In this document: in pieces, positions 1 to 64,000 of the stretch | How the letters are laid out: the number at the start of each line of letters is the position of its first letter | Numbering within the stretch: position 1 is the first letter of the stretch | DNA from: Nitrososphaeraceae archaeon | Lineage (GTDB): Archaea > Thermoproteota > Nitrososphaeria > Nitrososphaerales > Nitrososphaeraceae | Assembly: GCA_035250975.1 (NCBI GenBank) | Contig: DATFEP010000064.1 | Location: 32,001-96,000 of the forward strand | Direction of reading: 5' to 3' | Length of the DNA stretch: 64,000 nucleotides | Notes under the pieces: model-generated | The model's database searches: none | Told to the model about the DNA's origin: nothing | The model's input: the letters and a program-made list of their open reading frames with translations, nothing else | Translations under genes and position numbers: made by a program

Positions 1-86
1 TACTCATAATTATAAAAAAGGTCAAACCACTAAATAAGTATTTGTCAAAAGTTAAATATTATTATTATATCAAGATTCTAACATTA

Positions 87-995
87 TTACGGAATAAGAC
101 TTAGAGAAATCAGTGTTCTCCATGATCTATTTTCAAAAACATGAGGATTTAGCCCTCTGATATTTACCTTATGAGACATTCTTTTTGATAAATATAGACC
201 TAATGACCCTAATAGTCTCCACAACTGACTATCTGGATTTGATAGAAATGAATTCAATGCCAATTTTAAAAAAGAATATGTTGATCTATGGTTCTCCGAT
301 ACATAATCTAACAGATGATCCTTTGAGGATGACAAAATGTAATGAGCATGTTCAAAAAGTTCTTTTTTGAGAGCATAATCAGTTTTTTGAATTTTTACCG
401 ATCCGTTCAACATGCCTTCTAAAATTGAATCAAGGTTGTTTTCGGACTGAATAGTATTGATACAACGTCCAAGGGTAGATTCAATGTGAGAATCACTTCC
501 TGCAACTGATATCATGTTTTTTTCTTTTGCAAATTTTTCAGCAGCGATATTAGAATAACTATCGATATTGTTACTGTTAAAAGATTCGATTAGATTGCAT
601 TTTATTGCTTTCTCTCTTATTCCGTTCGATACAGCAAAAGGATGAGCTGCACAAGAAACTCCGTTTTGTCTTTTTATTTCATCGAGAGTTTCATCGATTG
701 TCATTCCTGCTTTTATTGTTTTATTAATTCCATAAGCTAAAATATGACCTTTTGTATCAACTGTAATCTCTTCTGCAGGATAAATTGTTATGTTCTTATA
801 TTTTTTGTGGTTTTCTTTGTAATCGCATATTTGTTTGTAACCATTAAGGGTGTTGTGATTGGTAACAAACAATATATCTATATTCTTCTCATAAGCGAAT
901 TCTAGCTGCTTTTCTACAGTTACACCACAATCATATGGTATTCGAGTTGAACAGTTCATAAAATTAGAGAAAGTGTTATGACAATGTAATTCCAT
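87..995 (-). CDS. PHP-domain metal-dependent phosphoesterase
   Basis: ELHCH, TNHN, AEE, AAHP and GSDSH motifs of the PHP fold. Confidence 0.85.
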   Translation of the reverse strand: MELHCHNTFSNFMNCSTRIPYDCGVTVEKQLEFAYEKNIDILFVTNHNTLNGYKQICDYKENHKKYKNITIYPAEEITVDTKGHILAYGINKTIKAGMTIDETLDEIKRQNGVSCAAHPFAVSNGIREKAIKCNLIESFNSNNIDSYSNIAAEKFAKEKNMISVAGSDSHIESTLGRCINTIQSENNLDSILEGMLNGSVKIQKTDYALKKELFEHAHYILSSSKDHLLDYVSENHRSTYSFLKLALNSFLSNPDSQLWRLLGSLGLYLSKRMSHKVNIRGLNPHVFENRSWRTLISLSLIP

Positions 996-1737
996 TCTTA
1001 ATAACCGAGTCGTATCTAATAACCAGTAATCCTTAAATGGAATCTCTAATATATCGCTATCTGAACTCTATTCTTTAAAATATTAGTAATTTTTGATTAT
1101 CAAAGGTAAATTTTTCTGTATATCGAAGCAACACAATCTCTCGAAAATCAAGAATGTTGAAGGTGTAAAGGAAAATGCCATAGTATTTTACTATTGTCCT
1201 TGGCAGTTTTGTTAGATTTTCTTATTTTTATAAATAATATTTCTTAGTCTATTTTTATTTTAATTTTTATTATATCTTCTCTTGAACAAAGAGGTTTCTT
1301 TATATAAATGATCTATATATGCTATAATGACATGTTTAATATTTACTTTTGAAATTTTGAGATTGTTGTTAAAATATCTTAAGTTTCTTTTAATATGAAT
1401 ATATAGTTGTTCTTTGTCAAGAGTGGTAACTTTAAGCTGTAGTTTGGATTTATTTGTTTTATTTTCCACATCAAATGGAATAATTTTAATTTCTATAATA
1501 ATAGCACTTTAATTTGAAATCGGAGATTCTTGTTAATTATCCTATTTTTTCCCTATTCTATATCAGATATTTTCTGTGATTCCATAAATATTTCCTTTAC
1601 TGATTTTTTATCTTATTTTCATTTTTTTTAAATACATGTCCTAAACAGAAGCACATTTCGTTGAAGATATGTAAATATATTATAAAATGGTACAAAATAA
1701 ATCACGTAATGAAAAACAACGAAGATTTTTTATCTAT

Positions 1738-2775
1738 CTATCCACTGTTTTTGGCTAGAAACTTTACTAGATCCACTAGCCTGCATGCAAAACTCCATTC
1801 GTTATCGTACCATGAAAGAATCTTGACATATTTTCCCTTATTGTTTATTACCATTGTACTTAATCCGTCAACTATTGATGAATGACTATCTCCTATGATA
1901 TCAGAGGAAACAATAGGTTCCTCCGTATAAGATAATATATCCTTTAGATCCTCGTTAGATGCTTTCTTTAGCTCATTATTAATTTCATCTCTCGTGGCTT
2001 CCTTTTTTAAGTTTAGAACCATATCAGATATAGAACCGTTATTAACTGGAACTCGTAATGCCAGTCCATCAATTTTTCCTTCTAGTTCCGGAATTACTAT
2101 TCCTATTGCCTTAGCTGCTCCAGTAGTGGTAGGAATAATGGACATCATGGCAGATCGCGAACGTCTAAGGTCTTTATGATAAGAATCTAAAAGTCTCTGA
2201 TCATTAGTATAAGCATGTGTAGTTGTCATGTAACCACTTTCTATTCCAAATTTATCATTTAGAACTTTGATCACCGGGGCTATACAATTTGTAGTACATG
2301 ACGCCATCGAAATAATATTATGTTTTTGATTCTCATAAATTTGATTATTAACGCCCATAATTAGTGTCGCATCTGGATTTTTGGCAGGGGCGGAAATAAT
2401 TACTTTTCTTGCTCCCGCGAGTATGTGTTTTTGGGTATTTTCTTTGTCGTTAAACTTTCCTGATGATTCCAATACAAAAAATATGTTTAATTCCTTCCAT
2501 GGAAGCTTAGAGGGATCGCTTTCAGAAATGATATTTATCCTTTTATCTTTATTTATTATTAATACCTTATTAGTTTCGTCTATTTCAATATCTCCTTCAA
2601 ATTTTCCAAATGTAGAATCATACTTGAAGAGATGAGATAGTTCCTTTATGTTTGCAAGATCATTAATCGCCTTTATTTCAATGATATCATTAAATTCTTT
2701 GTCAAGAAGAGATGATTTTAGAAAGCTACGTCCTATTCTCCCAAAACCATTGATAGCTAGGTTTAACTTTAACAT
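1738..2775 (-). CDS. gap: Type I (bacterial-type) glyceraldehyde-3-phosphate dehydrogenase
   Basis: INGFGRIGR, ASCTTNC catalytic motif, TGAAKA, SWYDNEW. Confidence 0.95.
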   Translation of the reverse strand: MLKLNLAINGFGRIGRSFLKSSLLDKEFNDIIEIKAINDLANIKELSHLFKYDSTFGKFEGDIEIDETNKVLIINKDKRINIISESDPSKLPWKELNIFFVLESSGKFNDKENTQKHILAGARKVIISAPAKNPDATLIMGVNNQIYENQKHNIISMASCTTNCIAPVIKVLNDKFGIESGYMTTTHAYTNDQRLLDSYHKDLRRSRSAMMSIIPTTTGAAKAIGIVIPELEGKIDGLALRVPVNNGSISDMVLNLKKEATRDEINNELKKASNEDLKDILSYTEEPIVSSDIIGDSHSSIVDGLSTMVINNKGKYVKILSWYDNEWSFACRLVDLVKFLAKNSG

Positions 2776-2863
2776 ATTACGGATACGACTATTCTTTCTA
2801 TTAAGGTATTTTCTAATTCAATCAATAAATATAATTTATTTACTAGATAATCACAAGAGCATT

Positions 2864-3334
2864 ATGAATGAAAATAAAAAATTTTCAAAAATTTTAGTTC
2901 CCATTGATGGTTCTGAACATTCATTTCACGCATCTCAAGTAGCCCTTAACATAGCAGAAAAATTTAATGCAAAAGTAATTTGTTTATATGTTATTGTAGC
3001 TCCATCGCCACAAGAATATGTTAATTTGACTGGACTTGTTACGCCAAAACAAATCGAAAGGATAATTGATAACGCAAAGGAAGAATCCAAGGACTGGTTT
3101 GAAAGGATCAAGAATTCGGCAAAGGAAGACAAGATGCAGATTGAAATAACAACAGAAGTTATTTTGACCGGTTTGGCTGCATATGGTGAAATAATCCAAT
3201 TTGCTGAAAAGGAAAATATAGATTTGATAGTTATTGGCACAAGAGGGAGAACTGGATTTAAAAAGGTACTGTTGGGTAGTACTGCATCAGGAGTAGTAAC
3301 TTATGCTCATTGTCCAGTTATGGTGGTAAAATAA
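2864..3334 (+). CDS. Universal stress protein (USP)
   Basis: KILVPIDGSEHS and DLIVIGTRGRTG-x-LLGSTA...HCPV; start set at ATG 2864 because the longer ORF overlaps gap. Confidence 0.92.
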   Translation: MNENKKFSKILVPIDGSEHSFHASQVALNIAEKFNAKVICLYVIVAPSPQEYVNLTGLVTPKQIERIIDNAKEESKDWFERIKNSAKEDKMQIEITTEVILTGLAAYGEIIQFAEKENIDLIVIGTRGRTGFKKVLLGSTASGVVTYAHCPVMVVK

Positions 3335-4019
3335 ACAATCTTGGCAGTTCAAAAAAAATTCATATGAGTTTAATAAACTCAAATAAAAGATTCTATTTTT
3401 GTTTATTATTTTGTGTATTATGTTGTTTATATGAACAACACAGTCATCGAAGCATTACAAATCGTAATGCTATTTAGGGTAAAAAATATCAAAAATGTAA
3501 TTTCTTCAAAATTAAAAAAAGTCTTTTTTGGAATTGTCGGATTATATCTTATATCTATTTTCGACATGATTTTAACATAGAATATTCTTAGTCTATATCA
3601 TCGGTCCCACCTTCAGACTGGGAAATCATATTACCTTGGATTATATTGTGCTGATTTTTTTGGTATATTATTTGGTTTGATGTCGATAAAGGGTCATACT
3701 TTGTTTGCTTGGAAACATATTTAACATAAATATTTTTGTTCTATATGAGAAAATTCAAAAAAAAGGCGAATGATTCTTTTCCCAACAAATAACACTGGTA
3801 TATTCAGCATTAGGTTCCCTTGCAGATAATGGCTTTGACTTCCTTTCCAATGTAGAATCAGAAGTAAATAATCCTTCTATAGGGATTACCAGAGATATTT
3901 TTTTGATTATTTGTGTATTAATAATGGTAAATATTTCAATTTAATTAAGCTTAAAGTAAAATGTAAAAGATAAATAATAAATGTAAAAGATAATAATGAT
4001 AGGTGTACTAATCAAATAT

Positions 4020-4475
4020 ATGGATAAATTTACAAAGATACTAGCGCCAATTGATGGGTCAAAACCTTCTATGGATGCTGCAAATTATGCCCTATCACTC
4101 GCAAATAAATTTTCCTCCGAATTATATATCGTATCAGTAGTACCGTCTAAGGTAAAATATGGAGATTCTTCTGGTTTTTTCGGTATGGTTCCTCCTAAAT
4201 ACTTTGATAAATATAAAAAGGAAGCTGAAATATGGTTTGATGAAGTAAAAAAACGATTAGAAGACAGTGAAATTAAAAATATAAAGATAAATACAGAAGT
4301 AATAACAAGTCCACTTTCCATTTCTGGCACTATTTTGGAATATGCCGAAAATTTGAACATAGATCTTATCGTTACGGGAACCAAAGGCAAAACAGGATTC
4401 AAAAAATTATTAATCGGAAGTACCGCACAAGAAATAGTAACTTATGCACATTGCCCAGTATTAGTAGTTAGATAA
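4020..4475 (+). CDS. Universal stress protein (USP)
   Basis: KILAPIDGSKPS, GTKGKTG-x-LIGSTA, YAHCPVLVVR. Confidence 0.92.
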   Translation: MDKFTKILAPIDGSKPSMDAANYALSLANKFSSELYIVSVVPSKVKYGDSSGFFGMVPPKYFDKYKKEAEIWFDEVKKRLEDSEIKNIKINTEVITSPLSISGTILEYAENLNIDLIVTGTKGKTGFKKLLIGSTAQEIVTYAHCPVLVVR

Positions 4476-4691
4476 ACCCTTTTTAATTATTTTATTAATA
4501 GATTCAAAACGAACACAATATTAACAAAATGTAATTATCAGTTCTTTTGAAGTATTTTTCATATAAATTAAAACTGACAATCTCTACCATAGTAGGTAGG
4601 ATATCTACTAATACATTCCATTATAGAACTATCAAGAAAGAGATGGCCGATTAAATAATCATTATATGTGACAAAGTTAACAATTATGTAA

Positions 4692-5534
4692 ATGGACGAG
4701 AAAGAAGAAGTAATAGCTGAGATGAGACATGATGTAAATCTTACATCAAATGATGGTAAAACTCTTGTATATTCTATGCCTGAATTTAAAAACATTGTAT
4801 TGAAAGATCCTGTTTTGATTGCAGGATTTCCTGGTCCTGGATTGGTGGGTTCTATATCTGTAAATTACCTCATAGAAAAATTGCAGATGAAACAGATTGG
4901 ATGTGTAGAATCTGAGTTTATCATTCCTGGAGTTATATATTATGATGGAAGATTGAGACACCCATTTAGACTCTATTCAAATCAAGAAGGCTCCTTATGT
5001 GTACTAGTATGTGAAGCACCAATTTTGATAAGAGGAATAAGTTCCGTCTTAAATCTCGTAATGAAATGGTGTAATAATAATAACGTACAGGAAGTTCTGG
5101 TGCTAGGGGGATTTTCTAGACCTGGTCTGGATAATTCAAAGAGAGAACCCTATATATTTTCAAGTATAAACGAAGATAGCGTACAAAAAACAAGTTTTGA
5201 CAGAAAAATAATCACGACTTATCTAGAACCCACGACTTTTATCGGAGGAATACCGGGGGGTTTATTATCATCATCTCTTGCAAACAACATCCCATGTACT
5301 GCATTATTCATTCCCTCACGAGATGACCTCCCAGATGCGGAAGGTGCTGCCATCATAATAGATGAAATAAATAAAATAACTAAGGATGAAAAACTAAAAG
5401 TGGATACATCTCAATTGAGACAAGAAGGAGAAAATTTGAAAAAAAGAATGTTAGAATTTATAGAATCTCTCCGTAAAGAAGTTTCTCGCGTACAGAAAGC
5501 ATCGGGGGAGGCAGAGCCAATCATTTATGGATAA
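4692..5534 (+). CDS. PAC2-family proteasome assembly chaperone
   Basis: PVLIAGFPGPGLVGSI, HPFRLY, PDAEGAA typical of archaeal PAC2 (PbaA/PbaB-like) proteins. Confidence 0.85.
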   Translation: MDEKEEVIAEMRHDVNLTSNDGKTLVYSMPEFKNIVLKDPVLIAGFPGPGLVGSISVNYLIEKLQMKQIGCVESEFIIPGVIYYDGRLRHPFRLYSNQEGSLCVLVCEAPILIRGISSVLNLVMKWCNNNNVQEVLVLGGFSRPGLDNSKREPYIFSSINEDSVQKTSFDRKIITTYLEPTTFIGGIPGGLLSSSLANNIPCTALFIPSRDDLPDAEGAAIIIDEINKITKDEKLKVDTSQLRQEGENLKKRMLEFIESLRKEVSRVQKASGEAEPIIYG

Positions 5535-6062
5535 GCAGAAAAAAATATTATAATATTTTCTAGCCATATCCAGTAGGTTGTGTTAATTTACAGACTGGAT
5601 GATTATTCAAAAGATGGAACAGGATATTATTAGTTATAAATCGATTAAATTATTTTTTAAAGTAAAAATTGACTCAAAATAGAACCACATTATATGATTA
5701 ATCAAATAATTTGTATTATTTTTTGAGAGTATATAAGGAAATGAAATTACCCTATGTAAGTTAAGTTGAATCCATTCATCTCGATAGCTTCACAAACAAA
5801 TAAATTATAAAGAAGATATAAACTGTGATCTGTACAGTCTCATGTCCCTGCCTTAGTAACGTATGTACTAGTGAAATAACAATATTAATTTAATGATATC
5901 ATTTTAATTGTTTTTTGTATGTTTTTGGTTTTCTATAGTTTTTGTCCCAATTACAATTTTTTTCTTTTGTTGAATTGTGTTCTGTATTTTTGCTTATTAA
6001 TTATTCGAGATTAAAATCAAATACATCATGTAGAATCAGAATCTATTTCATTAATTTTTGTA

Positions 6063-7250
6063 TTAGCGGCCCTCCATGAATCGTCGCCTCTTTCTGGTAT
6101 ACTTTAAGATTTCATCATAATCAGCTCTTTCTTGCGCCGCATTTAGTATATCGGTTTTACTTACAATACCAATCAGTTTGAAATCATCATCAACTACAAA
6201 TATTCTGTTCATCCTTTTTCGAACTAACTGTTCTAAAGCATTATTAACTTGCATGTCTGATTTCATAACTATCAAATTTGATAGTGGTTGCATGATATCA
6301 ATTGTTTTTTTTTCAAAAAATGATTCTCCTTTGTTTAAAATATCATCTGTTGAAACCATTCCGAGTAGCACGGAATGATCATCAGTGACAGGGAAAGATC
6401 CTTTCCTATATATATCAAAGTAATCTGAAATCAAATTTCTTATTGATAAATCAGGTTTTACCGAGACAAAACTTGTGTTCATTATATCCTTTAACCTCAT
6501 ATCTTTCAGGAGATTTGACATTTCAAACTGTTGCAGATATGATTTCGCCCCACTTTGAATAAACCATCCGATGAGTATTAACCATAATCCCCCAATTGGA
6601 GAGGCCCTAATAATCACTACAACGCCTAATCCAATTAGAACAAATGAGATGATTATTCCAACTTGCACAGATATTTTCGTTGCACGCTGATAATCCAGCC
6701 ATCGAACCAAGGCAGCCCTTAACATCCTTCCACCGTCCATAGGAAAAGCAGGAAGCAGATTAAAAGCACCTAACAGTATATTCACAATGAAACCATAAAG
6801 TAAAACTCCTTTCAATACTTGAAGGTATGTTTCTGCTTCTATTCTTTCGGTACTAATGAAATTAATTAAAAGAAAAAATGATAAAAAAATGCCTCCTAAT
6901 CCAAAACTTGTTAATGGTCCTATCACAGCAATTTTGAATTCTTTTCTGAAATCCCGTGTTTCCTCTTTAATCTCAGAAATGCCTCCAAATATAAATAGAA
7001 TTATTTGATCTACTTTTACTCCATATTTGGTTGATAGAATAGAATGTGCTAATTCATGGATCAGTACGGAAACAAACAATATAATGGCGCCTGAAATTCC
7101 CATCACAACATACTCTGTTCTCGTCAAGTTAGGATAATAGTGTGGCATAAATCCAACTGATAAGGTCCAAGTAAGAAAAACAAAGATAAAGATTAATGTA
7201 AAATGTAATTTTATCGGAATATTTTTAATTTTTAATATCTGTAATGACAT
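6063..7250 (-). CDS. Site-2 (M50) intramembrane metalloprotease with C-terminal CBS pair
   Basis: HELAH, AVIGP, FNLLPAFPMDGGR, several TM helices, two CBS domains. Confidence 0.93.
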   Translation of the reverse strand: MSLQILKIKNIPIKLHFTLIFIFVFLTWTLSVGFMPHYYPNLTRTEYVVMGISGAIILFVSVLIHELAHSILSTKYGVKVDQIILFIFGGISEIKEETRDFRKEFKIAVIGPLTSFGLGGIFLSFFLLINFISTERIEAETYLQVLKGVLLYGFIVNILLGAFNLLPAFPMDGGRMLRAALVRWLDYQRATKISVQVGIIISFVLIGLGVVVIIRASPIGGLWLILIGWFIQSGAKSYLQQFEMSNLLKDMRLKDIMNTSFVSVKPDLSIRNLISDYFDIYRKGSFPVTDDHSVLLGMVSTDDILNKGESFFEKKTIDIMQPLSNLIVMKSDMQVNNALEQLVRKRMNRIFVVDDDFKLIGIVSKTDILNAAQERADYDEILKYTRKRRRFMEGR

Positions 7251-7925
7251 AACCTCATATAGTAAGGTTATACAATTTAAGGAATTTGTTCATCAAACAT
7301 AAGTAGATATTTATTTTGTATATCAGTATATAAGAGTTGAAAAACTAGTATTACTATTCCTAGTGAAATTATTGGCACTGTCTAACTGTTTGTGCTACAC
7401 ATTACTTTATCTCAAGCAATTATTGATGTATAGACTGAAGGTGTATACATCAAGGTTAATTCAAATAACCAATGGAAATCCAAATATCAAGATATCTAGT
7501 TGGCCTCTTGACGGATGTGATCGTTTTGATTACAGATATAAATAACTGGATAAGTATACAGAAAATTACAAGATGACACAATGAGATCATTATGACAGTT
7601 AACTTAAGGAGGATTTGCAGCTAAACAAAAAAATATTGATTTCGATAAAGTGCAAGTTGATGGGAAGATAATGGATTACAAAGAAATTCATATTAATATA
7701 TCGTAAAAATATTGATGTGTTTGTTATTAAAAATTTTGAGGTCTTAAACGAAAATGAAAATAGTTCAATCAAATCAACGAATTAATACTAGGAAACATGA
7801 AATGTTTTTGTTGTACTAATGGATATCCCTACAAATAACGAGTTCGTGCCGTAAAGTTAAAATCAAGAATTCAAAAGAAAATTAAAAGTATTTATGCTAA
7901 TATGTTATAAAATATTCAAACAAAT

Positions 7926-8345
7926 TTGACCGAACCTAAGGATATTTCAGCCAGTTATGACACTATATTAAAAGAAAGTGCTTTATTAACAACGTTCTCT
8001 GGAATTTTATTTGGATTCATATTAAATATTTCCATTAATCCTCCGATATCTTTTTCATACATTGATAAGGTTCTATTACTTATTGCATTGTATTCAATCA
8101 CCGTTGCGGCATGTCTTTTTGTCATGCCGATTATTTATCATCATATTCAATATCCATACCATGACTTTGAGAAGATTAGAAAAAGAAGTCATAGATTTAT
8201 ATTCACTGGACTTATTCCAGCCGGGGTAACACTGGTATTAGGTTTAGATATTGCAAGCTCAGCGTTGATTAACAGACCCGAGGCTTTTATTCTCTCGCTG
8301 ATACCAATCATAATGGTTCTAATATTATATATTAAAAGAAAATGA
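7926..8345 (+). CDS. Small 4-TM membrane protein (DUF6328-like)
   Basis: Four hydrophobic segments; LKES..L..GILFGF and P..YHH pattern; TTG start. Confidence 0.6.
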   Translation: MTEPKDISASYDTILKESALLTTFSGILFGFILNISINPPISFSYIDKVLLLIALYSITVAACLFVMPIIYHHIQYPYHDFEKIRKRSHRFIFTGLIPAGVTLVLGLDIASSALINRPEAFILSLIPIIMVLILYIKRK

Positions 8346-8545
8346 TATATTAATAACAAACATATAGAAAAAATATTTTTTTTAACGTCGTCGATTCCAA
8401 ATATGATTTATGTAGGTAGGATTTGCAAGAGTGATATTATAATAATTACTAATATGAATAATAAAAAACCTTTACATAATAAAGATTTTATAATAAGAAA
8501 AATATGATACTATAAATACACTATATAATATAACAATTTAAAGAA

Positions 8546-10330
8546 ATGAAAACAAATATTGAATTATCTAAATTATTTCGTAAAATAGCTTATTTAATGC
8601 AAGTAGATCATGATACCGGAAAAGATCCAAATGCAAAGTTTAAAATCAGAGCATATCTCAGAGCGGCAGAAACAATTGAAAATTTATCTATAGATTTGGA
8701 AGAAATATACCAAAAAAATGCTATTAAGGGATTAGTAAGCATCCCTTCTATAGGAAAGGCAATCGCTTTAAAAATAGAAGAATACATTAAAAATGGAAAA
8801 ATTCAGTTTTTTGAAGAATTAACAACAAGAATTCCCATAAATATAGATGAATTCTATGATCTAGAAGGAATTGGCATAGGTCCAAAAACCGTGAAAACGC
8901 TTTACGAGAATTTGAATGTCAGAACATTAGAAGATTTGGAGCATTATGCCAAATATGGAGAATTGAGAAAAGTAAAGGGCTTTTCTATTAAAAAGGAAGA
9001 ATCAATTTTGAAAAAAATTAAATCACTAAAAAACGTTAACAAAAAGAGATACCTTCTTGGAGATATTTATCCCATTGCAAAAACTATAGAGAATCTCCTG
9101 AAGAAATGTAAAGATGTAAAAAAAGTAGCAATTACAGGTTCATTTAGAAGAATGAAAGAAACTATAGGTGATATCGATTTTCTAGTAGAATCTGATAATC
9201 CTGATCATGTTATTGAATATTTTATCTCTCTGCCACAAATGGAGCAAATAATCGCAAAAGGTGAAACGAAGGTATTTGGAAGACTGGTTAACGGGATCGA
9301 TACCGACCTATTGGTGGTGCAAAAGAACAGTTTTGGATCTGCATTGCAATATTTTACTGGAAATAAAGAACATAACATAGAGTTAAGAAAAATTGCACTA
9401 ACAAAAAAAAATAGACTTAATGAATGGGGTCTTTTTAAAAGTAATGGAGAAAAAATAGCAGGTACAAATGAAGAAGAAATTTACAATAATCTGGGACTTA
9501 CTTGGATTCCCCCAGAATTGAGAGAAAACCATGGAGAGATCGAAATTTCCTCTGAATATTTCTCCAGAAATGAATTCATCTCGAATCTGGTAGAATACGG
9601 ATCTCTAAAAGGCGATTTACAAGTTCATACAAAATCATCTGATGGTACAAAATCTATAGAAGAGATGAGCGCTTCAGCCAGAGATGAATTTGGATTAAAC
9701 TACATAGCAATTACAGACCACACTAAGAGCTTAAAGATAGCGAATGGATTAGATGAAAATAGATTAATAAATCAAATAGAAGAGATAAATGAAATTAATG
9801 ATAATTTAAAAGAAAAAAATTCAAACAATAGTTTTAAAATTCTTTCATCTACTGAAGTAGAAATATTAAAGGATGGATCATTAGACATGAAAAACAGCAT
9901 CCTAGAAAACTTAGATATAGTAGGTGCATCGATTCATTCTAATTTTCGCCTTCCCTCCGAAGATCAAACAAAGAGAGTAATTGCTGCATTAAAAAATCCT
10001 CATGTAGACATATTATTCCATCCAACTGGTCGTATAATCAATAAGAGAGAGGGGTATGATATTGACATAGATAAAGTGATAGAAGTTGCTAAAGATACAA
10101 AAACTGTTCTTGAGATTAACGCCCACTATAATAGACTTGATTTAAAGGATGAATACGTTAGAAAGGCTATCAATAATAATGTTAAACTTGCCATTAATTC
10201 AGATGCACATCATCCACTTCATTTTTCTTTTTTAGTCTTCGGAATCGGTCAGGCAAGGAGAGGATGGGCAAAGCAATCTGACATAATTAATACATTACCA
10301 GTAAATGAAATGCTTCGAAATTTAAAATGA
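8546..10330 (+). CDS. polX: DNA polymerase X with PHP domain
   Basis: HhH motifs, GSFRR, GDID, YFTG, IPPELRE, C-terminal PHP (TDH, HPTGR, SDAH). Confidence 0.95.
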   Translation: MKTNIELSKLFRKIAYLMQVDHDTGKDPNAKFKIRAYLRAAETIENLSIDLEEIYQKNAIKGLVSIPSIGKAIALKIEEYIKNGKIQFFEELTTRIPINIDEFYDLEGIGIGPKTVKTLYENLNVRTLEDLEHYAKYGELRKVKGFSIKKEESILKKIKSLKNVNKKRYLLGDIYPIAKTIENLLKKCKDVKKVAITGSFRRMKETIGDIDFLVESDNPDHVIEYFISLPQMEQIIAKGETKVFGRLVNGIDTDLLVVQKNSFGSALQYFTGNKEHNIELRKIALTKKNRLNEWGLFKSNGEKIAGTNEEEIYNNLGLTWIPPELRENHGEIEISSEYFSRNEFISNLVEYGSLKGDLQVHTKSSDGTKSIEEMSASARDEFGLNYIAITDHTKSLKIANGLDENRLINQIEEINEINDNLKEKNSNNSFKILSSTEVEILKDGSLDMKNSILENLDIVGASIHSNFRLPSEDQTKRVIAALKNPHVDILFHPTGRIINKREGYDIDIDKVIEVAKDTKTVLEINAHYNRLDLKDEYVRKAINNNVKLAINSDAHHPLHFSFLVFGIGQARRGWAKQSDIINTLPVNEMLRNLK

Positions 10331-10528
10331 AAAATATGGATTTTTATTTTAAAATTTCTTATTAATAAAAATTAGATAGATATAGAATTTTAAAAAATAT
10401 AAATACATATCTTGTGCGAGTATTCTCAATTTTGTATCAAAGAATAATTCATTAAGAAAAAAAATTCTTGAAAATATTGATTTTATTGACTATTAAAAAG
10501 AAAGAAAGAAAGAAATAAAAACAATCTT

Positions 10529-10542
10529 AAAGTATTTAAATA
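10529..10542 (+). promoter_or_regulatory. Putative archaeal BRE/TATA box for USP gene
   Basis: AAAGTA-TTTAAATA about 30 nt upstream of ATG 10571; AT-rich background limits certainty. Confidence 0.4.
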
Positions 10543-10570
10543 CAAATTACAATATTAACGAATATAATAA

Positions 10571-11047
10571 ATGACAGAGGATAAAGAGACTATAGGAACC
10601 ATTTTAGTTCCGCATGATGGAACAGAGATGTCTGATAAGGCCCTCAAGAAAGCAGAATTACTCTCAAGAGCTTCAGGTTCTCAAATTATCGTTATACATG
10701 TTATTGATGACAGATTTATAGCTTCTAGCGATGCAGTGAGATTTATCAAGGATAAGACGTCATTAGAAAATGCAAAGGTACAATTAATAAAAAGTTTAAG
10801 AGAAGGCGCTGAATACATGTTGAAAAATAAAATTGACTATTTCAAGGAAAGAAATACAACGATAACATCTGTTTTGACCGTTGGCTCACCAGCTGATCAA
10901 ATTCTACAGACGGCAAAGGAAAAAAATGTAGGTCTAATTATCATTGGTAGTAGAAGATTTGAAGGAAATGAGAAGGTAAAATTGTTAGGTAGTGTTGCAC
11001 GAAAAGTATCCGAGTTATCTTCATGTCCTGTATTAATAGTTCATTAA
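10571..11047 (+). CDS. Universal stress protein (USP), divergent copy
   Basis: ILVPHDGTEMS, GSPADQI, LLGSVARKV..SCPVLIV. Confidence 0.9.
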   Translation: MTEDKETIGTILVPHDGTEMSDKALKKAELLSRASGSQIIVIHVIDDRFIASSDAVRFIKDKTSLENAKVQLIKSLREGAEYMLKNKIDYFKERNTTITSVLTVGSPADQILQTAKEKNVGLIIIGSRRFEGNEKVKLLGSVARKVSELSSCPVLIVH

Positions 11048-11147
11048 AAATTTTGAGGCTAGGAACATAAATATTATCTATTTTATTGACCTAAATTTGT
11101 TTTTTTAACCAATTAAAAAGAACATTATGTTGACTATTCGAAATTCA

Positions 11148-12548
11148 TTATACAGATTTTGAAAGATTAGATGCTACAATATTCATTGGCTCCCACACTG
11201 GTGAAATTGGTGGCACATAACAGGCATCATAACTCGAAAGATCGTTAATAGTGGCTTTTTTTAATAAAGCTAATGCAACGACATCTATCCTTCCCTTTAC
11301 TCCTTCGCCGCCTATAATTTGAGCTCCTAAAATTTGTTCAGTCTTTTTATCGGCTACAATTTTAATCGAAATTGATTTACTATCAGGATAATATCCAGCT
11401 TTAGTAATACTGTTTATAGATGTTTCAACTGGATCAAAACCATTATTTCTAGCTTCTTCTGTACTAAGACCTGTTTTTCCTATAAATAAACCAAATGTCT
11501 TTGTGATAGCACTGCCTGCAATTCCCCGAAAAATTGCCTTACCGCCTGCAGAGTTCTCTCCAGCTACTCGTCCCTGTTTGTTAGCAGTAGTCCCCAAGGG
11601 AAGATAAGTATCCTTACCAGTAACATAATTTTCTGCTGTAGCACAGTCCCCCGCTGCAAAAATATTTGAAATGTTGGTTTGCATGTATCTATCAACCTTT
11701 ATAGCTTTATTAATTCCGAGTTTTATTCCAGCATCTGAAGCTATCTCACTATTTGGTTTAACACCGGTCCCAAAAACCAAAAAATCAGATAAGATGGTTT
11801 TGCCTTTATTTGTTACAACCCCGTGAAAATTTTGATTGCCTAAAATTTTTTCCACTCTTTCTCCTAGTATTAATTTTATTCCATTATTTTCCAATTCCTG
11901 TTTAACAATATATGACATGTCTGTGTCTATTATTTTAGGCAATATTGAATTACCCGATCCAACAAGTGTTACTTCCAAACCTTGTTTTTTAAATGATTCA
12001 ACTATTTCAACACCTATTAGACCAGCTCCGACTACTAAACATGAATCTGGACGGTTATTTTCTAAAAATCTTTTTATCGCTATCCCATCATTCAAAGTTC
12101 GTAACGTAAAGATTCCGCTATTGATGTTTTGTATCCCTTGCAATGATGGTATAGTAGCACTGGCCCCTGTTGCGATAACGAGAGAATCATAAGCTATTAT
12201 TTTATTATCTTCTATATTTTTAGATACATAATCTCTAACAATTATTTGCTTTTTAGACGGTAATATTTTCAATGCTGACGTGTTTAGCAAAATATTGATA
12301 CCATATTTACTTTGGAATTCTTGAGCTGGTCTAGCAATCAGTTCTGAAAAATCATCGATTATTCCTTCCAGAACGTAAGGAAGTCCACAGGAACCATAAG
12401 ACACAATTGGTTCTTGTTGTATTATTGTAATATTGGCATCAGGATTAATCCTTTTTGCTTTTGATGCTGCACTAGTTCCTGCGGCAACACCACCTATAAT
12501 GACTATATCTTTTGGTTTCTTATTTCCAATACCAGAAAATTTGGTCAT
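11148..12548 (-). CDS. CoA-disulfide reductase / NADH oxidase family flavoprotein
   Basis: GGVAAG, SYGSCGLPY single redox Cys, ATGA, GAGLIG, GDCA, YVPPIS. Confidence 0.88.
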   Translation of the reverse strand: MTKFSGIGNKKPKDIVIIGGVAAGTSAASKAKRINPDANITIIQQEPIVSYGSCGLPYVLEGIIDDFSELIARPAQEFQSKYGINILLNTSALKILPSKKQIIVRDYVSKNIEDNKIIAYDSLVIATGASATIPSLQGIQNINSGIFTLRTLNDGIAIKRFLENNRPDSCLVVGAGLIGVEIVESFKKQGLEVTLVGSGNSILPKIIDTDMSYIVKQELENNGIKLILGERVEKILGNQNFHGVVTNKGKTILSDFLVFGTGVKPNSEIASDAGIKLGINKAIKVDRYMQTNISNIFAAGDCATAENYVTGKDTYLPLGTTANKQGRVAGENSAGGKAIFRGIAGSAITKTFGLFIGKTGLSTEEARNNGFDPVETSINSITKAGYYPDSKSISIKIVADKKTEQILGAQIIGGEGVKGRIDVVALALLKKATINDLSSYDACYVPPISPVWEPMNIVASNLSKSV

Positions 12549-13037
12549 AAGGGCATTAATATTTTAACATATTAAAGAATAGATCTATCGCATAATTCAA
12601 AGGTAATCAAAATATCAAAAGAATTAAACTATTAATGAAAGTTTTATAAATTTAATAGTATTATTTTCTTGAACCAAGTTCCTGTATCTAAAACTTTACA
12701 CAGTTACTAATATGCCTTAGCTCTTATGCATTAGTTCTAACATATGGTTTTGAATAACTTGAGTATTTTTTTAAAAAGGGGATATAGTATTTGATATCAA
12801 ATAGGGACCATAGGTACATCAATTAACTAAATTAATTTAGTTAGATATGTAAATGATCAATCTAAAAAATTGTTTGAAACACTTATAGAGTAAAGATTCT
12901 TTATATCTTAAAAGATACCTAGATGTCAACACATTAAATGATAAAATATCTAATTATTAAGTGATATCAAATAAATGATTTGTATTTTCAAATAAATCAG
13001 AATCATCCTATTGACAAAAAGGAAAAACGTTACGTTA

Positions 13038-13493
13038 CTACAGATTTTCTAGTAACATATATCTTGACATGGCCATTAAGACAGGATCCTTTGGTTCTTT
13101 TTCGCACATTTTTCTTCCAATGTCTCCAGAGGTAACTATACCATATAATGTATTATCCCTTACTACAGGAAGTCTTCTAATGCGATATTTTGTCATTATC
13201 CTTGCAATTTGATCCATGTACGTCTCGGGAGCTATCGTAATTAATGGTTGTGACATTACTTCCTGTGCGCTCGTAGTTTTAGGATCTTTATTTTTACTCA
13301 CTACCCTTCTGACTATATCTCTTTCTGTGATTATTCCTACAGGACGATCTTTTTCTGTTATTATTATACAACCAACGTTCTTTAGAGTCATTTTTTGAGT
13401 GATATCATAAATATTGTTTGTTACCTCTGCAGTTTCTAGTGGAATTGATGTCATTACCGACTCGATAGCAACTTTGTTATAGTTATTGCTCAT
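13038..13493 (-). CDS. Stand-alone CBS-pair protein
   Basis: VGIITERDIV, IRRLPVV, GIVTSGD; likely start MSNNY at 13493. Confidence 0.9.
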   Translation of the reverse strand: MSNNYNKVAIESVMTSIPLETAEVTNNIYDITQKMTLKNVGCIIITEKDRPVGIITERDIVRRVVSKNKDPKTTSAQEVMSQPLITIAPETYMDQIARIMTKYRIRRLPVVRDNTLYGIVTSGDIGRKMCEKEPKDPVLMAMSRYMLLENL

Positions 13494-13701
13494 ATGTCGT
13501 TTAAAAAAAATTATCGCTTTTATGTAATTGGTGTGCAATGCATTACAGAGTACTATGGTAAAAATAGTAAAGAGGATAGACATTTTAGCATAATACAATA
13601 TTCCTAGACATCCTCAAAGCTGAATAATATTATCTTCTGTTATCCTATACATATTACTAGTTCTAAAAAAGTTAAATCCTGGAACTGACATTTTACGATA
13701 G

Positions 13702-14976
13702 TTGTTTTCACGCAGATTCCGTAATCTGGGACCTGGGATTATTACAGGTGCTGCAGATGATGATCCATCTGGAATAGCAACTTATTCCCAAGCAGGAGCT
13801 CAATTTGGACTTGGTTTAGCTTGGACTCCTATTTTCTTCCTTCCATTGTTATTTGCCATCCAGGAAATATGTGCTAGGATAGGTTTGGTTTCCGGTACTG
13901 GTATTATTTCATTAATGAAAAAAAAGTATCCTAAAAAACTGATTTATCCATTAATATCTTTGCTAGCTATCGCAAATACCATTAATCTAGGTGCAGATTT
14001 AAATGCTATAGGAGCTTCGGCAAATCTCATCATACCCGGGATTCCCATATTTTTCTATACTTTATTTTTTACGTTGTTTATTTTGATTACTGAAATTTTT
14101 GTTTCCTATATACGGTATGTTAGAATTCTAAAGTATCTTACATTATCTTTACTATGTTATTTTATAACAGCTATTATTGTTGGAGGTAATTGGAATCAAA
14201 TCTTTCTGTCTACCATTACTCCCAATATCGAATTTAATAAAGAATTCATAATGATGTTTGTGGCATTATGCGGGACAACTTTATCTCCATATCTTTTCTT
14301 TTGGCAAACCTCTGAAGAAGCAGAAGAAGATGTAGTCCATAAAAAAATAAAAGAAATAGGCAAAGGAAAACCAAAAATTTCCAAGCAAGATATCAAAGCA
14401 ATGAGAAAGGATATCTTTGTGGGAATGGCATTTTCAGTTTTTATTATGTGGTCAATTATAGTTACTGCTGCAGGTAGTCTTAACCTTCATGGGATAACAA
14501 ATATTCAAACTGCGGATCAAGCAGCACAGGCGTTAGAACCCCTAGTCCAAACGTTTCCTAATTCCGGGTTTATTGCGAAAATCATATTTGCAATAGGAAT
14601 AATCGGGACTGGATTATTAGCTATACCTGTTTTAGCAAGTTCCACGGCGTATGCTTTTTCGGATACATTTGGGTGGACAGAAGGATTAAGTAAGAAGTTT
14701 AAGCAAGCAAAATCATTCTATCTTACCATTGTAATTTCTACAATTATTGGCTTGTTTTTTAATTTCAGTGGAATTGAGCCAATAAAAGCATTAATATATG
14801 CTGCTATAATAAATGGAGTAATTTCTATTCCTATACTAGTCATCATAATGAAAATTTCAAATGATAAAAAATTACTTGGTCAAAATGTAAATGGAAAAAT
14901 TTCTAATACTATTGGTGTCTTAACAATGGTTATAATGACAATTCCAGTTATTTTTATGATATTAACATCAATTTAA
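13702..14976 (+). CDS. NRAMP-family divalent metal transporter (NRMT-like)
   Basis: LGPGIITGAADDDPSG, QEICAR, GTTLSPY, about 11 TM segments. Confidence 0.88.
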   Translation: MFSRRFRNLGPGIITGAADDDPSGIATYSQAGAQFGLGLAWTPIFFLPLLFAIQEICARIGLVSGTGIISLMKKKYPKKLIYPLISLLAIANTINLGADLNAIGASANLIIPGIPIFFYTLFFTLFILITEIFVSYIRYVRILKYLTLSLLCYFITAIIVGGNWNQIFLSTITPNIEFNKEFIMMFVALCGTTLSPYLFFWQTSEEAEEDVVHKKIKEIGKGKPKISKQDIKAMRKDIFVGMAFSVFIMWSIIVTAAGSLNLHGITNIQTADQAAQALEPLVQTFPNSGFIAKIIFAIGIIGTGLLAIPVLASSTAYAFSDTFGWTEGLSKKFKQAKSFYLTIVISTIIGLFFNFSGIEPIKALIYAAIINGVISIPILVIIMKISNDKKLLGQNVNGKISNTIGVLTMVIMTIPVIFMILTSI

Positions 14977-15139
14977 TTTTCTTCTGAAATTTCTTTCATT
15001 GTCTTCAAATCATCTAGTTATATGGATTGGATTATTTGTTTATAACAAGAATAACGGTAGTGATTCGAATTTCATATTAACAGTAAATTATCAAATATAT
15101 CTATTTTTGTAATAGTAAACAAATTATTTATAAAAAAAA

Positions 15140-15994
15140 TTAGGAAATGACTTTTACTGTAAATTCATCGAATATTTCTTGTTCTGGAACTTTGCTACCT
15201 ATAGCATTTATTTCCGCCCTTAATGTGTAATCACCATCAGGTAGCGGAGTAATGATGTGGTACGCTCCAGTTATAGGGTCAGTAAAGTCGGGCCCATATA
15301 AACTGGTCTGGTTGCCTTCAGAAGATACTAGTTCTATTTGAAAAACACTACCAAGCGAGAAGAATGATTTCGAAAATACTGGTGTGTCATCTTTGAATAT
15401 AGAAATTTCATAAGTTAATGGAGTAGTGTCATCTACCTTCACTGTAGTGGGTTCAAAGTTAATCAATACACGATCATTTTTGGATTTATCAAATTCCCAT
15501 GTAAACTGCGTATCATTTGATTTCAAACCCATGCCTGCACTAACCTTAAAGTCAAATCCAAGTTCGGATGCAGGACTCACATACACAGTCCCCTTGAGTG
15601 AAGGATTAACGGTGTCATGATATTCATAGAGACCCGCCTTATCAAAGGTATGTAAGAAGAAAGAAGTATAAGGGATTATTCCAGAATTGAACTCTTTCCC
15701 TGAATCTGGGGACTTTGGAGAACCGCTTGTCACTGTATGTGGTTGTCCAGGATCGTCATTAAACCAAGCGATAGTTGTTCCGATTGGAATCGCTATATTT
15801 TTTGGATAATAGTTTATCGTACTATTCTTTTGTGCTGCTCCGGCAACTATGTCTACGATGTATGTCGCCTGAACTCCTTTAGGAGATGAAATTGGCGACT
15901 CACCGAATTGACCAAGAGCTGTATTTGTTGGAATGGTAAGCAATCCGATAAATATAGGTACCACAATAAATAAGGTGCGTGTATTTTTATTCAT
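15140..15994 (-). CDS. Exported cupredoxin-domain protein with non-canonical ligand loop
   Basis: Signal peptide, GTTIAWFN.D..PHTVTSG, FNSG, GLYEYHD...LKGTVYV. Confidence 0.75.
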   Translation of the reverse strand: MNKNTRTLFIVVPIFIGLLTIPTNTALGQFGESPISSPKGVQATYIVDIVAGAAQKNSTINYYPKNIAIPIGTTIAWFNDDPGQPHTVTSGSPKSPDSGKEFNSGIIPYTSFFLHTFDKAGLYEYHDTVNPSLKGTVYVSPASELGFDFKVSAGMGLKSNDTQFTWEFDKSKNDRVLINFEPTTVKVDDTTPLTYEISIFKDDTPVFSKSFFSLGSVFQIELVSSEGNQTSLYGPDFTDPITGAYHIITPLPDGDYTLRAEINAIGSKVPEQEIFDEFTVKVIS

Positions 15995-16062
15995 TAATAT
16001 AGAACAATTGCTATTATTTATTAATGTAGATCTACGCTTTGAAATGAATTTAAATGAAATTT

Positions 16063-16420
16063 AGAGCCTATCACAAAAATTATCCTCATTCAAACAATTA
16101 TACTACTTTCCAACTGTACAAGACGAAATAGTTCTCCCTTCCTTTCAGACCTCGTAAATAATTTCCTGAATTCGTTATGCTATGAATGTTCTCAATTACC
16201 CATTTTCTTGCTTCATGGTATCGCCTGCAGATTTTCTTATCTTCTGTTATACAATGCATATGTGGGACGTATCCCTTGCTGATAATTGCTTGTTCTACTT
16301 CTTTAGAATGATGTTCTTTATTAAGATGTAGATTTTGATTTTTACTTTCTGTCTTTTGTTATTGATGATAACTGTTGTTTTAAAACAATATTACCAATTG
16401 TATCCTTTGCAACTGCTTTG
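16063..16420 (-). mobile_element. Degraded IS5-family transposase 3' remnant with one terminal IR
   Basis: Minus-strand fragments in shifted frames: KDTIGNIVLK, LHLNKEH..EVEQAIISKGYVPH, ARKWVIENIHS, HNEFRKLFTRSERK..LVQL; end sequence AGAGCCTATCACAAAA. Confidence 0.7.
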
Positions 16421-16765
16421 TTGTACAATTATGAAAATCGATAATATGATACAAAATTGTAACAGGAATAAATTATCAAAATAATTTCATTGTATGATAG
16501 TAAATTCAATTTGGAATTCACATATCTGAGGCAATAAGCATCTTTAGCACAAAATTTTGCCTTTTTGCTAGTCGCAAAATGTGGAAAATCTATAGTTTTA
16601 TATAGACAATTGGATGAGGTTGTTTAATCACCTCTACAATACATCGATTAAAGCAAAATTCCATTTAAAATAAGAGGTGAAATAGTCTGAAGTTGGCAGG
16701 TTTTATTCTAATCAAAAATATTCAGATCGACATTTGACGTGGTCGTTAAAAATAGAAATCTAATA

Positions 16766-19294
16766 TTACATTTTTACCCATTTATAAAAGAGCCACTTTG
16801 TTACTTCAGCCATAAGTACATACGCTAATACAATTATTCCTATACTAAGATAGAAAGTTAAAGGGATAACAACAAATCCAAATATTGAACCAACAGGAGT
16901 AAGAGGAATAGCAAGAACAAAAATATTAACTATTAAAGTTGTAATTAACAAAAATTTTCCAGGAGTACTTTTCATTAATGGTTTTTTACTTCTGATAATT
17001 AAAACTACAAGTGAAGCCGAAATAACGGATTCCATAAACCATGTAGTTCTAAATTGTTCTATGTTTGCGTGTAAAATATTTAGTAGTACAATAAAGGTCA
17101 GAAAATCAAAAAGAGTACTTAAAAAACCAAATACCAGCATGAATTTACGAATAAATTTAAGATCCCAATGCCTGGGAACTTCTAATATTTCCTTGTCTAC
17201 ATTATCTGTCGATATTGTCATTTCTGGAAAGTCTGTCATCAAGTTGGTAAGAAGTATCTGTTTTGGCAAAAGTGGAAGGAATGTCAGAAATAACGATACA
17301 CCAGCCATACTAAACATATTTCCAAAATTAGCACTTGTTGCCATGAAAACATACTTCATTGTATTTGCAAAGGTTCTACGTCCTTCCATTATCCCATCTA
17401 TGAGAACGCTAATATCTTTTTCAAGCAAAACAATATCTGCTGTCTCTTTAAGAACGTCTGTGGATTTATCAACAGAGATTCCTACGTCTGCTGAATGAAT
17501 CGCTGCTGCATCATTTACTCCATCGCCTAGATAACCTACTATATTTCCAGATTTCCTTAATGCCAAGATTATTTGTTCCTTTTGAGCAGGTTCAATTTCT
17601 GCGAAGATGTTCACTTTTCTCACTTTTCTTGTTAGTGACTCGGGCGTCATATGAGAGATCTCTGAGCCTGTCAAGATTTCAGATTTGGATATTAGACCGA
17701 TCTGTTTACCTAAGTGAGATGTGACATAAAGATTGTCTCCACTAATTATTTTGAGTGAAACTTTTAATTTTTTAAGTTTTTTTATAGATTCTACTATCCC
17801 TGGTTTTATTGGATCAAAAAATACTAGAAATCCCAAAAAAATCATGTCTCTTTCATAATCTTTGTTGATTATTGAAATATCCACATCATTACGATATGCT
17901 AGACCAAGTATTCGAAGACCTTGTAAACTTAACTCCTCAAATTGTTTTTGCAATGAGTCTTTAAGAACAGCTAATTCTATTATTTTTTCACCAGTCACTT
18001 CTGCTTTAGAACATATATCGAGAATATTTTTTACAGCACCTTTTGTTATCATTATATTCTCGTTATTTTTGTAAGATACCAAAACACTTATTCGCTTACG
18101 AACAAAGTCATAAGGAATCTCATCTAACTTCTTATATGCGGATAAATCGAATTGTTTGGAACTTCTTATTGCATCATCAATTGGATTAATAAAACCACTT
18201 TCAAACGTCGAATTGAGATAGGCATAAAAAAGAACTTTGTTATTTACTCTTCCTTCTGTATCTAGAGCAAATTTAAGTTTAATATTTCCTTCGGTCAAAG
18301 TACCTGTCTTATCAGAACATAATATGTTCATGCTTCCAAGATTTTCTATAGATGCTAATTTTTTTACAATTACCTTTTTTAAACCCATTCGTTTTGCACC
18401 ATGAGACAGATTAATACTAATGATTGCAGGAAGAAGTTGTGGAGTCAGACCTATAGACAAGGCAAGGGCAAAAAGAAAAGAATCCAATACAGGACGTTCA
18501 AAGTACACATTAATCAAGAAAATGAATGAAACCAAAATGATCGTAACTTCAACCAGAAGAAAACTAAATTTTCTTACCCCTTGTTCGAATTCGGTTTCAG
18601 GAGGCTTTGTTTTGATGTGTTGAGAAAGTTTACCTATTTCAGATCTTTTGCCAGTATTTACAACTACTGCTTTTACAATCCCGCTAACAATATGTGTATC
18701 CATAAAAATACAATTTGTTCTTTCATGTAATGGTGTTTCTAGAGGTAATATTTCTTGTGACTTTTCAACTGGATAACTTTCCCCCGTAAGTGTTGACTCG
18801 TTAACAAAAAGATCTTTAGATTCAACGATAATGCAATCTGCGGGTATCCCACTCCCTGCGTTAAGAACAACCAAATCTCCAGGTACAATTTGTCTAGTAG
18901 AGATACTTAGTTCTTTTCCATCTCGTATTACACTCGTCTTTAATTGTACCATTTCTAATAATTTTTTTATTATATTTGATGCTCTTCTTTCTTGTAAAAA
19001 TGCAAGAATAGTACTTATGAATAAAATAATGAAAATTATTATCGCATCGTTAAAATTTCCAAGAAATAATGATAAACCTGTAGCAAATATTAGTAATAAG
19101 ATGATAGAATTTTTAAATTGACACAATAACAAACGAAATGTCCCCGTCTTATTATTAGAATCAATGATATTTGGACCGTATATTTCTAGTCTAGACTGGG
19201 CCTCTCCTGAACTCAATCCATTACTACCAGTTTGAAGGTTGTCAAAAATCTCGTTTGTTGCTAAAGACCAGAATTTGTCTTCTATTTTATGCAT
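16766..19294 (-). CDS. mgtA: Magnesium-translocating P-type ATPase (type IIIB)
   Basis: TGES, PQLLP, DKTGTLT, NPIDDA, YDFVRKR, KGAV, GDGVND, SANFGNMFS, WFMES. Confidence 0.9.
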   Translation of the reverse strand: MHKIEDKFWSLATNEIFDNLQTGSNGLSSGEAQSRLEIYGPNIIDSNNKTGTFRLLLCQFKNSIILLLIFATGLSLFLGNFNDAIIIFIILFISTILAFLQERRASNIIKKLLEMVQLKTSVIRDGKELSISTRQIVPGDLVVLNAGSGIPADCIIVESKDLFVNESTLTGESYPVEKSQEILPLETPLHERTNCIFMDTHIVSGIVKAVVVNTGKRSEIGKLSQHIKTKPPETEFEQGVRKFSFLLVEVTIILVSFIFLINVYFERPVLDSFLFALALSIGLTPQLLPAIISINLSHGAKRMGLKKVIVKKLASIENLGSMNILCSDKTGTLTEGNIKLKFALDTEGRVNNKVLFYAYLNSTFESGFINPIDDAIRSSKQFDLSAYKKLDEIPYDFVRKRISVLVSYKNNENIMITKGAVKNILDICSKAEVTGEKIIELAVLKDSLQKQFEELSLQGLRILGLAYRNDVDISIINKDYERDMIFLGFLVFFDPIKPGIVESIKKLKKLKVSLKIISGDNLYVTSHLGKQIGLISKSEILTGSEISHMTPESLTRKVRKVNIFAEIEPAQKEQIILALRKSGNIVGYLGDGVNDAAAIHSADVGISVDKSTDVLKETADIVLLEKDISVLIDGIMEGRRTFANTMKYVFMATSANFGNMFSMAGVSLFLTFLPLLPKQILLTNLMTDFPEMTISTDNVDKEILEVPRHWDLKFIRKFMLVFGFLSTLFDFLTFIVLLNILHANIEQFRTTWFMESVISASLVVLIIRSKKPLMKSTPGKFLLITTLIVNIFVLAIPLTPVGSIFGFVVIPLTFYLSIGIIVLAYVLMAEVTKWLFYKWVKM

Positions 19295-19577
19295 TAGGTA
19301 AAGTTATGTTATAATTGATCTCTTTTAAGATAATCGATAGAGTATAACGCATCTTATAATACTTAAATCTCATAGTAGATTTCTCATAAATTATAGATGC
19401 CAATATTTTTCCATCTTATTTTGATTTTTCAAATAACAAATATCATAAATGACATAAACATGTTATTTCTAGAATTATAAGCGATTCGAAGTAATAGCGA
19501 ACTCATTATTGTTTTGAATTTATGATTTTGATTTTATCTTTACAAAATATATATTATTATTAATTCTATTACTTGTA

Positions 19578-20042
19578 TTGTCTCGTGAAAATAATGGATT
19601 TAAGAGGATACTTGTTCTAGTAGATGGATCAAAATATTCGATAAATGCATTGGAATATGCTAGTATCCTATCTAAAGAATATGATTCTGAATTAATAGCA
19701 TTATACGTTGTACCATCCATAATGAGATATGATGATCTGTTTTTAAGTAAGAGAAAATACGAGGAGATCCCTGGATTCAAAGACATAATTGAACTGTCAT
19801 ACTTAGAATCTCATAATTGGTTAAATGAATTAAAGGAAAAAATTGGTGGAAAACTAACAACCGACGTCATTATTGCTAAGAAATCTGTTGTTTCTGAAAT
19901 ATTAGAATATTCAGAACGCAATGATATAGATTTAATAATTATGGGTACAAGAGGAAAAACAGGTTTGAAAAAATTACTGTTGGGAAGTACAGCAGAAGGG
20001 GTTATAACTTATGCACATTGTCCTGTATTAGTAGTTAGATAA
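19578..20042 (+). CDS. Universal stress protein (USP)
   Basis: RILVLVDGSKYS, GTRGKTGLKKLLLGSTA, YAHCPVLVVR; TTG start. Confidence 0.9.
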   Translation: MSRENNGFKRILVLVDGSKYSINALEYASILSKEYDSELIALYVVPSIMRYDDLFLSKRKYEEIPGFKDIIELSYLESHNWLNELKEKIGGKLTTDVIIAKKSVVSEILEYSERNDIDLIIMGTRGKTGLKKLLLGSTAEGVITYAHCPVLVVR

Positions 20043-20216
20043 ATTTATCATGAAATTGAATTCATAGATTCTATCAGTTGAGAGTACGCATATCTCAAAG
20101 CCAAAATCATTACACTCCTAACTGGAAAATTATCTATATATTTAATGCAGAAAATATTATAACTCAGTTTATGTTTCTAAGTTATCCATTTAGTTAAGTT
20201 CAGGTTATCAAGTGGG

Positions 20217-21221
20217 TTAAAAATGTTGTATGTAATTCCTAGCAAGATTAAAATGCAACATGGCTTCTTTCTCGTGAATGGTTTTTTCGTTATTTAAAAC
20301 TTCATTAGCACGGAAAAGAGAGACCTTGGCTCTAACACAAGCCTTATAGCACATCATAAAAAAAATCATTTTCTTTATGACATCGTCCTCACTTTTTTTC
20401 ATATAATAAGAGATAAAATGGTCACGCAAATCTATACGTTGATGAAAATCAAAATCCATCGCAAGGTGTGAAATATCCTCTATTACATCAGCATATCGCA
20501 GAGAATCATTAAATTCTATTCTATCATAAAGATAAATTTTATCACGTATAATAAAAATATTTTTTAAATATAGATCACCATGAATATCACGAATTCTGTT
20601 TTCTTTTATACGTTGATGGAATAAATCAATATTATTTTCAACAAATGAGTCCAATTTATCATGAAATATTGGATCTAATTTTATAAGTTGAGAAAGGGTT
20701 TTGAAATTTTCATTAATTTTCTTTTTTATAAAGATAGGTCTACCAAATCTAGAAATATTTTTACTTGTAGTGGCACCATGATGGAATTTTATAAGTATTT
20801 TCGTTAAAGACTGTACTGTTTTCATATCTATTTTTCCATCCCGAAGTAAATTATCCATTCTAAATTTTTGTGGAATTTCTATCATTTTAACAGCATATTC
20901 TATAGCTCTTCCGTCGTCTCTAAGATCTACTATTTTAAAAATATCATTGTCATTAACAATTTTTACTACTTTCTGATACATGTTACCACAAAGGGTTTTA
21001 TTTAAAGAAATTTCCTTGTTACAAAATTTTTTTCTAAGATATAATTTTGAAAAGTCGAGAACTTGACCAAATTTTACATTTTTCTTTATCTTGTAGGCAT
21101 AAGAACCTGTGAGAATAACCCAAGAAATATGAGTTTCTAGGATTTTTATCCTTGATACTTTATGGGGATATGATTTTTTATTTCGTAATCGCAAAATAAT
21201 ATTCTGTTGGTCAATCTGCAT
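20217..21221 (-). CDS. Rv2004c-like aminoglycoside-phosphotransferase/kinase-fold protein lacking the C-terminal P-loop domain
   Basis: ETHISWV, AYKIKK, LDFS, EYAVKM, HGDL...NI, IEFN..LRY.D, YKACVRAKV. Confidence 0.85.
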   Translation of the reverse strand: MQIDQQNIILRLRNKKSYPHKVSRIKILETHISWVILTGSYAYKIKKNVKFGQVLDFSKLYLRKKFCNKEISLNKTLCGNMYQKVVKIVNDNDIFKIVDLRDDGRAIEYAVKMIEIPQKFRMDNLLRDGKIDMKTVQSLTKILIKFHHGATTSKNISRFGRPIFIKKKINENFKTLSQLIKLDPIFHDKLDSFVENNIDLFHQRIKENRIRDIHGDLYLKNIFIIRDKIYLYDRIEFNDSLRYADVIEDISHLAMDFDFHQRIDLRDHFISYYMKKSEDDVIKKMIFFMMCYKACVRAKVSLFRANEVLNNEKTIHEKEAMLHFNLARNYIQHF

Positions 21222-21414
21222 ACTTTAGCATCGCCTATAAAATCGCTTCATTCTACTTGTTAGATTTATTTATTTTAATAGTTATATGAATTCCCTTTAC
21301 TGATTCATAAATTAATGTAGTGATATTTTCGAGTAATGAAATAATATTAGAAGATGGAATACTACAATAAAATATTCCAAAATAATAAAGCTCATTTATT
21401 ACAAAGAAGATACA

Positions 21415-21981
21415 TTGAGCATGGCACGACAATTTTTATTATTTATTTCTATTGGAATTTTGATTACTGTAATTTTGTTTATCGATAAACAATATGTTTT
21501 TGGTCATCTCAATGGAACAAGAATACAAGAATTGATCGATAAGAAAAACGATATTAAACTTCTTTTTACATACGAACCGGAAAAGCCAATAATTGATACT
21601 TTCACAAAACTTTCCTTTAGTGCTCAAGATTTAGAAGGCAATCATATTGAGAATTATAAGGCATCAGTTATCGTAACAAATGGACAACGACTTTTCAAAT
21701 TTCAAAATATATCTGTTCCTGACGGAGATTTTGATGTAGAATATATTTTCCCAGATGATGGAACACATCAAGTAATAACCAGAATTGATACGAAATCTAG
21801 CATCACACCGGCATCATTTAGTGTATTTGTTCCACATCAGGCACCGCCAAGTATATTAAATCCATTTCCGCTTCCACCCGACGGAAAATATAGTTTAGAA
21901 ATAATAGTAAGCATAGTACTTGCAATAGTAATTCCAATAATAGCAGTAATATCATTGATTTTTATGATTAAGAAACGTTGA
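21415..21981 (+). CDS. Exported, C-terminally membrane-anchored beta-rich protein
   Basis: N-terminal signal/TM, Ig-like (YtkA/FixH-like) core with FPDDGTH, Pro-rich linker, C-terminal TM plus KKR. Confidence 0.65.
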   Translation: MSMARQFLLFISIGILITVILFIDKQYVFGHLNGTRIQELIDKKNDIKLLFTYEPEKPIIDTFTKLSFSAQDLEGNHIENYKASVIVTNGQRLFKFQNISVPDGDFDVEYIFPDDGTHQVITRIDTKSSITPASFSVFVPHQAPPSILNPFPLPPDGKYSLEIIVSIVLAIVIPIIAVISLIFMIKKR

Positions 21982-22396
21982 TAAAAAAATTGAATTAATT
22001 AATTATAAAATATTCAAGTGGTGCATTTTAATTCCAACTAATTAATATTTTGCAAATCGGTTTTATAAAAGTATTAGAGAGCTATTGCCACTTATCGGAA
22101 AAGATAGAACTTCTTCATGAAACATATTGAAATTTTCAATAACGCTAAATAATACACCTGCTACTACTAGCGTCTTAGTTAGATAATAAATTTTGTTCTT
22201 TATGACCTTGTATCATTCTTTTACTTATTTTGGCAACATATTGCATGTATTTGGGGATGACTTTTTGGGAAAATCTTCATTAAAAAATATTGAACCATAA
22301 CATACTATGAGCCGATCATTTAGAGTGGATCTGTTGTATTTGGTTACAAAGAAAACGATATTTAGTTAGTATCTATTATTAATTTTGAATTAAAGA

Positions 22397-24043
22397 ATGA
22401 AAAAAAAGATTGTCGATGCTACTGTTTCTCTTTCAGAAATTAATGACAATAGTGTAGTAGCAATTTCTGGTTTCAATATGGCTATTACGCCAGAATACTT
22501 AATTCTGGAATTGTACAGAAAATATGTTGAGGAAGGACATCCTAAGAATATATTTATTATCTCAGATGCACTGCCGGCTATCCCCGGCAGAGCGATAGAT
22601 AAAATTGCTGAGCCCCTATATAATGATCTCAACCAAAAGTTTCTGCGGGGAATATTGATGCCTTTTTTGGGTTTTTCTCCATGGCTTCAAAAGATGGTAC
22701 ACGAAGACAGGATTGAATACTATGGCTGGCCAATAGGGATTACTGCGTATTGGTTTAGAGAGATCGCATCTGGAAGACCAGGACTTTTAACAAAAATCGG
22801 TATAGACACATTTTTGGATCCAAGAAGAGAGGGAGCTGCATTAAATGAACTTGGTAAGAAAAATGCATCCTGCAAAGTTAGTGTTTTAGATATTGATGGA
22901 GCAGAATGGCTGTTATATCAGGCTCCAAAACCTAATTGTTCCTTTATAAGAGCATCAACGTCTGACGAAGCAGGTAATTTGTCGATGGAAGATGAAGGTA
23001 TAAGAGGAACCATCCTCAGTATTGCACAAGCTACTAAAGCAAGCCCACATCAAGGGACTGTTATTGCACAAGTAAAATGGATCACACGATCGGGCTCGAT
23101 TAATCCAAGGGATGTTGATGTGCCTGGTCCATTGGTTGATTATGTTATAGTATCTCCAAAAAAATATCACTGGCAGAGCGGAAATATTGAATTTGATCCC
23201 AGAATATCATATAAAATACTTCCCTCATTAACAGATACATTGTTTTATGGTCTTCCCAAAGTATCTATGAAAGCACACGAAAAAGTGATAGCAAGAAGAG
23301 TCATCTTAGAATTAGTAAGATTACTAGAAGAAAAAAATGCACCAGTATTGGTTAACTTGGGAATAGGCATACCGGCTTTTGTTTCTTCTATAGCAGCTGA
23401 AGAGGAGGTATCGGAATTTATTATATCTGTACTTGAATCTGGTCAATGGGGGGGACTTGCTCTTTCGGGAAATGACTTTGGATTGGCAATCAGTCCATTT
23501 GCACTTTCAACAATTCCAGATGTATTTTCCAACTTTGAGGGGGGGATAATAGATGCTGCATCTCTTGGTTTTCTACAGATAGATAAGGAAGGTAATGTTA
23601 ACCCATCCATTCTTCCTAATAAGATATATGGACCTGGAGGATTTCCTGTTATTGCAGGTGGGGCACCTAGGACTTTCTTTGCGGGGTCTTTCACAGCAGG
23701 AAAAAGTGATATTATACTTTCAAACAAGACTATAAAAATCCAAAACGATGGACTAACATTGAAGTTCGTTGAAAAAGTCTACAAGATAGTATTTAGTGGA
23801 AAGCAAGCGGCTAAATACGGTCATACAATTCGCTATATTACTGAAAGAGCCGTCTTCAGGTTAACAGATCGTGGGATAGTTCTTGATGAGATTGCTCCTA
23901 AAATAGACATAGATAAAGAGATATTGGCAAAAATGGATTTTTTACCTATAATAGGTTCTAATCTCAGGACAATGGATGACAGAATTTTTGACGAATCAAA
24001 GATGAATATAAAAGAAGAAGTATTTCGTATTTTTAAAAAGTGA
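22397..24043 (+). CDS. Single-chain acyl-CoA:acetate/propionate CoA-transferase (YdiF/Pct type)
   Basis: TKIGIDTFLDPR, DEAGNL, VNLGIGIP, ESG catalytic Glu, GNVN, GPGGF, YITERAVF. Confidence 0.9.
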   Translation: MKKKIVDATVSLSEINDNSVVAISGFNMAITPEYLILELYRKYVEEGHPKNIFIISDALPAIPGRAIDKIAEPLYNDLNQKFLRGILMPFLGFSPWLQKMVHEDRIEYYGWPIGITAYWFREIASGRPGLLTKIGIDTFLDPRREGAALNELGKKNASCKVSVLDIDGAEWLLYQAPKPNCSFIRASTSDEAGNLSMEDEGIRGTILSIAQATKASPHQGTVIAQVKWITRSGSINPRDVDVPGPLVDYVIVSPKKYHWQSGNIEFDPRISYKILPSLTDTLFYGLPKVSMKAHEKVIARRVILELVRLLEEKNAPVLVNLGIGIPAFVSSIAAEEEVSEFIISVLESGQWGGLALSGNDFGLAISPFALSTIPDVFSNFEGGIIDAASLGFLQIDKEGNVNPSILPNKIYGPGGFPVIAGGAPRTFFAGSFTAGKSDIILSNKTIKIQNDGLTLKFVEKVYKIVFSGKQAAKYGHTIRYITERAVFRLTDRGIVLDEIAPKIDIDKEILAKMDFLPIIGSNLRTMDDRIFDESKMNIKEEVFRIFKK

Positions 24044-24144
24044 CAGATGAGAATTCAAATTTGATACTCATTTACATCTTTTTATTATTTTGATCCTCAT
24101 GATTAACAAACCAGATTTAATTTTGTTTAACATAACTGCATTTT

Positions 24145-24807
24145 TTATACATACAAGAATTTTGAGAACCATTGTAAAGCCAACTTAGAAACTTCCTCTA
24201 GCGTTCCAGGTTCTTCAAAAAGATGTGTCGCCTTAGGAACAATTATCAATTTTTTATCTTTCACTTCTTTAAGATTTTCGAATGCATCTTTATTTAATTT
24301 TATAACTTCAATATCTTTTTCTCCAACTAGTAAGAGTGTTGGTGCTTTTACCTTGAAAAGTGCGTCATTTGCCAGATCCGGTCGCCCGCCTCTTGAAACA
24401 ATAGCTTTAATATTCTTATTATCTGCTGCAGCCACCAGAGCTGCAGCAGCACCAGTACTTGCACCAAAATATCCGATTTTTAAATCTTTTGTACTGGGAT
24501 TTTCTTGAATCCACTTCGTCGCATCATTCAATCTATCAGCCAAAAGTTTGATATCAAATCTGAAATGACCACTCCACATCTCTTCATGCTCTTCTTCTTT
24601 TGTAAGGAGATCAAACAAAAGTGTTGAAATATTACCATCTTGCAATGTTTGTGCTACATATTTATTTCTTGGACTAAATCGACTGCTTCCACTACCATGA
24701 ACAAAGAGAACTATTCCACTTGCCTTATCCGGAATTGAAAGATTACCTTCCAGTACTTTTGAACCAGAAGTAATAGACACACTATTAATAGCAGATTTTT
24801 TGGTCAT
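24145..24807 (-). CDS. Dienelactone-hydrolase-family alpha/beta hydrolase
   Basis: HGSGSSRFSPRN, GYFGASTGAAAAL, SRGGRPDLA, ATHLFEEPG. Confidence 0.9.
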   Translation of the reverse strand: MTKKSAINSVSITSGSKVLEGNLSIPDKASGIVLFVHGSGSSRFSPRNKYVAQTLQDGNISTLLFDLLTKEEEHEEMWSGHFRFDIKLLADRLNDATKWIQENPSTKDLKIGYFGASTGAAAALVAAADNKNIKAIVSRGGRPDLANDALFKVKAPTLLLVGEKDIEVIKLNKDAFENLKEVKDKKLIIVPKATHLFEEPGTLEEVSKLALQWFSKFLYV

Positions 24808-24923
24808 CTTCCTTCTCCCAAACTAAGTCCTATTTTATTAGAAAGTTCTGGATTTGTAGGAAATGAGATTACTTCAATGTTATTTTTTCCACCTAGGTTC
24901 AATAATATAAACAAGGTGTTCAT
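24804..24923 (-). CDS. Putative 39-aa ORF coupled to the hydrolase (possible gene relic)
   Basis: MNTLFILLNLGGKNNIEVISFPTNPELSNKIGLSLGEGR*; its TGA overlaps the hydrolase ATG (ATGA). Confidence 0.3.
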   Translation of the reverse strand: MNTLFILLNLGGKNNIEVISFPTNPELSNKIGLSLGEGR

Positions 24924-25086
24924 GCCAAATATAACATATTGTTATAATATTAACACTATGCAATCAATTGTACACTAGTAATAAATTCAATTTAATTAGT
25001 TTATTTTATTTTCCTTTATTGAATTATTTTGTTCATAAATAATGCAGACAAAGGCAAAAATAATAAATAACTAAAATTTCTAATAC

Positions 25087-27375
25087 GTGATAATAAATTT
25101 AAATAACTTGAGAATATCTATTTCTGGAACAATACAAGGTGTAGGTTTTAGACCTTTTATCTATAGAATTGCAAATGAATCTCATCTTTACGGGTATATA
25201 CAGAATAAAGGAGATGGGATCGTAGAGATCTGCGTTCAAGGAAGCCAGAAAAATATTGAACTTTTCATAAGAAAAATGAAAAATGAGAAACCCGTCCTTG
25301 CACATTATGATCATATTGATATCATGGATCTTGATGAGAAAAAAAAATACAATGATTTTACCATAATTGATAGTTCCAAAACAAGATCAAAAACAGGTTC
25401 TTCAATCCACCCGGATATTTCAATATGTAAAAAGTGTACGATAGATTTTTATCAAAATAAAAGGAGATATCAGTATCCATTCATCTCATGTACCGAATGT
25501 GGGCCAAAATTTACGACATTAAAAATGTATCCTTACGACAGAACAAATACAACAATGTCAGATTTTGCAATGTGTAAAGAATGCGAATCTGAATATAATG
25601 AACCAAAGAATAGATTATTTCATTATGAACTAATATCCTGTACGGAATGTGGACCAAAATTTTCTATTGTAGATAACAAAGGTCATATTATCAATACCAA
25701 TGATCCCGTATCACTTTCAGCGAAATTGCTTATGGAAGGAAATATAATGGCTGTAAAGGGTCTTGGAGGTTTTCACGTCATAACATCATCCACAAAGTCC
25801 GAACCGATAATGAAATTGCGAAATAAAAAAGACAGAAAAAATAAACCTTTTGCGATCATGGGCAAAGATGTTCAATCCATAAAATCGTTTGCCTGCGTAA
25901 ACGATTTAGAAGAAAAAATATTAACTTCCATGACAAAACCTATTGTTCTATTAGACAAGAGTAACAATTATTTTCTTTCTCCTTTCATTTCACCGAATCT
26001 CCACAATGTTGGAGTTATGCTTCCTTATATGGGGTTACATATAATGTTATTCGAATCCATCGAAGAACCTGCTTTGGTTATGACCAGTGGAAACGAAAGT
26101 GGTAATCCGATAATAAAAGATAACAAAGAAGCTATAAAATCTCTAGGACATTATGTAGATTATTTTTTGATTCACAATAGAGAAATATTTTCGCGATGTG
26201 ATGACTCGATAATTAAAGTCATAGAAGATAACCCTATACTATTAAGAAGATCCAGAGGATTCGTTCCATCAAAGATCTCTTTTACAAAAAGTATTCCAGA
26301 TTGTATTCTAGCACTTGGTGGAGAAATGAACGTAGTATTCTGTATATTATATAATGAAGACTGTTTCATTTCACAACATATTGGAGACCTTTATAATCCA
26401 GATTCTTATTTATTTTTTAAGAGTACAATTGAACAAATGATGAAATTTCTAGATTTGAAACCGTCTTTTTTAGCATGTGATTTACATCCTTCTATGTTAA
26501 CGACGAACTTGGCTTATAATATTGCTCAGAATGAATCTAACGTCTTTCAAGTACAACACCATCACTCCCATATAGCCTCTCTAATGTCAGAACACAACAT
26601 ACAAGATATTATAGGAGTGGTGTGTGATGGAATTGGATATGGTTTAGATGGAAATCTATGGGGTGGGGAAATATTCAAATGCGAAAATGTAACAAACATT
26701 CAACGAATTGGACATTTAATTGAGCAACCCATGATAGGAGGAGATTTGGCGACACTAAACCCCTTAAGAATGGTCGCCGGAATACTATATGGCAAGGTTG
26801 ATGGTTTTGAAGATTTCCTATATTCAAATTTAACACGGTTCCGGTATGGACATAAAGAAATAGAATCCATCATTGGCAATCTGCAATCTGATTCATATTC
26901 CAAAACTACCAGTACGGGCAGGATACTTGATGCAATATCATCTCTACTTGGGATTTGTTATGATAGAACTTATGAAGGAGAGCCTGCAATATCACTAGAA
27001 TCAAGTTCAATAAATGGCAAAGATATTTTCATTGATCCAAAAATATCAGGAAATATTTTGGATACTACATATTTACTAAAATTTATATACGAAAACAGAG
27101 GTAGGCTTTCTCCAAGGGATCTCGGTTATTCTGCCCATTCCTATCTCGCAAATGGTTTAGGAGAAATTGCTGCAGAAAATGCACTGTCTACGGGTATCAA
27201 AGTTGTTGGGTTTTCAGGAGGAGTTGCACATAATAGAATTTTTACAAAAATCCTAAAAGAAGAGATTGAGAAGAGGGGGTTGAGGTTTCTACTACACCAA
27301 AAAATTCCACCTGGAGATGGAGGAATTTCTGTAGGTCAAGCTTATTATACTATGAATAAAATTCTAAATAGCTGA
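25087..27375 (+). CDS. hypF: Carbamoyltransferase HypF
   Basis: QGVGFRP acylphosphatase domain, two CxxC-x18-CxxC fingers, KGLGGFH, QHHHSH, DGIGYG, PGDGG. Confidence 0.96.
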   Translation: MIINLNNLRISISGTIQGVGFRPFIYRIANESHLYGYIQNKGDGIVEICVQGSQKNIELFIRKMKNEKPVLAHYDHIDIMDLDEKKKYNDFTIIDSSKTRSKTGSSIHPDISICKKCTIDFYQNKRRYQYPFISCTECGPKFTTLKMYPYDRTNTTMSDFAMCKECESEYNEPKNRLFHYELISCTECGPKFSIVDNKGHIINTNDPVSLSAKLLMEGNIMAVKGLGGFHVITSSTKSEPIMKLRNKKDRKNKPFAIMGKDVQSIKSFACVNDLEEKILTSMTKPIVLLDKSNNYFLSPFISPNLHNVGVMLPYMGLHIMLFESIEEPALVMTSGNESGNPIIKDNKEAIKSLGHYVDYFLIHNREIFSRCDDSIIKVIEDNPILLRRSRGFVPSKISFTKSIPDCILALGGEMNVVFCILYNEDCFISQHIGDLYNPDSYLFFKSTIEQMMKFLDLKPSFLACDLHPSMLTTNLAYNIAQNESNVFQVQHHHSHIASLMSEHNIQDIIGVVCDGIGYGLDGNLWGGEIFKCENVTNIQRIGHLIEQPMIGGDLATLNPLRMVAGILYGKVDGFEDFLYSNLTRFRYGHKEIESIIGNLQSDSYSKTTSTGRILDAISSLLGICYDRTYEGEPAISLESSSINGKDIFIDPKISGNILDTTYLLKFIYENRGRLSPRDLGYSAHSYLANGLGEIAAENALSTGIKVVGFSGGVAHNRIFTKILKEEIEKRGLRFLLHQKIPPGDGGISVGQAYYTMNKILNS

Positions 27376-27429
27376 TTTTTTATTATCTATAATCTTTATA
27401 GGCTAGATTTTCCTATCAATTCCAGGCTT

Positions 27430-27744
27430 ATGTGTTTGGCTTTTCCAGGCAAGATAACTGAAATAATAGGAGATTTTGCCAAGATAGATTTTGGTGGAGG
27501 TACTATGAGAAATAATATTAATATTTCCTACGTTGATGGTCAAGTGGGAGATTATGTTCTTATTCATGCAGGGTATGCAATCCAAGTATTGGACCTGGTT
27601 GAGGCCGAAAATATATTGAAATACTGGGTCGACAATACATCTTGGAAGTGTAACCAGTGTGAAATAATAAATGAATGTTACACCGGAAATTTGGTTAAAG
27701 AAGTAAAACAGATTAAACATAATAACTTGGGTTCGGAATCATGA
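27430..27744 (+). CDS. hypC: Hydrogenase maturation chaperone HypC with Cys-rich C-terminal extension
   Basis: MCLAFPG, GDYVLIHAGYA; extra WKCNQCEIINEC tail. Confidence 0.93.
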   Translation: MCLAFPGKITEIIGDFAKIDFGGGTMRNNINISYVDGQVGDYVLIHAGYAIQVLDLVEAENILKYWVDNTSWKCNQCEIINECYTGNLVKEVKQIKHNNLGSES

Positions 27745-28850
27745 TTCTAGAAAAGTACAAAGATCCCGAATTAGCAAAGAATATTACTGAAAAGATCCGT
27801 GAATATGCCGATTCGATAGAAGAGAACCTGCTTTTTATGCATGTTTGTGGATCTCATGAATGGACGATATCTCACTATGGCATAAGGTCGCTGATCCCTA
27901 AAAATATAGAGATAAGACCTGGACCTGGCTGTCCTGTTTGTATTACTCCAGCTGAGGATATAGACAATGCCATAAAGCTCGGTTTAGAAGGAAAAACCAT
28001 TTTAGTATATGGAGATATGTCAAGGTCGAAGGGATCAAAAGGAAAAAGCCTTTTAGATATAAGGGTACTTGGTGCTAAAATCAAGATAGTATACAGCATA
28101 CAGGAAGCCATATTATTAGCAAGAAATGACCCAACAGAAGACTTCGTCTTTTTCGGAGTAGGATTTGATACCACTGCCCCTCCTACTGCATTTGAGATAT
28201 TGAAAGGTTTACCACCGAATCTTGCTATCATTAATTCATATAGATATATGCCTCCAATAGTGGGTGCAGTTATAAAATCGTCTGTACTGGGTGTGGATGC
28301 CGTATTAAATCCGGGACATTCATCTACAATAACTGGAATGAAACCTTATTACAGATATTTTCTAGAAACTAGAAAACCTCAAGTCTTTTGTGGATTTGAA
28401 CCTATTGACATTTTATTGGGAATTCTAATTCTGTTAAAACAGATAAAAGATGGAAAGGCGAAACTAGAAAATGAATATCAAAGGTCAGTCACATGGGAAG
28501 GAAATAAACATGCTCAGAAAAAACTTGAAGATGTATTTGACCTAGACACAGGTTACATAAGAGGAGTAGCAAGTATTCCAGAATGCGGTTTTACGTTTAA
28601 GGAAAAATATAAGGATGTTGATGCATATGTCAAATATGGTTTATCAAGGCAAACAAATAATGAACATTTTGTAGCAGGAGCTCGATGTGGTGAAGTGATT
28701 TTAGGTCTTTGTGAACCTACTGAATGTCCGCTATATATGAAAGAATGTACTAAACAGACACCTAAAGGGCCTACGATGATTTCTCTTGAAGGCACATGTA
28801 GAATATGGGCTGAACATAATCTGATTAAATCTATAAAAAAACTTTCTTAA
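27741..28850 (+). CDS. hypD: Hydrogenase maturation protein HypD
   Basis: CGSHE, GPGCPVC, GFDTT, PGH, GFEP, C-terminal Cys cluster; ATGA overlap with hypC. Confidence 0.95.
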   Translation: MILEKYKDPELAKNITEKIREYADSIEENLLFMHVCGSHEWTISHYGIRSLIPKNIEIRPGPGCPVCITPAEDIDNAIKLGLEGKTILVYGDMSRSKGSKGKSLLDIRVLGAKIKIVYSIQEAILLARNDPTEDFVFFGVGFDTTAPPTAFEILKGLPPNLAIINSYRYMPPIVGAVIKSSVLGVDAVLNPGHSSTITGMKPYYRYFLETRKPQVFCGFEPIDILLGILILLKQIKDGKAKLENEYQRSVTWEGNKHAQKKLEDVFDLDTGYIRGVASIPECGFTFKEKYKDVDAYVKYGLSRQTNNEHFVAGARCGEVILGLCEPTECPLYMKECTKQTPKGPTMISLEGTCRIWAEHNLIKSIKKLS

Positions 28851-28869
28851 TATTCAATATTGATCTTTT

Positions 28870-29652
28870 ATGGCTTTTTTTATAGGAAATAGTTTTTGTA
28901 AACTTTGTCAAAAGGATGAAGAACAACTTGTAAGTGAATTATTTTACTGTACAAAGGGACTAATTAATAAGGGTTATTCGATAATTAAAAATACACTAAA
29001 TAGTGCACGACTCCCAAGTTGTGACGACTTTTATGTAACATATTTTAAAAATAATATATGGAATTCAGATATCAAAGTACTAAAAATAAATATAAAAGAT
29101 TGTTGTAATAATCATGAACAACCCACAAACGGTGTTGAAGTTGATAAAGGCGAAATTTTGCTACATACGAAAATATATCAAGCTCGTCCGGATGTCAATG
29201 CTATTTGTCATACAAGAAATCCATATTCGATAATTTTAGACAATGATACTTTTAAAAGAGTACATGGAGAAGCTACATTGATCTTAGGCGACATTCCTAT
29301 CATGGATATTGAAAATTTTTCTGATGAAAATAGAACGGTGAGCTTCATAGAAAAAATAGTTCAATCAACTATAGGCGAACCCCTAAGGCCTATAAGAACC
29401 GTAATATTATCAAACAATAGTGTTTTGGCTCTTGGTTCCTGCATACATGAAGCAAGAGCATTTACAGAAATACTGGAAGAATGTGCCAGATTTTACATGA
29501 TATCTAAAATTTTTGGCGGACCGCTAAATCTGCTTACACTTGATCAATTGAGAGGTTTGGGATCGAGATATGCAAGAGCCATAAAATTTGGAGGAAGGAA
29601 AATAATGTCTAATGCGAATCGTCCAGATGTTCGGATTAATAAAAATTTTTGA
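28870..29652 (+). CDS. Class II aldolase/adducin-like protein, probably metal-site-degenerate
   Basis: E...HTKIYQARPDVNAICHTRNPY; NNS in place of NHG; N-terminal CKLC. Confidence 0.75.
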   Translation: MAFFIGNSFCKLCQKDEEQLVSELFYCTKGLINKGYSIIKNTLNSARLPSCDDFYVTYFKNNIWNSDIKVLKINIKDCCNNHEQPTNGVEVDKGEILLHTKIYQARPDVNAICHTRNPYSIILDNDTFKRVHGEATLILGDIPIMDIENFSDENRTVSFIEKIVQSTIGEPLRPIRTVILSNNSVLALGSCIHEARAFTEILEECARFYMISKIFGGPLNLLTLDQLRGLGSRYARAIKFGGRKIMSNANRPDVRINKNF

Positions 29653-30056
29653 AAATGATGCTAAAAAAAATTCTAGTTTTTGGTAATCCTTTGGTTAGAA
29701 GGGACAGCCTGCCTCTAAAATTATTAGATGATCTTAGAAATGAATTTCCTAACATAGAATTCAAAGAATTTGATTCAATTGAAGAGATACAAAATGAAGG
29801 GGATACTCTTTACATTTTGGATTCGGTAGAAAAAATAAAAAAAGTGATGGTAATAACCGATTTAGATCAATTGGCTACAGACAAAATATATTCGGTCCAT
29901 GATTTTGATTTAGCTATCAACCTCAAGATACTAAAGAAAATAGGTGTGATAAAAAAGATAATTATTCTTGGAGTGCCTATGAATATTACGCATAGTCAGG
30001 CATTACAAGAGATTAGAGAAAAAATTATATCCATTTCAATCTCAAAAAATGACTAG
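29649..30056 (+). CDS. Divergent hydrogenase maturation protease-like protein
   Basis: ILVFGNPLVRRD, ILDS, SVHD match HycI/HybD-type motifs; short (about 133 aa). Confidence 0.75.
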   Translation: MKMMLKKILVFGNPLVRRDSLPLKLLDDLRNEFPNIEFKEFDSIEEIQNEGDTLYILDSVEKIKKVMVITDLDQLATDKIYSVHDFDLAINLKILKKIGVIKKIIILGVPMNITHSQALQEIREKIISISISKND

Positions 30057-31302
30057 CACAACTCATACACGGATCGTATGCCCTTATTATTTTTTCAAGC
30101 TCATGATAAATAAAGTGTTTATCTTTGTCTAAAATGCTAGGTAAATGATTTTTTATATCATTTTCCATCTTAATTTGATTTTGTGCTGTTGGTATTACAA
30201 AGTTGGCAAATTGTACTTTTCCTTCTCTGTTAAGTTCAACCATATGATACAATGTACCACGAGGAGCCTCTATTACTCCAACTCCTTTACCTTCTCTTGT
30301 TTTAATTTCGGGAGGAGATTCGCGAGTAAATTCATTTTCTTCAAGAATTTGAATAGTATGATCTATACAATGTAGAATTTCAATAGATTGTGCAAGATTG
30401 TTATGATAAATATTATTTGATGGAAAGACTTTAAGGATTTCAGATATATCCTTTTTTGAATTTTTATGGATAGATTCTCTATTCAAATTTAACCTAGCCA
30501 AAGCTCCTACCATGTATTCTTTGTCCCTGAATCTAAATCCAGTAGCCTGAGAATACGGGATAATAATTCTTTCTAGGTGATTCCAATATTCATCTTCTTT
30601 TATTTTCATTCCGTCTGAAGAAGCGATCTCACCCTCCAAAAAACTAAAATCGTCTGTAACTAGAGATACGAAAGTGGATTCTCTGCTAAGGTCAAAATTG
30701 CATTCATAAAATATTTTTATGAGTTCAAGAACCGTATCTCTAGTTGCTTTAAATTCTGACAATAATTCTTTTAAATTTTCTTTTGAAGGTAAATGAGAAA
30801 ACTGTCCAACCTTTTCAAATGTTGGATGAACAGCCCTGCCAGCAACTATTTTCGAAAGATTGTTTCCAAGACTTTTTACATTGAAACCCTGTTTGATTAG
30901 ATAATTTTTTGTTTCATCAAAATCAAATACAGAATCTGTATTAAAAACATCAGGAAGACAGAAGAAGTACAAATGTAAAGCATGATCCCGTATCATCATT
31001 CCATATACAGATAACTTTCTTAATAATTCAGTTTGTTTTGTTGGTGTGATCTCGAGACATTTTTCGATTGATTCAATGCTACAGGTTAAGTGTGCTATGC
31101 TACATGTACCGCATATCCTAGAAACAAATTGTGGAACACTAGAAAAATGTCTATTTCTTACTGCTTGTGTATAAAATCTTTTATTTTCATTTATCTTTAA
31201 TTTGACATCTTCTACTTTTCCCTTCCTAATTTTTACTTCAATGTCTGCATGACCTTCTGTTTTACTTATTTGTTCTATATTGATATCGAAACTATCATGC
31301 AT
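30025..31302 (-). CDS. [NiFe]-hydrogenase large subunit, group 3b-related
   Basis: TEGH, L1 RICGTCSIAH, EAPRG, PTAQN, L2 YDPCMSCASH plus a 7-aa cleavable tail. Confidence 0.93.
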   Translation of the reverse strand: MHDSFDINIEQISKTEGHADIEVKIRKGKVEDVKLKINENKRFYTQAVRNRHFSSVPQFVSRICGTCSIAHLTCSIESIEKCLEITPTKQTELLRKLSVYGMMIRDHALHLYFFCLPDVFNTDSVFDFDETKNYLIKQGFNVKSLGNNLSKIVAGRAVHPTFEKVGQFSHLPSKENLKELLSEFKATRDTVLELIKIFYECNFDLSRESTFVSLVTDDFSFLEGEIASSDGMKIKEDEYWNHLERIIIPYSQATGFRFRDKEYMVGALARLNLNRESIHKNSKKDISEILKVFPSNNIYHNNLAQSIEILHCIDHTIQILEENEFTRESPPEIKTREGKGVGVIEAPRGTLYHMVELNREGKVQFANFVIPTAQNQIKMENDIKNHLPSILDKDKHFIYHELEKIIRAYDPCMSCASHFLRLKWI

Positions 31303-31774
31303 TTACAAGACCAAATTCCTTCATATAACCATCTAATTTTGATAGAAATAATTTTTCATCCATTGGACATCCCGAAATGAAATCATCAACATTTACAAAT
31401 TCCGAAATAGGAGATACCTTGTTTCTTTGTCCAAACTGCTCTAAAATATGGAAAATCTCATTTTTTGTCGAATCATCAAAGTAATTTCTTTGATTCGCTG
31501 GGCTTCCTGTACATGCACAACTTCCTATTGCAATTAATTTTTTTGAATTCTTCCTTATTTCTTTAAGAAATTCAAGCTCTTTGTCAGTTGAAATTGCTCC
31601 TTCTACAAAAGCCAAATCTAAATTAGTAAAATCGTTTTTTCCTTTGAAAGTTCTAAAATATTTAAAATCCAGTAGATCTTTCCACTTTAAAAAATTATCA
31701 TTCATTAATTCTATGAACACTATAGTACTGTCTTCGCAACATGTAAATGAAAACCAGCCAGTTTTGAGTTTCAT
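31295..31774 (-). CDS. Truncated [NiFe]-hydrogenase small subunit (NuoB/delta-like domain only)
   Basis: WFSFTCCEDS, VEGAI, IGSCAC, SGCP; 159 aa from ATG 31774; overlaps the large-subunit start. Confidence 0.88.
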   Translation of the reverse strand: MKLKTGWFSFTCCEDSTIVFIELMNDNFLKWKDLLDFKYFRTFKGKNDFTNLDLAFVEGAISTDKELEFLKEIRKNSKKLIAIGSCACTGSPANQRNYFDDSTKNEIFHILEQFGQRNKVSPISEFVNVDDFISGCPMDEKLFLSKLDGYMKEFGLVNA

Positions 31775-31998
31775 TAACACATTAGCAATAAAGCTATCGT
31801 ATTTAAAATAGTTCACCTTTTTGATTCCCAATTTTCATTTTAACATATTTGTTTTAGAAAATTGTGTTGCGACATTTTATTATTTAATTTACGTTAGTTA
31901 TCTTATTAAATTCTAAAAATCGATCATCTTAAATCTTGTTAACAAAAAATTATCTTTTTACAAAGAAATTTGAAAGAGTTCTAAATACTATAACTATA

Positions 31999-33054
31999 AT
32001 GGAAAAAAAGAGAATAAGTCTAGCACACGGAGCAGGTGGTGTGCTTATGAATAACCTGATTAAAAACCAAATCTTGAAATACTTTAGTTTAAACCATCAT
32101 GAAGTTTCCTTAAATGCTCTAGACGATGCGGGTATAACTGAAGGCATTGTTTTTACTACAGATTCTTATACAGTAAAACCGCTTTTTTTTCCTGGAGGTA
32201 ATATAGGTGTAATGTCTGTTGCGGGAACCGTAAACGATATTGCAGTAATGGGTGGAAAACCCTTAGTGCTATCATGTAGTATGATAATTGAAGAAGGCTT
32301 CTCAATTGAGGAGTTAGACCTAATTATAAAAAGCATTCAAGAAACATGCATTCAAGCTGACGTGGATATAATTACAGGAGACACCAAAGTTCTAGAAAGA
32401 AATGCGTTGGACAAACTAATTATTAATACTTCTGCTGTTGGTAAAAAAAGTCAATACTTAGAAAAAAATCTAAAGATTGTAAAAAGATACAACCCCAACT
32501 TTAATTCTGATTGGTTACTTGATTCAAATATTGAGAAGGGGCACAAAATAATAATTTCAGGAACACTAGGTGATCATGGGGTTGCGATAATGTCTGCAAG
32601 AAATGAATATGGTTTGGAGAGTCAAGTAGAATCAGATGTTGCACCATTAAATAATTTGATTCAAAAAGGGCTTGATGTCGGAGGCGTAGTAAGCATAAAG
32701 GATCCCACGCGTGGAGGACTTGCAAATCTTCTAAATGAATGGTCTGAGAAATCAAAAACTGGTTTTATAATTCTTGAAAAAGATATTCCCGTTAAAGAAA
32801 GCGTGAGAAGTGCATTAGGATTTCTTGGACTTGATGTATTAGAAATAGGAAATGAAGGAAAAATTTGCCTAGCGGTAATACCGGAAAAAGCAGAAGAAAT
32901 ACTAGGTATCTTGAGAGAAACACCAGAAGGTAAGGATGCGATGATAATTGGAGAGGCAACAGACGAATTTGATTTACCTATCCTGGAAACTCAGATAGGC
33001 GGTAGAAGAATCCTTGCAAAACCTGCAGCAGATCCTATTCCCAGAATATGCTAG
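31999..33054 (+). CDS. hypE: Carbamoyl dehydratase HypE
   Basis: HGAGG, TTDSY, GTVND, GDTKV, KDPTRGG, NEGK, C-terminal PRIC. Confidence 0.96.
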   Translation: MEKKRISLAHGAGGVLMNNLIKNQILKYFSLNHHEVSLNALDDAGITEGIVFTTDSYTVKPLFFPGGNIGVMSVAGTVNDIAVMGGKPLVLSCSMIIEEGFSIEELDLIIKSIQETCIQADVDIITGDTKVLERNALDKLIINTSAVGKKSQYLEKNLKIVKRYNPNFNSDWLLDSNIEKGHKIIISGTLGDHGVAIMSARNEYGLESQVESDVAPLNNLIQKGLDVGGVVSIKDPTRGGLANLLNEWSEKSKTGFIILEKDIPVKESVRSALGFLGLDVLEIGNEGKICLAVIPEKAEEILGILRETPEGKDAMIIGEATDEFDLPILETQIGGRRILAKPAADPIPRIC

Positions 33055-33333
33055 GTGATATCGTTGTTTAGAGGAGTAGAAGATCGTGTCAACAAAAAAT
33101 TAATTTGTAAAGTTTGCGGATATATTGAATATAATTTTCCAAAACATCACGAAATGCCTATGAGATGGATTACAACCGGTAGTTTTAATAAAGAAGAACT
33201 TTTGAAATGTCAAAAATGTGACTATACAATACCGATCTTAATACATTGTAATGTGTCAATGTTTTATTCTGAAGGGGATTATCTTGATTTACCTGAATTT
33301 ACAAAAAAAGATTATCAGGATATAGACAAATAA
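33055..33333 (+). CDS. Small tandem Cys/His metal-binding protein
   Basis: CKVC...HHEMPM and CQKC...HCNVSM repeats; GTG start directly after the hypE stop. Confidence 0.65.
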   Translation: MISLFRGVEDRVNKKLICKVCGYIEYNFPKHHEMPMRWITTGSFNKEELLKCQKCDYTIPILIHCNVSMFYSEGDYLDLPEFTKKDYQDIDK

Positions 33334-33334
33334 A

Positions 33335-33709
33335 GTGATTATGTTGTCATTTTTCTGGCATTTAAAATTTGCTATTTTTATGTTTGAGATCGCTAAATCT
33401 GAATTGAATAAAAATAATTATGTAGTAGCTAATGCTGTCATTAAAACTTTTACAGAGATAATAGATGCCTATTTATCGAAGGCGAATAATCTTATTGATG
33501 AAGCAAGTTTAGAGGGATGGAAAGAAAGAATCCATTGGATGAGTGAAAATAATCATGAATTATTAAATGAATGGAAAATGGTGAATTCTCTTTGTTTTGA
33601 GATGATGAATCAGGGAAAATACTACAACAACGTTGCAATAAAATTAATAGAAATAGTTCAAAATAGACTAAATAAGATTGGATCAGATGATTACGGGGAT
33701 TACTTTTAA
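33335..33709 (+). CDS. Hypothetical helical protein
   Basis: 124-aa ORF starting 1 nt after the previous stop. Confidence 0.5.
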   Translation: MIMLSFFWHLKFAIFMFEIAKSELNKNNYVVANAVIKTFTEIIDAYLSKANNLIDEASLEGWKERIHWMSENNHELLNEWKMVNSLCFEMMNQGKYYNNVAIKLIEIVQNRLNKIGSDDYGDYF

Positions 33710-33719
33710 TTTGATTGAT

Positions 33720-34373
33720 CTAATTCGTCAACTTTTTAACCACTAGGCATTTTGCCCACTCTTCGCATAAATCAACTACAAATTTTGCTTCATGAATGCA
33801 TCTGCCCACACCTATAACTCCATGGTTCAATAATATTATTAATCCAAACGGAACTACACAATCAAATTTACTTGCCTTACCCACGAGATTTCCTAATCCC
33901 TTAGACCCGAGTTGTTTGTACTCAACTATCAAGGGTTTATCATGTAATACTTTTGGAAAAGCGATGGATGGTGTTCCTGCTAATGTCCATATACCTTCAT
34001 TGTCTATATTTACTAGTTTAGAAGACAGAAAATATCCTGAGGTATAGGGATTATGAACGTGACATACTGCATTAATATCTGATCTGTTTTTATATATTTC
34101 AGTGTGAAAAGGAACTTCGATAGTTGGTTTAAGGTTTCCCTTCAAAACATTTCCATCCAAGTCGATTAACAATAGATCGTCTGAAGTTATATGTGATCTT
34201 GGATATCCAGATGGAGTGATCCAAATTTGATTATCTAATTTTGAACGAAAACTATGGTTTCCACCACCAACCGAAACCAACCCATGGGAAAAAAAATACT
34301 TTATAGCAGATATTAATTCATTTTTAAACATATGTTCGTCATATACTTTACAAATATCACAAAACATCTTCAT
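33720..34373 (-). CDS. Class II aldolase/adducin-family protein with intact metal site
   Basis: GGNHS, ITPSG, PTIE...H, CHVHNPY, LLNHG; N-terminal CDIC. Confidence 0.88.
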   Translation of the reverse strand: MKMFCDICKVYDEHMFKNELISAIKYFFSHGLVSVGGGNHSFRSKLDNQIWITPSGYPRSHITSDDLLLIDLDGNVLKGNLKPTIEVPFHTEIYKNRSDINAVCHVHNPYTSGYFLSSKLVNIDNEGIWTLAGTPSIAFPKVLHDKPLIVEYKQLGSKGLGNLVGKASKFDCVVPFGLIILLNHGVIGVGRCIHEAKFVVDLCEEWAKCLVVKKLTN

Positions 34374-34917
34374 TTGTGTGTACCATTCATTTAATTTTAA
34401 CTTAATTGTTAGGAAAGATAGCTGTTTCCCAAAATTAAATGATAATATCTTTTGAAATGCCGTTATCTTATAAATATTAGAGTAGTATATGAAAAATTAG
34501 AGGGACTGATAATTTTTACATTATCTAACTATGTAGAGGTGAACATCATAATTATTGGATACACGAAGTATGTTTGATTATGTGATTTGTTTTATCCTGA
34601 TTAAATAATATGATCTTAATGATCGGTTTGCTGAAACCAACCGTATAGAATCTTTTTTGTTTTTTTGAAATTGTTTTGCATCTCCTTAACTGTTTTTATT
34701 TAACTCGTCAAGTTGGTATAATAGTTTTCTATGTTATATATCAAGTATTTTTTTCATCATAGGTCTGTACTCCTGCATTACGATATAGAAATCATGAAAT
34801 TAACATTAGATGAAAATAACAAGATAATTATTACCAAACTAGAAGTTTAGAAAAATATTTAAAAATAAAGAAAAAAATTTAGGATGAGCTAGATGAAAAT
34901 ATACTTTGTTTATTTAG

Positions 34918-35346
34918 TTAGGGGAATAGATGTAAATGTATACCTTCTAGATTGAAAAGTGATCCGCTGCCTTGTAACTTAAGATTTACTTCACTATTTT
35001 CTTTCCATCCTGCTTTTACTAATGCAGAACCAGCTAAATCTCCTCCACCTCCTACTAATGTAAGATTTTGGTTAACTGTGTTAGATGAATTACTTTTAAT
35101 TTTAACCAATAATTCTTTATCATTTACTATATCAATTCCTGAAATTTGTATTCCCTTAACTGAACTCATCAGATGATAAGTGGATTTAGAATAATGTGGA
35201 GGCATCGTCTTCATCATTTTTCCCATGTCCATTGCTTTCATTTGGTGACCAGTTTGCATTGCTTTGGAATCATTCTTAATCATATCTTTCCCAGTCATTT
35301 CCATCATCATTACATTCTTTTTTACCATAAACATCCGGATATGCAA
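34918..35346 (-). CDS. Met-rich protein, possibly 5'-truncated
   Basis: Met/His-rich N-terminal third followed by a beta domain ending HLHLFP; no signal peptide; start uncertain. Confidence 0.55.
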   Translation of the reverse strand: MHIRMFMVKKNVMMMEMTGKDMIKNDSKAMQTGHQMKAMDMGKMMKTMPPHYSKSTYHLMSSVKGIQISGIDIVNDKELLVKIKSNSSNTVNQNLTLVGGGGDLAGSALVKAGWKENSEVNLKLQGSGSLFNLEGIHLHLFP

Positions 35347-35515
35347 AGATGGTTTATACCATCGATAGAAACCAATATCTCTCTAGACTTATATTTAAAA
35401 TGAATTCATCTTATTGTACTTTCTCAGTGTAATTGAATACCGTAATTAGTACATTTACTCTTAATTAGTTATTTTAACCTATAGCTTGTGTAATTCAAAA
35501 CTACGAGGCATTGAA

Positions 35516-36556
35516 ATGATTAATAATAAAAATAAAATAAATCAAATTTTTATTTCATCTATCGTTGTTTTGATTGTGTTGATATCGACATTTTATATTT
35601 TTACTATCTTGCTTTCGTGGAATAGTTATAATATAGACGTTTTTGGTATCGAAAACAAATCTGATAAAAATAAGGAAAATAAAACATTAGAACAGCATGC
35701 AACTATTGCTTTTGGAGAATACAACTTTATTGCGGTAGGTGACTATTACTGTAACAAAGAAACAGAAAAAACTATACAAAAAATACTATCAATAAATCCA
35801 GAAGTGGTTATCACAACAGGAGACCATGTAAAAAAAGTAAAATCTGCAGATTGTTGGAAAAAAATGTCTCAGCCACTTAAAGATAAAATGAGAATAGCAA
35901 TTGGTAATCATGATGCAGAATATTCTAACATCTATAAAGAGATTATAGATTATCATAATATAAAAAGTCCTTTTTATTCACATGACTTTGAAAATATCCA
36001 TTTCATAAGCATGTCCACAGAGCATGCTTTTGAAGAAGGAAGCAAACAATATGAATTTGTTAAGAGTGATCTAGAGAAAACATCAAAGAATCCAAATATC
36101 GACTGGCTAATAATCCATCAACATAAATCACTGTATTCTACAAAACAGGACAAAGATTTGGCGAAAGAGCTAAGGCAAACGTATCATAAACTCTTTCAAG
36201 AATATGGTGTAGACATGGTAATTTCAGGTCATAATCAGTATTATGAAAGAACATATCCAATTCTATATAATGCCAATGAAGAATTAATAAATAATAAATC
36301 AGGTAGTCCAAAACCGATAGTCGCAGTAAATGACAAAGCTGAATATCCACCAACTAATGGCATAATATTTTTAACTGTAGGAACAGGTGGAGATAAACTA
36401 GATAAAGTCAAGGAAAATCATGGTTATTACGTAATTCAGGAAAGTGAGTATGGTTTCTTAAATGTTAAAATAGAAAATAACGGTAAGAAACTTGTAGGAG
36501 AATTTTACACAAATAAAGGAGATGTTATAGACAGTTTTATATTAAATAAAATATAA
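35516..36556 (+). CDS. Membrane-anchored calcineurin-like metallophosphoesterase
   Basis: N-terminal TM, VGD, TGD, GNHD, HQH, GHNQYYER. Confidence 0.85.
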   Translation: MINNKNKINQIFISSIVVLIVLISTFYIFTILLSWNSYNIDVFGIENKSDKNKENKTLEQHATIAFGEYNFIAVGDYYCNKETEKTIQKILSINPEVVITTGDHVKKVKSADCWKKMSQPLKDKMRIAIGNHDAEYSNIYKEIIDYHNIKSPFYSHDFENIHFISMSTEHAFEEGSKQYEFVKSDLEKTSKNPNIDWLIIHQHKSLYSTKQDKDLAKELRQTYHKLFQEYGVDMVISGHNQYYERTYPILYNANEELINNKSGSPKPIVAVNDKAEYPPTNGIIFLTVGTGGDKLDKVKENHGYYVIQESEYGFLNVKIENNGKKLVGEFYTNKGDVIDSFILNKI

Positions 36557-36782
36557 ATAGATTTATTAGATGACGATGATTTTTGGAAGAACTATAAAAC
36601 TATGTCTTAAAATCAATCTAATTCTATACATTTTATTGGAACATATAATGAAAATACTAAAGATGAAAATTTTTTTATATTAATTCCTAATCTATGGTAA
36701 ACCCTTTTGCACTTTGATTTTATAATATTTTAGATTACCGATCTTAATTTCAATACAAAAAAGATCAGATGAAAATTTTTGA

Positions 36783-37706
36783 TTATCTTGCCGCTAATGA
36801 ATTGACTTTATCCAGATCTTTTATTATTCTCTTTTCACATTCTGTCCCCTCTGGCGGTTTTAATCCTTCTCCTGATACACATGCATGAAATCTTTCTCCA
36901 GGTTGTATTTTTCCTATATCTGTGTCTCTGTCAAAAGCAAATACTCTTTCTATTGTATAACCCCCAATTTTATCAAATTCTTTTTGAACGTCAACCACTT
37001 CAGATTGAATCTGACCTTTTAGCATTGCCATCACCTTGATTTTTTTCGTGTCTTTTTTATCTTCTAACGGTACAATTACCTTTACTTTTACCTTCTGTTG
37101 ATTAGCTAGATTGATATCCGCATTAGGACTAGCAGTAGCATTTGATCCTATAATACCATTACTTAATGAAGAAAACGCCGTTATCTTGTTTTTTCCATAT
37201 AAATTATAGTAGTCTATACTTTTTTGGTATACTTGCGATAATGGTTTGAACAGACTAGCCTTGGTAGGTCCAGTAGTAGATTTTATATCTCCTTCATTGC
37301 AATCAAAATGATGTATTGAATCCTCTTTATTTTTAATATGATATGCACAAACAAAAAATTCATCTGGTGATTTAGCATTAACTATCTCATTCTCTCTATC
37401 AGCTATAAATTTAACTGACAATTTCTGGGTTGAGTTACTTATATTTGATAAAGGAATATCCTTGGAAAATTCTTGTGCGTTTATAAAACCAACCACTCTA
37501 AGAAATCCTGTTTTTTCTATATTCTGTAAATTAATATTTGATATTACAATCAAATCATCATCATTAGTAGATTTTTTATCTTTACTTTGAATATCAATTG
37601 TATTTACTGCTGCTAACGCTGATACAATTACGACAGTTGTTATAAAAAAGCTTGTTAAGAGCAGTGTAATGGATATAATAATAAGTGATGTAACATGAAA
37701 GCACAA
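36783..37706 (-). CDS. Exported hypothetical protein with two similar Cys-pair domains
   Basis: Signal/TM; PDEFFVC...FDCNE and GERFHAC...TECEK. Confidence 0.6.
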   Translation of the reverse strand: MCFHVTSLIIISITLLLTSFFITTVVIVSALAAVNTIDIQSKDKKSTNDDDLIVISNINLQNIEKTGFLRVVGFINAQEFSKDIPLSNISNSTQKLSVKFIADRENEIVNAKSPDEFFVCAYHIKNKEDSIHHFDCNEGDIKSTTGPTKASLFKPLSQVYQKSIDYYNLYGKNKITAFSSLSNGIIGSNATASPNADINLANQQKVKVKVIVPLEDKKDTKKIKVMAMLKGQIQSEVVDVQKEFDKIGGYTIERVFAFDRDTDIGKIQPGERFHACVSGEGLKPPEGTECEKRIIKDLDKVNSLAAR

Positions 37707-38071
37707 TGCATATCAAGTTAATATAAGATTGTAAAAAAGAATCTATTAAAATATAATTGATGAATGGTCCTATTTCCTTTTTGCAGACATAACAAGCTTT
37801 AGCCATTATTAAAAATAAATCATGTTGATAATTAACAATATTGACTCAAATGAAATACTTACGATTTCAAATTCTACCTTAACATCATTTTCTATTCTTC
37901 TAATAGTGAATAATTCAGAATGATAGAATATTAGAACATTAGATAATGTTCCTTTTAACCTTAGATATATTAAAATCTAAAGATCATTTTTTACTAATTA
38001 TCTTACTATAGTAGATTCAGAATGTTAAAGGATCAAGAGAGATGAGATACGAACAACCCGAAAGAGAATTA

Positions 38072-38467
38072 TTAATTTATAAATTTCTCTCTTTCCTTTT
38101 GAATTAAAGGAATAATTTTTTTCATTATTATTTCATCATAATTACTTTCCTCAAAATCTATAGTCAAAAATAGATAATAATTTTCATTGATTGGGATTAT
38201 AGATCTACCAAACTTTTCATATTTTCCAAACGCATATGTTAATTTTCCTATTTTTGGTTCAAATTTTAACCTTGATTTATGTCTAATTATGGCATTAGCT
38301 GCAGATTCATGCATCTCTTCTTTAGCGAGGAATGGTTTTAATCCTTCTCTATATCGTTCATTTATAATATCACCGTTTTCATTGATTATACTAACCCATC
38401 TTATAGACTGATTACAAGTGATTATATTTTCAATAAAAATAGAATGAAATTCATTATTTAATACCAT
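38072..38467 (-). CDS. Thaumarchaeal roadblock-like protein (DUF6659-like)
   Basis: IRWVSIINENG, REGLKPFL, IGKLTYAFGKYEK. Confidence 0.7.
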   Translation of the reverse strand: MVLNNEFHSIFIENIITCNQSIRWVSIINENGDIINERYREGLKPFLAKEEMHESAANAIIRHKSRLKFEPKIGKLTYAFGKYEKFGRSIIPINENYYLFLTIDFEESNYDEIIMKKIIPLIQKEREKFIN

Positions 38468-39684
38468 TTATTCATTAGGTAATTTTTTTATTCGTAATAA
38501 AAAAGTTATGTATGAGTATTATCATGAATAAAAAATTCTTTCACGATTAATTAACCTATTACTCTAGCGATATTACTAATACCAGCAATAACATGAGTCG
38601 CAGAAGATTTTTGTCTTGCTTGTTTGATTGGTTAGTGTATTGAATTTGCTTCTTTTTTTAGATGTCCAAGAACAAGGATTATTCTGCATTAAGTAAATAA
38701 ATAAATGAATTACATGAAATGTTCTGGATATTTTTTCTTTTCTTCGTCTATCTTTTTATTTATTTACTACGGTTAAAACACTTATCGTTATTTTGTTAGT
38801 AAAAGTAATCCACCAAATGGGCGTGAAGATTCTCTATAAGTTAAGTTATATACTTCTTTTTTTCTCTCTGCATTAGATTTATTAAGGTTAGTGCCGCAAA
38901 AATACATTATAGAGATTTTAGTGGTACCTGTAATATAGCATTACAGGTATTTAAGTGTTAGTATTAAGTGTTTAACAATAGAGAACTTTTTAGGATTTTA
39001 TTCGAATTTTGACTATAAAAAAATAAAAAATACTTATACTATAAAACGAGAATTGCAACTATTATAGTTGTATTGTTTAATTTCTTTTATTTAGTTAATT
39101 AATTATTTATTGATTATTAGTATATTATTTTTCCTTCATTATTTTGTTCATAGAGATCTACATCTGATTATAATCTTATGATAAGTACTGCTATAATTTC
39201 TACGAATCTACAAGTACAACTTTCACTAATCATCTTATCGATTTTATTTGTGAAAAATTACCTATCACGAGAGTACCTTTAATATATAGCAAATAATGAA
39301 TAGTTCTTCAAATATGTAGATTCTTATATAACAATGAAATACAAAAATAGGACACGGGATAAGGCTGAAAAACTTGTATACGAACGTTAGAAATTTTCAA
39401 ACAATGTGGAAAAAATGGTTTCCAAGATTTAACATGGTATGTTAAGTCTTGTGTGTACTCCACTTATGAATGATAAAAATATTTAACATAAATTTATGTC
39501 AGCAATTTTATTGATTCTTTCCCTGTTTTAACTTACTCTACTTCAGATTAATGGCCCGATTGTTTTTTTATTCTCCTTCGAATTCCGATTTATAAAGATT
39601 TGAGAATGATATTCATCTTACACTCTGGAAAATAATCCGATTAAATAATAAAGAGGCCTTTCTTTCTATTTGGTTATATCCAAA

Positions 39685-40845
39685 ATGGACTTAATGAGTA
39701 ACTTAAAGAATACAGCTGTGAATGAATTGTTAGAAAAGCCGATTCTTGCAGATGAAAAAGATTCTATTTCCACGATAATAAACACACTTATCGAAAATAA
39801 TGCGTACGATGTATTTGTAGGTTTTTCAGGAAAAATAGTTGGATACAATGTTCGTGATATAATAGGAGTTAGAGATATCGCTTCTTCAAAACTTTCTGCC
39901 ATTGGAAAGACGATCCCTATTTTATCTCCAACTAGTAAAATTTCCGAAGCAGCCAGAATATTGAGTTTGTATAGACGCAGGGCACTCCCAATAGTAGATA
40001 AACAAAATATCATAGGTCAAATATCTGCAAGAAAAATTGTGCAGAAGATAGATGAATATATGAAAAATGAGAAAAATATGAAATTTCCGGCATCATCGAT
40101 AATGTCAGGAAATCCAATTGTAATAAGCAGTAAGGATACAGTATCTTCTGCAAGGACAATTATGAGAAGGAGACGGATAGATCATTTGCCAGTAATCAAT
40201 AATGAAAAGCTCTCTGGGATTATAACTTCAACGGATATCATGCAAACAATGTTGCCCTCAGAAAGGATAGGTAGAAAAACAATAGGAGTCGATGCGGGTA
40301 AGTCAAGATATGATATGTCCATATCTGGAATAATTAATAAAGATGTAATAACAGCAGATATCACTGATAAACTTAGAACTGTGACAGATCTAATGACGAA
40401 CATGAATTCTACTTATTGCATTATGAAAGTCTCTGATGAAGTTCAAGGCATCATTACTTACAGCGACGTTATTTCCTTACTTCAAGAAGAAGAAAAGTTT
40501 GAAACTATTCCTATTTTTCTTATGGGACTGCCAGATGATCCTTTTGAGGCAGAGCTAGCAAAGTCAAAATTCAAAAATATAGTTCAATACATGAAAAAGA
40601 TTTATCCAGATATAGAACAAGCAAAATGTCGTATCAAAATGAGGGAGACTCCTTCTCCGAGAAAACGATATGAAGTTACGATAAACATTATGTCAACACA
40701 TTCTACTTACCACTACTCTGACATTGGTTGGGATCTTAAAAATATTTTTGATCAAATAAGTAATGCTATGAAGAAAAAAGTTGGGCAGAGAAGTAAACGG
40801 ACACAAAGGAATACTATGAGAAGAGTGGAGATTCCACAAGAGTAG
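39685..40845 (+). CDS. 4xCBS plus C-terminal HPF/RaiA-like domain; candidate archaeal ribosome hibernation factor
   Basis: Four CBS domains (RALPIV, DHLPVI, GIIT) followed by a basic domain with predicted beta-alpha-beta-beta-beta-alpha order (RKRYEVTINI...GWDL..IFD). Confidence 0.78.
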   Translation: MDLMSNLKNTAVNELLEKPILADEKDSISTIINTLIENNAYDVFVGFSGKIVGYNVRDIIGVRDIASSKLSAIGKTIPILSPTSKISEAARILSLYRRRALPIVDKQNIIGQISARKIVQKIDEYMKNEKNMKFPASSIMSGNPIVISSKDTVSSARTIMRRRRIDHLPVINNEKLSGIITSTDIMQTMLPSERIGRKTIGVDAGKSRYDMSISGIINKDVITADITDKLRTVTDLMTNMNSTYCIMKVSDEVQGIITYSDVISLLQEEEKFETIPIFLMGLPDDPFEAELAKSKFKNIVQYMKKIYPDIEQAKCRIKMRETPSPRKRYEVTINIMSTHSTYHYSDIGWDLKNIFDQISNAMKKKVGQRSKRTQRNTMRRVEIPQE

Positions 40846-42184
40846 GTACACGCAGACTAGCAAGTTCTACATGAAAATTATGGAATGAGATTGATAGCAG
40901 AAAGAACACAGATTTGTACATGATGAAGCGTAAAATTATAAAATCGTCGTGGAGAATATTTTACTGACTACATGAGGATAGAAGTTGGGATTTTAAGAGC
41001 CTAAAACATATCATTCCCTTGATAGTAAACGCATCAGAATGCAGGCTGTTTTGAGTGTACCAATACACCTTCCTAGGTATTTTCGAAATTCTTGGTCAAG
41101 TACAGGATTGAGCTTTAGATCTCATTAATTAAAGAGAATTTTCAAGATAAATATATTATACAATGACTATTGATGGCATTTTTGATCATTCTTATCAATT
41201 TCATGTCGTAATCCCTGAATTTCTGTTTTGTTAAATTGTTATGGGTATCTCCATGCATTCGTTTATCAATATTCTTTACGCACTACATTTCTAAATCAAG
41301 TCGGAAGAATGTTGAGTTTTTCGTCAACTGTTTGCATGAATGCCTTGACATTTCAAGTACCTAACACAATTCCCATGCCTGTTGCAAATCCAGTGATAAT
41401 TGTTGTCAGAAAGAATTTTTCAAAGGTGTTAGCTTTAGCAGGTGAAAATAAACTTTTATCCCTTCTTATCCTTCTTATAGTTGAACTTTTTTTTCTTTTC
41501 ACTACACTTTTTATATTGTTTTTCAGAATATTTAATAGCTTTTTTTATTGTTTTTTTAAATTTTAAAAAGTACATGGATCACGGAATGTATCAAATTTAT
41601 TTATTTAATGAATAAACATGACGACGTACAAAAATGTAAATATTAAATAATTTCGTCAATTTCTTACAGGTTTAAATGGAAAATACTGTAAATATTTAAT
41701 AAACAGCAATATATAAAATTATTGTTGTCAGAAAATATTAAGACATTGGGTATAAGGTTAACTATAAGACATATGAAAATTTTCCAAGTTATAGACTAGA
41801 ATCAGGGAATAAAACAAATACAATATTAACATAACAAGAAAAAAAGAATAATAAAAATAACCAGGTCCTATATAAACTAATAATGGAACAAAACATTCGC
41901 TGGATAGAAAAATTTTGCATATTGCCTATTAAACACAGAAATAACTAAAAGGGTACATCAGAATATCCCACATTCCAGCATTACTTGTGAATCAAGACAT
42001 AACAAGCAGATACAGCTGTAACATTTAATAAAGAATGAAGGTTTATCAGATCGAATTTTACAAAATATCTATTATATTGAAAATATGGTCTATTCTTTTA
42101 TTTTTGTTTAGGAGTTTGAAAGGAAAAAGATCTACATTATTAACCTCATTGTCAGATAGAATCTGAACAAGTAGAGAAGAGTAG

Positions 42185-43723
42185 ATGAAATTTAAGGCTA
42201 AAATACTCGGTATAGAATCTGGGGGAAGACCTGTGATCACTTTGAGTAAGGATGATGCCTATGAGCTCGGAATAAGGAGCGGAGAACGGGTTAAACTTTT
42301 GTACGAAAATAAAGAAATGATTGTAATAGTTAATATTGTTACTAAATCCGTTCCAAAAGGAATTGCAGGGATTTATGATGAGTTGAGAACAATCGGAAAC
42401 ATTAAGGAAAGCAGCGTTCTAGAGATAGAGGTAATTGATTTTCCTCAGTCCATTTATTTTATACAAAACAAATTGAAAAAAAGCAAGTTAAATTACAAGG
42501 AGATTTTTGAGATAATAAAAGATGTTGTAAATGGAAATCTAAATGAATTCGAAATTGCAGCTTTCTTGACTGCACTTGATCATCAGGGATTGGATATTGA
42601 TGAAGCAACTAGCCTCACACTGGCAATGGTAGAGACAGGAAAAAAGTTGGAAATAGCAAATAAGCCAATATGTGATAAGCATTCCATCGGCGGAGTCCCT
42701 GGAGATAAAACCACGCTTCTGGTAGTTCCTATAATTGCTGCGGCAGGATTAACTATTCCAAAGACTTCCTCTCGTGCTATAACTTCCGCTAGCGGAACTG
42801 CAGATAGGGCTGAAATCCTCATGCCAGTTAATCTTACGACTGAGCACATGAAAATGGTAATAGAAAAAACTAATGGGTGTATTGTATGGGGAGGATCTCT
42901 AGAATTAGCACCTGCAGATGATAAATTTATTCAAGTTGAATATCCTCTTTCCATCGATCCTCTGCTACTACCTTCAATCATGGCGAAGAAAAAGGCTGTC
43001 GGAGCAAATTATTTGGTATTAGATATACCTTCTGGACGTGGAACAAAAGTAAAAACAACTGGTGATGCAGATCTAATGGCTAAAGAGTTCATGGAGCTTG
43101 GAAAAAGATTGGAAATAAAAACTCAATCAATAATATCATTTGGTGAACAACCCATAGGTAATACCATTGGACCTGCCTTAGAGGCTCGAGAAGCACTAGA
43201 AGTACTCCAGGGAAGTAAAGTTCCTGACCTTATAGACAAAGCAATAAACATTTGTGGTTTGATATTCAGTATGGCTGGTATAGGAGGAAAGAACCTCGCG
43301 CTAGATATTTTGAAAAGCGGGAAGGCGGAGAAAAAAATGAAGGAGATAATATATAGACAAGGCGGTGATTCAGAGGTCCATATTGAGGATATAAAAATTG
43401 GAGACCATAAGCTAGAAATTCAAGCAGTAAATTCAGGAAATGTTCTGTGGTTGGATAACAATATTATTGTTACGATTGCTCGTTTGGCTGGTGCCCCAAA
43501 GGACAAGGGAGCTGGAATAATTATTCATAAAAAGATAGGACAAAAAGTGAAGAAAGATGATAAACTACTTACAATTTATTCGGAAAAGAAAAATAGGATT
43601 CATAGCGTAGAAAAAATGCTAACCGAAATAAAACCAATTCAGGTGGGTAATAGACACGAAATGATAATTCATACGTTTTTAGATATTCCCGAACCTAAAA
43701 AAACTTTCATTTTGGAACGTTAG
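42185..43723 (+). CDS. AMP phosphorylase (archaeal thymidine-phosphorylase family)
   Basis: N-terminal barrel extension, DKHSIGGVPGDKTT, KTSSRAITSASGTAD, SIMAKK, GAPKDKGAG. Confidence 0.93.
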   Translation: MKFKAKILGIESGGRPVITLSKDDAYELGIRSGERVKLLYENKEMIVIVNIVTKSVPKGIAGIYDELRTIGNIKESSVLEIEVIDFPQSIYFIQNKLKKSKLNYKEIFEIIKDVVNGNLNEFEIAAFLTALDHQGLDIDEATSLTLAMVETGKKLEIANKPICDKHSIGGVPGDKTTLLVVPIIAAAGLTIPKTSSRAITSASGTADRAEILMPVNLTTEHMKMVIEKTNGCIVWGGSLELAPADDKFIQVEYPLSIDPLLLPSIMAKKKAVGANYLVLDIPSGRGTKVKTTGDADLMAKEFMELGKRLEIKTQSIISFGEQPIGNTIGPALEAREALEVLQGSKVPDLIDKAINICGLIFSMAGIGGKNLALDILKSGKAEKKMKEIIYRQGGDSEVHIEDIKIGDHKLEIQAVNSGNVLWLDNNIIVTIARLAGAPKDKGAGIIIHKKIGQKVKKDDKLLTIYSEKKNRIHSVEKMLTEIKPIQVGNRHEMIIHTFLDIPEPKKTFILER

Positions 43724-43790
43724 AAATCAATTGGGCAGGTATATATTATTTATAGTATTTAAAAGCATTGTTACTTCCAACATTCATGTT

Positions 43791-43940
43791 TCAAAGTAAC
43801 CAATCCGAGAGATCCATAAACTCAACTCTCATGAATAGGTTTTTGGAGTAAGCTAATAGCATGGTCGAAATAATTCCCGGTATTAATAACAAAGATAATA
43901 AAGATAATAAAGAATCGTTATGACGATATTTAATGTACAT
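43791..43940 (-). CDS. Possible 49-aa hydrophobic small ORF
   Basis: MYIKYRHNDSLLSLLSLLLIPGIISTMLLAYSKNLFMRVEFMDLSDWLL*, signal/TM-like. Confidence 0.2.
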   Translation of the reverse strand: MYIKYRHNDSLLSLLSLLLIPGIISTMLLAYSKNLFMRVEFMDLSDWLL

Positions 43941-44468
43941 ATATCTAGATTGTGTATTCAAACATTGTTCGGCTTGCGACTTCTCATTATCCTCATTATT
44001 TTATAAATTGGTTAGATGCCTGGTCCCACTATTTTTAGTATGATACCTGTAATACACAAGAAGAGATACTAGCTAATAGAAAATGATTAATCTTTTAATT
44101 CCTACTCTGTTGCATATTTTTGATAATGAAGATAAGAGCTTTACATGAGCAGAATTAGTTACCTTTAGACCCTATCTTTTTTTTTACGTACCTTAAATTA
44201 GAAACCGAATAATCTATTATTTTTTTATAAATGTTAAGATATAACAACTCTACACCAAAAAATATTAGGTTTAAAAAAATTTAAAAGGATGAAAAACATC
44301 ATGAATATGATACCAAAATAATCCTTTCCATCTTGTATTTAAAATAGATACTTGGAAACGCCATTAAAGTACATTTAACAAGAATTGACATTGTGCAGTG
44401 CAGAGCGTATAGCCTCGATATCAGAGTAGGATACAAGTAAATAATTAAAATATGATTATTTTTTATAA

Positions 44469-45155
44469 CTATAGATATAAACCTAAAATATATCCAACTG
44501 TATATGCAACCATAGCAGCCATTCCTCCTATCAACAATGTATAAAACCCCGAACTAATAACTGATTTATTCACGATCCTTCCCTTAATTGAGCCTATTAT
44601 AAAAAAAGATATTCCAGTAAAAATAATAGAATAAATCAACGCGGAATTTGTTGATAAGATGGTAACATTCAGAATATATGATATAACGAAAGGAGCTAAA
44701 GGAACAAAGCCAAGTAAATTAAATGCAACAAAAGTTGTAATGGCAGCATCGAGAGGTTTCTTTGTATCATCTATCAATTCCAGTTCTTCTTTCATCATTG
44801 TATCTAGCCAAATTTTCCTTCTTGAAGTAATTATTTTGACAATGTCTTCTAATAGTGCATCTTTGAACCCTTTCTTTTCATAAATTTCTCTTATCTCTTG
44901 TTTTTCCTGTTCTGCTAAATTATCTATTTCCCACTCTTCTTTTTTTCTTTCTTTTTCAATGTACTCTCTCCTTGTTTTTACAGACAAATAATTACCAATC
45001 GACATTGAAAATCCATCAGCGAACAGATTTGCAAATCCTAAAATGATAATAACGGCAACTGGCAAAGACGCCCCGAAAGCGCCGGTAACTATAGCAAAAG
45101 TAGTAACTGCCCCATCAGTAGCACCGTAAACAAAATCTTCTATAGACCACTTCAC
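44469..45155 (-). CDS. VIT1/CCC1 Fe/Mn transporter
   Basis: YGATDG, ANLFADGFSM, Glu-rich cytosolic loop (EWE, MMKEEL). Confidence 0.92.
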   Translation of the reverse strand: MKWSIEDFVYGATDGAVTTFAIVTGAFGASLPVAVIIILGFANLFADGFSMSIGNYLSVKTRREYIEKERKKEEWEIDNLAEQEKQEIREIYEKKGFKDALLEDIVKIITSRRKIWLDTMMKEELELIDDTKKPLDAAITTFVAFNLLGFVPLAPFVISYILNVTILSTNSALIYSIIFTGISFFIIGSIKGRIVNKSVISSGFYTLLIGGMAAMVAYTVGYILGLYL

Positions 45156-45278
45156 ATCTGATAATACATTGAGACATTTAAAAATATTATAATCCCTTTT
45201 TGTAAAAATAATGCCTTAAATTTCAAAATCTATACTAAACATACAAATACCTTTTTCAATTAAATACAAAAAGATTAC

Positions 45279-46751
45279 ATGTCAACTACAAGTCATCAAG
45301 GTCTTAATGTAACATCAGAACAATTAAAGAAAAAAATGGAAACAGAAGAACCATTAATAATTTTTGATATAGGAGATTTTCAAAGATATCAGTCAAAACA
45401 CATCCCTGGATCTAGTTTTGCTTCCTGTGATGAAGAGTCTAAGAGAAATATAATGCCACGGTTGCCAAAAGATATCGAGATTGTTTTGGTAGGTGACACG
45501 GATGAATATCCAAAAGAAATGGCCAAAACCATGAATTCGATGGGATTAAAAGCAAAATATCTTGAAGGAGGTTTGCAATCTTGGAAATGGGAAATGTCAA
45601 AATCGGAAGAAAAGAACTTGACACCACAAGACCTAAAAAAAATCCTCGATGAGAATACTACTGATACTACAAGAGGTAAGGAAATAATACTTTTAGATGT
45701 AAGGCAACCCCATGAATTTGAAAGTTGGCATATTGAAAACAGTCATAATATACCCCTGGAGAAAATTACATCATCTCTAAATTCTTTTGATAAAAAAAGA
45801 GAGATAGTTACAATTTGTCCAAGGGGAAATAAAGCGATGGTAGCAAAAGCGATTCTACAAAGATATGGATTTACAGCAAGGGCATTGGCTGGCGGTTTAA
45901 GTGCATGGACATCTGCGATTGAAAATCCTTCTACTGAATTTGAAATTATAGATAAAAATGGAAACAAAAAAATGGTAAAAGTTGTTCAAATAAGAAGAAT
46001 AGGAAAGGGATGTTTATCTTATTTTTTATCATTTAAAGACGAGTCCATTGTTATAGATCCTGCATTCCCAGTAGAAAATTATACAGAACTTGCTAAGACA
46101 AGTGAATCGAAAATTATCAAGATTTTTGACACCCATCAACACGCAGATCACATATCTGCAGGAAAATCATTGGCTGATAAAACAGGAGCAGAGTATTATG
46201 TCAGCGATCTAGAGGAATATTCTCAAGAAAGCATGGGATCAAATATTAAGAAGATAAAGCAAGGTGATATTGAAAAGATAGACGAGATAGAAATTAAAAT
46301 ATTAAACACCCCTGGACACACAAATGGTAGTCTCTGTTTTCTAGTAGGTTCAAAACTTTTGTTTACAGGAGATACTCTCTTTGTTGATGGAATAGGTAGA
46401 CCCGATCTTAGAGATAAAGCAGTTGAATATTCAAAATTGCTCTATAACACTCTGCATAACAAGGTCTTGACTTTGGATGAAAATATAGTTGTACTTCCGG
46501 CTCATACACAAAAAAGTATTACTTCAAAAATTTTATTATCAGGATTTTTGAAAGATATAAAAAATAATAATAAAGACTTATTTTTGTTAGGTGAAAAAGA
46601 ATTTGTAGATACTATTGCGTCACTAACAATACCTACTCCCCCCTCGTACAAAGATATAATAGCTATAAATAAATATTTCAAGGCAAAAGATATGGATATT
46701 AGCAAGATTAATGAATTAGAATTTGGTCCTAACAGATGCATTATTAAATGA
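45279..46751 (+). CDS. Rhodanese-rhodanese-metallo-beta-lactamase fusion (persulfide dioxygenase-like)
   Basis: HIPGS, LEGG, LDVR, CPRGN, GCLSY, THQHADH, PGHT, GDTLF, GRPDL, PNRC. Confidence 0.88.
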   Translation: MSTTSHQGLNVTSEQLKKKMETEEPLIIFDIGDFQRYQSKHIPGSSFASCDEESKRNIMPRLPKDIEIVLVGDTDEYPKEMAKTMNSMGLKAKYLEGGLQSWKWEMSKSEEKNLTPQDLKKILDENTTDTTRGKEIILLDVRQPHEFESWHIENSHNIPLEKITSSLNSFDKKREIVTICPRGNKAMVAKAILQRYGFTARALAGGLSAWTSAIENPSTEFEIIDKNGNKKMVKVVQIRRIGKGCLSYFLSFKDESIVIDPAFPVENYTELAKTSESKIIKIFDTHQHADHISAGKSLADKTGAEYYVSDLEEYSQESMGSNIKKIKQGDIEKIDEIEIKILNTPGHTNGSLCFLVGSKLLFTGDTLFVDGIGRPDLRDKAVEYSKLLYNTLHNKVLTLDENIVVLPAHTQKSITSKILLSGFLKDIKNNNKDLFLLGEKEFVDTIASLTIPTPPSYKDIIAINKYFKAKDMDISKINELEFGPNRCIIK

Positions 46752-46769
46752 GGATGTGATAATATACAT

Positions 46770-47168
46770 ATGAAAAATTTTGTTGTTATGTCACTTTGGA
46801 TGATATTCTTATCGTCATCATTAACATCATTATCATTGATAAATGTAAGTGCTCAGACAGAACCTAAAGTAAATGTCATGTATGAATGCGGAACAATGGA
46901 CATTAACACTCAATTAAATGTGAACGGGTTCGAACCGAATAGTAGTGTGTCTTGGAAAGTTATTACTCCTACCGATGAAACAGGTGCGATATTTGGATAC
47001 TTTGATACGAATAGCACTGGAGGATTCAAAGAATTTACTCATCTATCGGAATTAAAGGACGCAGATTATTCAGTTCAATTCTTTGATGATGCTGATAAGG
47101 ATGGCCTTCCAGATAAAGGAAAGAAAATATTTACTGCTAAAATGTCTCCTCCAGTTCCATGTAAATAA
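46770..47168 (+). CDS. Exported hypothetical protein
   Basis: Signal peptide, beta-rich body, terminal Cys pair. Confidence 0.6.
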   Translation: MKNFVVMSLWMIFLSSSLTSLSLINVSAQTEPKVNVMYECGTMDINTQLNVNGFEPNSSVSWKVITPTDETGAIFGYFDTNSTGGFKEFTHLSELKDADYSVQFFDDADKDGLPDKGKKIFTAKMSPPVPCK

Positions 47169-47599
47169 TCTAGATTAAATGGCTAGAAATTTTTTATTAA
47201 TTCATCTAGATTTTGTCAAAATTTGTTTTTTAAAAAGAGATATCAATTATTTCAAAGTTTTTAGAATGAATTAACATAAAAATCTTTATCATAAAATAAA
47301 TAAATAAATTAAAACAATTGAAAGCATCTGAACTGTATAATCGCCAATAAATAAAAAGTGACTGCCGCCAGAAAGGCAACACCTTTGATTAGATTCATTG
47401 CTAAAGACATACATCAAATTTGAAGAATTATCAAAAGAAACTGACACATAGGAAGCATCTAAATTCAAAGGATATAGAAGATACAAAGAAACTATTGACC
47501 TTATTTGCTTGAATACCTTACATCAGCAGCACTTGATTTTTTTCCCCAACAAATTGAAGCCTAGAAGAGATGACAACAAGAGATTTTATTTAGCACATT

Positions 47600-47782
47600 T
47601 TATTTTTTCAGATTAGTTGCCGAAAAGTGATTTGAATGAGTATTAATATGCTCATCACAATAATAATTATTACATTCGGGGCATTGTGATGAAGGTACTT
47701 TCGTACATCCTCTCATTGCACATTTTAATCCATGTAGGGGTCGTCCTCTGGTCTCGTCCCATAAATCAGCTATGGCGCCCAT
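47600..47782 (-). CDS. Small Cys/His zinc-finger protein (AN1/B-box-like)
   Basis: C-x4-C-x7-CxxC-x4-CxxH-x3-H in 60 aa. Confidence 0.7.
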   Translation of the reverse strand: MGAIADLWDETRGRPLHGLKCAMRGCTKVPSSQCPECNNYYCDEHINTHSNHFSATNLKK

Positions 47783-47901
47783 ATAATTAATTAGATACGA
47801 TGCTATTTAAACAAATTTGAATAATAAAGTTAAAACAATTTACGGATCACATATTTTAAAATTTATTAAATTAATTATTTTTTAGGTAAACAATTCTCTT
47901 T

Positions 47902-48396
47902 TTATGTAGACAGTTTATTGTTTGAATTTATTTCGACATTTATTGTCCAGATCATAAATGGATGGATAGCACATATATAACTATAAACTCCTTCACGTTC
48001 GAAGGTATATTCAAATTTGTCTCCCGGAAATAACATGTTTGAATCAAATAGCGAACTAGGTACTGAAATATTTTTCGAGTAATTTGAATTTATATTAGGA
48101 TCGTTATCTGAAACCTCGACAGTGTTAACAGTATGAATTGTGCTATCCTCATTTATCCATTCAACAGTGTCATCAATATGAATATTGGTTGGGTCTGGTA
48201 TAAAATGTGGAACAGTATCGGTGCCTGCACCTTGAGGAATAGTTATAATAACTTTTTGATTCATTGCATAAGAACTAGTAAACAAACTGCAAAAAAAGAA
48301 TAATAATACTAATAAAAGAATAATATTATATGTCATAAGGGAGCATTGAGTACTTATTGTATTATTAACATTTCTCCTAATAAGGACCATGAGCAA
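47902..48396 (-). CDS. Plastocyanin/azurin-like blue copper protein
   Basis: TM/signal, IHTV, YICAIHPFM type-1 Cu ligands; start uncertain. Confidence 0.85.
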   Translation of the reverse strand: MLMVLIRRNVNNTISTQCSLMTYNIILLLVLLFFFCSLFTSSYAMNQKVIITIPQGAGTDTVPHFIPDPTNIHIDDTVEWINEDSTIHTVNTVEVSDNDPNINSNYSKNISVPSSLFDSNMLFPGDKFEYTFEREGVYSYICAIHPFMIWTINVEINSNNKLST

Positions 48397-48678
48397 GAAT
48401 ACACCTCATTAAAAACATCAATTTTAAAGATAATGACAATTTTATCTCGTAATTTCATTTGACAAATTTTAATTTAAAAAGATAAATAGAATAGTCATAA
48501 TATCCCATAACAATTAATCAATTCATTAATTATTTAATACTCTAACGATATTTGCTGTGAACCCCTGTCAGTGATGTGAGTACACATCCACAACGTCACC
48601 ATCTTTCTTTTTTCTATTAAAGCAACTTCATTTGCAAAATTCATAAAAAAATAGTTATTACAGTCATCCGAAAATAAT

Positions 48679-49146
48679 ATGATAATGGAAGATAGCAAAC
48701 ATATTCCTGCCGTAGAAGATATAATGACTCCAATGCCACTAGAAGTAATTAACCTTTCTGACGACGTATATATCGCATCAAAATTAATGAAGGAAAAGCA
48801 AATCAGTTCGATCATTGTTACAGACGAAGAAAAGCATCCAATTGGCATAATAACTGAACGTGACATAGTAAGACGGGTTGTATGCAATAAGAAAATTGCA
48901 TCAAATACATCTGTAGACTCAATTATGTCAAAACCATTGGTAACCGTTGAATCTAAAGCTAATATTGACGAAGCAGTAGCTATCATGATAAAAAACAAAA
49001 TTAGGAGACTGCCTATTGTTAAGGATGGTCATTTATATGGTATTATAACTACAACCGATTTGATTAGATATATGTTTCAGAAATATGTTACCGATAAGGA
49101 AATTTTGAAATCCCTATTAAGGTATAAGAAATACTGGGAAGAATAA
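48679..49146 (+). CDS. Stand-alone CBS-pair protein
   Basis: GIITERDIV, IRRLPIV, GIITTTD; paralog of 13038-13493. Confidence 0.9.
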   Translation: MIMEDSKHIPAVEDIMTPMPLEVINLSDDVYIASKLMKEKQISSIIVTDEEKHPIGIITERDIVRRVVCNKKIASNTSVDSIMSKPLVTVESKANIDEAVAIMIKNKIRRLPIVKDGHLYGIITTTDLIRYMFQKYVTDKEILKSLLRYKKYWEE

Positions 49147-49597
49147 TGAGAATTTAGTAAATTTTAAAACCTTTTTTTGGTGGTGTAGAAATCGATATTG
49201 CTATGAATTTCCATGTTACCATAATTATTTGCCTAACTCTCAAATTTTGCCCGTCGAAATTGAGAATTTTGTGCAAAATAATATATTAAGAAATAAACCA
49301 ATAAAATGAATTCCTAATATTCTGTAATAATTAACAAATAGTATAGTTGTTTTTATGCATATATTTTAGTGGATCTTTTGTAATATCTTAATTGCTTTTT
49401 CATTTATTTAAATCAGGTCTTTTACCATAAGTTTCTAAATCGAGAAAATAAGTAATAGTGTTTAATATGTAGGCAAACTTTAAATTTAAATTTTCATAAT
49501 CATAATTTTCTAAAATGAAGAAAATGTATTAGAATAATATTAAAAATTGGAGATATTTAATAAGCTTTTTTTATCAAACAAAAAATCCTAAAATAGA

Positions 49598-50644
49598 ATG
49601 AGGATCAATACTTGTTTAATGCACGATGGATCTTTTTTAATAAAACATTGCAGAATAGTTTCAGTGTTTCTTATATTATTTTCGATGCTTTTGAGTCAGA
49701 TAATAATTGAAGAGTCATCCGCTGTTTCAAACCAAGTAGGTATTAAACAGATAACTTTAATTGCATATGAAAAGGTTCTACAAATAGCTCCAGATAATCA
49801 GTTCCATCCCGGTGGTATACTATATGAGGCGATGACATACAATGGCACTATTCCAGGTCCGACAATTGAATTAAACCAAGGCGACATTTTAAATCTAACT
49901 CTAAAGAACGCAGGTGATATAGTTCATAGCATTGATTTACACGGTATAAGCGGACCCAGCCAAGCAATATCTGGATCCTTAAAACCTGGTGAGAGTAAAA
50001 CTTGGCAAATTACGGCTGAAAACCCAGGAGTTTTTCTTTACCACTGTGATGGTGACAATCTAAATGGCATATGGGAACATATTTCAGGTGGTATGTATGG
50101 TGGTTTGGTAATACATCCTCCACAAGAAAAACCAGCAAAAGAATTTTTTATCGCATTTAACGAAATCTACAATAATAAAGATCTAGGTTTGTTTGTTGGA
50201 AATAATAATATAGTCGGATCATTTGATTTGACTAAATTCCTAAATAATCAGCCTGATTTGATCCTAACTAATGGGATGGCATTTAAATATTTTTCACTAA
50301 TGGGAACAATTGTTAAAATACAGTTAAATGAAAATGCAGATATGTTTAAAGTAAAAACAGGAGAATTAACTAGATGGCATATTATTAACGCAGGCCCCAG
50401 AAACGAAATTACTTTTAATTTTGCCGGCGGAATGATAGATAAAATTAATAATAATTTTAACGGATCAGTTATTAAAAATACAGTTCCTCGAAATTACGAG
50501 GTTTCTATTCCACCCGGAGGAGGAAAAATGATAGAGACAACGTTTCCAGAAGATGGCATCTATTTTGGAAACGATCATGACATGGGAAATTTGTTAAAAG
50601 GTGTAGGGTTTATAGTTTCTGCAGAAAAAAATGAGATGAAGTAA
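49598..50644 (+). CDS. Two-domain multicopper oxidase, NirK-like
   Basis: Signal peptide, NGTIPGP, HSIDLHG, YHC-x10-H-x4-M, NAGP, NDH. Confidence 0.82.
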   Translation: MRINTCLMHDGSFLIKHCRIVSVFLILFSMLLSQIIIEESSAVSNQVGIKQITLIAYEKVLQIAPDNQFHPGGILYEAMTYNGTIPGPTIELNQGDILNLTLKNAGDIVHSIDLHGISGPSQAISGSLKPGESKTWQITAENPGVFLYHCDGDNLNGIWEHISGGMYGGLVIHPPQEKPAKEFFIAFNEIYNNKDLGLFVGNNNIVGSFDLTKFLNNQPDLILTNGMAFKYFSLMGTIVKIQLNENADMFKVKTGELTRWHIINAGPRNEITFNFAGGMIDKINNNFNGSVIKNTVPRNYEVSIPPGGGKMIETTFPEDGIYFGNDHDMGNLLKGVGFIVSAEKNEMK

Positions 50645-50896
50645 ACGCTGAAAATCACTACAATTCGTTTAAAGATAGAAAAAGACCATGTTGATTAGCT
50701 AGTTCTGTTGACTATTAGATCGATTTCCAATGATGTGTTCTAAAACGATCAAAAAGAAGTTTTTAGAAAATTTTTCTGTTACTAGATTTCACAACATAAA
50801 TAGATCCCATATTAAAATTTGATAATAAAAATCAATTCACTTTTATCATAAATTAGCAAACAATAACTTAAATATCTATTCATAAGATCGTTATAA

Positions 50897-51499
50897 ATGC
50901 AAAATGAAAATAACAAAAATGAAAAAATAAACGTTGTAGGAATAAAGGTTTTGGAACAAAATGGAATTAATATAGATGAAATAACGAAATTATTGGTATA
51001 TAACGCCTCAGTAGAATTTGCGGCTTATTACTATTTTACTAATTTAAGGATGCATTGTACAGGACAAGACGGAGAAAGTATTAAAGGAGTTATAGAGGAT
51101 GCAAGATTAGAAGATTTAAGTCATTTTGAATCATCTTTGTCGAGAATATATGAATTGGGGGCAATACTACCTATTGATGCCCAAGATTTCATAAGGATGT
51201 CGGGTTGTGAATTCCTTCAACTCCCTTCGCCTAACAAAACAGATTTAAAAGAAATACTACAAAAATGTTTAAAAGCGGAGCAAGGAGCTATAGTAAATTG
51301 GAATAAGTTATGTAACCTAACTAATGGTAAAGATCCTGCAACTTACGACATAGCCAAGGATATTCTACGAGAAGAGATTGAACATGAATCTTGGTTTTTA
51401 GAGTTACTGTATGCAAGACCATCAGGACATATGAGAAGGAAGTTTCCTGGAGAACGTCCTCACACGCATAAACACTCTAGATCATTAAATCTAGTATAA
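50897..51499 (+). CDS. dpsL: Dps-like ferritin-superfamily protein (DpsL)
   Basis: EFAAYYY, EDARLEDLSHFE, RIYELG, GKDPATY, EEIEHE, SGH. Confidence 0.88.
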   Translation: MQNENNKNEKINVVGIKVLEQNGINIDEITKLLVYNASVEFAAYYYFTNLRMHCTGQDGESIKGVIEDARLEDLSHFESSLSRIYELGAILPIDAQDFIRMSGCEFLQLPSPNKTDLKEILQKCLKAEQGAIVNWNKLCNLTNGKDPATYDIAKDILREEIEHESWFLELLYARPSGHMRRKFPGERPHTHKHSRSLNLV

Positions 51500-51794
51500 T
51501 GAGATAGCCGTAACACATCACAAGATAATTATTACTTTTTTTATTAATTGTCATTTTTATCTACGTTGCTTGAGACAATAACTATTAACTTTTTATATTA
51601 AAGACACATATATTGAAATGAGTTCACAAAAATTAAAAATATATTTTAGTATACACAATAATGAAAATATGTAAGACAGATTCAGTTTCAAGCCCTCCGA
51701 GCCTGTATACTAGTAGGGTTCAATAACATTTTTTTAACTTGGAATTTAGCATGCTTATAGCAACATTAACAGTTTCTTTAATATAGATGCGAAT

Positions 51795-51974
51795 CTATGC
51801 TAATGAAGTATCTACTCTCAATCCATCCAAAGAAAATTCTGAACCAATAAGTTCTAACCTAAAAAGAGATTGAATATTATTTTCACCAATTTTTTGAATA
51901 CCCTTTTCTAAATCAAAATATACTTCATTTATTTGCGATAACCTGTTTTCTGTTTTTAGATTGAAAAGTATCAT
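51795..51974 (-). pseudogene. 5' fragment of a NucS/DUF91-like PD-(D/E)XK nuclease-domain gene
   Basis: MILFNLKTENRLSQINEVYFDLEKGIQKIGENNIQSLFRLELIGSEFSLDGLRVDT resembles the F-x-LE-x-x-IQ...SEF...RIDT N-terminus and then stops. Confidence 0.5.
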
Positions 51975-52277
51975 ATACTAAAGAATTATTTGTGTATTTT
52001 TTAACCATTTCTACAGGATGAGGTTTGTTATATTTCAATTACAAACAAACAAGAATCAAAATATTTATTTCAAATTATAGATTGATTTACTTCAAAGAAT
52101 CTCAACTTGCCAGGATAAGGAACATATAAATAACTGAATACAATTGTTTATTTTTATTTTTGTGGCTTCTTTGATATTCTTATTGAAATGTTCTTGTGAT
52201 CTTATAATATGATTATCGATTTCCTGGAAGTATTGAATCATGTTTATTGACAGAATAATGAAGGAGAATTATCATCT

Positions 52278-53414
52278 CTATTTTATGGCAAGTACGTCTG
52301 TTTCTGGATAAAATGCAGCCCATTCAAACCAGAAACCTTGGTCCATAGGAAGTCTTTTTAATTGTCTATCTTGCAATTGTCCATTGATAAATTTACCATC
52401 AAAATTTAATTCACTGTCTGTTGTTCTATCTTTTAAAGTATTATTTGTTTCATTGTAAAATAAATCAACAACAATCTTCTTATTTCCTTCATTATAATCA
52501 TAAATAACTCGATCAAAAACTCTAACCATGAATGGTTCTAATGATACTAAAGCAATTTTTTTATCTTGTCCTATAACATCATTTATTACTTTTTTATTTT
52601 CTATATCTTGCAATTTGTAAGCTTTAAACTGATTTTTATTTCCTAATCCTATTATTATCTCTTTTAATCCTAATCTTTTATCATCATTAGTTACAGGAAA
52701 CAAAATTAAATCATTAGTATAATAATCTCCATATGGATCTGCTCCATATGGTCTAACTGATCCTGTATCTCTAGATAAAACTTTACTTTCAGGATATAAT
52801 TTCTTCCACTCTTTCCAGTATGCAATATCAAACGGAATTTTTTCTAATTTTATACCAGAATAAACTCCAACTATTCCTTCACCTATTGCTTGGCTCCATA
52901 ATGAATTACTCTTTCTATCATACATTACTAAATTACTATTATATAACTTGCCTGAGGTTCCAAATTCTACTGTGTTGCCATCAGATAAAGTACGATTGAA
53001 TACTTGATTTGTAAAGCATAGGGGACAATATGTAACTGCTACTGGTTTATCTCCTACTACATCATTTACAATTTCATGCCATACAAGAATCTGTAATGGA
53101 TATGCTCTAATATCTCCATTTATATTCAAACCAAGGACAAATTCTGAATCTTCTAAAATTTCATCTGCTTCTTGAACTGATCGAAATTTTGGATTATCTA
53201 TTGATGGTATTCCATCTTGAGGTGGTCCACCACTAACAATTTTATCTAAGGGAACGGTATGCTTTATTTCTTGACCTAAAGATATTTTAAATATATTTTT
53301 TTCTTCGATTAAAAAGAAGATAGTACTGTATAAAAACATAGAAAATGCTAATGAAATTATTAAGATTGAATTTAATTTTATTTTCTTCTTCTTATTATCA
53401 TTCATGACATACAT
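52278..53414 (-). CDS. DUF3179-family exported protein
   Basis: GGPPQDGIPSID, WHEIVND, TYCPLC, SGKLYNSNL, FWFEW. Confidence 0.88.
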   Translation of the reverse strand: MYVMNDNKKKKIKLNSILIISLAFSMFLYSTIFFLIEEKNIFKISLGQEIKHTVPLDKIVSGGPPQDGIPSIDNPKFRSVQEADEILEDSEFVLGLNINGDIRAYPLQILVWHEIVNDVVGDKPVAVTYCPLCFTNQVFNRTLSDGNTVEFGTSGKLYNSNLVMYDRKSNSLWSQAIGEGIVGVYSGIKLEKIPFDIAYWKEWKKLYPESKVLSRDTGSVRPYGADPYGDYYTNDLILFPVTNDDKRLGLKEIIIGLGNKNQFKAYKLQDIENKKVINDVIGQDKKIALVSLEPFMVRVFDRVIYDYNEGNKKIVVDLFYNETNNTLKDRTTDSELNFDGKFINGQLQDRQLKRLPMDQGFWFEWAAFYPETDVLAIK

Positions 53415-53428
53415 TTACCTCAAAATAA

Positions 53429-54022
53429 TTATCTAGAATTTCCTTGTTGTTTATTTTCTAGTAGTATATTTTTATTTTTTAGAACCTCGAGATCTTTATA
53501 TAACTTTAAAATAGACACTAGAGTTATTAAAGATATTATTATTAGTCCAATATAAGATAAAATACTTGAATAGTTGATCATAAATACTGATACTCCATTT
53601 CCGAAAACTAATGGCAAATAAGAAAGTATAAAAAGCCAACTGCCACAGCATCCTAGTGGTACCAAAGAGAAAAATGAAAAAAAGGAACTTAATGCCGCTC
53701 CTAATCCATTTCCAGTACTTGAAGAATGTAAGAAATCTTTTTTATTAACCTCACAATTACCACTACTGCTCTTGATCTTTTTTCTATATGATATTACAAA
53801 TGTTTGAACTCCTGTGCCAACAGCCATTCCAATAATTATAAAATAGTTTACTTGAAGTGCAGCTGATATTGATGCCGTAGCAGGCAGGTTAGGAGTTGTA
53901 AATACTACTATTAATAGATATGAAATAATAGTTATAGAACTGACTATTACTCCCTTTAATATTGATTTTTTTATATTATTATTTAACTGTCTTAATTTAT
54001 GTATCTGGTTTAAGCGAATCAT
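53429..54022 (-). CDS. 4-TM membrane protein with GCCG motif
   Basis: Four hydrophobic segments; LVPLGCCG; 14 nt from the DUF3179 gene. Confidence 0.65.
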   Translation of the reverse strand: MIRLNQIHKLRQLNNNIKKSILKGVIVSSITIISYLLIVVFTTPNLPATASISAALQVNYFIIIGMAVGTGVQTFVISYRKKIKSSSGNCEVNKKDFLHSSSTGNGLGAALSSFFSFFSLVPLGCCGSWLFILSYLPLVFGNGVSVFMINYSSILSYIGLIIISLITLVSILKLYKDLEVLKNKNILLENKQQGNSR

Positions 54023-54174
54023 AATATATATACAAATGTAAATAAAAAGATCTATTATTTAATGAGATATTTCAATAGTTCAAAAATTACTTTAACAGTT
54101 TAACTTTTAGATTTTGATAAAATAAAAAAAGTTGGGATTATAGGATACAACACCTTGTTTTGTTATTAATTTAT

Positions 54175-55281
54175 TTATTGTTTGCTCATGTGTTTTAGTA
54201 CTGTTTGTTGATCAAAGAATGGACAATTCACTACATGCTTTCCTTCCATAGCTGGAGCAATAGTCAATAATCCTTTTTCTCTTGCATCATTGAGATCAGA
54301 TAGTGTCTGTAGTAATTTCGCTTCTGCAGGATTATTCCATTCTGCAAAATTTATTCTCCACATTGGACTATAGTTTTCATCAGTTGGACCAGCATGTCCA
54401 ATACCCGGCTGAAATCCCATTGGTCCAGTACCGTTTATTCCATTTGTAAATTGCGTCAAATCTACGGCAGCAGATGTAGCCGCAAGTTTTTCATCAGAAG
54501 GAGAATAAACTACACCCATCATATTTGCAGGCATTTCTGGAGCAGCATCAGTTACTATGTAGTATATTGTATTACCATCTGGACCCCATCCCCTATGAGC
54601 AATGAAAGTCACTATCATATTTTCTGTATCAATCTTTGTAACTTGGCCTCCACCATATTCCGTTTCGTCATTTATTTCTCCCTGTTTAATTACTAGTTCT
54701 CCTCCATCCCATTTTACTGCTGGTTTGTTAACGATGATGGTTGATTTTTCTATTGTTATTTGGCCATCTTTTTCTGCTGTTATTATATCCTCGACCGATT
54801 TCAACTCTTGAGCATCTGCTTCATTTTTCCACTGAACCGTGTTAATCTGATATAATGGACTATATCCTTCGTCTCCTGGCTTTGCATTCAATACTGGCAA
54901 TTGGAACCCAAATGATCCATCGCCTTTAATTCCATTTTTAAAAGCATAAGCTTGACCCAAGCTTTCGGCAGGAGTGTTTGCTACTGCTGATGCTACATTT
55001 GCCTTAAATCCAGTAATATTGGTTATCAACTCAGCAGTTTTTTTATCCGACGCATCAGTTGCTATTACAAAAATATCATTTCCATTTACATATCCTTTCA
55101 TAAGAGGAATATCAATTTGTACATTTGCTGAAGCTAATTTTAATACTGAACCTGGATCAGTTTGAGCGTATGCATGTTTTGTTGTTAACGGACCTGCAAT
55201 CACTAGCGTTGAACCAAGAATTGCAAATGTTGTTATGATTGAAAAAATTTTTAGATTCTTTTTTTCTAGTATGTTATTCAT
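54175..55281 (-). CDS. Exported protein with internal two-fold repeat
   Basis: TDAS/TDAA, NGI.G.G..GFQ, YSP.(Y/W).IN...W, VN(K/C)P each occur twice. Confidence 0.75.
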   Translation of the reverse strand: MNNILEKKNLKIFSIITTFAILGSTLVIAGPLTTKHAYAQTDPGSVLKLASANVQIDIPLMKGYVNGNDIFVIATDASDKKTAELITNITGFKANVASAVANTPAESLGQAYAFKNGIKGDGSFGFQLPVLNAKPGDEGYSPLYQINTVQWKNEADAQELKSVEDIITAEKDGQITIEKSTIIVNKPAVKWDGGELVIKQGEINDETEYGGGQVTKIDTENMIVTFIAHRGWGPDGNTIYYIVTDAAPEMPANMMGVVYSPSDEKLAATSAAVDLTQFTNGINGTGPMGFQPGIGHAGPTDENYSPMWRINFAEWNNPAEAKLLQTLSDLNDAREKGLLTIAPAMEGKHVVNCPFFDQQTVLKHMSKQ

Positions 55282-55696
55282 TGATTAAAAAAATAAAAAT
55301 GATCTATAAAAATGGATACTTGAACCATTAAATTAAAAGTTGAACATTTGAATTTTTCTTTACTGTCTAACGACAGGTCCTAAACAAAATTGAGAATATA
55401 TAAAAGCAGATCGAATTAGTTAATGCAATATGTATTTTCGTGGTGAATGTATCGTAAATTGATTCTTATAATCAATATAAAATAGTAAAAGTTGGTTTTA
55501 AAATAATCTCTACCCTGATTTTTGATAAATTGGTATTAATTTATTCTCCTGTGTGAGAAAAATACTATATTTTTCAATTTATAAAATTATCTATTTCAAA
55601 AATTTCCAAAATTGGGAAATTTATCAAGAAATTATTATTGGAAAAAGAATAAGAATCCAAACATCTGTAATTTCTTAACTATTAACATATCATTTT

Positions 55697-57655
55697 TTAT
55701 TTTTCTCCATGTTCTGTTCGAGTTTTTAGTCTCGTTATGTCTCTTTTGAAGAATAGATCTATAAACCAGTCCAACATTACTCTCAATTTTCTTTCAGTAG
55801 TTGGAAGATTTCCCCAGTAATATAGTCGCCAGAATATCCATCCAATAAAACCATGAATTTTGTGTCCAAATACTAAACCTACACCATTTCTTTTTCCTAC
55901 AAGAGCCATCATACCTTTAGTTTTGTAGTTAAAAACTAATTCTTCTTTCTTCTTGTTTTTCTTTGAGTATATTTCATTAATTATGTTGTTAGATACTATT
56001 TTAGCTGCCCTTAATGCATGCTGAGCTGTAGGTGGATATGGTTTTCCAGTATTAGGGTCGATTATAAAAGCACAATCTCCTAGTGCAAAAATATTTGTAT
56101 ATCCATTTACTTTTAGGTGTTCGTTAGTAATTATTTTTCCTGATTTATCATGTTCGCAATTTAAATTGCTTATAATGTTATTCGGTTTAACTCCTCCCGC
56201 CCAAATTACTGTATCACTGCATATTCTCTCTTCATCGTTTAATAATACATAATTCTCATCTATCTCTTTAACTCTTTTATTTAAGATAATTTGAACTCCA
56301 TTTTTTTCGAGTTTGTTTAGAGTAAATTCTGATAAATCATCTGAGACTTCTGGTAAAATTCGTGAACCAGAATTTATCAATATTATTTTAATATATTTGA
56401 TATCAATGTTGTGATAATACTGTTTAACAGAATCACGAACAAAATCATTTAATTCTCCAACAGTTTCTATACCAGAAAAGCCGCCTCCCACCACTACAAA
56501 TGTCATTAATCTTTTTTGTAATTCTATATTTTCATATTCCATATCAGCTTGCTCAAGCATATTTATAACATGATCTCGCAATAACAACGCATCACCAATA
56601 GTCTTTATGGTGAATGCATTTTTAGATGCACTTTCTATGTCAAAAAAATTGGTTTCTCCTCCAAGCGCTAAAACTAGATAATGATATTTTAGAACTTTGA
56701 TTTTACTGTTTGATAAATTGGAATACTTACCTATGTTATATCTAATGCTTACTTCCTTTTCTTCAAGATTTATAGAATCAATATTTGCCTCATAAAATCT
56801 AGCTCTTTTACAAAATGACCTAATAGGTGTAATTATATGTCTTGTCTCTATTGCACTTGCAGCTACTTCTGGGAGCATAGGCGTGAAGAGAAAAAAATTA
56901 TCTCTACTTACAATTGTTATATCTATATCAATTTGATCTTGAAATTCCTTTTGTAACTGTTGTAATATTTTTATTCCAGCAAATCCACCACCCAAAATCA
57001 CTATCCTTTTTAGTTCTATTGGTTTGGTGCCATGTATTAGTTCAGCATGTTTTTGATATGAATCAATTCTACCTAAAGATATATCGCACTTTGCACACCT
57101 ATATCGAGTACCAAATTTTATAGAAAGGCTAGAAGAAACAAGACCTACAGTAATACCAAAAATGAGGTGGGTAACTAGAGAACCTATCAAAACAGTTGTC
57201 AATTGTGATGAAAGTTCTGATTCAATCAGTTCTTTTTCATAATTAGTGGATTCCTGGAGCATACTTATTGTTTCAGGAGATAGAACAAATTGATATACTG
57301 GTATAAAGAAAACTATGAATACTACAGTACCAGCAAAAATTCCATATATTATTCCATTGGATGGCTTACTAATATTTAATATGCCAGTTTTATACAAAAA
57401 GATGCCTACCACAACTCCTATTGAAATAGCAGTTAACATATGTATCCCTATACCAGCTAATATTGCATCTGATGAATATACTCCAATTACATGTCCAAAA
57501 ACTATCCATGATAAGTAATAAGGCATTCCCATTACTACTTCAAAAATTGTTTTAGGAATAACAAAAACGACTGCACCTGCAATAGCGCCAACTACTACAA
57601 AAAATATTTCTCTCTTTAGAGAAAAATCTATTTTTACTTTAGTATAATTGCTCAT
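55697..57655 (-). CDS. NDH-2-like FAD/NAD(P)H oxidoreductase fused to an N-terminal TM domain and a C2H2 finger
   Basis: About 4 TM, CxxC-x12-H-x4-H, GGGFAG, FTPMLPE, GGGFSGIE, WAGG, LGD, TAQHA. Confidence 0.87.
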   Translation of the reverse strand: MSNYTKVKIDFSLKREIFFVVVGAIAGAVVFVIPKTIFEVVMGMPYYLSWIVFGHVIGVYSSDAILAGIGIHMLTAISIGVVVGIFLYKTGILNISKPSNGIIYGIFAGTVVFIVFFIPVYQFVLSPETISMLQESTNYEKELIESELSSQLTTVLIGSLVTHLIFGITVGLVSSSLSIKFGTRYRCAKCDISLGRIDSYQKHAELIHGTKPIELKRIVILGGGFAGIKILQQLQKEFQDQIDIDITIVSRDNFFLFTPMLPEVAASAIETRHIITPIRSFCKRARFYEANIDSINLEEKEVSIRYNIGKYSNLSNSKIKVLKYHYLVLALGGETNFFDIESASKNAFTIKTIGDALLLRDHVINMLEQADMEYENIELQKRLMTFVVVGGGFSGIETVGELNDFVRDSVKQYYHNIDIKYIKIILINSGSRILPEVSDDLSEFTLNKLEKNGVQIILNKRVKEIDENYVLLNDEERICSDTVIWAGGVKPNNIISNLNCEHDKSGKIITNEHLKVNGYTNIFALGDCAFIIDPNTGKPYPPTAQHALRAAKIVSNNIINEIYSKKNKKKEELVFNYKTKGMMALVGKRNGVGLVFGHKIHGFIGWIFWRLYYWGNLPTTERKLRVMLDWFIDLFFKRDITRLKTRTEHGEK

Positions 57656-58301
57656 TATAAAATATCAGCCTCCTTACAAATTGTTTATTAATTTTCATGA
57701 ACTTGTATTTATATTTGGATACAAACATTGCGAAAAACCAACCAATTCAATGAGCCGAACTTTAATTTGATACCCGTATCATATTTTTTTATATTAGTGT
57801 GATTAATTATCAATAATTTTATCCTGAATAAGTAGAATATATGTATCTGCTTTAATTATTAAAGAAAAAATTAAAAGATTAAAGAAAAATTACTGTATGA
57901 ATATGCTGGGGATAATTTCATCCATTAAAGTCTATTTTCTACAAAATTTTATGTTTGATGATGAAATGACTAATTACTCCAATAAGAATAAAACAAATAA
58001 ATATCAACGACAGGAAAACAAATCCATATTCAATTACAAATAATTTTGGTATAGTGAATCTTTTCATATTCATTTTTTTTATTGTTATAAGATTCTATTA
58101 TTTTAAAGATCCATAGAATATTATTAGATTACCTAAAACGGTTCAATTTATTCATTAACGGTTAATCAAAGATAATCAAAAATTGAGATGATAGCAACTT
58201 AACGAGTTCTCTTTGTTTTTAAATGTTAAGAGAATATGAAATAGTCACATCTAGGTATTAATTCTCATCTTATTTTCATAACAAATGAATTAATTAAAGA
58301 A

Positions 58302-58970
58302 TTATTGTTTATCCAAAGTGCTGTTTATTAAAAGTTTTCCCAGTGTGGTTATCGTAACTGAGATTTTATTGCGATCTCCTTTTTCTACATCCGCTAGACC
58401 TAATTCAGCAAGTCCCTTTGCTTCTCTTGAGCCTTGTATATGATAACTTAAAAGCGGTTTTCCAAATCCAGAAATTTTTTCTAACTGGTCAAAACTTTCA
58501 ACATTACCGCCTGCACTATCTAAAGCTACAAGAATTTTTTTCTTTGCATCTGATATAATCTCATTATAGCTAAGTTTCAAAACAGGCATCATAAGCGGAT
58601 TTGTATGAGTGTAATCCATTCCAAATGCTTTTACACCGTGTATAAAAGCTGTAGAAAGCGCAGCACAACCTAGTAATTTATCTCCACAGCTGACATTCAT
58701 CAATATATCATCAAATTCTTTACCATGTATTTGCAATACCTCGTTTATTTGATCCATCGTGTCCCTTATTACATTCTCTTTGGCAACTAAGGTAATCGTT
58801 ATGGGAAGACCTAGTATACTTTTAATCCTTCTTGAAAAGTCTTCTGCTTTACTTTTATCCTCATGAAAGCACAGTAATACAAGCTTGTGAATTGGAAATG
58901 TTTTGATCCCAAATGCTATTGCATCTTGGCCATCTGTACCAAATGTCGCGATCTGCAGAGTTTTCATCAT
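58302..58970 (-). CDS. CARF-like plus winged-HTH regulator (Csa3/DUF6293-like)
   Basis: IATFG, NVSCGDK in a Rossmann-like N-domain; LSYHI and ITTLGK in the wHTH. Confidence 0.72.
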   Translation of the reverse strand: MMKTLQIATFGTDGQDAIAFGIKTFPIHKLVLLCFHEDKSKAEDFSRRIKSILGLPITITLVAKENVIRDTMDQINEVLQIHGKEFDDILMNVSCGDKLLGCAALSTAFIHGVKAFGMDYTHTNPLMMPVLKLSYNEIISDAKKKILVALDSAGGNVESFDQLEKISGFGKPLLSYHIQGSREAKGLAELGLADVEKGDRNKISVTITTLGKLLINSTLDKQ

Positions 58971-59474
58971 TATAATTTTTAGTAGATTTATCATGCTTAT
59001 AAGACATATCTTTAATGATTCTATTTTGTCTTAAACGTTAAAATATTGATATAACTTTTTGTTTTTATTTAATCGTAGAATATTTTATGAAATATCTAAT
59101 CATGCCATAAACCTTTAAAATAATGGTGTTTATGATCTGTTTTTGATTTCTAGAAATTCTGACTCTTAACGTTCTCACTACTATCATTTTTTCTTTTCTT
59201 TAGAACCTCTTTTAGTATTTTTTTTACTTTTATTCTTTGTCTAAGGTTCTGTATTGCTTTCATCATTATAGGACTAAGAATAATCCCTAAAATCATACCT
59301 AAAGTCATATCAATTATTGATACCACGTTAAAATATAGAAACTACCTGATATACATAAGTAATTCTCTTTTATTGTAAATCACATCAGCTATCTCAAGTT
59401 TACTTTCATTCCTAAAGAGTCTCAAAAATTGACAGATAATTCTTACTGAAATATTAAAAATCAAATAATAAAAA

Positions 59475-60206
59475 GGCTCTGTTAACTTAAGATAACTTCA
59501 CCTCCATTAAACTCAAAATTAAAATCATTACATGTTGTTCTAACACTATTATACATAGAAACAAAGAATTGTATCCAATTATATACATGAAATAGATTAC
59601 ATTCATTTTCTTTTTGAATACAAGGATAATAGTCATCAAATCCTTCAGTTCTATCCTTAAAATACTGATTGACTCTTTCCATCAAATGTTTCTCAAATGG
59701 TGAATGTAGATGATGTTTTAATCCAATTACATTGCATGCTTGTGGATACCATGTACCACCATCAGTATAAACTGGATGTCTTCCATACATTTGAACCAGG
59801 GATCTAATGAATTTTTCAGCAACAAACATGTTTCTCTCTTCTGAAATGTATATTCCAAGCACGAGACTGTGTATTGGTTCTATACAAAACCATAACCAAA
59901 AGTGTTGATTACCAATCTGAATAATGGTTTCATCTATTATAAAGGCAGATACTCTTCTGCGTCGGTATGTCTCATATGAGGCAAATCTCTGAATCCAATT
60001 CCATACAGAAACATGACTTCTTTTTTCGTCCTTGAAAATTATTAATGCCATAGAAGCATTACGTAGACTCAAACCAAGAAAATAAAGATAAAGAGAGTAC
60101 ATTACAATAATAGTAGATGTTTTATTTCTTTCAAATTTAATTTTCATATAATAGATAAGATGTTCTTATCTATAGCTTTTACTGCTTAACTTAACTTAAC
60201 ACAGCC
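59475..60206 (-). mobile_element. IS6-family insertion sequence
   Basis: 17-bp imperfect terminal IRs GGCTCTGTTAACTTAAG and GGCTGTGTTAAGTTAAG (15/17 match) enclosing the transposase. Confidence 0.88.
59482..60147 (-). CDS. IS6-family DDE transposase
   Basis: GLSLR, SHVSVWNW, IDET, YTDGG.WY, ERVNQYFKDR. Confidence 0.92.
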   Translation of the reverse strand: MKIKFERNKTSTIIVMYSLYLYFLGLSLRNASMALIIFKDEKRSHVSVWNWIQRFASYETYRRRRVSAFIIDETIIQIGNQHFWLWFCIEPIHSLVLGIYISEERNMFVAEKFIRSLVQMYGRHPVYTDGGTWYPQACNVIGLKHHLHSPFEKHLMERVNQYFKDRTEGFDDYYPCIQKENECNLFHVYNWIQFFVSMYNSVRTTCNDFNFEFNGGEVILS

Positions 60207-60360
60207 TCTTTGTCAATGAACTAAATTAATACGTAAAAAGAAATTTTCCTTGCATCCGAACCATTTGAATAACAACTCGTTTATGGAATAAATTTAACAA
60301 TCAAAGAAGATCTTTAATGATTTTAGGAAATTCTTTTATCTATTTTTTTAAAAGGACTAA

Positions 60361-61746
60361 TTGATGAAAAATTTTAGAAATACAAATGCTGAAAAGAAAA
60401 GGAAAAGAAAAGAAAACACAATAGTTGTCCCTACGCTAAGTCTAGCGATATTTTTCATACTGGGAACTTTATTGCCATCTATAAACATTGTACCTAATGC
60501 GTTTGGAGTAGATGAATCAGAAACAGAGTCGATAGAAATCAAATTTAACGAACCAACTATTACGGAAATAGATGATGTTGCTGTCGAAATAAATCCAGTC
60601 CAAGATAAAGAAACAGGATTGACTTCGCTCAACATGAAAGTTACGGACAAAGATACTAAATTACCATTAACTCATGTAGACTGGTTAATCTCAATAAAGG
60701 ACCAGAATAACAAATTATATGAAAGTTCTACCCAACATTCACATGTAGGACTATATAATTTTGAATATGCATTAGACAAAGGTACATATAACATTTTAAC
60801 TCAAGTAGCGTCTCTTGGTCCAAAAATGATGGGAATGGAAGTACCTGGAATGGCTCAGACAAGAATATTAGAATCAGGTGATCCAATGGAAGGCTGGAAA
60901 ACAGATCCAAACAAATTCTTTGGATTTAAAAACGTCAATTTCATACTAGCTGTTGATAATGGTGTTGCAACAAATACTAGTGGTCAATTAGCACCAGAAA
61001 CAGACACCAATTCACAAGACCCAAACAAAAATTCCCAGATAACAGTTAGTTCTGAAACAGGAAAGAAAGTAAATGTAAAAGTAGTCACAGTTCCTGAAAA
61101 AATAGTTGCAGGTCAACCAGCAACTGTAGCATTAGATATAATGACTGAAAATGGTACGAGTATAACTCATCCTGACGGCTTGCTTACTGTATCCAAAGAT
61201 GGATTCACTTTGTTAAAGTCCGCCGAAAAAGGAAATCCAATGATGCCAGTCAATGGTGCATTCCATGGACATACTGGACAATTAGCATTTAATGTAATAT
61301 TTCCACAGGCTGGAGTTTACACTTTGGATGCTAAATTGAATTCACTTCCAGTTTCAAACGTAATGTTTGGCAATGTAGATACAAAGTTTGACCTAGGAGT
61401 CGTAGATGCTGCATCGTCATCAACAGAGCAAGTAGCTGGAACATCAAGCACAAATCCAAACCAAGTATCAATAATAGGTCAAGAACAACCATTTTACTCT
61501 CCAACGAATTTTGAAGTTAAAAAAGGTACTACATTAACTTTCAAAAATGACGATGCAATAGTACACGTAATAGCTAGTACAAATGACAAAATTGGAGCCA
61601 CATCTCCGAATGCTGACGGAAAGTTTGATACAGGTATTCTAATGATGGGTCAAGAGAGTACGGGCATTACACTTGATGAACCTGGGACAATTAACTATTT
61701 CTGCACAGTACACCCGTTCATGCAGGGATCAATAACTGTCACATAA
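60361..61746 (+). CDS. Exported multidomain protein with C-terminal blue-copper domain
   Basis: TM/signal, two His-motif beta domains (THVD..HSH; THPD..HGH), VHVI and YFCTVHPFM. Confidence 0.85.
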   Translation: MMKNFRNTNAEKKRKRKENTIVVPTLSLAIFFILGTLLPSINIVPNAFGVDESETESIEIKFNEPTITEIDDVAVEINPVQDKETGLTSLNMKVTDKDTKLPLTHVDWLISIKDQNNKLYESSTQHSHVGLYNFEYALDKGTYNILTQVASLGPKMMGMEVPGMAQTRILESGDPMEGWKTDPNKFFGFKNVNFILAVDNGVATNTSGQLAPETDTNSQDPNKNSQITVSSETGKKVNVKVVTVPEKIVAGQPATVALDIMTENGTSITHPDGLLTVSKDGFTLLKSAEKGNPMMPVNGAFHGHTGQLAFNVIFPQAGVYTLDAKLNSLPVSNVMFGNVDTKFDLGVVDAASSSTEQVAGTSSTNPNQVSIIGQEQPFYSPTNFEVKKGTTLTFKNDDAIVHVIASTNDKIGATSPNADGKFDTGILMMGQESTGITLDEPGTINYFCTVHPFMQGSITVT

Positions 61747-61750
61747 CAAC

Positions 61751-61770
61751 TTCCCTTCTTTTTTTTATTT
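61751..61770 (+). terminator. Putative oligo-T archaeal terminator
   Basis: TTCCCTTCTTTTTTTTATTT directly after the stop codon. Confidence 0.4.
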
Positions 61771-61785
61771 TAGAGATTAATTAAA

Positions 61786-63179
61786 ATGGTCAATAACATA
61801 ATACAAACAATCAATCCTCCTATTAATAAAGTTCTTGCCGAATATGAAGTTGAAGATGAACAAGATGTATCAGATATTATTGATAAATCTAAAAAAACAT
61901 TTGATGGATGGAAAGATGACGTTCATACTAGACGAGATGTATTATATACTGTTTCAAAGGAACTAAAAAAACACAGAGAAGAACTTGCTAAAATTGCCAC
62001 AAACGAAATGAGTAAGCCAATAAAAGAGGCAAGGGCAGAAGTAGAAAAATGTGCTACTGCAAGGGAATTTTATGCATATAATGGAGAAATATACCTACAT
62101 GAAGAATCTATCAATACAGATGCTAATAAAAGCATAATAAAATTTGAACCTCTTGGTGTAATCGGAAGCATAATGCCTTGGAATTTTCCTTACTGGCAAG
62201 CATTGAGATTTGCTGCACCATGTTTAATGGCTGGAAATACAATTGTTCTCAAACCAGCTAGCAATACTATACAATGTGGTATCGAAATAGAAAAACTATT
62301 TCAGAAAGTAGGATTAGATAATGTTTTTCAGACACTGATAGGAAATTATCATGTTGCAGAATATCTTATAGATTCTAATGTTAACGGTATAACATTTACT
62401 GGAAGTGTAGATGTTGGTGCCAAAGTTGCAAAGAGAGCGACCGCTCAATTAAAAAAATGTGTTTTGGAGCTAGGTGGAAGCGACCCTTTTATAGTATGCA
62501 AAGACGCAGATGTGGAAAAAGCCTCAACAGGAGCTGTAAAGGGGCGATTTATAAATTGCGGCCAAAGTTGTATTGCATCAAAACGATTTTTTATTGTAAG
62601 AGAAATAGCTGATGAATTTATCGAAAAATTTGTCCAAAAAACAGAGAAATTAAGAATAGGAACCCAATGTCTGGAGAGACCGATATTGGTCCTCGGGTAA
62701 ACTCAAAAAGTCTTGAGAATATAGACGAACTTGTTAAAGATGCCTTAAATAATGGTGCAGAACTTGTTATTGGAGGTGAAAAAATAGAAAGTAAAGGATT
62801 TTTTTATAAACCGACAATATTAAAGAATATTTCTGATGGTTCTAGGATCGCAAAGGAAGAAACATTTGGACCTGTTGCCCCAATAACTATTGTAAATGAT
62901 GAAATAGAAGCTATAGGACTGGCAAATGACTCGCAATTCGGATTAGGCGCGAGCATATGGACTTATGACCTAGAAAAAGCGGAGAAACTAGCAAATTGGA
63001 TGCAATCAGGCATAGTAACAGTGAACAATGTCGTTATTTCCGATCCGAGAATCCCTTTCGGAGGAATCAAAAAGAGTGGTTTTGGAAGGGAACTTTCAAG
63101 ATACGGTATGTTAGAATTTATAAATGTTAAATCCATTAGGTTTTATGATGAGCTTGTAGTAAATCATTATGTGGAGTGA
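61786..63179 (+). pseudogene. Frameshifted NAD(P)-dependent aldehyde (succinate-semialdehyde-type) dehydrogenase
   Basis: PWNFP, LKPA, FTGS, ELGG, GQSC in ORF1 and EETFGP, FGG in ORF2; one base missing near 62661 (RIG[N]PMS). Confidence 0.82.
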
Positions 63180-63184
63180 TATAG

Positions 63185-64000
63185 ATGGCAAATCAAGGTT
63201 TGGAAAATGTCTTACTCCTACAAGGAGGAGGTTCATTGGGTGCTTTTGGTTGTGGAGTTTACAAAGCACTTGCAAAAAATAAAATTAATATAGATATTCT
63301 TGCTGGAACTTCAATCGGTGGAGTAAATGCAGCAATAATTGCTGGAAGCAAGAGTGACAGACCAGAAAAAACATTGGAAGAATTTTGGTTAGAACTTGGA
63401 GAAAATTCAATAAATTTAGACACTTACTTTTCCCCATTGTCATCACTTATGGATTACGATTCCTTATCTAGTTACCTAAATTCAAAAGAAAACTGTTCAA
63501 ATTATAGATCATTGTTATCGTTTTATAGCTCGTCCTTTTATGGAAACAATGCAATGTTTCTACCTCATGGAGATCGGATTTGACACCTAATTCATCAGAT
63601 TCTATTGATCCTATACATTGGACATATGTGTACGACAATTCACCTTTAGAAAGGACTCTAGAAAAATACGTTGACTATGAGAAGCTGAATCCTACAGGAA
63701 AACCAAATGGGCGTCTAATAATCACTGCTGTAAATGTATTAACAGCTGAACCATTAACATTTGATAGTTCTAAACAAAAAATCACATCCAAACATATACT
63801 CGCTACGTCTGGATATCCTTTCTATTTTTTACCCTGGACCGAAGTAGAAAAAGATGTGTATGCCTGGGATGGCGGTCTTTTAAGTAACACACCTTTGAGA
63901 GAAGTAATAGATGCATCTCCTGTTAATAATAAACAAGTATTCCTAGTTGAGAATTACCCGAAAAATATAGAAAAGCTGCCCGAAAATATACCAGATGTTT
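63185..64000 (+). pseudogene. Frameshifted patatin-like phospholipase (runs past the window end)
   Basis: GGGSLG and GTSIG in frame 1; after one missing base near 63566 it continues WRSD...WTYVYDNSPL...WDGGLLSNTP. Confidence 0.82.

Follow-up and report, generated by a model that had tools for sequence, protein, structure and literature searches.

A conserved neighbourhood of universal stress protein, CBS-domain and hydrogenase genes in a Nitrososphaeraceae ammonia oxidiser, with a possible role in energy stress or quiescence

Genes of the window

The window, that is, the whole 64,000-nucleotide stretch that was analysed, belongs to a genome of 2.49 Mb (GC 0.30) that carries archaeal amoA and whose relatives are named Nitrososphaeraceae, in agreement with the prediction of an ammonia-oxidising host. 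Its genes, assigned from an ORF listing, Pfam scans of 56 ORFs and NCBIfam models, are mostly monocistronic, with gaps of 100–1200 bp (Table 1). Each of the families on which the original prediction was built, namely four universal stress proteins (USPs), CBS pairs, an M50-CBS protease, a P-type ATPase, a DLH hydrolase, an NDH-2-like enzyme, a CBS-HPF protein and a hydrogenase, was found. The USPs scored 92–108 bits against a cut-off of 24, and the start of the first was taken as 2864 rather than the ORF opening at 2648. The kinase-fold protein that had been called Rv2004c-like gave no match in Pfam or NCBIfam, and its protein-atlas score was 0.98 to clusters in which 28–53% of members carry PF01636 (APH). 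An ATPase is encoded as expected, but its supposed CtpF likeness was not upheld, a Ca/CtpF type being ruled out by the TIGR01524 score, which makes it MgtA-type. The rhodanese–metallo-beta-lactamase (MBL) fusion has what we take to be the architecture of persulfide dioxygenases, and the NDH-2-like flavoprotein carries an N-terminal extension of 215 aa without family match. The genome yielded no RuBisCO, and the window no tRNA or Rfam family. Beyond GAPDH, the left flank holds purine biosynthesis genes and ArgRS; at 61.8–64 kb, the aldehyde-dehydrogenase and patatin ORFs are split.

Table 1. Features of the window, with the matches on which they were assigned and their copies in compared genomes
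Feature	Position	Strand	Assignment	Copies elsewhere
Type-I GAPDH, left island edge	1738..2775	-	Gp_dh_C 215 bits, Gp_dh_N 101 bits	63–65% identity in USP islands of three g2 genomes; 73% in G017:C12
USP 1	2864..3334	+	PF00582 108 bits; ORF opens at 2648, domain from residue 79	
USP 2	3996..4475	+	PF00582 99.5 bits	
PAC2-family protein	4692..5534	+	PF09754 112 bits	46%, adjoining USP in G005:C2
M50 site-2-type metalloprotease with C-terminal CBS pair	6063..7250	-	Peptidase_M50 77 bits, CBS 72 bits	
DUF6328 membrane protein	7926..8345	+	PF19853 34 bits	G005:C2, G037 island
PolX-PHP DNA polymerase	8546..10330	+	DNA_pol_B_thumb, HHH_8, PHP	Among compared regions, G001 only
USP 3	10571..11047	+	PF00582 92 bits	
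CoA-disulfide-reductase/NADH-oxidase-like flavoprotein	11148..12548	-	Pyr_redox_2, Pyr_redox_dim; TIGR03385 432 bits, below cut-off 579	
CBS-pair protein A	13038..13598	-	CBS 79.5 bits, 2 stretches	
Nramp metal transporter	13702..14976	+	PF01566 241 bits	
Conserved 284-aa protein, weak cupredoxin likeness	15140..15994	-	Pfam matches all sub-threshold	41–49% in G005:C2 and all three g2 islands
MgtA-type (IIIB) P-type ATPase	16766..19294	-	TIGR01524 734 bits, cut-off 611	57% in G048 island
USP 4	19578..20042	+	PF00582 108 bits	
APH-like kinase-fold protein	20217..21221	-	HGDLxxxN kinase motif	60–62% in G003:C92, G017:C12
CoA-transferase	22397..24043	+	PF01144 106 bits	62–74% in G017:C12 and all three g2 islands
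DLH-type alpha/beta hydrolase, divergent from hypF	24145..24807	-	DLH 38.6 bits vs 21	
HypF	25087..27375	+	Five HypF domains	
HypC	27430..27744	+	PF01455 74 bits	
HypD	27741..28850	+	PF01924 388 bits	
Class-II-aldolase-family protein within hyp operon	28870..29652	+	PF00596 58 bits	
HycI/HoxW-type maturation endopeptidase	29649..30056	+	Weak Pfam HycI match, E 0.008	
[NiFe]-hydrogenase large subunit, group-3b-like	30025..31302	-	RICGTC and DPCMSCASH motifs intact	
Short hydrogenase small subunit, 159–178 aa	31295..31831	-	Oxidored_q6 63 bits; Cys motifs present	
HypE	31936..33054	+	AIRS, AIRS_C	
92-aa Zn-ribbon protein after hypE	33055..33333	+	Two CxxC pairs; Pfam matches sub-threshold	
124-aa protein	33335..33709	+	No family match	Downstream of Zn-ribbon gene in relatives
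Second class-II-aldolase-family protein	33720..34373	-	PF00596 118 bits	59–62% in relatives' hyd clusters
HibA/AHA-type ribosome hibernation factor (4xCBS + HPF fold), candidate	39670..40845	+	CBS 98 bits	
AMP phosphorylase	42185..43723	+	TIGR03327 570 bits, cut-off 535	Near HibA in G001, G005, L001
VIT1 iron/manganese transporter	44469..45155	-	PF01988 221 bits	51–57% in all three g2 islands
Rhodanese + metallo-beta-lactamase fusion	45279..46751	+	Rhodanese 98 bits, Lactamase_B 60 bits	46–48% in G006, G037 islands
Plastocyanin-like blue copper protein	47902..48396	-	PF00127 28 bits	
CBS-pair protein B	48679..49146	+	CBS 97 bits, 2 stretches	
Multicopper oxidase (MCO)	49598..50644	+	Cu-oxidase_3, Cu-oxidase_2	55–68% near G005 and G002 hyd clusters
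Ferritin-like protein, end of collinearity with G001	50897..51499	+	PF00210 74.5 bits	98% in G001
NDH-2-like flavoprotein	55697..57655	-	Pyr_redox_2 158 bits; NDH2_C 29.0 vs 27.7	
IS240-type DDE transposase, variable right end	59482..60147	-	PF13610 35 bits	Related fragments in compared islands

The HPF domain of the CBS-HPF gene was missed by sequence methods alone; in a structure model (pLDDT 82), the C-terminal part matches HPF, RaiA, pY and RafH structures (best E 3.6e-6; RafH fold match, 8wi7_w). The modelled fold and the HibA architecture fit a protein of the HibA/AHA type, in keeping with the ribosome hibernation that had been anticipated.

The hydrogenase large subunit found its best NCBIfam models in ShyA and HydA (ShyA on top, with 269 bits; cut-off 700), and its best PDB matches were the T. 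kodakarensis and P. furiosus SHI alpha subunits, at full length (E 3e-56). The small subunit aligns only to residues 3–149 of the 261-aa SHI delta subunit, the N-terminal, proximal-cluster part. Beta/gamma diaphorase genes were not found beside the hydrogenase here, in relatives or in the two DPANN/CPR loci examined. The predicted group-3b-like hydrogenase thus stood as regards its intact large subunit, but was weakened by the short small subunit and the missing diaphorase genes. Neither HypA nor HypB scored above cut-off, which leaves the maturation of the enzyme uncertain. The endopeptidase adjoins HydL in most of 46 homolog loci, the divergent DLH-HypF pair recurs in G001, G005 and G002 and at loci L002, L010 and L043, and the Zn-ribbon gene keeps its position after HypE in Nitrososphaeraceae loci, as does the aldolase-family gene its place in the hyp operon, which it does not have in DPANN/CPR loci. 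Of the 18 genera sampled, two have the hydrogenase, as have 7 of the 61 genomes of the family; in sequence it groups within the DPANN hydrogenases, its nearest relatives being DPANN and Patescibacteria genes, and it appears to have been acquired horizontally. All 10 Nitrososphaeraceae hydrogenase loci whose extra flank measured 4 kb or more had a CBS, USP or HibA gene no further than 10 kb away.

Conservation of the neighbourhood

The genome holds 12 USP matches, four of which fall in the window (2.6% of the genome), with a scan-statistic bound of 0.03 at 64 kb and, post hoc, of 7e-4 at the 17.4 kb that they span; four of the 18 CBS-bearing frames also lie there. Contig C74 carries Hsp20, NAPRTase, PRTase, a second P-type ATPase and a DUF255 thioredoxin-like protein, and together with the window (4.0% of the genome) accounts for 5/12 USP matches and 8/18 CBS frames. 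In the closest relative (G001), a stretch homologous to C74 separates HibA from the hydrogenase cluster, and 41 of 55 window ORFs have matches of at least 68% identity in the same order. This synteny stops at the ferritin-like gene, after which an integrase-like frame follows in G001. The NDH-2 end (about 52–59 kb) is unconserved even there, and no NDH-2-like ortholog was found in any compared region; the gene is present as predicted, but does not belong to the conserved part of the island.

Three or more genera also have these families in one neighbourhood, though with the gene order shuffled. A single 76-kb contig of genus g6 (G005/G010) holds the hydrogenase and hyp genes, six of the ten USPs, HibA, a CBS pair, DLH, PAC2, DUF6328, AMP phosphorylase and MCO, in an order that differs from the window. 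In three complete g2 genomes, none of which has the hydrogenase, stretches of 57, 69 and 39 kb contain 7, 8 and 6 USPs, respectively (scan bounds of 3e-5 to 2e-4). All three islands also hold GAPDH, VIT1, CoA-transferase, M50-CBS, CBS pairs and the 284-aa protein, two of the three have rhodanese-MBL and two a P-type ATPase match, and HibA is absent from them. Among the island ORFs with a match, 9/50, 11/55 and 9/31 had their best G000 match in the window and 9/50, 8/55 and 9/31 in C74, where about one per island was expected by chance, the counts being inflated because USP and CBS best matches are partly paralogous. For two stretches from the surroundings of HibA in G006, taken as controls, the best match fell in the window for 0/17 and 1/15. 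M50-CBS has orthologs in 39 of 61 family genomes, and in several genera it adjoins HibA or a USP: HibA is at most 6 kb away in G013, G050 and G020 and at most 13 kb in G027, and a USP at most 3 kb in G024, G025, G050 and G056; in the complete genome G019, none of the four USPs listed, out of 11, was near it. The predicted clustering was therefore confirmed, since USP and CBS genes are concentrated beyond chance and the neighbourhood is kept across genera rather than scattered.

Such clustering could also arise by co-location without common function, in a flexible, recombination-tolerant region that gathers tandem paralogs and mobile-element cargo, its programme-like look coming only from the abundance of USP and CBS genes. 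Tandem duplication can produce USP clusters, and the 20 commonest arCOGs of thaumarchaeal integrated elements include USP (16 elements), CBS (13, 9 and 9) and MCO (9) families (Krupovic et al. 2019, PMC6563490), the same kinds of genes that are clustered here. Transposase genes of IS240 type, or pieces of them, in or close to the window and most of the islands compared, the scrambled gene order between genera, the variable right end with its integrase-like frame in G001, the split ORFs at 61.8–64 kb and the apparent horizontal acquisition of the hydrogenase point the same way. Unlike integrated elements, however, the island is without a tRNA target, and no integrase was found on contigs C15 and C74 or inside the g2 islands; the GC content of the window (0.28–0.34) resembles that of the genome, and neither control region maps to the window. 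Moreover, its content is kept alongside housekeeping-type genes, and the single-copy, non-paralogous families GAPDH, CoA-transferase, VIT1, M50-CBS, NAPRTase and Hsp20 recur together across genera at 40–74% identity. Co-location alone was consequently considered unlikely.

Regulation and proposed function

The region of about 1.7–51.5 kb, together with C74, may represent a conserved energy-stress or quiescence island of Nitrososphaeraceae ammonia oxidisers, a reading in which we place middling confidence. Its genes would be regulated in common, with energy limitation as the probable trigger and O2 shortage as one likely case. USPs and CBS pairs, as small nucleotide-binding sensors, would read the adenylate state, HibA would plug and preserve ribosomes, and the M50-CBS intramembrane protease, Hsp20 and PAC2 would serve proteostasis. 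NAD and adenylate pools might be kept by NAPRTase with an isochorismatase-type amidase, PRTase and AMP phosphorylase, and metals managed by MgtA, Nramp, VIT1 and the ferritin-like protein. In two genera, the host's included, the two-subunit group-3b-like hydrogenase and its maturation genes are joined to the island, and the enzyme could, by way of some partner, either release reductant as H2 or take it up in that form.

The metal transporters, the ferritin-like protein, MgtA, the multicopper oxidase and the blue copper proteins could instead point to an island that answers metal, oxidative and reactive-sulfur stress, in which the CoA-disulfide-reductase-like flavoprotein, rhodanese-MBL fusion, PolX and DUF255 protein of C74 would also find a place. 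This was judged very improbable, as it leaves HibA, the hydrogenase, NAD salvage, AMP phosphorylase and the many USP/CBS sensors unexplained, and as Nramp, ferritin and PolX occur, among the compared regions, in the closest relative only.

As regards the regulation of the proposed energy-stress island, the best word in window promoters, ATTAnnTAAT (10/38 versus 86/1719), was equalled by 33% of 60 random contiguous sets, and a motif search in 44 USP promoters from several genomes gave nothing above null; neither search, of the kind that had been proposed as a check, thus supported a shared upstream motif. Nothing in the window was recognisable as a transcription factor or two-component gene, in line with the statement that a DosR-like regulator is missing from it. 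Contigs from RNA libraries (four soil runs, three studies), 90–99% alike, span HibA, hyp and hyd genes, but are silent on level, strand and condition, and may reflect DNA carry-over. In two marine ammonia-oxidising archaeal (AOA) symbionts, USP, HSP20 and CBS transcripts are raised by hypoxia, according to the available text of the source. HSP20, UspA and CBS proteins also increase with heat in N. maritimus, and these families are therefore general stress markers.

Comparison with known systems

The DosR regulon of M. tuberculosis, which the island had been predicted to mirror, is described in a review whose available text agrees on the membership of the genes named. As far as that text goes, both systems sit in a few chromosomal blocks and have in common numerous USPs, an M50-CBS protease that adjoins USPs and lies close to a CBS pair (as in Rv2623-Rv2626c), an HPF-fold ribosome factor (Rv0079/RafH), NAPRTase (Rv0573c), PRTase (Rv0571c), a small heat-shock protein and P-type ATPases, and the overlap is widened by the Hsp20, NAPRTase, PRTase and second ATPase of C74. 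The likeness is one of families, not orthologs. The group 3b hydrogenase of M. smegmatis is under DosR control. Group 3b enzymes can evolve H2 fermentatively, according to the available text of a review citing a hypoxia study of that species, and this, with the family overlap and the hypoxia-raised transcripts above, would favour a strictly low-O2-specific dormancy regulon, functionally convergent with DosR, hypoxia-switched and releasing fermentative H2. However, the island is archaeal, DosR/DosS/DosT-type genes and a Dev-box-like shared motif were not found, and the hallmark nitroreductases, NarK2, NrdZ and Tgs1 were not seen in the window or C74. The hydrogenase is without NAD(P)-linked subunits and has a narrower distribution than the USP island, the ATPase of the window is MgtA-type, and the same families respond to heat. 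We therefore regard the hypoxia-specific version as doubtful: family overlap, synteny and the HPF-type factor uphold a dormancy-island reading in part, but the motif searches, the lack of a recognisable regulator, the MgtA-type ATPase, the reduced hydrogenase and the unconserved NDH-2 end do not.

The low-oxygen-activated lxa locus of Burkholderia cenocepacia, chromosomal and tied to anoxic persistence, is bacterial and has a demonstrated low-O2 induction, whereas that of the island is a proposal; in the full text of the lxa paper, "universal stress protein" appears 15 times (PMC3721108). The putative hibernation factor, a 4xCBS-HPF fusion in contrast to that of the DosR system, has the architecture of the published archaeal HibA/AHA factors (Nat Commun 2026, PMC13324472; EMBO J 2026, PMC13728122), with 391 against 392 aa, and Nitrososphaerales lie within the published range; linkage to hydrogenase, USPs or M50-CBS is unmentioned in the main text of these papers as available. 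The hydrogenase shares with P. furiosus sulfhydrogenase I and T. kodakarensis Hyh the full-length large subunit, Ni-Fe Cys motifs, HypC/D/E/F and endopeptidase, but has two subunits, a short small subunit and scores far below family cut-offs. In the available text of a review, true hydrogenases in AOA are described for the thermophilic 'Ca. Nitrosocaldus' only, as a cytoplasmic, four-subunit 3b-type [NiFe] enzyme of untested function (PMC10432482); both are 3b-type or 3b-like enzymes of AOA, the present one being a two-gene enzyme in mesophilic soil Nitrososphaeraceae.

Gene content and borders of the island

The presence of an archaeal hypoxia and dormancy island mirroring the mycobacterial DosR regulon, proposed in the original prediction, was evaluated by Pfam searches of 56 window ORFs and NCBIfam searches of ten of them. 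All the listed families were found: four USPs, two CBS-pair proteins, an M50-CBS protease, a P-type ATPase, a DLH-type hydrolase, an NDH-2-like flavoprotein, a CBS protein with an extra C-terminal domain, and an [NiFe] hydrogenase with HypF, HypC, HypD, HypE and an endopeptidase. Three assignments changed on closer inspection, that of the hydrogenase being treated further below. The ATPase, described as CtpF-like, passed the MgtA equivalog TIGR01524 (734 bits against a cut-off of 611), and a CtpF-type (type II, Ca) identity was therefore ruled out. The ORF likened to Rv2004c can be labelled no more closely than as an APH-like kinase-fold protein. The window also encodes a type-I GAPDH, PAC2, DUF6328, PolX-PHP, CoADR-like flavoprotein, Nramp and CoA-transferase, two class-II-aldolase-family proteins, an AMP phosphorylase above its cut-off, VIT1, a rhodanese-MBL fusion, blue copper proteins, a multicopper oxidase and a ferritin-like protein. 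This content could be read as that of a metal and oxidative-stress island, which is considered improbable. Participation of the AMP phosphorylase in the archaeal AMP-RuBisCO pathway was rejected; no RuBisCO_large match was found in the source genome (94.6% complete), and the usual archaeal AMP pathway therefore seems incomplete there.

Most genes stand singly, separated by gaps of 100–1200 bp; those for the hydrogenase and its maturation (hyd, hyp) are grouped into three short operons. The window GC content of 0.28–0.34 is AT-rich like the host genome (2.49 Mb, 91 contigs). That genome encodes an archaeal AmoA (394 bits), and the nearest database relatives of the window hydrogenase gene are MAGs named Nitrososphaeraceae; the host is therefore a soil-type ammonia-oxidising archaeon (AOA), as had been supposed.

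The left flank holds purine biosynthesis genes, ArgRS and a tRNA methyltransferase, which places the start of the island near 1.7 kb. The right end varies. In the closest relative (G001), synteny ends after the ferritin gene, with an integrase-like frame 3 kb further on, and G001 lacks the window segment that begins with DUF3179 and runs past NDH-2. The window continues to the right of ferritin with DUF3179, DUF7482, NDH-2, an IS240-type transposase and the split aldehyde-dehydrogenase and patatin ORFs, which may be frameshifts, pseudogenes or assembly errors. The NDH-2-like gene, DUF3179 and DUF7482 were missing from every island compared. According to the accessible text of Krupovic et al. 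2019 (PMC6563490), UspA, CBS and multicopper oxidase genes belong to the most frequent cargo of integrated elements in Thaumarchaeota, which makes a mobile history plausible for parts of the island. An integrated mobile element of that kind (XerC/D or Cas1 integrase, tRNA/att border) was itself discarded: no integrase was found on the window-bearing contig (C15), on contig C74 of the same genome or within the islands of genus g2, the PF00589 matches of the source genome being confined to C13, C9 and C57, and the 64-kb window had no tRNA. The window gave zero Rfam matches.

Conservation of the clustering

In the source genome, four of the 12 USP matches lie within the window, and the 18 CBS-bearing frames include four in the window, four on C74 and one in the left flank of C15. 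Computed post hoc, the scan-statistic bound for the USP clustering was 0.03 over 64 kb and 7e-4 over the 17.4 kb that the four USPs occupy. Comparative evidence is the stronger argument for real clustering. When stretches of relatives were searched with all 55 window proteins, G001 (about 90% amino acid identity) matched 41 of them, collinear from PHP_C to ferritin, with an insertion of about 40 kb separating its hydrogenase cluster from HibA, the CBS-HPF gene. In G005 (=G010), from another genus and with a hydrogenase 77% identical, one 76-kb contig bears the hyd and hyp genes, HibA, a CBS pair, DLH, PAC2, DUF6328, AMP phosphorylase and a multicopper oxidase in an order different from that of the window, as well as six of the ten USPs of that genome. 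In G002 (=G017), from the window's genus, contig C1 carries the hyd and hyp genes, DLH, the CoADR-like gene, three USPs, another P-type ATPase, a multicopper oxidase and CBS genes; contig C12 matches the left third of the window (PHP_C, GAPDH, USP1, USP2, USP4, both CBS pairs, the APH-like gene and CoA-transferase).

Three complete genomes of genus g2 had zero hydrogenase matches, and their USP islands are without HibA. These genomes carry 7, 8 and 6 USPs within 57, 69 and 39 kb, respectively (bounds 3e-5 to 2e-4), and share GAPDH, M50-CBS, CBS pairs, a 284-aa protein, CoA-transferase and VIT1 across all three stretches; of the three, G006 and G037 have the rhodanese-MBL gene, G006 and G048 match a P-type ATPase, and G037 carries DUF6328. 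In the reverse search, 9, 11 and 9 of the 50, 55 and 31 ORFs with a match had their best source-genome match in the window, and 9, 8 and 9 on C74, where size alone would predict about one each; in two control stretches surrounding the HibA genes of G006, window matches numbered 0/17 and 1/15. This signal is partly due to USP and CBS paralogy, yet single-copy families contribute as well.

Contig C74 is to be regarded as part of the same unit, since the insertion of about 40 kb in G001 is, by sequence comparison, its homolog (19 best matches). Pfam searches of 20 ORFs of this 36.7-kb contig (loci L084 and L085) gave a second P-type ATPase of 822 aa, three CBS proteins of 144–356 aa, a 4xCBS protein of 258 aa, Hsp20, PRTase, biotin carboxylase, a DUF255 thioredoxin-like protein and a NAPRTase adjoining an isochorismatase-family gene; one USP, outside these ORFs, was found in the genome-wide USP search. 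Other genera likewise have Hsp20, NAPRTase, PRTase and the 4xCBS protein in their islands.

A wider sample comprised 61 family genomes of 18 genera, including the source genome, with G040 counted in tallies only. USPs were present in 61/61 genomes (688 matches), the M50-CBS protease in 39/61 (14 genera), a HibA-type gene (E<=1e-40) in 22/61 (seven genera) and the hydrogenase in 7/61 (two genera). The distance between HydL, the hydrogenase large subunit, and HibA was 5–9 kb in G000 (the source genome), G053, G010 and G027, and 48 kb in G001. The M50-CBS gene lies 2–6 kb from HibA in G013, G050 and G020 and less than 3 kb from a USP in G024, G025, G050 and G056, and similarly near a USP in the window, with PAC2 between; as 150 of the 688 USP matches were listed, these adjacencies serve as illustrations and do not give frequencies. 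A counter-example is the complete genome G019, where the four USPs listed (of 11) all lie away from M50-CBS. In G007, G011, G018, G032, G047, G054, G057 and G065, from several genera, the M50-CBS match lies in an open frame of 624–662 aa against about 400 aa, suggesting a fused extra domain. The Nramp gene of G001 may be disrupted, judging from its fragmented match.

The families thus co-locate in other genera and are not scattered, as the original prediction had anticipated, and the clustering is conserved to a degree that neither chance nor close kinship would give. A passive, flexible region in which the genes share only their location is an unlikely explanation. The reading favoured, with moderate confidence, is a conserved energy-stress or quiescence island, joined in two genera to an acquired, reduced hydrogenase.

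Coordinates and particulars of individual features (window positions unless another contig is named; locus numbers in brackets)
Feature	Position	Strand	Observation
Class-II-aldolase/adducin-family gene	28870-29652	+	Embedded in hyp/hyd cluster
Class-II-aldolase/adducin-family gene	33720-34373	-	Embedded in hyp/hyd cluster
Small ORF	41228-41566		Contains the segment below
Segment skipped by RNA contigs	41296-41366		Same 69 bases (in frame, 23 codons) skipped in soil RNA-library runs X17, X18 and X19
AMP phosphorylase	42185-43723		Passes equivalog cut-off; near HibA in relatives too
60-aa ORF	47600-47782	-	In intergenic gap; AN1/Tc5-like zinc-finger pattern; Pfam matches all sub-threshold
NDH-2-like protein	55697-57655		215-aa N-terminal extension with no Pfam match
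Aldehyde dehydrogenase	61786-63179		Split, two adjacent/overlapping ORFs
Patatin-like phospholipase	63185-63999		Split, two adjacent/overlapping ORFs
510-aa ORF of C74	C74:19264-20796		Outside the 20 ORFs scanned
Nramp gene of G001	G001:C10:224051-227400 (L048)		Matches as three separate pieces, 88-94% identity
18-base unit GATGATACAATATTGGAT	G005:C2 ~8400-8499 (L055)		Three tandem copies just upstream of a USP-like gene

Hibernation factor and hydrogenase

The CBS-HPF gene has 738 database relatives at E<=0.001, the best 120 of which are 363–394 aa long, and some are named by JGI 'CBS domain-containing protein/ribosome-associated translation inhibitor RaiA'. [quoted passage not shown] Ribosome binding and translation inhibition were demonstrated for HibA of P. 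abyssi and T. barophilus, according to the available text of the former (PMC13324472). The N-terminus of the window protein matched CBS in Pfam (98 bits, three stretches), its model has the four beta-alpha repeats of a 4xCBS module, and the top Foldseek matches were 4xCBS modules including the ribosome-bound SriA, SriD and Dri. The C-terminal domain, modelled alone for seven window and locus sequences (pLDDT 82.6), has the topology of the HibA domain, and the best 26 Foldseek rows listed were all HPF/RaiA/pY/RafH/MPY-type chains (best match E 3.6e-6, TM 0.65; RafH 8wi7_w E 1.9e-4). HPF was detected by the fold search of the C-terminal part only: Pfam gave no HPF match in the whole protein or in the C-terminal 116 aa at E up to 10, no HPF sequence match was obtained against the PDB with phmmer of the C-terminal part or with a profile of 31 homologs, and whole-protein Foldseek was swamped by CBS modules. 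The gene was assigned to the HibA family, with a predicted role in ribosome binding.

The hydrogenase had been called group-3b-like, which holds for the large subunit and less well for the enzyme as a whole. HydL carries the L1 and L2 cysteine motifs (RICGTC and DPCMSCASH) and ranks closest to group 3b alpha subunits in the PDB and NCBIfam searches; its alignment with the solved structures is full-length (E 3e-56), but its NCBIfam scores fall far below the cut-offs. The small subunit HydS (159–178 aa) aligns only with residues 3–149 of the 261-aa SHI delta subunit, unlike group 3b delta subunits of about 260 aa with three Fe-S clusters; from this N-terminal coverage and its Cys pattern, HydS probably holds the proximal cluster alone. 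No beta/gamma (Fe-S / FAD-NAD(P)) genes were found beside hydSL in the window or the clusters of relatives, nor among the neighbours in two DPANN/CPR loci (L012, L034). The conserved unit across 46 loci is the triad of short HydS, HydL and endopeptidase. Maturation genes in the window encode HypC, D, E and F and a HycI-like protease, and a Zn-ribbon gene is kept 3' of hypE; the best HypA match (23.8 bits against a cut-off of 28.9) and the HypB model match (78 against 121) lie outside the window, elsewhere in the source genome. The aldolase-family genes embedded in the cluster are conserved in Nitrososphaeraceae loci and absent from DPANN/CPR loci; the family is not known to us to be associated with hydrogenases.

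A hydrogenase tree of 41 rows (40 of the 46 loci plus the window, the partial L017, L018, L022, L042, L044 and L046 being left out) was built with a quick method and midpoint rooting. The 12 Nitrososphaeraceae sequences form one clade (SH-aLRT 99), sister to three Aenigmatarchaeota sequences (95), and lie inside DPANN sequences under midpoint rooting, which does not establish the root. In ten Nitrososphaeraceae hydrogenase loci the extra flank reaches 4 kb or more, and all ten have a CBS, USP or HibA gene within 10 kb; among 33 DPANN/bacterial loci, searched with queries less sensitive at that distance, only L033 gave a CBS match. A 2023 review (PMC10432482) describes true hydrogenases in AOA for thermophilic Nitrosocaldus only, nothing on AOA hydrogenases or USP islands was found in Abby 2020 or the Atacama, LFLS and cave papers, and no literature report was found of an [NiFe] hydrogenase in mesophilic Nitrososphaeraceae.

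Regulation, expression and likeness to the DosR regulon

The original prediction noted that no DosR-like two-component regulator is present in the window, and Pfam upheld this: no Response_reg, HTH or kinase domains were found in the 56 window ORFs or the 20 ORFs of C74, and small intergenic ORFs of 40–89 aa gave no evident regulator. The motif discovery on upstream regions that it proposed yielded no word or dyad above random sets. Exact 6-8-mers and 4-N(1-14)-4 dyads were compared between 38 window promoters and 1719 genome promoters, and the best word, ATTAnnTAAT (p 8.7e-6), was equalled by 33% of 60 random contiguous sets and was discarded as an island-wide regulatory motif. For 44 USP promoters from the source genome and six fetched regions (dyad spacers of 1–12 bases; G001, near-identical, and the fused or atypical C2, C56 and G003 rows left out), the best value was 8e-5, compared with a median of 1.6e-4 and a minimum of 1e-6 under the null. 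No shared operator motif therefore rose above random sets in window or USP promoters, by a crude method that a degenerate motif could escape.

HibA is represented by pieces of 1195 and 1037 nt among RNA contigs, 90–99% alike, from four soil libraries of three studies; these contigs also take in segments of hypC/D, hydS/L and hypE, of one aldolase-family gene and of one ORF of no known family. Neither strand nor level nor condition can be read from them, and they may stem from DNA carry-over. Parts of 25–45 kb have no such cover in runs X17–X20, a gap that carries no reading. The 69-base skip is probably a strain variant of the small ORF. Matching DNA carries the habitat label 'soil/rhizosphere'. 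Under hypoxia, two Nitrosopumilus-like sponge symbionts changed 17–20 genes, including UspA copies, HSP20, CBS-domain, PII and regulator genes, according to the accessible text of a preprint, and HSP20, several UspA and CBS proteins were up in N. maritimus at its highest growth temperature, as reported in the part of the source available. The authors of the N. maritimus study (2026) state that USP roles in AOA 'remain largely unknown', and another paper links an Hsp20 of N. viennensis to energy stress. In AOA, the USP, Hsp20 and CBS families thus react to hypoxia and to other conditions as well, and the likeness to the island genes is at the level of families. A strict DosR mirror, that is, a hypoxia-specific programme, has a suggestive family overlap in its favour; with no regulator in the ORFs scanned and no motif in the promoters compared, it is considered unlikely.

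The favoured reading, a conserved quiescence island, may be extended, tentatively and with little confidence, to a fuller scenario. Some soil AOA would have taken a reduced, two-subunit [NiFe] hydrogenase from DPANN-type archaea and wired it into an older, family-wide quiescence island (USP/CBS sensors, HibA, M50-CBS, Hsp20 and NAD salvage), so as to hibernate ribosomes and vent or harvest H2 in anoxia or energy starvation, in convergence with DosR but without DosR. The component families are all known; apparently new are their conserved linkage in AOA, for which no literature report was found, including in papers on AOA biofilms and Nitrosocosmicus traits, and this hydrogenase type in mesophilic Nitrososphaeraceae, likewise not found in print.

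Ammonia-oxidising archaea dominate nitrification in many soils, and soil AOA are held to be obligate aerobes; to our knowledge, their survival of anoxic microsites, waterlogging and substrate gaps is little understood. The island links adenylate sensors with HibA and an intramembrane protease, some genera adding a hydrogenase, which provides a concrete gene set for culture work and metatranscriptomes and a natural setting for the study of HibA. An [NiFe] hydrogenase in mesophilic Nitrososphaeraceae would broaden what is known of AOA metabolism. Should the family-level convergence with the dormancy regulon of actinobacteria prove functional, it would suggest that aerobes share a general toolkit for energy loss.

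The DosR regulon, which is induced by hypoxia, NO or CO, is controlled by a DosR-like response regulator with haem sensor kinases, which the scanned island ORFs lack, and nitroreductases, NarK2/NarX, NrdZ and Tgs1 were not seen in the scanned window and C74 ORFs. The DosR-type content present in the window and C74 comprises USPs, M50-CBS, a CBS pair, the HPF fold, Hsp20, NAPRTase, PRTase and P-type ATPases. The shared families are extended by C74, with M. tuberculosis counterparts Rv2031c, Rv0573c, Rv0571c and Rv1997, as given in the available part of a review table.

Follow-up and report, generated by a model that had tools for sequence, protein, structure and literature searches.

The locus described here raises the question of whether a soil ammonia-oxidising archaeon encodes a hydrogenase reduced to two structural subunits and, if so, what kind of enzyme this is, where its genes came from and to which partner it would pass its electrons. 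Canonical group 3b sulfhydrogenases are four-subunit, NAD(P)-linked enzymes. An earlier note, made from the window alone (the whole 64,000-nucleotide stretch of DNA that was analysed), had proposed a stripped-down relative of these enzymes in a presumed nitrifier. The host assembly (2.49 Mb in 91 contigs, 94.64% complete, with an estimated contamination of 2.6%) encodes archaeal amoA and thus belongs to a nitrifier lineage, as had been presumed, and it contains a single PF00374 locus. All 11 genes of this locus, from hypF to Ald2 (25087-34373), were found intact (Table 1). The hydrogenase and hyp genes had been described correctly in the earlier note, but a HycI-like protease, Ald1, Ald2, orf92 and orf124 had been missed.

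Table 1. Genes of the hydrogenase locus, with their positions in the window
Feature	Position	Strand	Basis
hypF carbamoyltransferase, 762 aa	25087..27375	+	TIGR00143 793 bits, cut-off 466.1
hypC chaperone, 104 aa, Cys-rich C-terminal extension	27430..27744	+	PF01455 E 1.1e-20
hypD, 369 aa	27741..28850	+	TIGR00075 370 bits, cut-off 192.8
Ald1, degenerate class-II-aldolase-like protein, 260 aa	28870..29652	+	PF00596 E 1.5e-15
Putative divergent HycI-type maturation endopeptidase, 135 aa	29649..30056	+	Weak PF01750 match
[NiFe]-hydrogenase large subunit, hyd2-type / 3b-related, 425 aa	30025..31302	-	PF00374 above cut-off
Truncated small subunit, 159 aa, single [4Fe-4S] site	31295..31774	-	PF01058
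hypE, 351 aa from Met22 (likely start 31999; ORF opens 31936)	31999..33054	+	TIGR02124 359 bits, cut-off 251.6
orf92, Cys4 zinc-ribbon protein, 89 aa from conserved Met (ORF opens 33055)	33064..33333	+	Conserved Cys/His
orf124, five-helix HEPN-like protein (ORF opens 33335)	33341..33709	+	Predicted model
Ald2, class II aldolase/adducin-family enzyme, 217 aa	33720..34373	-	PF00596 E 4.2e-34

The large subunit carries both metal-ligand motifs of [NiFe] large subunits, RxCGxCxxxH as RICGTCSIAH (residues 62-71, with C64 and C67) and DPCxxCxxH as DPCMSCASH (residues 410-418, with C412 and C415), the latter followed by a 7-residue tail, in agreement with the claim of an intact protein bearing both CxxC motifs. 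Its top-scoring NCBIfam models were ShyA (269.1 bits against a cut-off of 700) and HydA (210.1 against 880), both far under every curated equivalog cut-off, and its closest PDB entries were the Thermococcales SH-I/HyhL enzymes (top entry 5yxy, 194 bits), which is in line with the proposed relation to group 3b. The small subunit, likewise of the length and strand first reported, has cysteines at positions 12, 13, 86, 88 and 136; starting instead from a TTG at 31831 would lengthen it to 178 aa, which is disfavoured, since relatives measure 156-163 aa. Its alignment to the SH-I delta subunit (256 aa) is confined to residues 2-148, and the C-terminal stretch of about 100 aa with 8 Cys found in standard 3b small subunits is missing. 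Group 3b is marked by a delta subunit of about 250 aa with proximal, medial and distal clusters, which does not describe a protein of this size. Judging from this alignment, the domain needed to wire the enzyme to beta and gamma subunits is gone from the small subunit.

Compared with the solved Thermococcales SH-I and SH-II enzymes (PDB 9e1j, 9nez, 9e15 and the T. kodakarensis HyhL 5yxy), which provide the best sequence matches for both subunits, the enzyme in the window shares a cytosolic location, the same L1/L2 motifs and a cleaved C-terminal extension, here predicted. However, the Thermococcales enzymes comprise four subunits, with a beta (Fe-S), a gamma (FAD/NAD(P)) and a 256-266-aa delta subunit whose C-terminal cluster domain is absent here. 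HoxY-type small subunits, which carry the proximal cluster only, are also short, and those of group 3d were among the PDB matches (5xf9 chain C, 189 aa; 7t2r chain E, 179 aa), with 33 and 31 bits against 61.6 bits to the SH-I delta. Such subunits dock onto large NADH-linked modules from the same operon, and none was found in this genome.

It could be argued that this is an ordinary four-subunit 3b sulfhydrogenase whose beta and gamma genes lie at another place in the genome or within the 5% missing from the assembly. The assembly is in fact fragmented, with NuoB cut at two contig starts, so that its gaps are real, and the question of beta and gamma genes encoded elsewhere was left open for CPR in the part of Jaffe et al. 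(PMC7304191) available to us. Nevertheless, neither the window nor the 94.6%-complete assembly held a four-subunit architecture: the beta-type Fer4_22 profile (PF17179) had no match in the whole assembly, and the sole PF10418 match was PyrK, adjoining PyrD. Moreover, no beta or gamma gene was found among 63 neighbouring ORFs scanned in 16 of the 46 related loci, and the small subunit lacks the entire medial/distal-cluster domain of standard delta subunits, which makes a conventional tetramer very improbable.

A two-subunit enzyme of this kind is already in print and is not a new kind. In the part of Jaffe et al. 2020 (BMC Biol 18:69, PMC7304191) available to us, a 3b-related clade from CPR with truncated small subunits (mean 164 aa) was named hyd2, and none of its members is given there as assayed. 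The locus in the window resembles these in its truncated small subunit (159 aa), in having no neighbouring beta or gamma genes and in its long branch from standard 3b enzymes, and so has both hallmarks of hyd2, a small subunit of about 164 aa and no adjacent beta/gamma genes. The view of a stripped-down enzyme held as regards the genome-wide absence of beta and gamma and the lost wiring domain, but not as regards novelty. In contrast to CPR hyd2, its host is an ammonia-oxidising archaeon, and it lacks the DUF6390 and short HypC genes that often accompany CPR loci. Previously, hydrogenases in ammonia-oxidising archaea (AOA) were discussed only for the thermophilic 'Ca. Nitrosocaldus' (four-subunit 3b) and as non-catalytic Ehr complexes, in the part of the review (PMC10432482) available to us.

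The phylogeny of the large subunit suggested in the earlier note placed it within a monophyletic short-small-subunit clade (SH-aLRT 100, branch 1.17). It clustered there (SH-aLRT 100) with 18 large subunits from CPR or other bacteria that have short small subunits, the comparison set being defined by that trait and not by the hyd2 label of Jaffe and colleagues themselves. The short-small-subunit CPR sequences thus share a clade with the enzyme in the window. Within it, 14 AOA sequences were monophyletic (SH-aLRT 99) and nested among Aenigmatarchaeota, with SH-aLRT values of 95-96 in one tree and 94 and 94 in the second; both trees were quick searches, with VhuA-like or standard-3b enzymes as outgroups, and which way the transfer appears to run is decided by the rooting. 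A small subunit-large subunit-protease triad was conserved in 46 related loci from AOA, DPANN and CPR. In the Nitrososphaeraceae, the enzyme was found in 17 of the 238 species genomes and in 4 of the 18 genera; the presence of this clade in ammonia oxidisers is new.

The genes of the locus differ in their affinities. The small subunit, large subunit and protease share 43-67% identity with their nearest relatives, from Aenigmatarchaeota (DPANN). With the four-subunit 3b enzymes of Nitrosocaldaceae-like and other Nitrososphaeria, the two structural subunits share merely 27-34%, and the protease had no match in Nitrosocaldaceae-like genomes (a family whose name was inferred from named protein matches). 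On the other hand, the hyp genes are closest to those of Nitrosocaldaceae and Sulfolobales: outside the family, HypD is nearest to Nitrosocaldaceae (67-69%) and then to Sulfolobales (57-59%), HypE shares 59-60% identity with Nitrosocaldaceae-like HypE, and HypC, which starts with MCLAFPG, shares 52-57% with the long HypC of those loci. The 'Ca. Nitrosocaldus' 3b loci, from the same archaeal order, have related hyp genes (HypD 66-69%) and also the hypE-orf92-orf124 triad, but Nitrosocaldaceae-like loci include 255-299-aa small subunits, upstream genes of beta/gamma size and a short MHE-type HypA, none of which occurs in the window. By these affinities the locus is a mosaic of Aenigmatarchaeota-like structural and protease genes with Nitrosocaldaceae/Sulfolobales-like hyp genes, a combination not described before. 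The structural module was apparently acquired from ultra-small, DPANN-type microbes and is apparently matured by the archaeon's own inherited hyp genes.

Two other histories have to be weighed against this one. A contaminating contig, brought in from a DPANN archaeon during binning or assembly, might be suspected from the DPANN affinity of the large subunit, its closest outside the family, and from the contamination estimate. This is extremely improbable, however, as the 104-kb contig has the GC content of the rest of the genome (0.315) and also encodes plastocyanins, multicopper oxidases and NDH-2, the same locus is present in 17 species-level genomes of the family, once on a 1.8-Mb contig, and its hyp genes are closest to Nitrosocaldaceae. 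Alternatively, the transfer may have run in reverse, or the enzyme may be ancestral in Nitrososphaeria and have been taken up by DPANN and CPR, for which the limited support for the nesting and the restriction of a full hyp set to AOA could speak, as a search of 5 DPANN/CPR carriers recovered no HypD. This is unlikely, since the AOA form one shallow clade within a deep and diverse DPANN/CPR radiation, so few family genera carry the enzyme, and other Nitrososphaeria families have the long-small-subunit type.

Regarding maturation, the plus-strand hypFCD and hypE genes reported earlier all proved intact, with profile scores above the cut-offs for HypF, HypD and HypE. HypF comprises acylphosphatase, zf-HYPF, Sua5 and Kae1-like Pfam domains with four CxxC motifs, HypD carries the GPGCPVC motif, and HypE ends in PRIC; its profile alignment begins at residue 26 and relatives measure 350-353 aa, which supports the start given in Table 1. 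The putative protease gene is convergent with the large-subunit gene, with a 32-nt overlap, and adjoins it in AOA, DPANN and CPR loci. The PF01750 match of the window protease itself was below the cut-off (E 0.0079, 16.5 bits against 23), and 15 of 17 members of its family matched at E<=0.1 (best 6.7e-6). The family has invariant G12, N13, D19, D58, H84 and D87, among which D19, D58 and H84 are presumably the metal ligands (acidic, Asp, His), and a profile of it retrieved no solved HycI when compared with solved structures.

The absence of beta and gamma subunits, hypA, hypB and a Ni transporter, first noted for the window, holds across the whole assembly, where the genome-wide search for hydB/hydG, hypA and hypB found none above cut-off. 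A HypA (PF01155) match above cut-off with the N-terminal MHE motif as its hallmark was likewise lacking from 4/4 related hyd2-type genomes, whereas 6/6 standard-3b genomes of the order have one, and tblastn with the short MHE-type HypA of the latter gave no match in this genome. For the HypB GTPase (TIGR00073), the best match in the assembly reached 78 bits (cut-off 121) and was rejected as UreG, lying inside a ureD-G-F cluster. No HypB of this type above cut-off turned up in the other Nitrososphaerales genomes searched (0/10) or in AOA-order genomes carrying a standard 3b enzyme (0/6), and its absence here is therefore not special; of the gap in hypA and hypB, both parts stood genome-wide, but the lack of HypB is ordinary. 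The NicO nickel transporter had no match in the whole assembly either. The absence of HypA, HypB and NicO genes leaves nickel delivery unexplained and counts against our main reading.

Four further genes accompany the locus, three of which, Ald1, orf92 and orf124, strictly co-occur with the hydrogenase within the family, a restriction reported here for the first time. Among the 17 hydrogenase-bearing family genomes, orthologs were found in 14, 16 and 15, respectively, against 0 of the 221 others in each case. Ald1 aligns to solved aldolases over residues 86-234 only and has HTR in place of HxH. Ald2 retains the GGNxS motif, a Glu and the HVH motif, is convergent with orf124, which it adjoins in 9 related loci, and appeared beside orf92/orf124 in 14 hydrogenase-bearing genomes among the secondary matches of the Ald1 ortholog search. 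The orf92 protein (invariant C18, C21, C52, C55, H31, H32, H64 and C65) gave a predicted model with a pLDDT of 71 and no PDB fold match; its homolog follows hypE in 4/4 Nitrosocaldaceae-like genomes, and the remaining family members are Sulfolobales proteins. In 3 of these 4 loci an orf124 homolog comes next, so that orf92 and orf124 form with hypE a triad common to the window and Nitrosocaldaceae-like genomes. The orf124 model (pLDDT 88) had HEPN-domain chains as its top structural matches (Foldseek TM 0.6-0.7; VIA Z 11-12.9, below the bar for helical bundles), and of the HEPN Rx4-6H motif it has an invariant R65 without a conserved His after it.

It could also be supposed that the locus no longer encodes a working hydrogenase, but a sensor or a relic that is in decay or has lost its catalytic function. 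The large subunit of one carrier in the family has two stop codons and the distribution is patchy, which together indicate that the enzyme is dispensable; additionally, the assembly yielded neither a Ni chaperone nor a Ni transporter, and the part of PMC7304191 available to us gives no assay for any member of the clade. However, the genes here are intact and have preserved the Ni-Fe ligands as well as the characteristic motifs of HypC, HypD and HypE, the large subunits of the 14 AOA share 70-96% identity with invariant active-site motifs, the dedicated protease and the three accessory genes persist only where the hydrogenase does, and the Ni-urease accessory set shows that nickel is handled. 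A relic or sensor is thus improbable. The RNA signal for the hydrogenase locus consists of short contigs from two RNA libraries, in which DNA carry-over is possible.

As for the electron partner, longer relatives have the small-subunit domain fused to a flavoprotein in 32 of 34 cases (24 TrxR-like, 8 FNR-like), and the fused flavoprotein keeps a CxxC but not the HRR NADPH motif, which by analogy points to a flavoprotein. None of the TrxR candidates in this genome could be pinned down as the partner gene: the two intact ones are ordinary NADPH types, and the third, HRR-less, is broken here and is equally common in genomes without the hydrogenase. Another candidate acceptor would be orf92 as a rubredoxin-like protein, given its two CxxC knuckles spaced 34 residues apart, a CKVCGY motif that we take to resemble rubredoxin, weak language-model leads to desulforedoxin and rubredoxin-like clusters (0.80-0.84), a VIA match to desulforedoxin (Z 2.4) and its strict co-occurrence with the hydrogenase. 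This role is quite improbable, since its homologs also follow hypE where the hydrogenase has its own beta/gamma wiring, the family extends to Sulfolobales, orf92 was not seen near DPANN/CPR hyd2 loci, and the Pfam rubredoxin profile had no match on it.

Taken together, the locus probably encodes a cytosolic two-protein hyd2-type (group-3b-related) [NiFe]-hydrogenase that combines a DPANN-like structural module with a thermoproteotal maturation set. In the proposed course of events, a Nitrososphaeraceae ancestor would have gained small subunit, large subunit and protease together from a DPANN-like donor while retaining hypF, hypC, hypD and hypE-orf92-orf124, the maturation set that elsewhere serves a four-subunit 3b enzyme. 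HypCDEF would hand Fe(CN)2CO to the large subunit, nickel would be added next, and the HycI-like protease would then trim the large subunit after His418. The Ni-Fe site of this otherwise standard catalytic subunit would split or make H2, and electrons would pass via the single [4Fe-4S] cluster of a small subunit pared to a NuoB-like domain straight to a separately encoded soluble partner. This partner may be a flavoprotein of thioredoxin-reductase-like or FNR-like type, a tentative choice made by analogy with the fused relatives, or alternatively a ferredoxin. In an aerobic nitrifier, the likely role would be that of a redox valve or an auxiliary supply of reductant under oxygen limitation. 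A more elaborate and rather improbable proposal is that some mesophilic soil AOA would couple H2 to a pool of flavoprotein/thiol or ferredoxin through the minimal hydrogenase of DPANN origin, independently of NAD(P), for hydrogen-based survival under hypoxia or as a redox valve; in a Thermoproteota-specific maturation pathway, orf92 and orf124 would replace HypA/HypB, with Ald1/Ald2 supplying or processing a ligand precursor, e.g. of the CO ligand.

With this locus the hyd2 clade gains a host that encodes the whole Fe(CN)2CO assembly machinery, hypF, hypC, hypD and hypE, along with accessory genes, in contrast to the DPANN/CPR carriers in which HypD was not found. This makes it the most convincing genomic case for hyd2 enzymes as true [NiFe] hydrogenases, and their expression and biochemistry could be better approached from here. 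The mosaic also indicates that native maturation genes can serve a structural module of foreign origin, and the hypE-linked triad flags two candidate maturation factors with relatives in genetically tractable Sulfolobales. For the organism itself, the locus is a hint that the metabolism of some nitrifiers extends to hydrogen gas, and it is from the genes that we infer H2 metabolism by the host; with an intact predicted catalytic hydrogenase in the main soil AOA family, the range of metabolism possible for nitrifiers would come to include H2.

The minimal two-subunit hydrogenase locus described in the earlier note is real, with its genes intact and the beta and gamma diaphorase subunits missing assembly-wide. 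The large subunit (425 aa) retains, as had been claimed, both Cys pairs (C64/C67 and C412/C415), with a tail of seven residues past His418, and the 159-aa length given for the small subunit is favoured by its relatives over a 178-aa form with a TTG start. The hypF (TIGR00143, 793 bits), hypC, hypD (TIGR00075, 370 bits) and hypE (TIGR02124, 359 bits) genes are likewise all there and intact, and maturation hallmarks are retained, namely the MCLAFPG N-terminus of HypC, GPGCPVC in HypD, the PRIC C-terminus of HypE and four CxxC motifs in HypF. Overlooked in that note were a 135-aa gene convergent with the large subunit, two class-II-aldolase-like genes (Ald1 and Ald2) and two small ORFs (orf92 and orf124) lying 3' of hypE. 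The 135-aa product is a putative divergent HycI-type protease; its own match to PF01750 is weak alone (E 0.0079), 15 of 17 relatives match at E ≤ 0.1, D19, D58 and H84 are invariant among the relatives, and the profile of this HycI-like family found no match in the PDB. As judged from sequence, Ald1 is degenerate and Ald2 looks catalytically complete.

Coordinates of the features discussed (window positions unless a contig of the assembly, C, or a locus of a relative, L, is named)
Feature	Position	Strand	Remark
Hydrogenase locus with hypF, hypC, hypD, hypE, Ald1 and Ald2	25087-34373		
hypE	start 31999	+	later start favoured by relatives
orf92	33064-33333	+	later start favoured by relatives
orf124	33341-33709	+	later start favoured by relatives
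Metallophosphatase	35486-36556	+	locus flank
Universal-stress-protein genes	3996-4475, 10571-11047, 19578-20042		
Class-I Pyr_redox_2 protein	11148-12548		
Nramp	13702-14976		
P-type ATPase	16766-19294		
Rhodanese-MBL fusion	45279-46751		
NDH-2	55697-57655		
IS240-type DDE transposase	59482-60147	-	about 25 kb downstream of the locus
Aldehyde dehydrogenase, two overlapping ORFs	61786-62700, 62667-63179	+	PF00171 positions 9-301 and 305-461
Third TrxR-like gene (L100)	C10:5262-6200		
C-terminal NuoB fragments	C40:15-101, C41:15-101		identical
Short HypA of family f3	L096:13699-13983, L064:594-863, L066:3340-3603		87-94 aa

The best models for the large subunit are ShyA (269 bits, cut-off 700) and HydA (210 bits, cut-off 880), with VhuA and FrhA lower, and its closest solved relatives are Thermococcales HyhL and the alpha subunit of SH-I. 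The small subunit aligns to residues 2-148 only of the 256-aa SH-I delta subunit and, when aligned with the 255-299-aa delta subunits of other Nitrososphaeria, lacks their entire C-terminal eight-Cys region. The remaining Cys number five (positions 12, 13, 86, 88 and 136); the usual CxxC has another residue in place of its second Cys, and a tandem CC is present, which we take to be reminiscent of the N2 cluster of complex I. In the clade-wide alignment of small subunits, C86 and C136 alone are invariant, and the cluster site reads CC + C(xC) + C in ammonia-oxidising archaea (AOA) and the majority of DPANN; some CPR bacteria have a single Cys + CxC + C there, and one locus (L055) has a GDEGC variant. 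In the accessible text of Jaffe et al. 2020 (PMC7304191), the hyd2 enzymes of CPR bacteria are 3b-related, are set apart by a long branch and have small subunits of 164 aa on average, no beta or gamma subunits being nearby, and their function was judged uncertain by their describers. The window enzyme agrees with them in its 3b relation, its short small subunit and its missing beta and gamma subunits, and appears to be a further member of this known, uncharacterised kind.

Species-representative genomes contain 46 related loci, among which the same triad, namely a small subunit (~160 aa), a large subunit (~425 aa) and a protease on the reverse strand, is seen in three taxon groups: Nitrososphaeraceae (identity 68-96%), Aenigmatarchaeota together with other DPANN (50-66%), and Patescibacteria with a few other bacterial bins (44-53%). 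Among 63 neighbouring ORFs from 16 of the 46 loci, a Pfam search revealed no beta or gamma subunit; the variable neighbours at these loci were CorA, Nramp, DUF6390, one Pyr_redox_2 protein, ferric-reductase-like membrane proteins and a PFOR beta subunit. Within the window's family, the large subunit is carried by 17 of 238 species genomes (the present one counted), by 12 of 116 high-quality genomes and in 4 of 18 genera, tallies that, like the family-wide ortholog counts given below, take in the unpublished genomes G089-G092, G132, G162, G163, G216, G217 and G234, all hydrogenase-free; in the window's own genus, 9 of 24 other genomes have it. Other families, sampled through 401 genomes of the class, have 3b-type large subunits 29-34% identical to the window's, alongside small subunits of 240-299 aa.

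A tree of 65 large subunits (IQ-TREE, LG+C20, quick search), rooted on six VhuA-like sequences, omitting L075, L076 and L078, which duplicate the window or L014/L015, and including as L048 an 'uncultured archaeon' of the short-small-subunit type, recovered the 44 short-small-subunit sequences as a single clade on a branch of length 1.17 (SH-aLRT 100). The AOA sequences, 14 in number, were monophyletic (99) and were placed within Aenigmatarchaeota (95 and 96). The picture was unchanged in a second tree of 50 rows with six standard 3b sequences as outgroup (supports 99, 94 and 94), the supports of these trees coming from quick searches alone.

The maturation genes have other affinities. Outside the family, HypD is nearest to Nitrosocaldaceae/Nitrosocaldus (67-69%) and then to Acidianus and Sulfolobus (57-59%), and DPANN are not among its nearest relatives; a search with the window protein and PF01924 in five DPANN/CPR carriers of established presence of the hydrogenase but unestablished completeness (G560-G564; loci L025, L029, L055, L041 and L036) found HypD in none. 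Comparison was made with f3, a family of the same order with a four-subunit 3b enzyme, which its named protein matches suggest is Nitrosocaldaceae. The small and large subunits are 43-67% identical to those of DPANN versus 27-34% to those of f3, and the HycI-like protease is 43-61% identical to its DPANN counterparts, with no match in f3. The DPANN loci are without hyp genes, and identity to f3 is 59-60% for HypE, 47% for HypF, 52-57% for the long HypC and 66-68% for fragments of HypD. The simplest reading of the origin of the locus, drawn from these comparisons, is module replacement with retention of native maturation genes: a DPANN-like donor would have supplied a structural module of three genes that took the place of an ancestral four-subunit 3b enzyme, and the native maturation genes would have remained after the swap.

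The absences noted for the window were also checked across the whole assembly, which has one PF00374 locus only, and each of them held. PF17179 gave no match and the sole PF10418 protein is a PyrK adjoining PyrD, no HypA match exceeded the cut-off, the best match for HypB was a UreG within a ureD-G-F cluster, NicO gave no match, and neither the Nramp nor the P-type ATPase of the window is a recognised nickel transporter; these absences come from a 94.6%-complete draft, in which, for example, the NuoB gene is broken at two contig starts. The profile of DUF6390, a frequent neighbour in CPR, gave no match in the assembly, its control search being equally silent. HypA was above cut-off in all six standard-3b genomes of the order versus none of four hyd2-type genomes of the family, and HypB in none of those ten. 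The short HypA of f3 keeps its N-terminal MHE and has no Cys, hence no zinc ribbon, a separate Cys4 protein (the orf92 homolog) being encoded 3' of hypE there; a tblastn search for this short HypA in the present assembly gave no match.

Regarding the electron partner, 34 longer proteins contain the small-subunit domain: 24 with an N-terminal Pyr_redox_2 (thioredoxin-reductase-like) flavoprotein, eight with an FNR-like FAD_binding_6/NAD_binding_1 module, one with the domain N-terminal and no other annotated domain, and one with an intein (P0121, 548 aa), whose PF14528 and PF14890 are inserted about 20 residues into the small-subunit domain. Six of the fused flavoproteins, when aligned, keep the CxxC and miss the HRRxxxR NADPH motif. 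Two TrxR genes of the ordinary kind, in which the two motifs are both present, lie on contigs C80 and C12 of the assembly, which also has an FNR-like gene (C81) and a third TrxR-like gene (C10) with CTKC and YRGGKL and no HRR NADPH motif. The latter contains two frame changes and a TGA, its relatives being intact (324-330 aa), and its orthologs are equally frequent in hydrogenase-free genomes; in genus g11, 28 of 34 genomes have the gene and none a hydrogenase. Being broken here and having orthologs in hydrogenase-free genomes, it was ruled out as a specific partner, and because it is equally common without the hydrogenase no particular protein can be put forward as the partner. The best-supported guess is a flavoprotein, a tentative choice to which we give somewhat less than an even chance, with a ferredoxin as the alternative.

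The accessory genes follow the hydrogenase closely. Among the 17 hydrogenase-bearing genomes of the family, orthologs of orf92 occur in 16, of orf124 in 15 and of Ald1 in 14, versus none of the 221 other genomes for each; the carriers missing accessory genes are G190 and G199, whose hydrogenase locus is broken by a contig end, and G228, which is 78% complete and has two stop codons in its large subunit. The invariant residues of orf92 are C18, C21, C52, C55, H31, H32, H64 and C65, and its predicted model is a zinc ribbon (pLDDT 71), for which Foldseek returned nothing at E ≤ 0.001, a wide VIA comparison a best Z of 3.3 with HypA unlisted, and an Atlas search weak leads only. The predicted model of orf124 is a five-helix bundle (pLDDT 88), whose top fold matches are HEPN-domain chains (Z 11-12.9, under the bar for helical bundles); an Atlas search gave no usable match. 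Against 1.84 billion representatives, the orf92 profile found 20 proteins in all at E ≤ 0.001, the named ones from a Nitrosocaldaceae MAG, Saccharolobus/Sulfolobus islandicus, S. shibatae, Acidianus copahuensis and Metallosphaera yellowstonensis, taxa that coincide with those of the nearest relatives of HypD. An orf92 homolog lies 3' of hypE in all four f3 genomes, followed by an orf124 homolog in three, in a cluster ordered short HypA - HypC - HypE - orf92 - orf124 - HypC - HypD that lies apart from the hydrogenase structural loci, which show neither gene. This synteny and the taxa of the orf92 relatives therefore indicate that orf92 and orf124 are part of an old thermoproteotal hyp cluster, and both are candidate maturation factors rather than hyd2-specific redox partners. 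No published account of orf92-type genes in Sulfolobales was found in the accessible texts, whose supplementary tables could list such genes.

Public sequencing runs were also compared, their contigs being matched to the window at a likeness of at least 90%. A single run covers the window almost completely and may be the source sample, and thirteen soil or other DNA runs contain 0.33-0.46 of its sampled words; runs X15 and X16 may be DNA. In X19, a soil library recorded as RNA, seven short contigs fall on hypD, hypE and the large and small subunits, one of them on the large subunit with a single mismatch in 164 nt, and in X20, an oligo-dT RNA library, one 185-nt contig is identical to the large subunit; the parts of the window uncovered in these two runs carry no information. 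These contigs, which could include DNA carry-over, hint weakly at transcription in relatives.

Positions 32001-96000 of contig C15 make up the window. The assembly (2,488,707 bp in 91 contigs, 94.64% complete, 2.62% contamination, GC ~0.30) encodes an archaeal AmoA (394 bits), and the nearest public loci to the window belong to MAGs named Nitrososphaeraceae. Its contigs C40 and C41 both open with the same NuoB fragment, the complex I locus being either duplicated or collapsed at contig ends. Besides an IS240-type transposase gene, the contig carrying the window has three universal-stress-protein genes, at least five CBS-domain genes, and, around these, metal-handling genes (Nramp, P-type ATPase, VIT1 and ferritin) and redox genes (a class-I Pyr_redox_2 protein, NDH-2 and a rhodanese-MBL fusion); the hydrogenase is therefore placed in a stress- and redox-flavoured region. 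The split aldehyde dehydrogenase ORFs reflect a frameshift or an assembly error. No clean empty insertion site was definable from the two flanking genes in hydrogenase-free congeners: the CoA-transferase of one flank is present in one of six, and the metallophosphatase of the other is one of a much-expanded set of paralogs, matched 9-27 times per genome in six congeners.

According to the accessible text of a 2023 review (PMC10432482), the hydrogenases of AOA comprise only non-catalytic Ehr complexes and, in Nitrosocaldus, a four-subunit 3b enzyme, and in that of a 2024 paper the Nitrosomirales are without hydrogenases. No published report of a hyd2-type enzyme in Nitrososphaeraceae was found in the texts accessible, and supplementary tables could list such genes. 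The interest of the locus lies in its host, a member of a major soil nitrifier family, in the apparent mosaic that it forms, with structural genes of foreign and maturation genes of native origin, and in the conserved hypE-linked gene pair, without assigned function, that it brings to light.

Follow-up and report, generated by a model that had tools for sequence, protein, structure and literature searches.

Two class II aldolase-fold proteins of a soil archaeon, here called AldT and AldS, belong to a small family that is tied to the genes for [NiFe]-hydrogenase maturation, and genomic context together with co-expression makes the ald protein very probably a dedicated accessory of the oxic-type Hyp module. 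The whole explanation, which we hold with somewhat more confidence than doubt, is that AldT and AldS are subfunctionalised halves of one hyp-specific class II aldolase-fold metalloprotein that is a member of this module, with CO formation as its likeliest role. The ald protein would be an uncharacterised hydrogenase-maturation helper, encoded by two genes in the host and by one in Sulfolobaceae; its constant place behind hypD, seen in presumably oxygen-respiring archaea only, makes it a candidate for how these archaea assemble the hydrogenase metal centre in air.

The hydrogenase locus and its two aldolase-fold genes

Both aldolase ORFs lie within one [NiFe]-hydrogenase/hyp locus of the window, which is the whole stretch of 64,000 nucleotides that was analysed (Table 1), and they are the sole two class II aldolase genes of the host genome. 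AldT begins 19 nt after the stop of hypD, and its last 4 nt are also the first of the protease-like ORF; this putative endopeptidase is kept beside AldT or the large subunit in Nitrososphaeraceae loci. The large subunit reaches 269 bits against NCBIfam ShyA, under the cut-off of that model, and the WKCxxCxIxxEC extension of HypC is found in Nitrososphaerales orthologs only. Family, PDB sequence and fold searches gave no match for o92, and family profile searches (Pfam, NCBIfam) none for o124, of which tblastn matches with 30-89% identity occur in 13 of the 19 Nitrososphaerales loci of the GTDB species scan.

Table 1. Genes of the hydrogenase locus, with positions in the window
Feature	Position	Strand	Basis or remark
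hypF (762 aa)	25087..27375	+	Pfam HypF_C_2, Sua5, zf-HYPF, Acylphosphatase
hypC (104 aa) with C-terminal WKCxxCxIxxEC extension	27430..27744	+	Pfam HupF_HypC 73.9 bits
hypD (369 aa), of the HypD clade always with an aldolase-like gene downstream	27741..28850	+	Pfam HypD 387.5 bits
AldT, tail-bearing class II aldolase-fold protein (260 aa)	28870..29652	+	PF00596, AF2 model, Foldseek
Putative hydrogenase maturation endopeptidase (135 aa)	29649..30056	+	Weak HycI match, E 0.0079
[NiFe]-hydrogenase large subunit, group 3b-like (425 aa)	30025..31302	-	Pfam NiFeSe_Hases; RICGTCS and DPCMSCASH motifs
Truncated small subunit (178 aa), proximal-cluster Cys only	31295..31831	-	Pfam Oxidored_q6
hypE (372 aa)	31936..33054	+	TIGR02124 358.8 bits, cut-off 251.6
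o92, small protein, two CxxC...P-x-H-[CH]...M repeats	33055..33333	+	Always after hypE, fixed module member
o124, conserved hypothetical protein	33335..33709	+	3' of o92 in Nitrososphaerales
AldS, tail-less class II aldolase-fold protein (217 aa)	33720..34373	-	PF00596, motifs

Pfam PF00596 matches AldS with 118.5 bits and AldT with 58 bits (cut-off 22.2), and the two proteins are 25% identical across 223 aligned columns (E 2e-16). An earlier note, made from the letters alone, had described the two genes as paralogs sharing an N-terminal CxxC and a CIHEA motif, and the ORFs, the PF00596 matches and the alignment agree with it: the Cys pair is C10/C13 in AldT and C5/C8 in AldS, followed by G-S-CIHEA and G-R-CIHEA, respectively. 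Its assignment of E, HxH and NHG to AldS and of HTR and NNS to AldT, the latter placed between hypD and the protease, was equally accurate. The further motifs of AldS are GGGNHS, TPSGYPR, TIE (TIEVPFH), HVH, NHG and GRCIHEA, and those of AldT are a VHGEA loop, GSCIHEA and a basic tail, RYARAIKFGGR. The AF2 model of AldT has a pLDDT of 76.5, and Foldseek matched it to FucA, POD and adducin at a probability of 1.00. For this analysis we defined a hyp-linked aldolase-like family in which a loop and a tail are required for the T form only; AldT has the Cys pair, GxC[IVL]HE, the position adjacent to hypD, the H[GA]E[AG] loop and the K-F-G-G-R tail, and AldS has the Cys pair, GRCIHE and a position inside the hyp locus.

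Linkage to one HypD clade and to oxic maturation

The hyp linkage is strict in the gene-neighbourhood survey, and homologs away from hyp genes, which the earlier note had named as a refuting case, did not turn up. The AldT-type gene lies directly 3' of hypD in 7/7 loci of a 401-genome phylum sample, in 23/23 loci of the GTDB species scan and in 18/18 genomes of a 401-genome order sample, and none of the 370 HypD-less genomes of the order sample has AldT. In that sample, a HypD score of 387-407 bits occurs in the 18 genomes with AldT and in no others; the remaining 13 HypD genomes (435-474 bits) are without AldT. HypD proteins linked to AldT are 55-97% identical to that of the window, whereas in six AldT-less hyp sets that were compared HypD is 38-41% identical to it and o92 is also absent. 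All genomes in which AldT was seen are of the Sulfolobaceae type or belong to ammonia-oxidising Nitrososphaerales, and all have one particular HypD clade. The family is small: of 1.84 billion representatives, 5 clusters score at least 235 bits, followed by a match at 149 bits. Generic class II aldolases of the same phylum form a separate clade, without Cys motifs or tail. The best reading is that hypE-o92-hypC-hypD-ald is a distinct maturation module with ald as its fifth fixed member, found in Sulfolobaceae-type and ammonia-oxidising Nitrososphaerales genomes only.

The lifestyle of the sampled genomes, judged from the named loci and from general knowledge, is presumably oxic. In Acidianus brierleyi, the complete form has an ortholog in the gene called 'fucA' (DFR85_RS29975, WP_246252918; Leung et al. 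2024, PMC11018855), which shows HAHSPY, THGEA, NHG, GACIHEARAF and a RYIRAVKFGGR tail and stands alone, in contrast to the AldT/AldS pair of the window. It lies directly 3' of hypD2 in the group 2e cluster and was detected in 3/4 EX, 4/4 ST and 4/4 AE samples (oxic) and in 0/4 AN samples (anoxic), that is, in 11/12 oxic and 0/4 anoxic samples of one species in one study (PMC11018855). HypC4, HypD2 and HypE2, each named a 'putative aerobic maturation factor', have the same detection pattern, and the anaerobic hypD1-C1-E1 set is without an aldolase-like gene (PMC11018855). The ortholog is the sole class II aldolase entry in the proteome table; in that paper it is drawn as 'other_function', and the word 'aldolase' is absent from the main text (PMC11018855).

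No HypX was seen in carriers of the ald gene. A formyltransferase-domain gene was found in none of the four AldT-bearing Sulfolobaceae-type genomes, and neither the host genome (G000) nor a second genome (G353) has a HypX-sized fusion, their formyltransferase-domain ORFs having just 209-359 aa; in the host, the only Formyl_trans_N matches are ORFs of 209 and 359 aa. AldT and AldS themselves lack the HypX architecture (formyltransferase plus enoyl-CoA hydratase-like), PF00596 alone being matched.

Complementary losses in AldT and AldS

A single complete gene is present in Sulfolobaceae-type genomes and in two Nitrososphaerales records, whereas in Nitrososphaeraceae and Nitrosocaldaceae there are two copies whose losses are complementary. 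The complete form carries the His3 metal site, the HGE loop, the N-terminal CxxC, GxCIHE and the basic C-terminal tail, and the alignment of the Sulfolobaceae-type with the Nitrososphaerales proteins has 30 invariant columns. The Cys motifs occur in all 31 tail-bearing and all 16 AldS-type rows (30 related loci and the window), the N-terminal pair being CxC in Nitrosocaldaceae AldS, and are absent in 13/13 class II aldolases without hyp linkage; because they recur in every hyp-linked row and in none of these others, their sharing is, as judged from the alignment, not due to chance. Of the tail-bearing rows, 11 retain both HxH and NHG, and each of these comes from a locus with just one copy; HxH is absent from 20/20 tail-bearing rows of Nitrososphaeraceae and Nitrosocaldaceae, in which AldS lies nearby at 14 of 18 loci (GTDB species scan). 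HxH is present in every one of the 16 AldS rows, and none of them has the tail or the H[GA]E loop.

FucA (PF00596; E. coli 1FUA/4FUA, S. pneumoniae 4C25) has the same fold, with a Foldseek TM of up to 0.75 and phmmer E values of 1e-22 to 1e-15 to the complete form. Passages of PMC11841055 describe its active site as a cleft shared with the adjacent subunit, name Glu73 and Tyr113' as essential in EcFucA, and list Asn29, Thr43, Gly44, Ser71 and Ser72 as phosphate-binding. Like FucA, AldS and the single-copy complete forms keep the three metal His (HxH and a later H; HVH and NHG in AldS) and the Glu73 position (TIEVPFH in AldS, PSIE in complete forms). Most phosphate-binding motifs also appear to be kept (GGGNHS, TPSG and PT-I-E in AldS; GGNQS, TPSG and PS-I-E in complete forms): four of the five phosphate-binding residues look retained, and Ser72 is replaced by Ile. 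Unlike FucA, the family has Gly in place of the catalytic Tyr113', followed by an invariant Glu (HGE): 'SHYM' of 4C25 aligns with 'THGE' of the complete form; AldT has VHGEA and AldS IDNEG at this place. The family also adds the N-terminal Cys pair, GxCIHE and a basic tail of ~35 residues, is tied to hyp genes and, in Nitrososphaerales, is divided between two complementary genes. AldT does not have the FucA-type three-His site, since it reads HTR and NNS at the aligned positions, and with the metal His2 and His3 the phosphate-site motifs are gone; the residue at the Glu73 position is E in the window copy and variable across the degenerate AldT family.

The pair is, by its motif content, the product of complementary loss from a single complete, ancestor-like form, which is extant in Sulfolobaceae-type genomes and the two Nitrososphaerales records. 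The earlier note had spoken of a catalytic and a dead copy; a real, hyp-tied pair exists, but this wording is too simple, since the losses are complementary and AldT retains the leading His of HxH, as an invariant H114, along with other positions that are invariant in AldT itself (H132, E134 and, in the tail, R233/R236/K239/F240/G242/R243). In the tree, a long branch (0.61, support 100/100) leads to a clade of the degenerate AldT rows, and the AldS rows cluster with the single-copy complete form L065 (83/81); the tree is unrooted with a poorly supported central node, and any order of duplication and loss drawn for AldT and AldS would be provisional.

That AldT is a decaying, functionless duplicate might be suggested by its loss of two of three metal His and of the phosphate-site motifs, but the chance of this is negligible. 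Its dN/dS is 0.18, compared with 0.16 for AldS and 0.06-0.13 for the neighbouring hyp and hydrogenase genes; it is intact in 20/20 degenerate-type rows from two families, with its own invariant residues and conserved tail, and keeps its operon place between hypD and the protease. Because of this ratio, the strong conservation and the constant place after hypD, AldT is, on these estimates, under purifying selection and not decaying, which also answers the point on neutral evolution of the degenerate copy that the earlier note had raised. The conservation data lead us to reject the decay reading.

Possible role in cofactor assembly

The protein would be a FucA-like tetramer in which each active site comes from two neighbouring subunits. 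AldS would contribute the His3 metal site and the phosphate-binding site, and AldT the cross-interface loop (H-G-E, for H-Tyr113'-M of FucA) and the basic C-terminal tail; since the half-sites would be divided in this way, a hetero-oligomer would be needed, and AldS and AldT may function only in that state. We consider it probable that the split pair forms such a heteromer. Under oxic conditions the protein would help to assemble the NiFe(CN)2CO cofactor. Its likeliest single task would be to form the CO ligand, with a small phosphorylated carbonyl or enediol compound as the starting material, as a functional analogue, not a homologue, of bacterial HypX. CO might be formed by aldol release of an aldehyde and subsequent decarbonylation, or by an O2-dependent cleavage like that of acireductone dioxygenase, and might be handed over to HypCD at a site formed by the Cys motif and the basic tail.

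That the specific chemistry is CO supply, argued by analogy from the oxic link, the absence of HypX and oxygenases of the same fold, is a tentative proposal; somewhat more doubtful still is its full form, an archaeal, folate-independent, O2-compatible source of the CO ligand that acts by metal-enediolate chemistry on a small phosphorylated substrate and hands CO to HypCD. When the earlier note suggested CO supply under oxic conditions, the oxic part was well placed (A. brierleyi proteome, HypX absence), and the CO chemistry is an analogy. Like HypX, the ald gene is an accessory within the hyp clusters of H2 oxidisers that respire oxygen; the A. brierleyi proteome links its expression to oxic maturation, and no HypX was seen in its carriers. 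HypX has an unrelated fold, a formyltransferase and enoyl-CoA hydratase fusion using N10-formyl-THF and CoA, and, as covered in parts of the same 2025 review, the CO source apart from HypX is unsettled and no aldolase-like factor is among those listed (PMC12134894); in comparison with HypX, CO production by an aldolase-like protein is hypothetical. The aldolase-fold Fe(II) oxygenases POD (8IL8/8IQA) and NovR (9RYG), which have a His3 metal site, are top or high Foldseek matches of the AldT model at just 14-20% identity. Passages of PMC11841055 describe an N-terminal extension of POD that is essential for activity and predicted to cover the active site of the neighbouring subunit, and a C-terminus predicted to reach toward the adjacent subunit, a possible parallel to the N-terminal Cys motif and tail of the ald family. 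POD is described there as lacking Glu73 and the phosphate site, whereas the hyp-linked family retains the former and, as it seems, most of the latter; a POD-like Fe(II)/O2 turnover would be conceivable from fold similarity and the analogy of the terminal extensions. If true, the proposal would give a second, independently evolved CO pathway beside HypX.

Since complete forms and AldS largely retain the phosphate-binding and Glu73-type residues, an ordinary sugar-phosphate aldol or epimerase reaction would be chemically possible, and a FucA/AraD/MtnB-like enzyme of carbon metabolism or methionine salvage (an aldolase, epimerase or dehydratase) that only co-travels with hyp would fit the Pfam and NCBIfam matches to FucA, AraD and MtnB models, the intact metal and phosphate motifs of AldS and the public annotation as fuculose-phosphate aldolase. 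We consider this very unlikely. Neither protein reaches the cut-off of any NCBIfam equivalog (FucA_Meth, AraD, MtnB, OtnC and others), the best scores being far under the curated values (AldS 84.7 versus 250, and 62.5 versus 137 for MtnB; AldT 43.9 versus 267), and Tyr113' is lost. The gene never occurs without the specific HypD clade (0/370), its adjacency to hypD spans the deep split between Sulfolobaceae and Nitrososphaerales, its expression tracks the oxic hyp set, and generic aldolases of the same phylum stand apart in the tree. Moreover, tblastn with the flanking genes of the window found nothing else common beside the ald gene across loci, and the idea of the earlier note that sugar-phosphate metabolism might feed the hydrogenase gains no support from these neighbours.

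A non-catalytic or redox helper of the oxic Hyp module is a better, though still rather unlikely, alternative to the CO-forming enzyme. Such a protein might donate or store Fe(II) or Ni through His3 and the conserved Cys3His set (CxxC plus CxH), or serve as a thiol-disulfide partner that keeps the cysteines of HypC, HypD and HypE reduced in air. The confinement of the Cys pair and GxC[IVL]HE to the hyp-linked clade (all tail-bearing and AldS rows, 0/13 others) and the replacement of the catalytic Tyr113' of FucA speak for it, as does a debate on the iron source of HypCD, raised in part of PMC10847431. HypA and HypB (PF01155, TIGR00073) match neither AldT nor AldS, and none scores above cut-off in the host genome, where the best matches, elsewhere in the genome, have 23.8 bits (cut-off 28.9) and 78.2 bits (cut-off 121.2). 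Nevertheless, a mere metal carrier would not need the phosphate-site motifs of the complete forms and AldS, and N. cavascurensis reportedly has a putative HypA elsewhere in its genome. The suggestion that the aldolase pair handles metal in place of HypA/B is further weakened by o92, with its two CxxC/H[CH]/M repeats: conserved, Cys/His/Met-rich and encoded in the same module, it appears to be the better metallochaperone candidate.

The hydrogenase locus and its two aldolase-fold genes

The window holds a [NiFe]-hydrogenase locus, complete with its maturation genes, that includes AldT, a tail-bearing protein of the class II aldolase fold encoded behind hypD, and AldS, its tail-less paralog.

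Genes of the hydrogenase and maturation locus and of its upstream flank, in window coordinates
Feature	Position	Strand	Remarks
CoA-transferase-family protein, 548 aa	22397-24043	+	just upstream of hypF
Dienelactone-hydrolase-family protein	24145-24807	-	just upstream of hypF
hypF	25087-27375	+	
hypC	27430-27744	+	
hypD	27741-28850	+	
AldT, class II aldolase-fold ORF, 260 aa	28870-29652	+	PF00596, 58 bits
Protease-like ORF, 135 aa	29649-30056	+	
[NiFe]-hydrogenase large subunit, 425 aa	30025-31302	-	
[NiFe]-hydrogenase small subunit, 178 aa	31295-31831	-	
hypE	31936-33054	+	
o92, 92-aa ORF	33055-33333	+	
o124, 124-aa ORF	33335-33709	+	
AldS, class II aldolase-fold ORF, 217 aa	33720-34373	-	PF00596, 118.5 bits; convergent with hypE-o92-o124

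The hydrogenase (30025-31831, minus strand) is a minimal two-subunit 3b-like enzyme, whose large subunit has intact RICGTCS and DPCMSCASH motifs with only 7 residues past the His, and whose small subunit carries the proximal-cluster cysteines only. Nothing further is shared around the hydrogenase genes in Nitrososphaeraceae loci when the window's own genes are used as tblastn queries. An intact minimal hydrogenase, together with a maturation set of its own, is thereby shown for soil Nitrososphaeraceae; among ammonia-oxidising archaea, a 2023 review credits 3b hydrogenases to Nitrosocaldus only (PMC10432482). The dienelactone-hydrolase gene is again found upstream of hypF in four related Nitrososphaeraceae loci (L053, L054, L055 and L066).

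Four RNA-labelled runs were mapped onto 27400-34400. Three soil metatranscriptome libraries from two studies give contigs 90-99% alike, which span parts of hypC/hypD, the junction of the large and small subunits, the protease-like ORF, hypE and AldS and leave the AldT body without cover; run X16, whose RNA label is a guess, covers the whole interval. Because contigs from RNA libraries do not prove transcription, nothing is concluded from this cover or from the AldT gap.

Both aldolase-fold proteins pass the PF00596 cut-off of 22.2, share 25% identity with one another (E 2e-16) and are encoded by the sole class II aldolase genes of their genome (2.49 Mb, 94.6% complete). The motifs listed in the earlier note are borne out, with the N-terminal CxxC and G-x-CIHEA present in both, TIE, HVH and NHG in AldS, and HTR and NNS in AldT. 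Alignments further define blocks restricted to the AldT family: the N-terminal M-x-F/Y-x-x-G-N-x-F/Y-C-x-x-C, V/T-H-G/A-E-A-x-x-x-L-G, G-x-C-[IVL]-H-E-A-R-A-F-x-E-I-x-E-E, and the C-terminal tail G-x-R/K/G-Y/H-x-R-x-[IV]-K-F-G-G-R. The hyp-linked protein is a member of the class II aldolase superfamily by fold. It resembles FucA in fold but differs from it in that Tyr113' (the prime denoting the neighbouring subunit) is replaced and that the family scores below every NCBIfam cut-off, so that it falls outside FucA. Nor is it a homologue of HypX (the bacterial aerobic CO-ligand synthase), HypA or HypB.

Linkage to one Hyp module

Class II aldolases of any kind occur in 200 of 401 Thermoproteota genomes (the phylum sample), and full-length matches to the tail-bearing family (at least 290 bits) occur in only 8, all within the 267 that have HypD. 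Homologs standing apart from hyp genes in other genomes, which the earlier note regarded as evidence against its reading, were not encountered: the ald gene lies directly behind hypD in all seven phylum-sample genomes besides the window's own and in 23 of 23 loci of a scan of GTDB species. The full order hypE-o92-hypC-hypD-ald is seen in six of the seven phylum-sample loci, the exception (G353) having extra sequence between o92 and hypC. Nineteen of the GTDB-scan loci are from Nitrososphaerales (Nitrososphaera, Nitrososphaeraceae, Nitrosocaldus, Nitrosothermus MAGs and Archaeon HR04) and three from Sulfolobaceae (Metallosphaera, Acidianus and one further isolate); the last is a 5.9-kb contig from a MAG labelled Methanomethylicia, whose proteins cluster with Sulfolobaceae ones.

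Among 401 Nitrososphaerales genomes (the order sample), 31 have HypD and 18 have AldT, the latter being the very genomes with a HypD of 387-407 bits, and in 18 of 18 the AldT match starts on the same strand, about 45 to 125 nt past where the HypD match stops. AldT was found neither in the remaining 13 genomes with HypD (435-474 bits; families f66, f71, f72 and f77) nor in the 370 genomes without HypD. Six hyp sets without AldT were compared, namely the second set of G361, the sole set of G156 and four from non-AldT Nitrososphaerales families. Their HypDs are 38-41% identical to that of the window (55-97% for AldT-linked HypDs), and they have another gene order, hypD-hypC-hypE or hypF-hypC-hypD, and no o92. 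The hydrogenase accompanying the module is 3b-like in the window and in Nitrosocaldaceae, and Sulfolobaceae-type large subunits share just 24-27% identity with that of the window. The adjacency to hypD and the match to one HypD clade thus make ald a fixed part of one Hyp module, whichever hydrogenase is served.

The second small component, o92, follows hypE in AldT-type operons and was found in 28 of 30 related loci, and in every one of them that also shows hypE. It consists of two repeats of CxxC-x7/8-P-x-H-[C/H]-x3-M, with C18, C21, P29, H31, M36, C52, C55, H64, C65 and M69 invariant, and is a candidate metallochaperone of the module. Kinship of o92 to HypA was considered and rejected, with no Pfam or NCBIfam match, a best PDB sequence E of 0.24 and no Foldseek match at E <= 0.001. 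No HypA or HypB exceeds the curated cut-offs in the window's own genome, the best matches being 23.8 bits for HypA (contig C23) and 78.2 bits for a HypB-like protein (contig C2) that we take to be possibly a urease-type GTPase. A variant Hyp module is thus indicated, combining a distinct HypD clade, o92 and the aldolase-like protein.

Other features vary within the module. HypC has a C-terminal extension with three conserved cysteines (W-K-C-x-x-C-x-I-x-x-E-C) in the window and all Nitrososphaerales orthologs, absent from the Sulfolobaceae-type HypCs of the same module. The o124 ORF, which has no family match, follows o92 in 13 of 19 Nitrososphaerales loci of the GTDB scan and also in L089, and was not detected in Sulfolobaceae-type loci. 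The Sulfolobaceae-type genome G361 (loci L033 and L083, the latter at G361:C1:1178800-1198700) has two hyp sets, hypE-o92-hypC-hypD-ald and a separate hypD-hypC-hypE without o92 or ald, mirroring the 'aerobic' and 'anaerobic' sets of Acidianus brierleyi.

A profile search across 1.84 billion cluster representatives shows a small family with a sharp boundary, five clusters scoring at least 235 bits and the next match 149 bits. A search of 5.8 billion proteins returned 79 AldT relatives at 36-95% identity, and those with a named source are all from Nitrososphaeraceae, Nitrosocaldaceae or Nitrososphaerales. Thirty columns are invariant between Sulfolobaceae-type and Nitrososphaerales proteins. 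In comparison with L053, a 94%-identical relative, AldT has a dN/dS of 0.18 and AldS one of 0.16, as against 0.06-0.13 for the neighbouring hypC, hypD, hypE, protease and large-subunit genes. The neutral drift of the degenerate copy that the earlier note had allowed for is at odds with this value for AldT, which, judged from its sequence conservation, is a conserved family and not a dying copy.

Outside the module, generic class II aldolases (13 examined) lack the Cys pair, GxCIHE and the tail, and 12 of the 13 loci are free of hyp genes over about 20 kb, the other (L052) having hypF 9 kb away. Such a generic protein, about 190-225 aa long, is found in many Nitrososphaeraceae without HypD, e.g., at L040 (G389:C26), so the presence of PF00596 alone is no marker of the hyp-linked family. 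Wider AldS relatives (Ignisphaera, Bathyarchaeia and others; 28-39% identity) lack the Cys motifs and the tail and were set aside as generic aldolases.

Proposed division of one active site between AldT and AldS

Eleven tail-bearing rows of the alignment, some of them mutual duplicates, keep both HxH and NHG. They are from Sulfolobaceae-type loci and L065, a Nitrososphaerales MAG, and no second aldolase copy is seen in the fetched stretches of their loci (L089, from the order sample, has the gene layout of L065 and is probably the same record). In the tail-bearing rows of Nitrososphaeraceae and Nitrosocaldaceae, HxH is absent from 20 of 20 and [NDQ]HG from 19 of 20 (QHG in L066). All 16 AldS rows have HxH, and 15 have N/D-H-G and GGGNHS, the sixteenth being cut by a contig end; the tail and the H[GA]E[AG] loop are absent from all 16. 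AldS accompanies degenerate AldT in 14 of 18 such loci of the GTDB scan, directly downstream of AldT in Nitrosocaldaceae and beside hypE-o92-o124 in Nitrososphaeraceae; in the remaining four, two contigs end early and two show none within the fetched 10 kb. A second copy is present in 17 of the 18 AldT genomes of the order sample. The earlier description of an active and a dead enzyme therefore stands in part, as AldS keeps the metal motifs and AldT has HTR and NNS in their place, but the losses are complementary and AldT is conserved with blocks of its own.

A maximum-likelihood tree built from 57 rows places the degenerate AldT rows in a single clade on a long stem (branch 0.61, support 100/100), the AldS rows in another (100/100) joined to the complete single-copy L065 (83/81), and the Sulfolobaceae-type rows in a third. 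AldT and AldS would have arisen by duplication followed by complementary loss, which the tree permits and does not prove, since its centre is unresolved and its root arbitrary.

The pattern of losses can be read against FucA. According to excerpts of PMC11841055, the FucA active site is a cleft formed with the adjacent subunit, Glu73 and Tyr113' are essential in the E. coli enzyme, and its phosphate ligands are Asn29, Thr43, Gly44, Ser71 and Ser72. For POD, an Fe(II) dioxygenase of the aldolase fold, the same excerpts describe an N-terminal extension essential for activity, which in an AlphaFold2 prediction covers the active site of the adjacent subunit, with the C-terminus reaching toward that subunit. 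AldS retains the own-subunit share of the FucA site (the three-His metal site, the Glu, GGN, TPSG and P-T/S). AldT retains the neighbouring-subunit share, with H-G-E (H and E both invariant) in the loop where FucA has Tyr113', and with a long tail at the C-terminus; the family T-H-G-E aligns with S-H-Y-M of the solved FucA 4C25. The N-terminal Cys pair and GxCIHE are kept in both. From this partition of shares, we infer that AldS and AldT may form an obligate hetero-oligomer with composite sites. Such a split dissects the protein, ready-made, into its two functional halves, and is an unusually clean case of complementary degeneration in an enzyme whose active sites are shared. For HypD, HypC and AldT together, complex prediction gave scores of 0.00 and 0.22 (mark 0.32), which speak neither for nor against binding.

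Oxic expression and possible functions

Ammonia oxidisers (obligate aerobes) and Sulfolobaceae (aerobic or facultative) make up the organisms named in the GTDB scan, and Acidianus brierleyi has been shown to take up atmospheric H2. The group 2e hydrogenase cluster of the latter runs hypE2, 'HPC' (252 nt), hypC4, hypD2 and then 'fucA' (2607614-2608297), classed as 'other_function' (Fig. 4 source data of Leung et al. 2024, PMC11018855). The protein given for this 'fucA' in Table S3, a single-copy ortholog, bears all the hallmarks of the complete form, among them HAHSPY, THGEA, NHG, GACIHEARAF and the tail RYIRAVKFGGR. Across four replicates per condition (as in the Fig. 6 legend), its intensities were 0 and three values near 4.4e7 in oxic heterotrophic exponential cultures (EX), 1.65e8 to 2.0e8 in oxic stationary ones (ST), 0.95e8 to 1.23e8 in aerobic growth on H2 (AE), and 0, 0, 0 and 0 in anoxic, sulfur-dependent growth on H2 (AN). 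HypC4, HypD2 and HypE2, annotated as 'putative aerobic hydrogenase maturation factor', behave likewise, and all six 'adducin' entries among the listed rows of the supplementary tables are the 'fucA' gene alone (PMC11018855). Expression in AN is described in the main text for hypD1-hypC1-hypE1, the set next to the anaerobic group 1g enzyme, and the map rows inspected for this set show no aldolase gene (PMC11018855). The ald gene is dedicated, selected and module-specific, and in one species it is expressed together with the oxic Hyp set.

HypX makes CO from N10-formyl-THF under oxic conditions, and where the CO ligand comes from is otherwise unresolved, as is cofactor assembly in air without HypX, according to the available text of the 2025 review by Sawers and colleagues (PMC12134894), in which the word 'aldolase' is absent. 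The formyltransferase-N domain is missing from all four Sulfolobaceae-type genomes with AldT, and no HypX-like gene was found in the window's own genome or in G353, where the domain is present only on ORFs of 209-359 aa. The aldolase-like protein would take part in cofactor assembly in air. Supply of the CO ligand from a small phosphorylated carbonyl compound is ranked first, as a tentative proposal, because the hosts have no HypX, the fold allows C-C cleavage by way of a metal-enediolate as well as Fe(II)/O2 chemistry (POD, NovR), and the phosphate site is kept with the aldolase Tyr replaced. Ranked second, and somewhat more doubtful, is a role in handling metals or thiols, which would be built on the Cys3His motif, the N-terminal CxxC plus the CxH of GxCIHE; in AldT these residues are C10, C13, C191 and H193, which may make up one site. 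A sugar-phosphate enzyme hitch-hiking in the operon would be in keeping with the fold and the phosphate site; set beside the replaced Tyr and the fixed place behind hypD, this reading is improbable and ranks far below the other two. With its narrow distribution, strict hyp linkage and one surveyed ortholog detected in oxic cultures only, the family is a concrete candidate for the origin of the CO ligand or for cofactor assembly in air in aerobic H2-oxidising archaea.

What we rate as new here is an undescribed accessory family of the Hyp machinery together with the natural split of its protein. No described role for a hyp-linked class II aldolase-like gene was found in the literature, as far as the available portions of these sources extend. 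The hydrogenase-cluster table of N. cavascurensis includes hypC NCAV_0682 and ends at hypD NCAV_0683, with NCAV_0684 and NCAV_0685 left out; the main texts of the Nitrosocaldus genome papers do not mention the gene, which may be drawn in Supplementary Figure S6 of PMC5817080 or in the supplement of PMC5797428. One published cluster map shows the gene, labelled 'fucA, other function', in a paper whose main text does not mention an aldolase (PMC11018855). For A. brierleyi DFR85_RS29975, the RefSeq start (M-C-Q-T-D-E-E...) falls at the second Cys of the family CxxC and the DRAM call is 24 nt longer, so the conserved N-terminus has probably been cut off in the RefSeq model.
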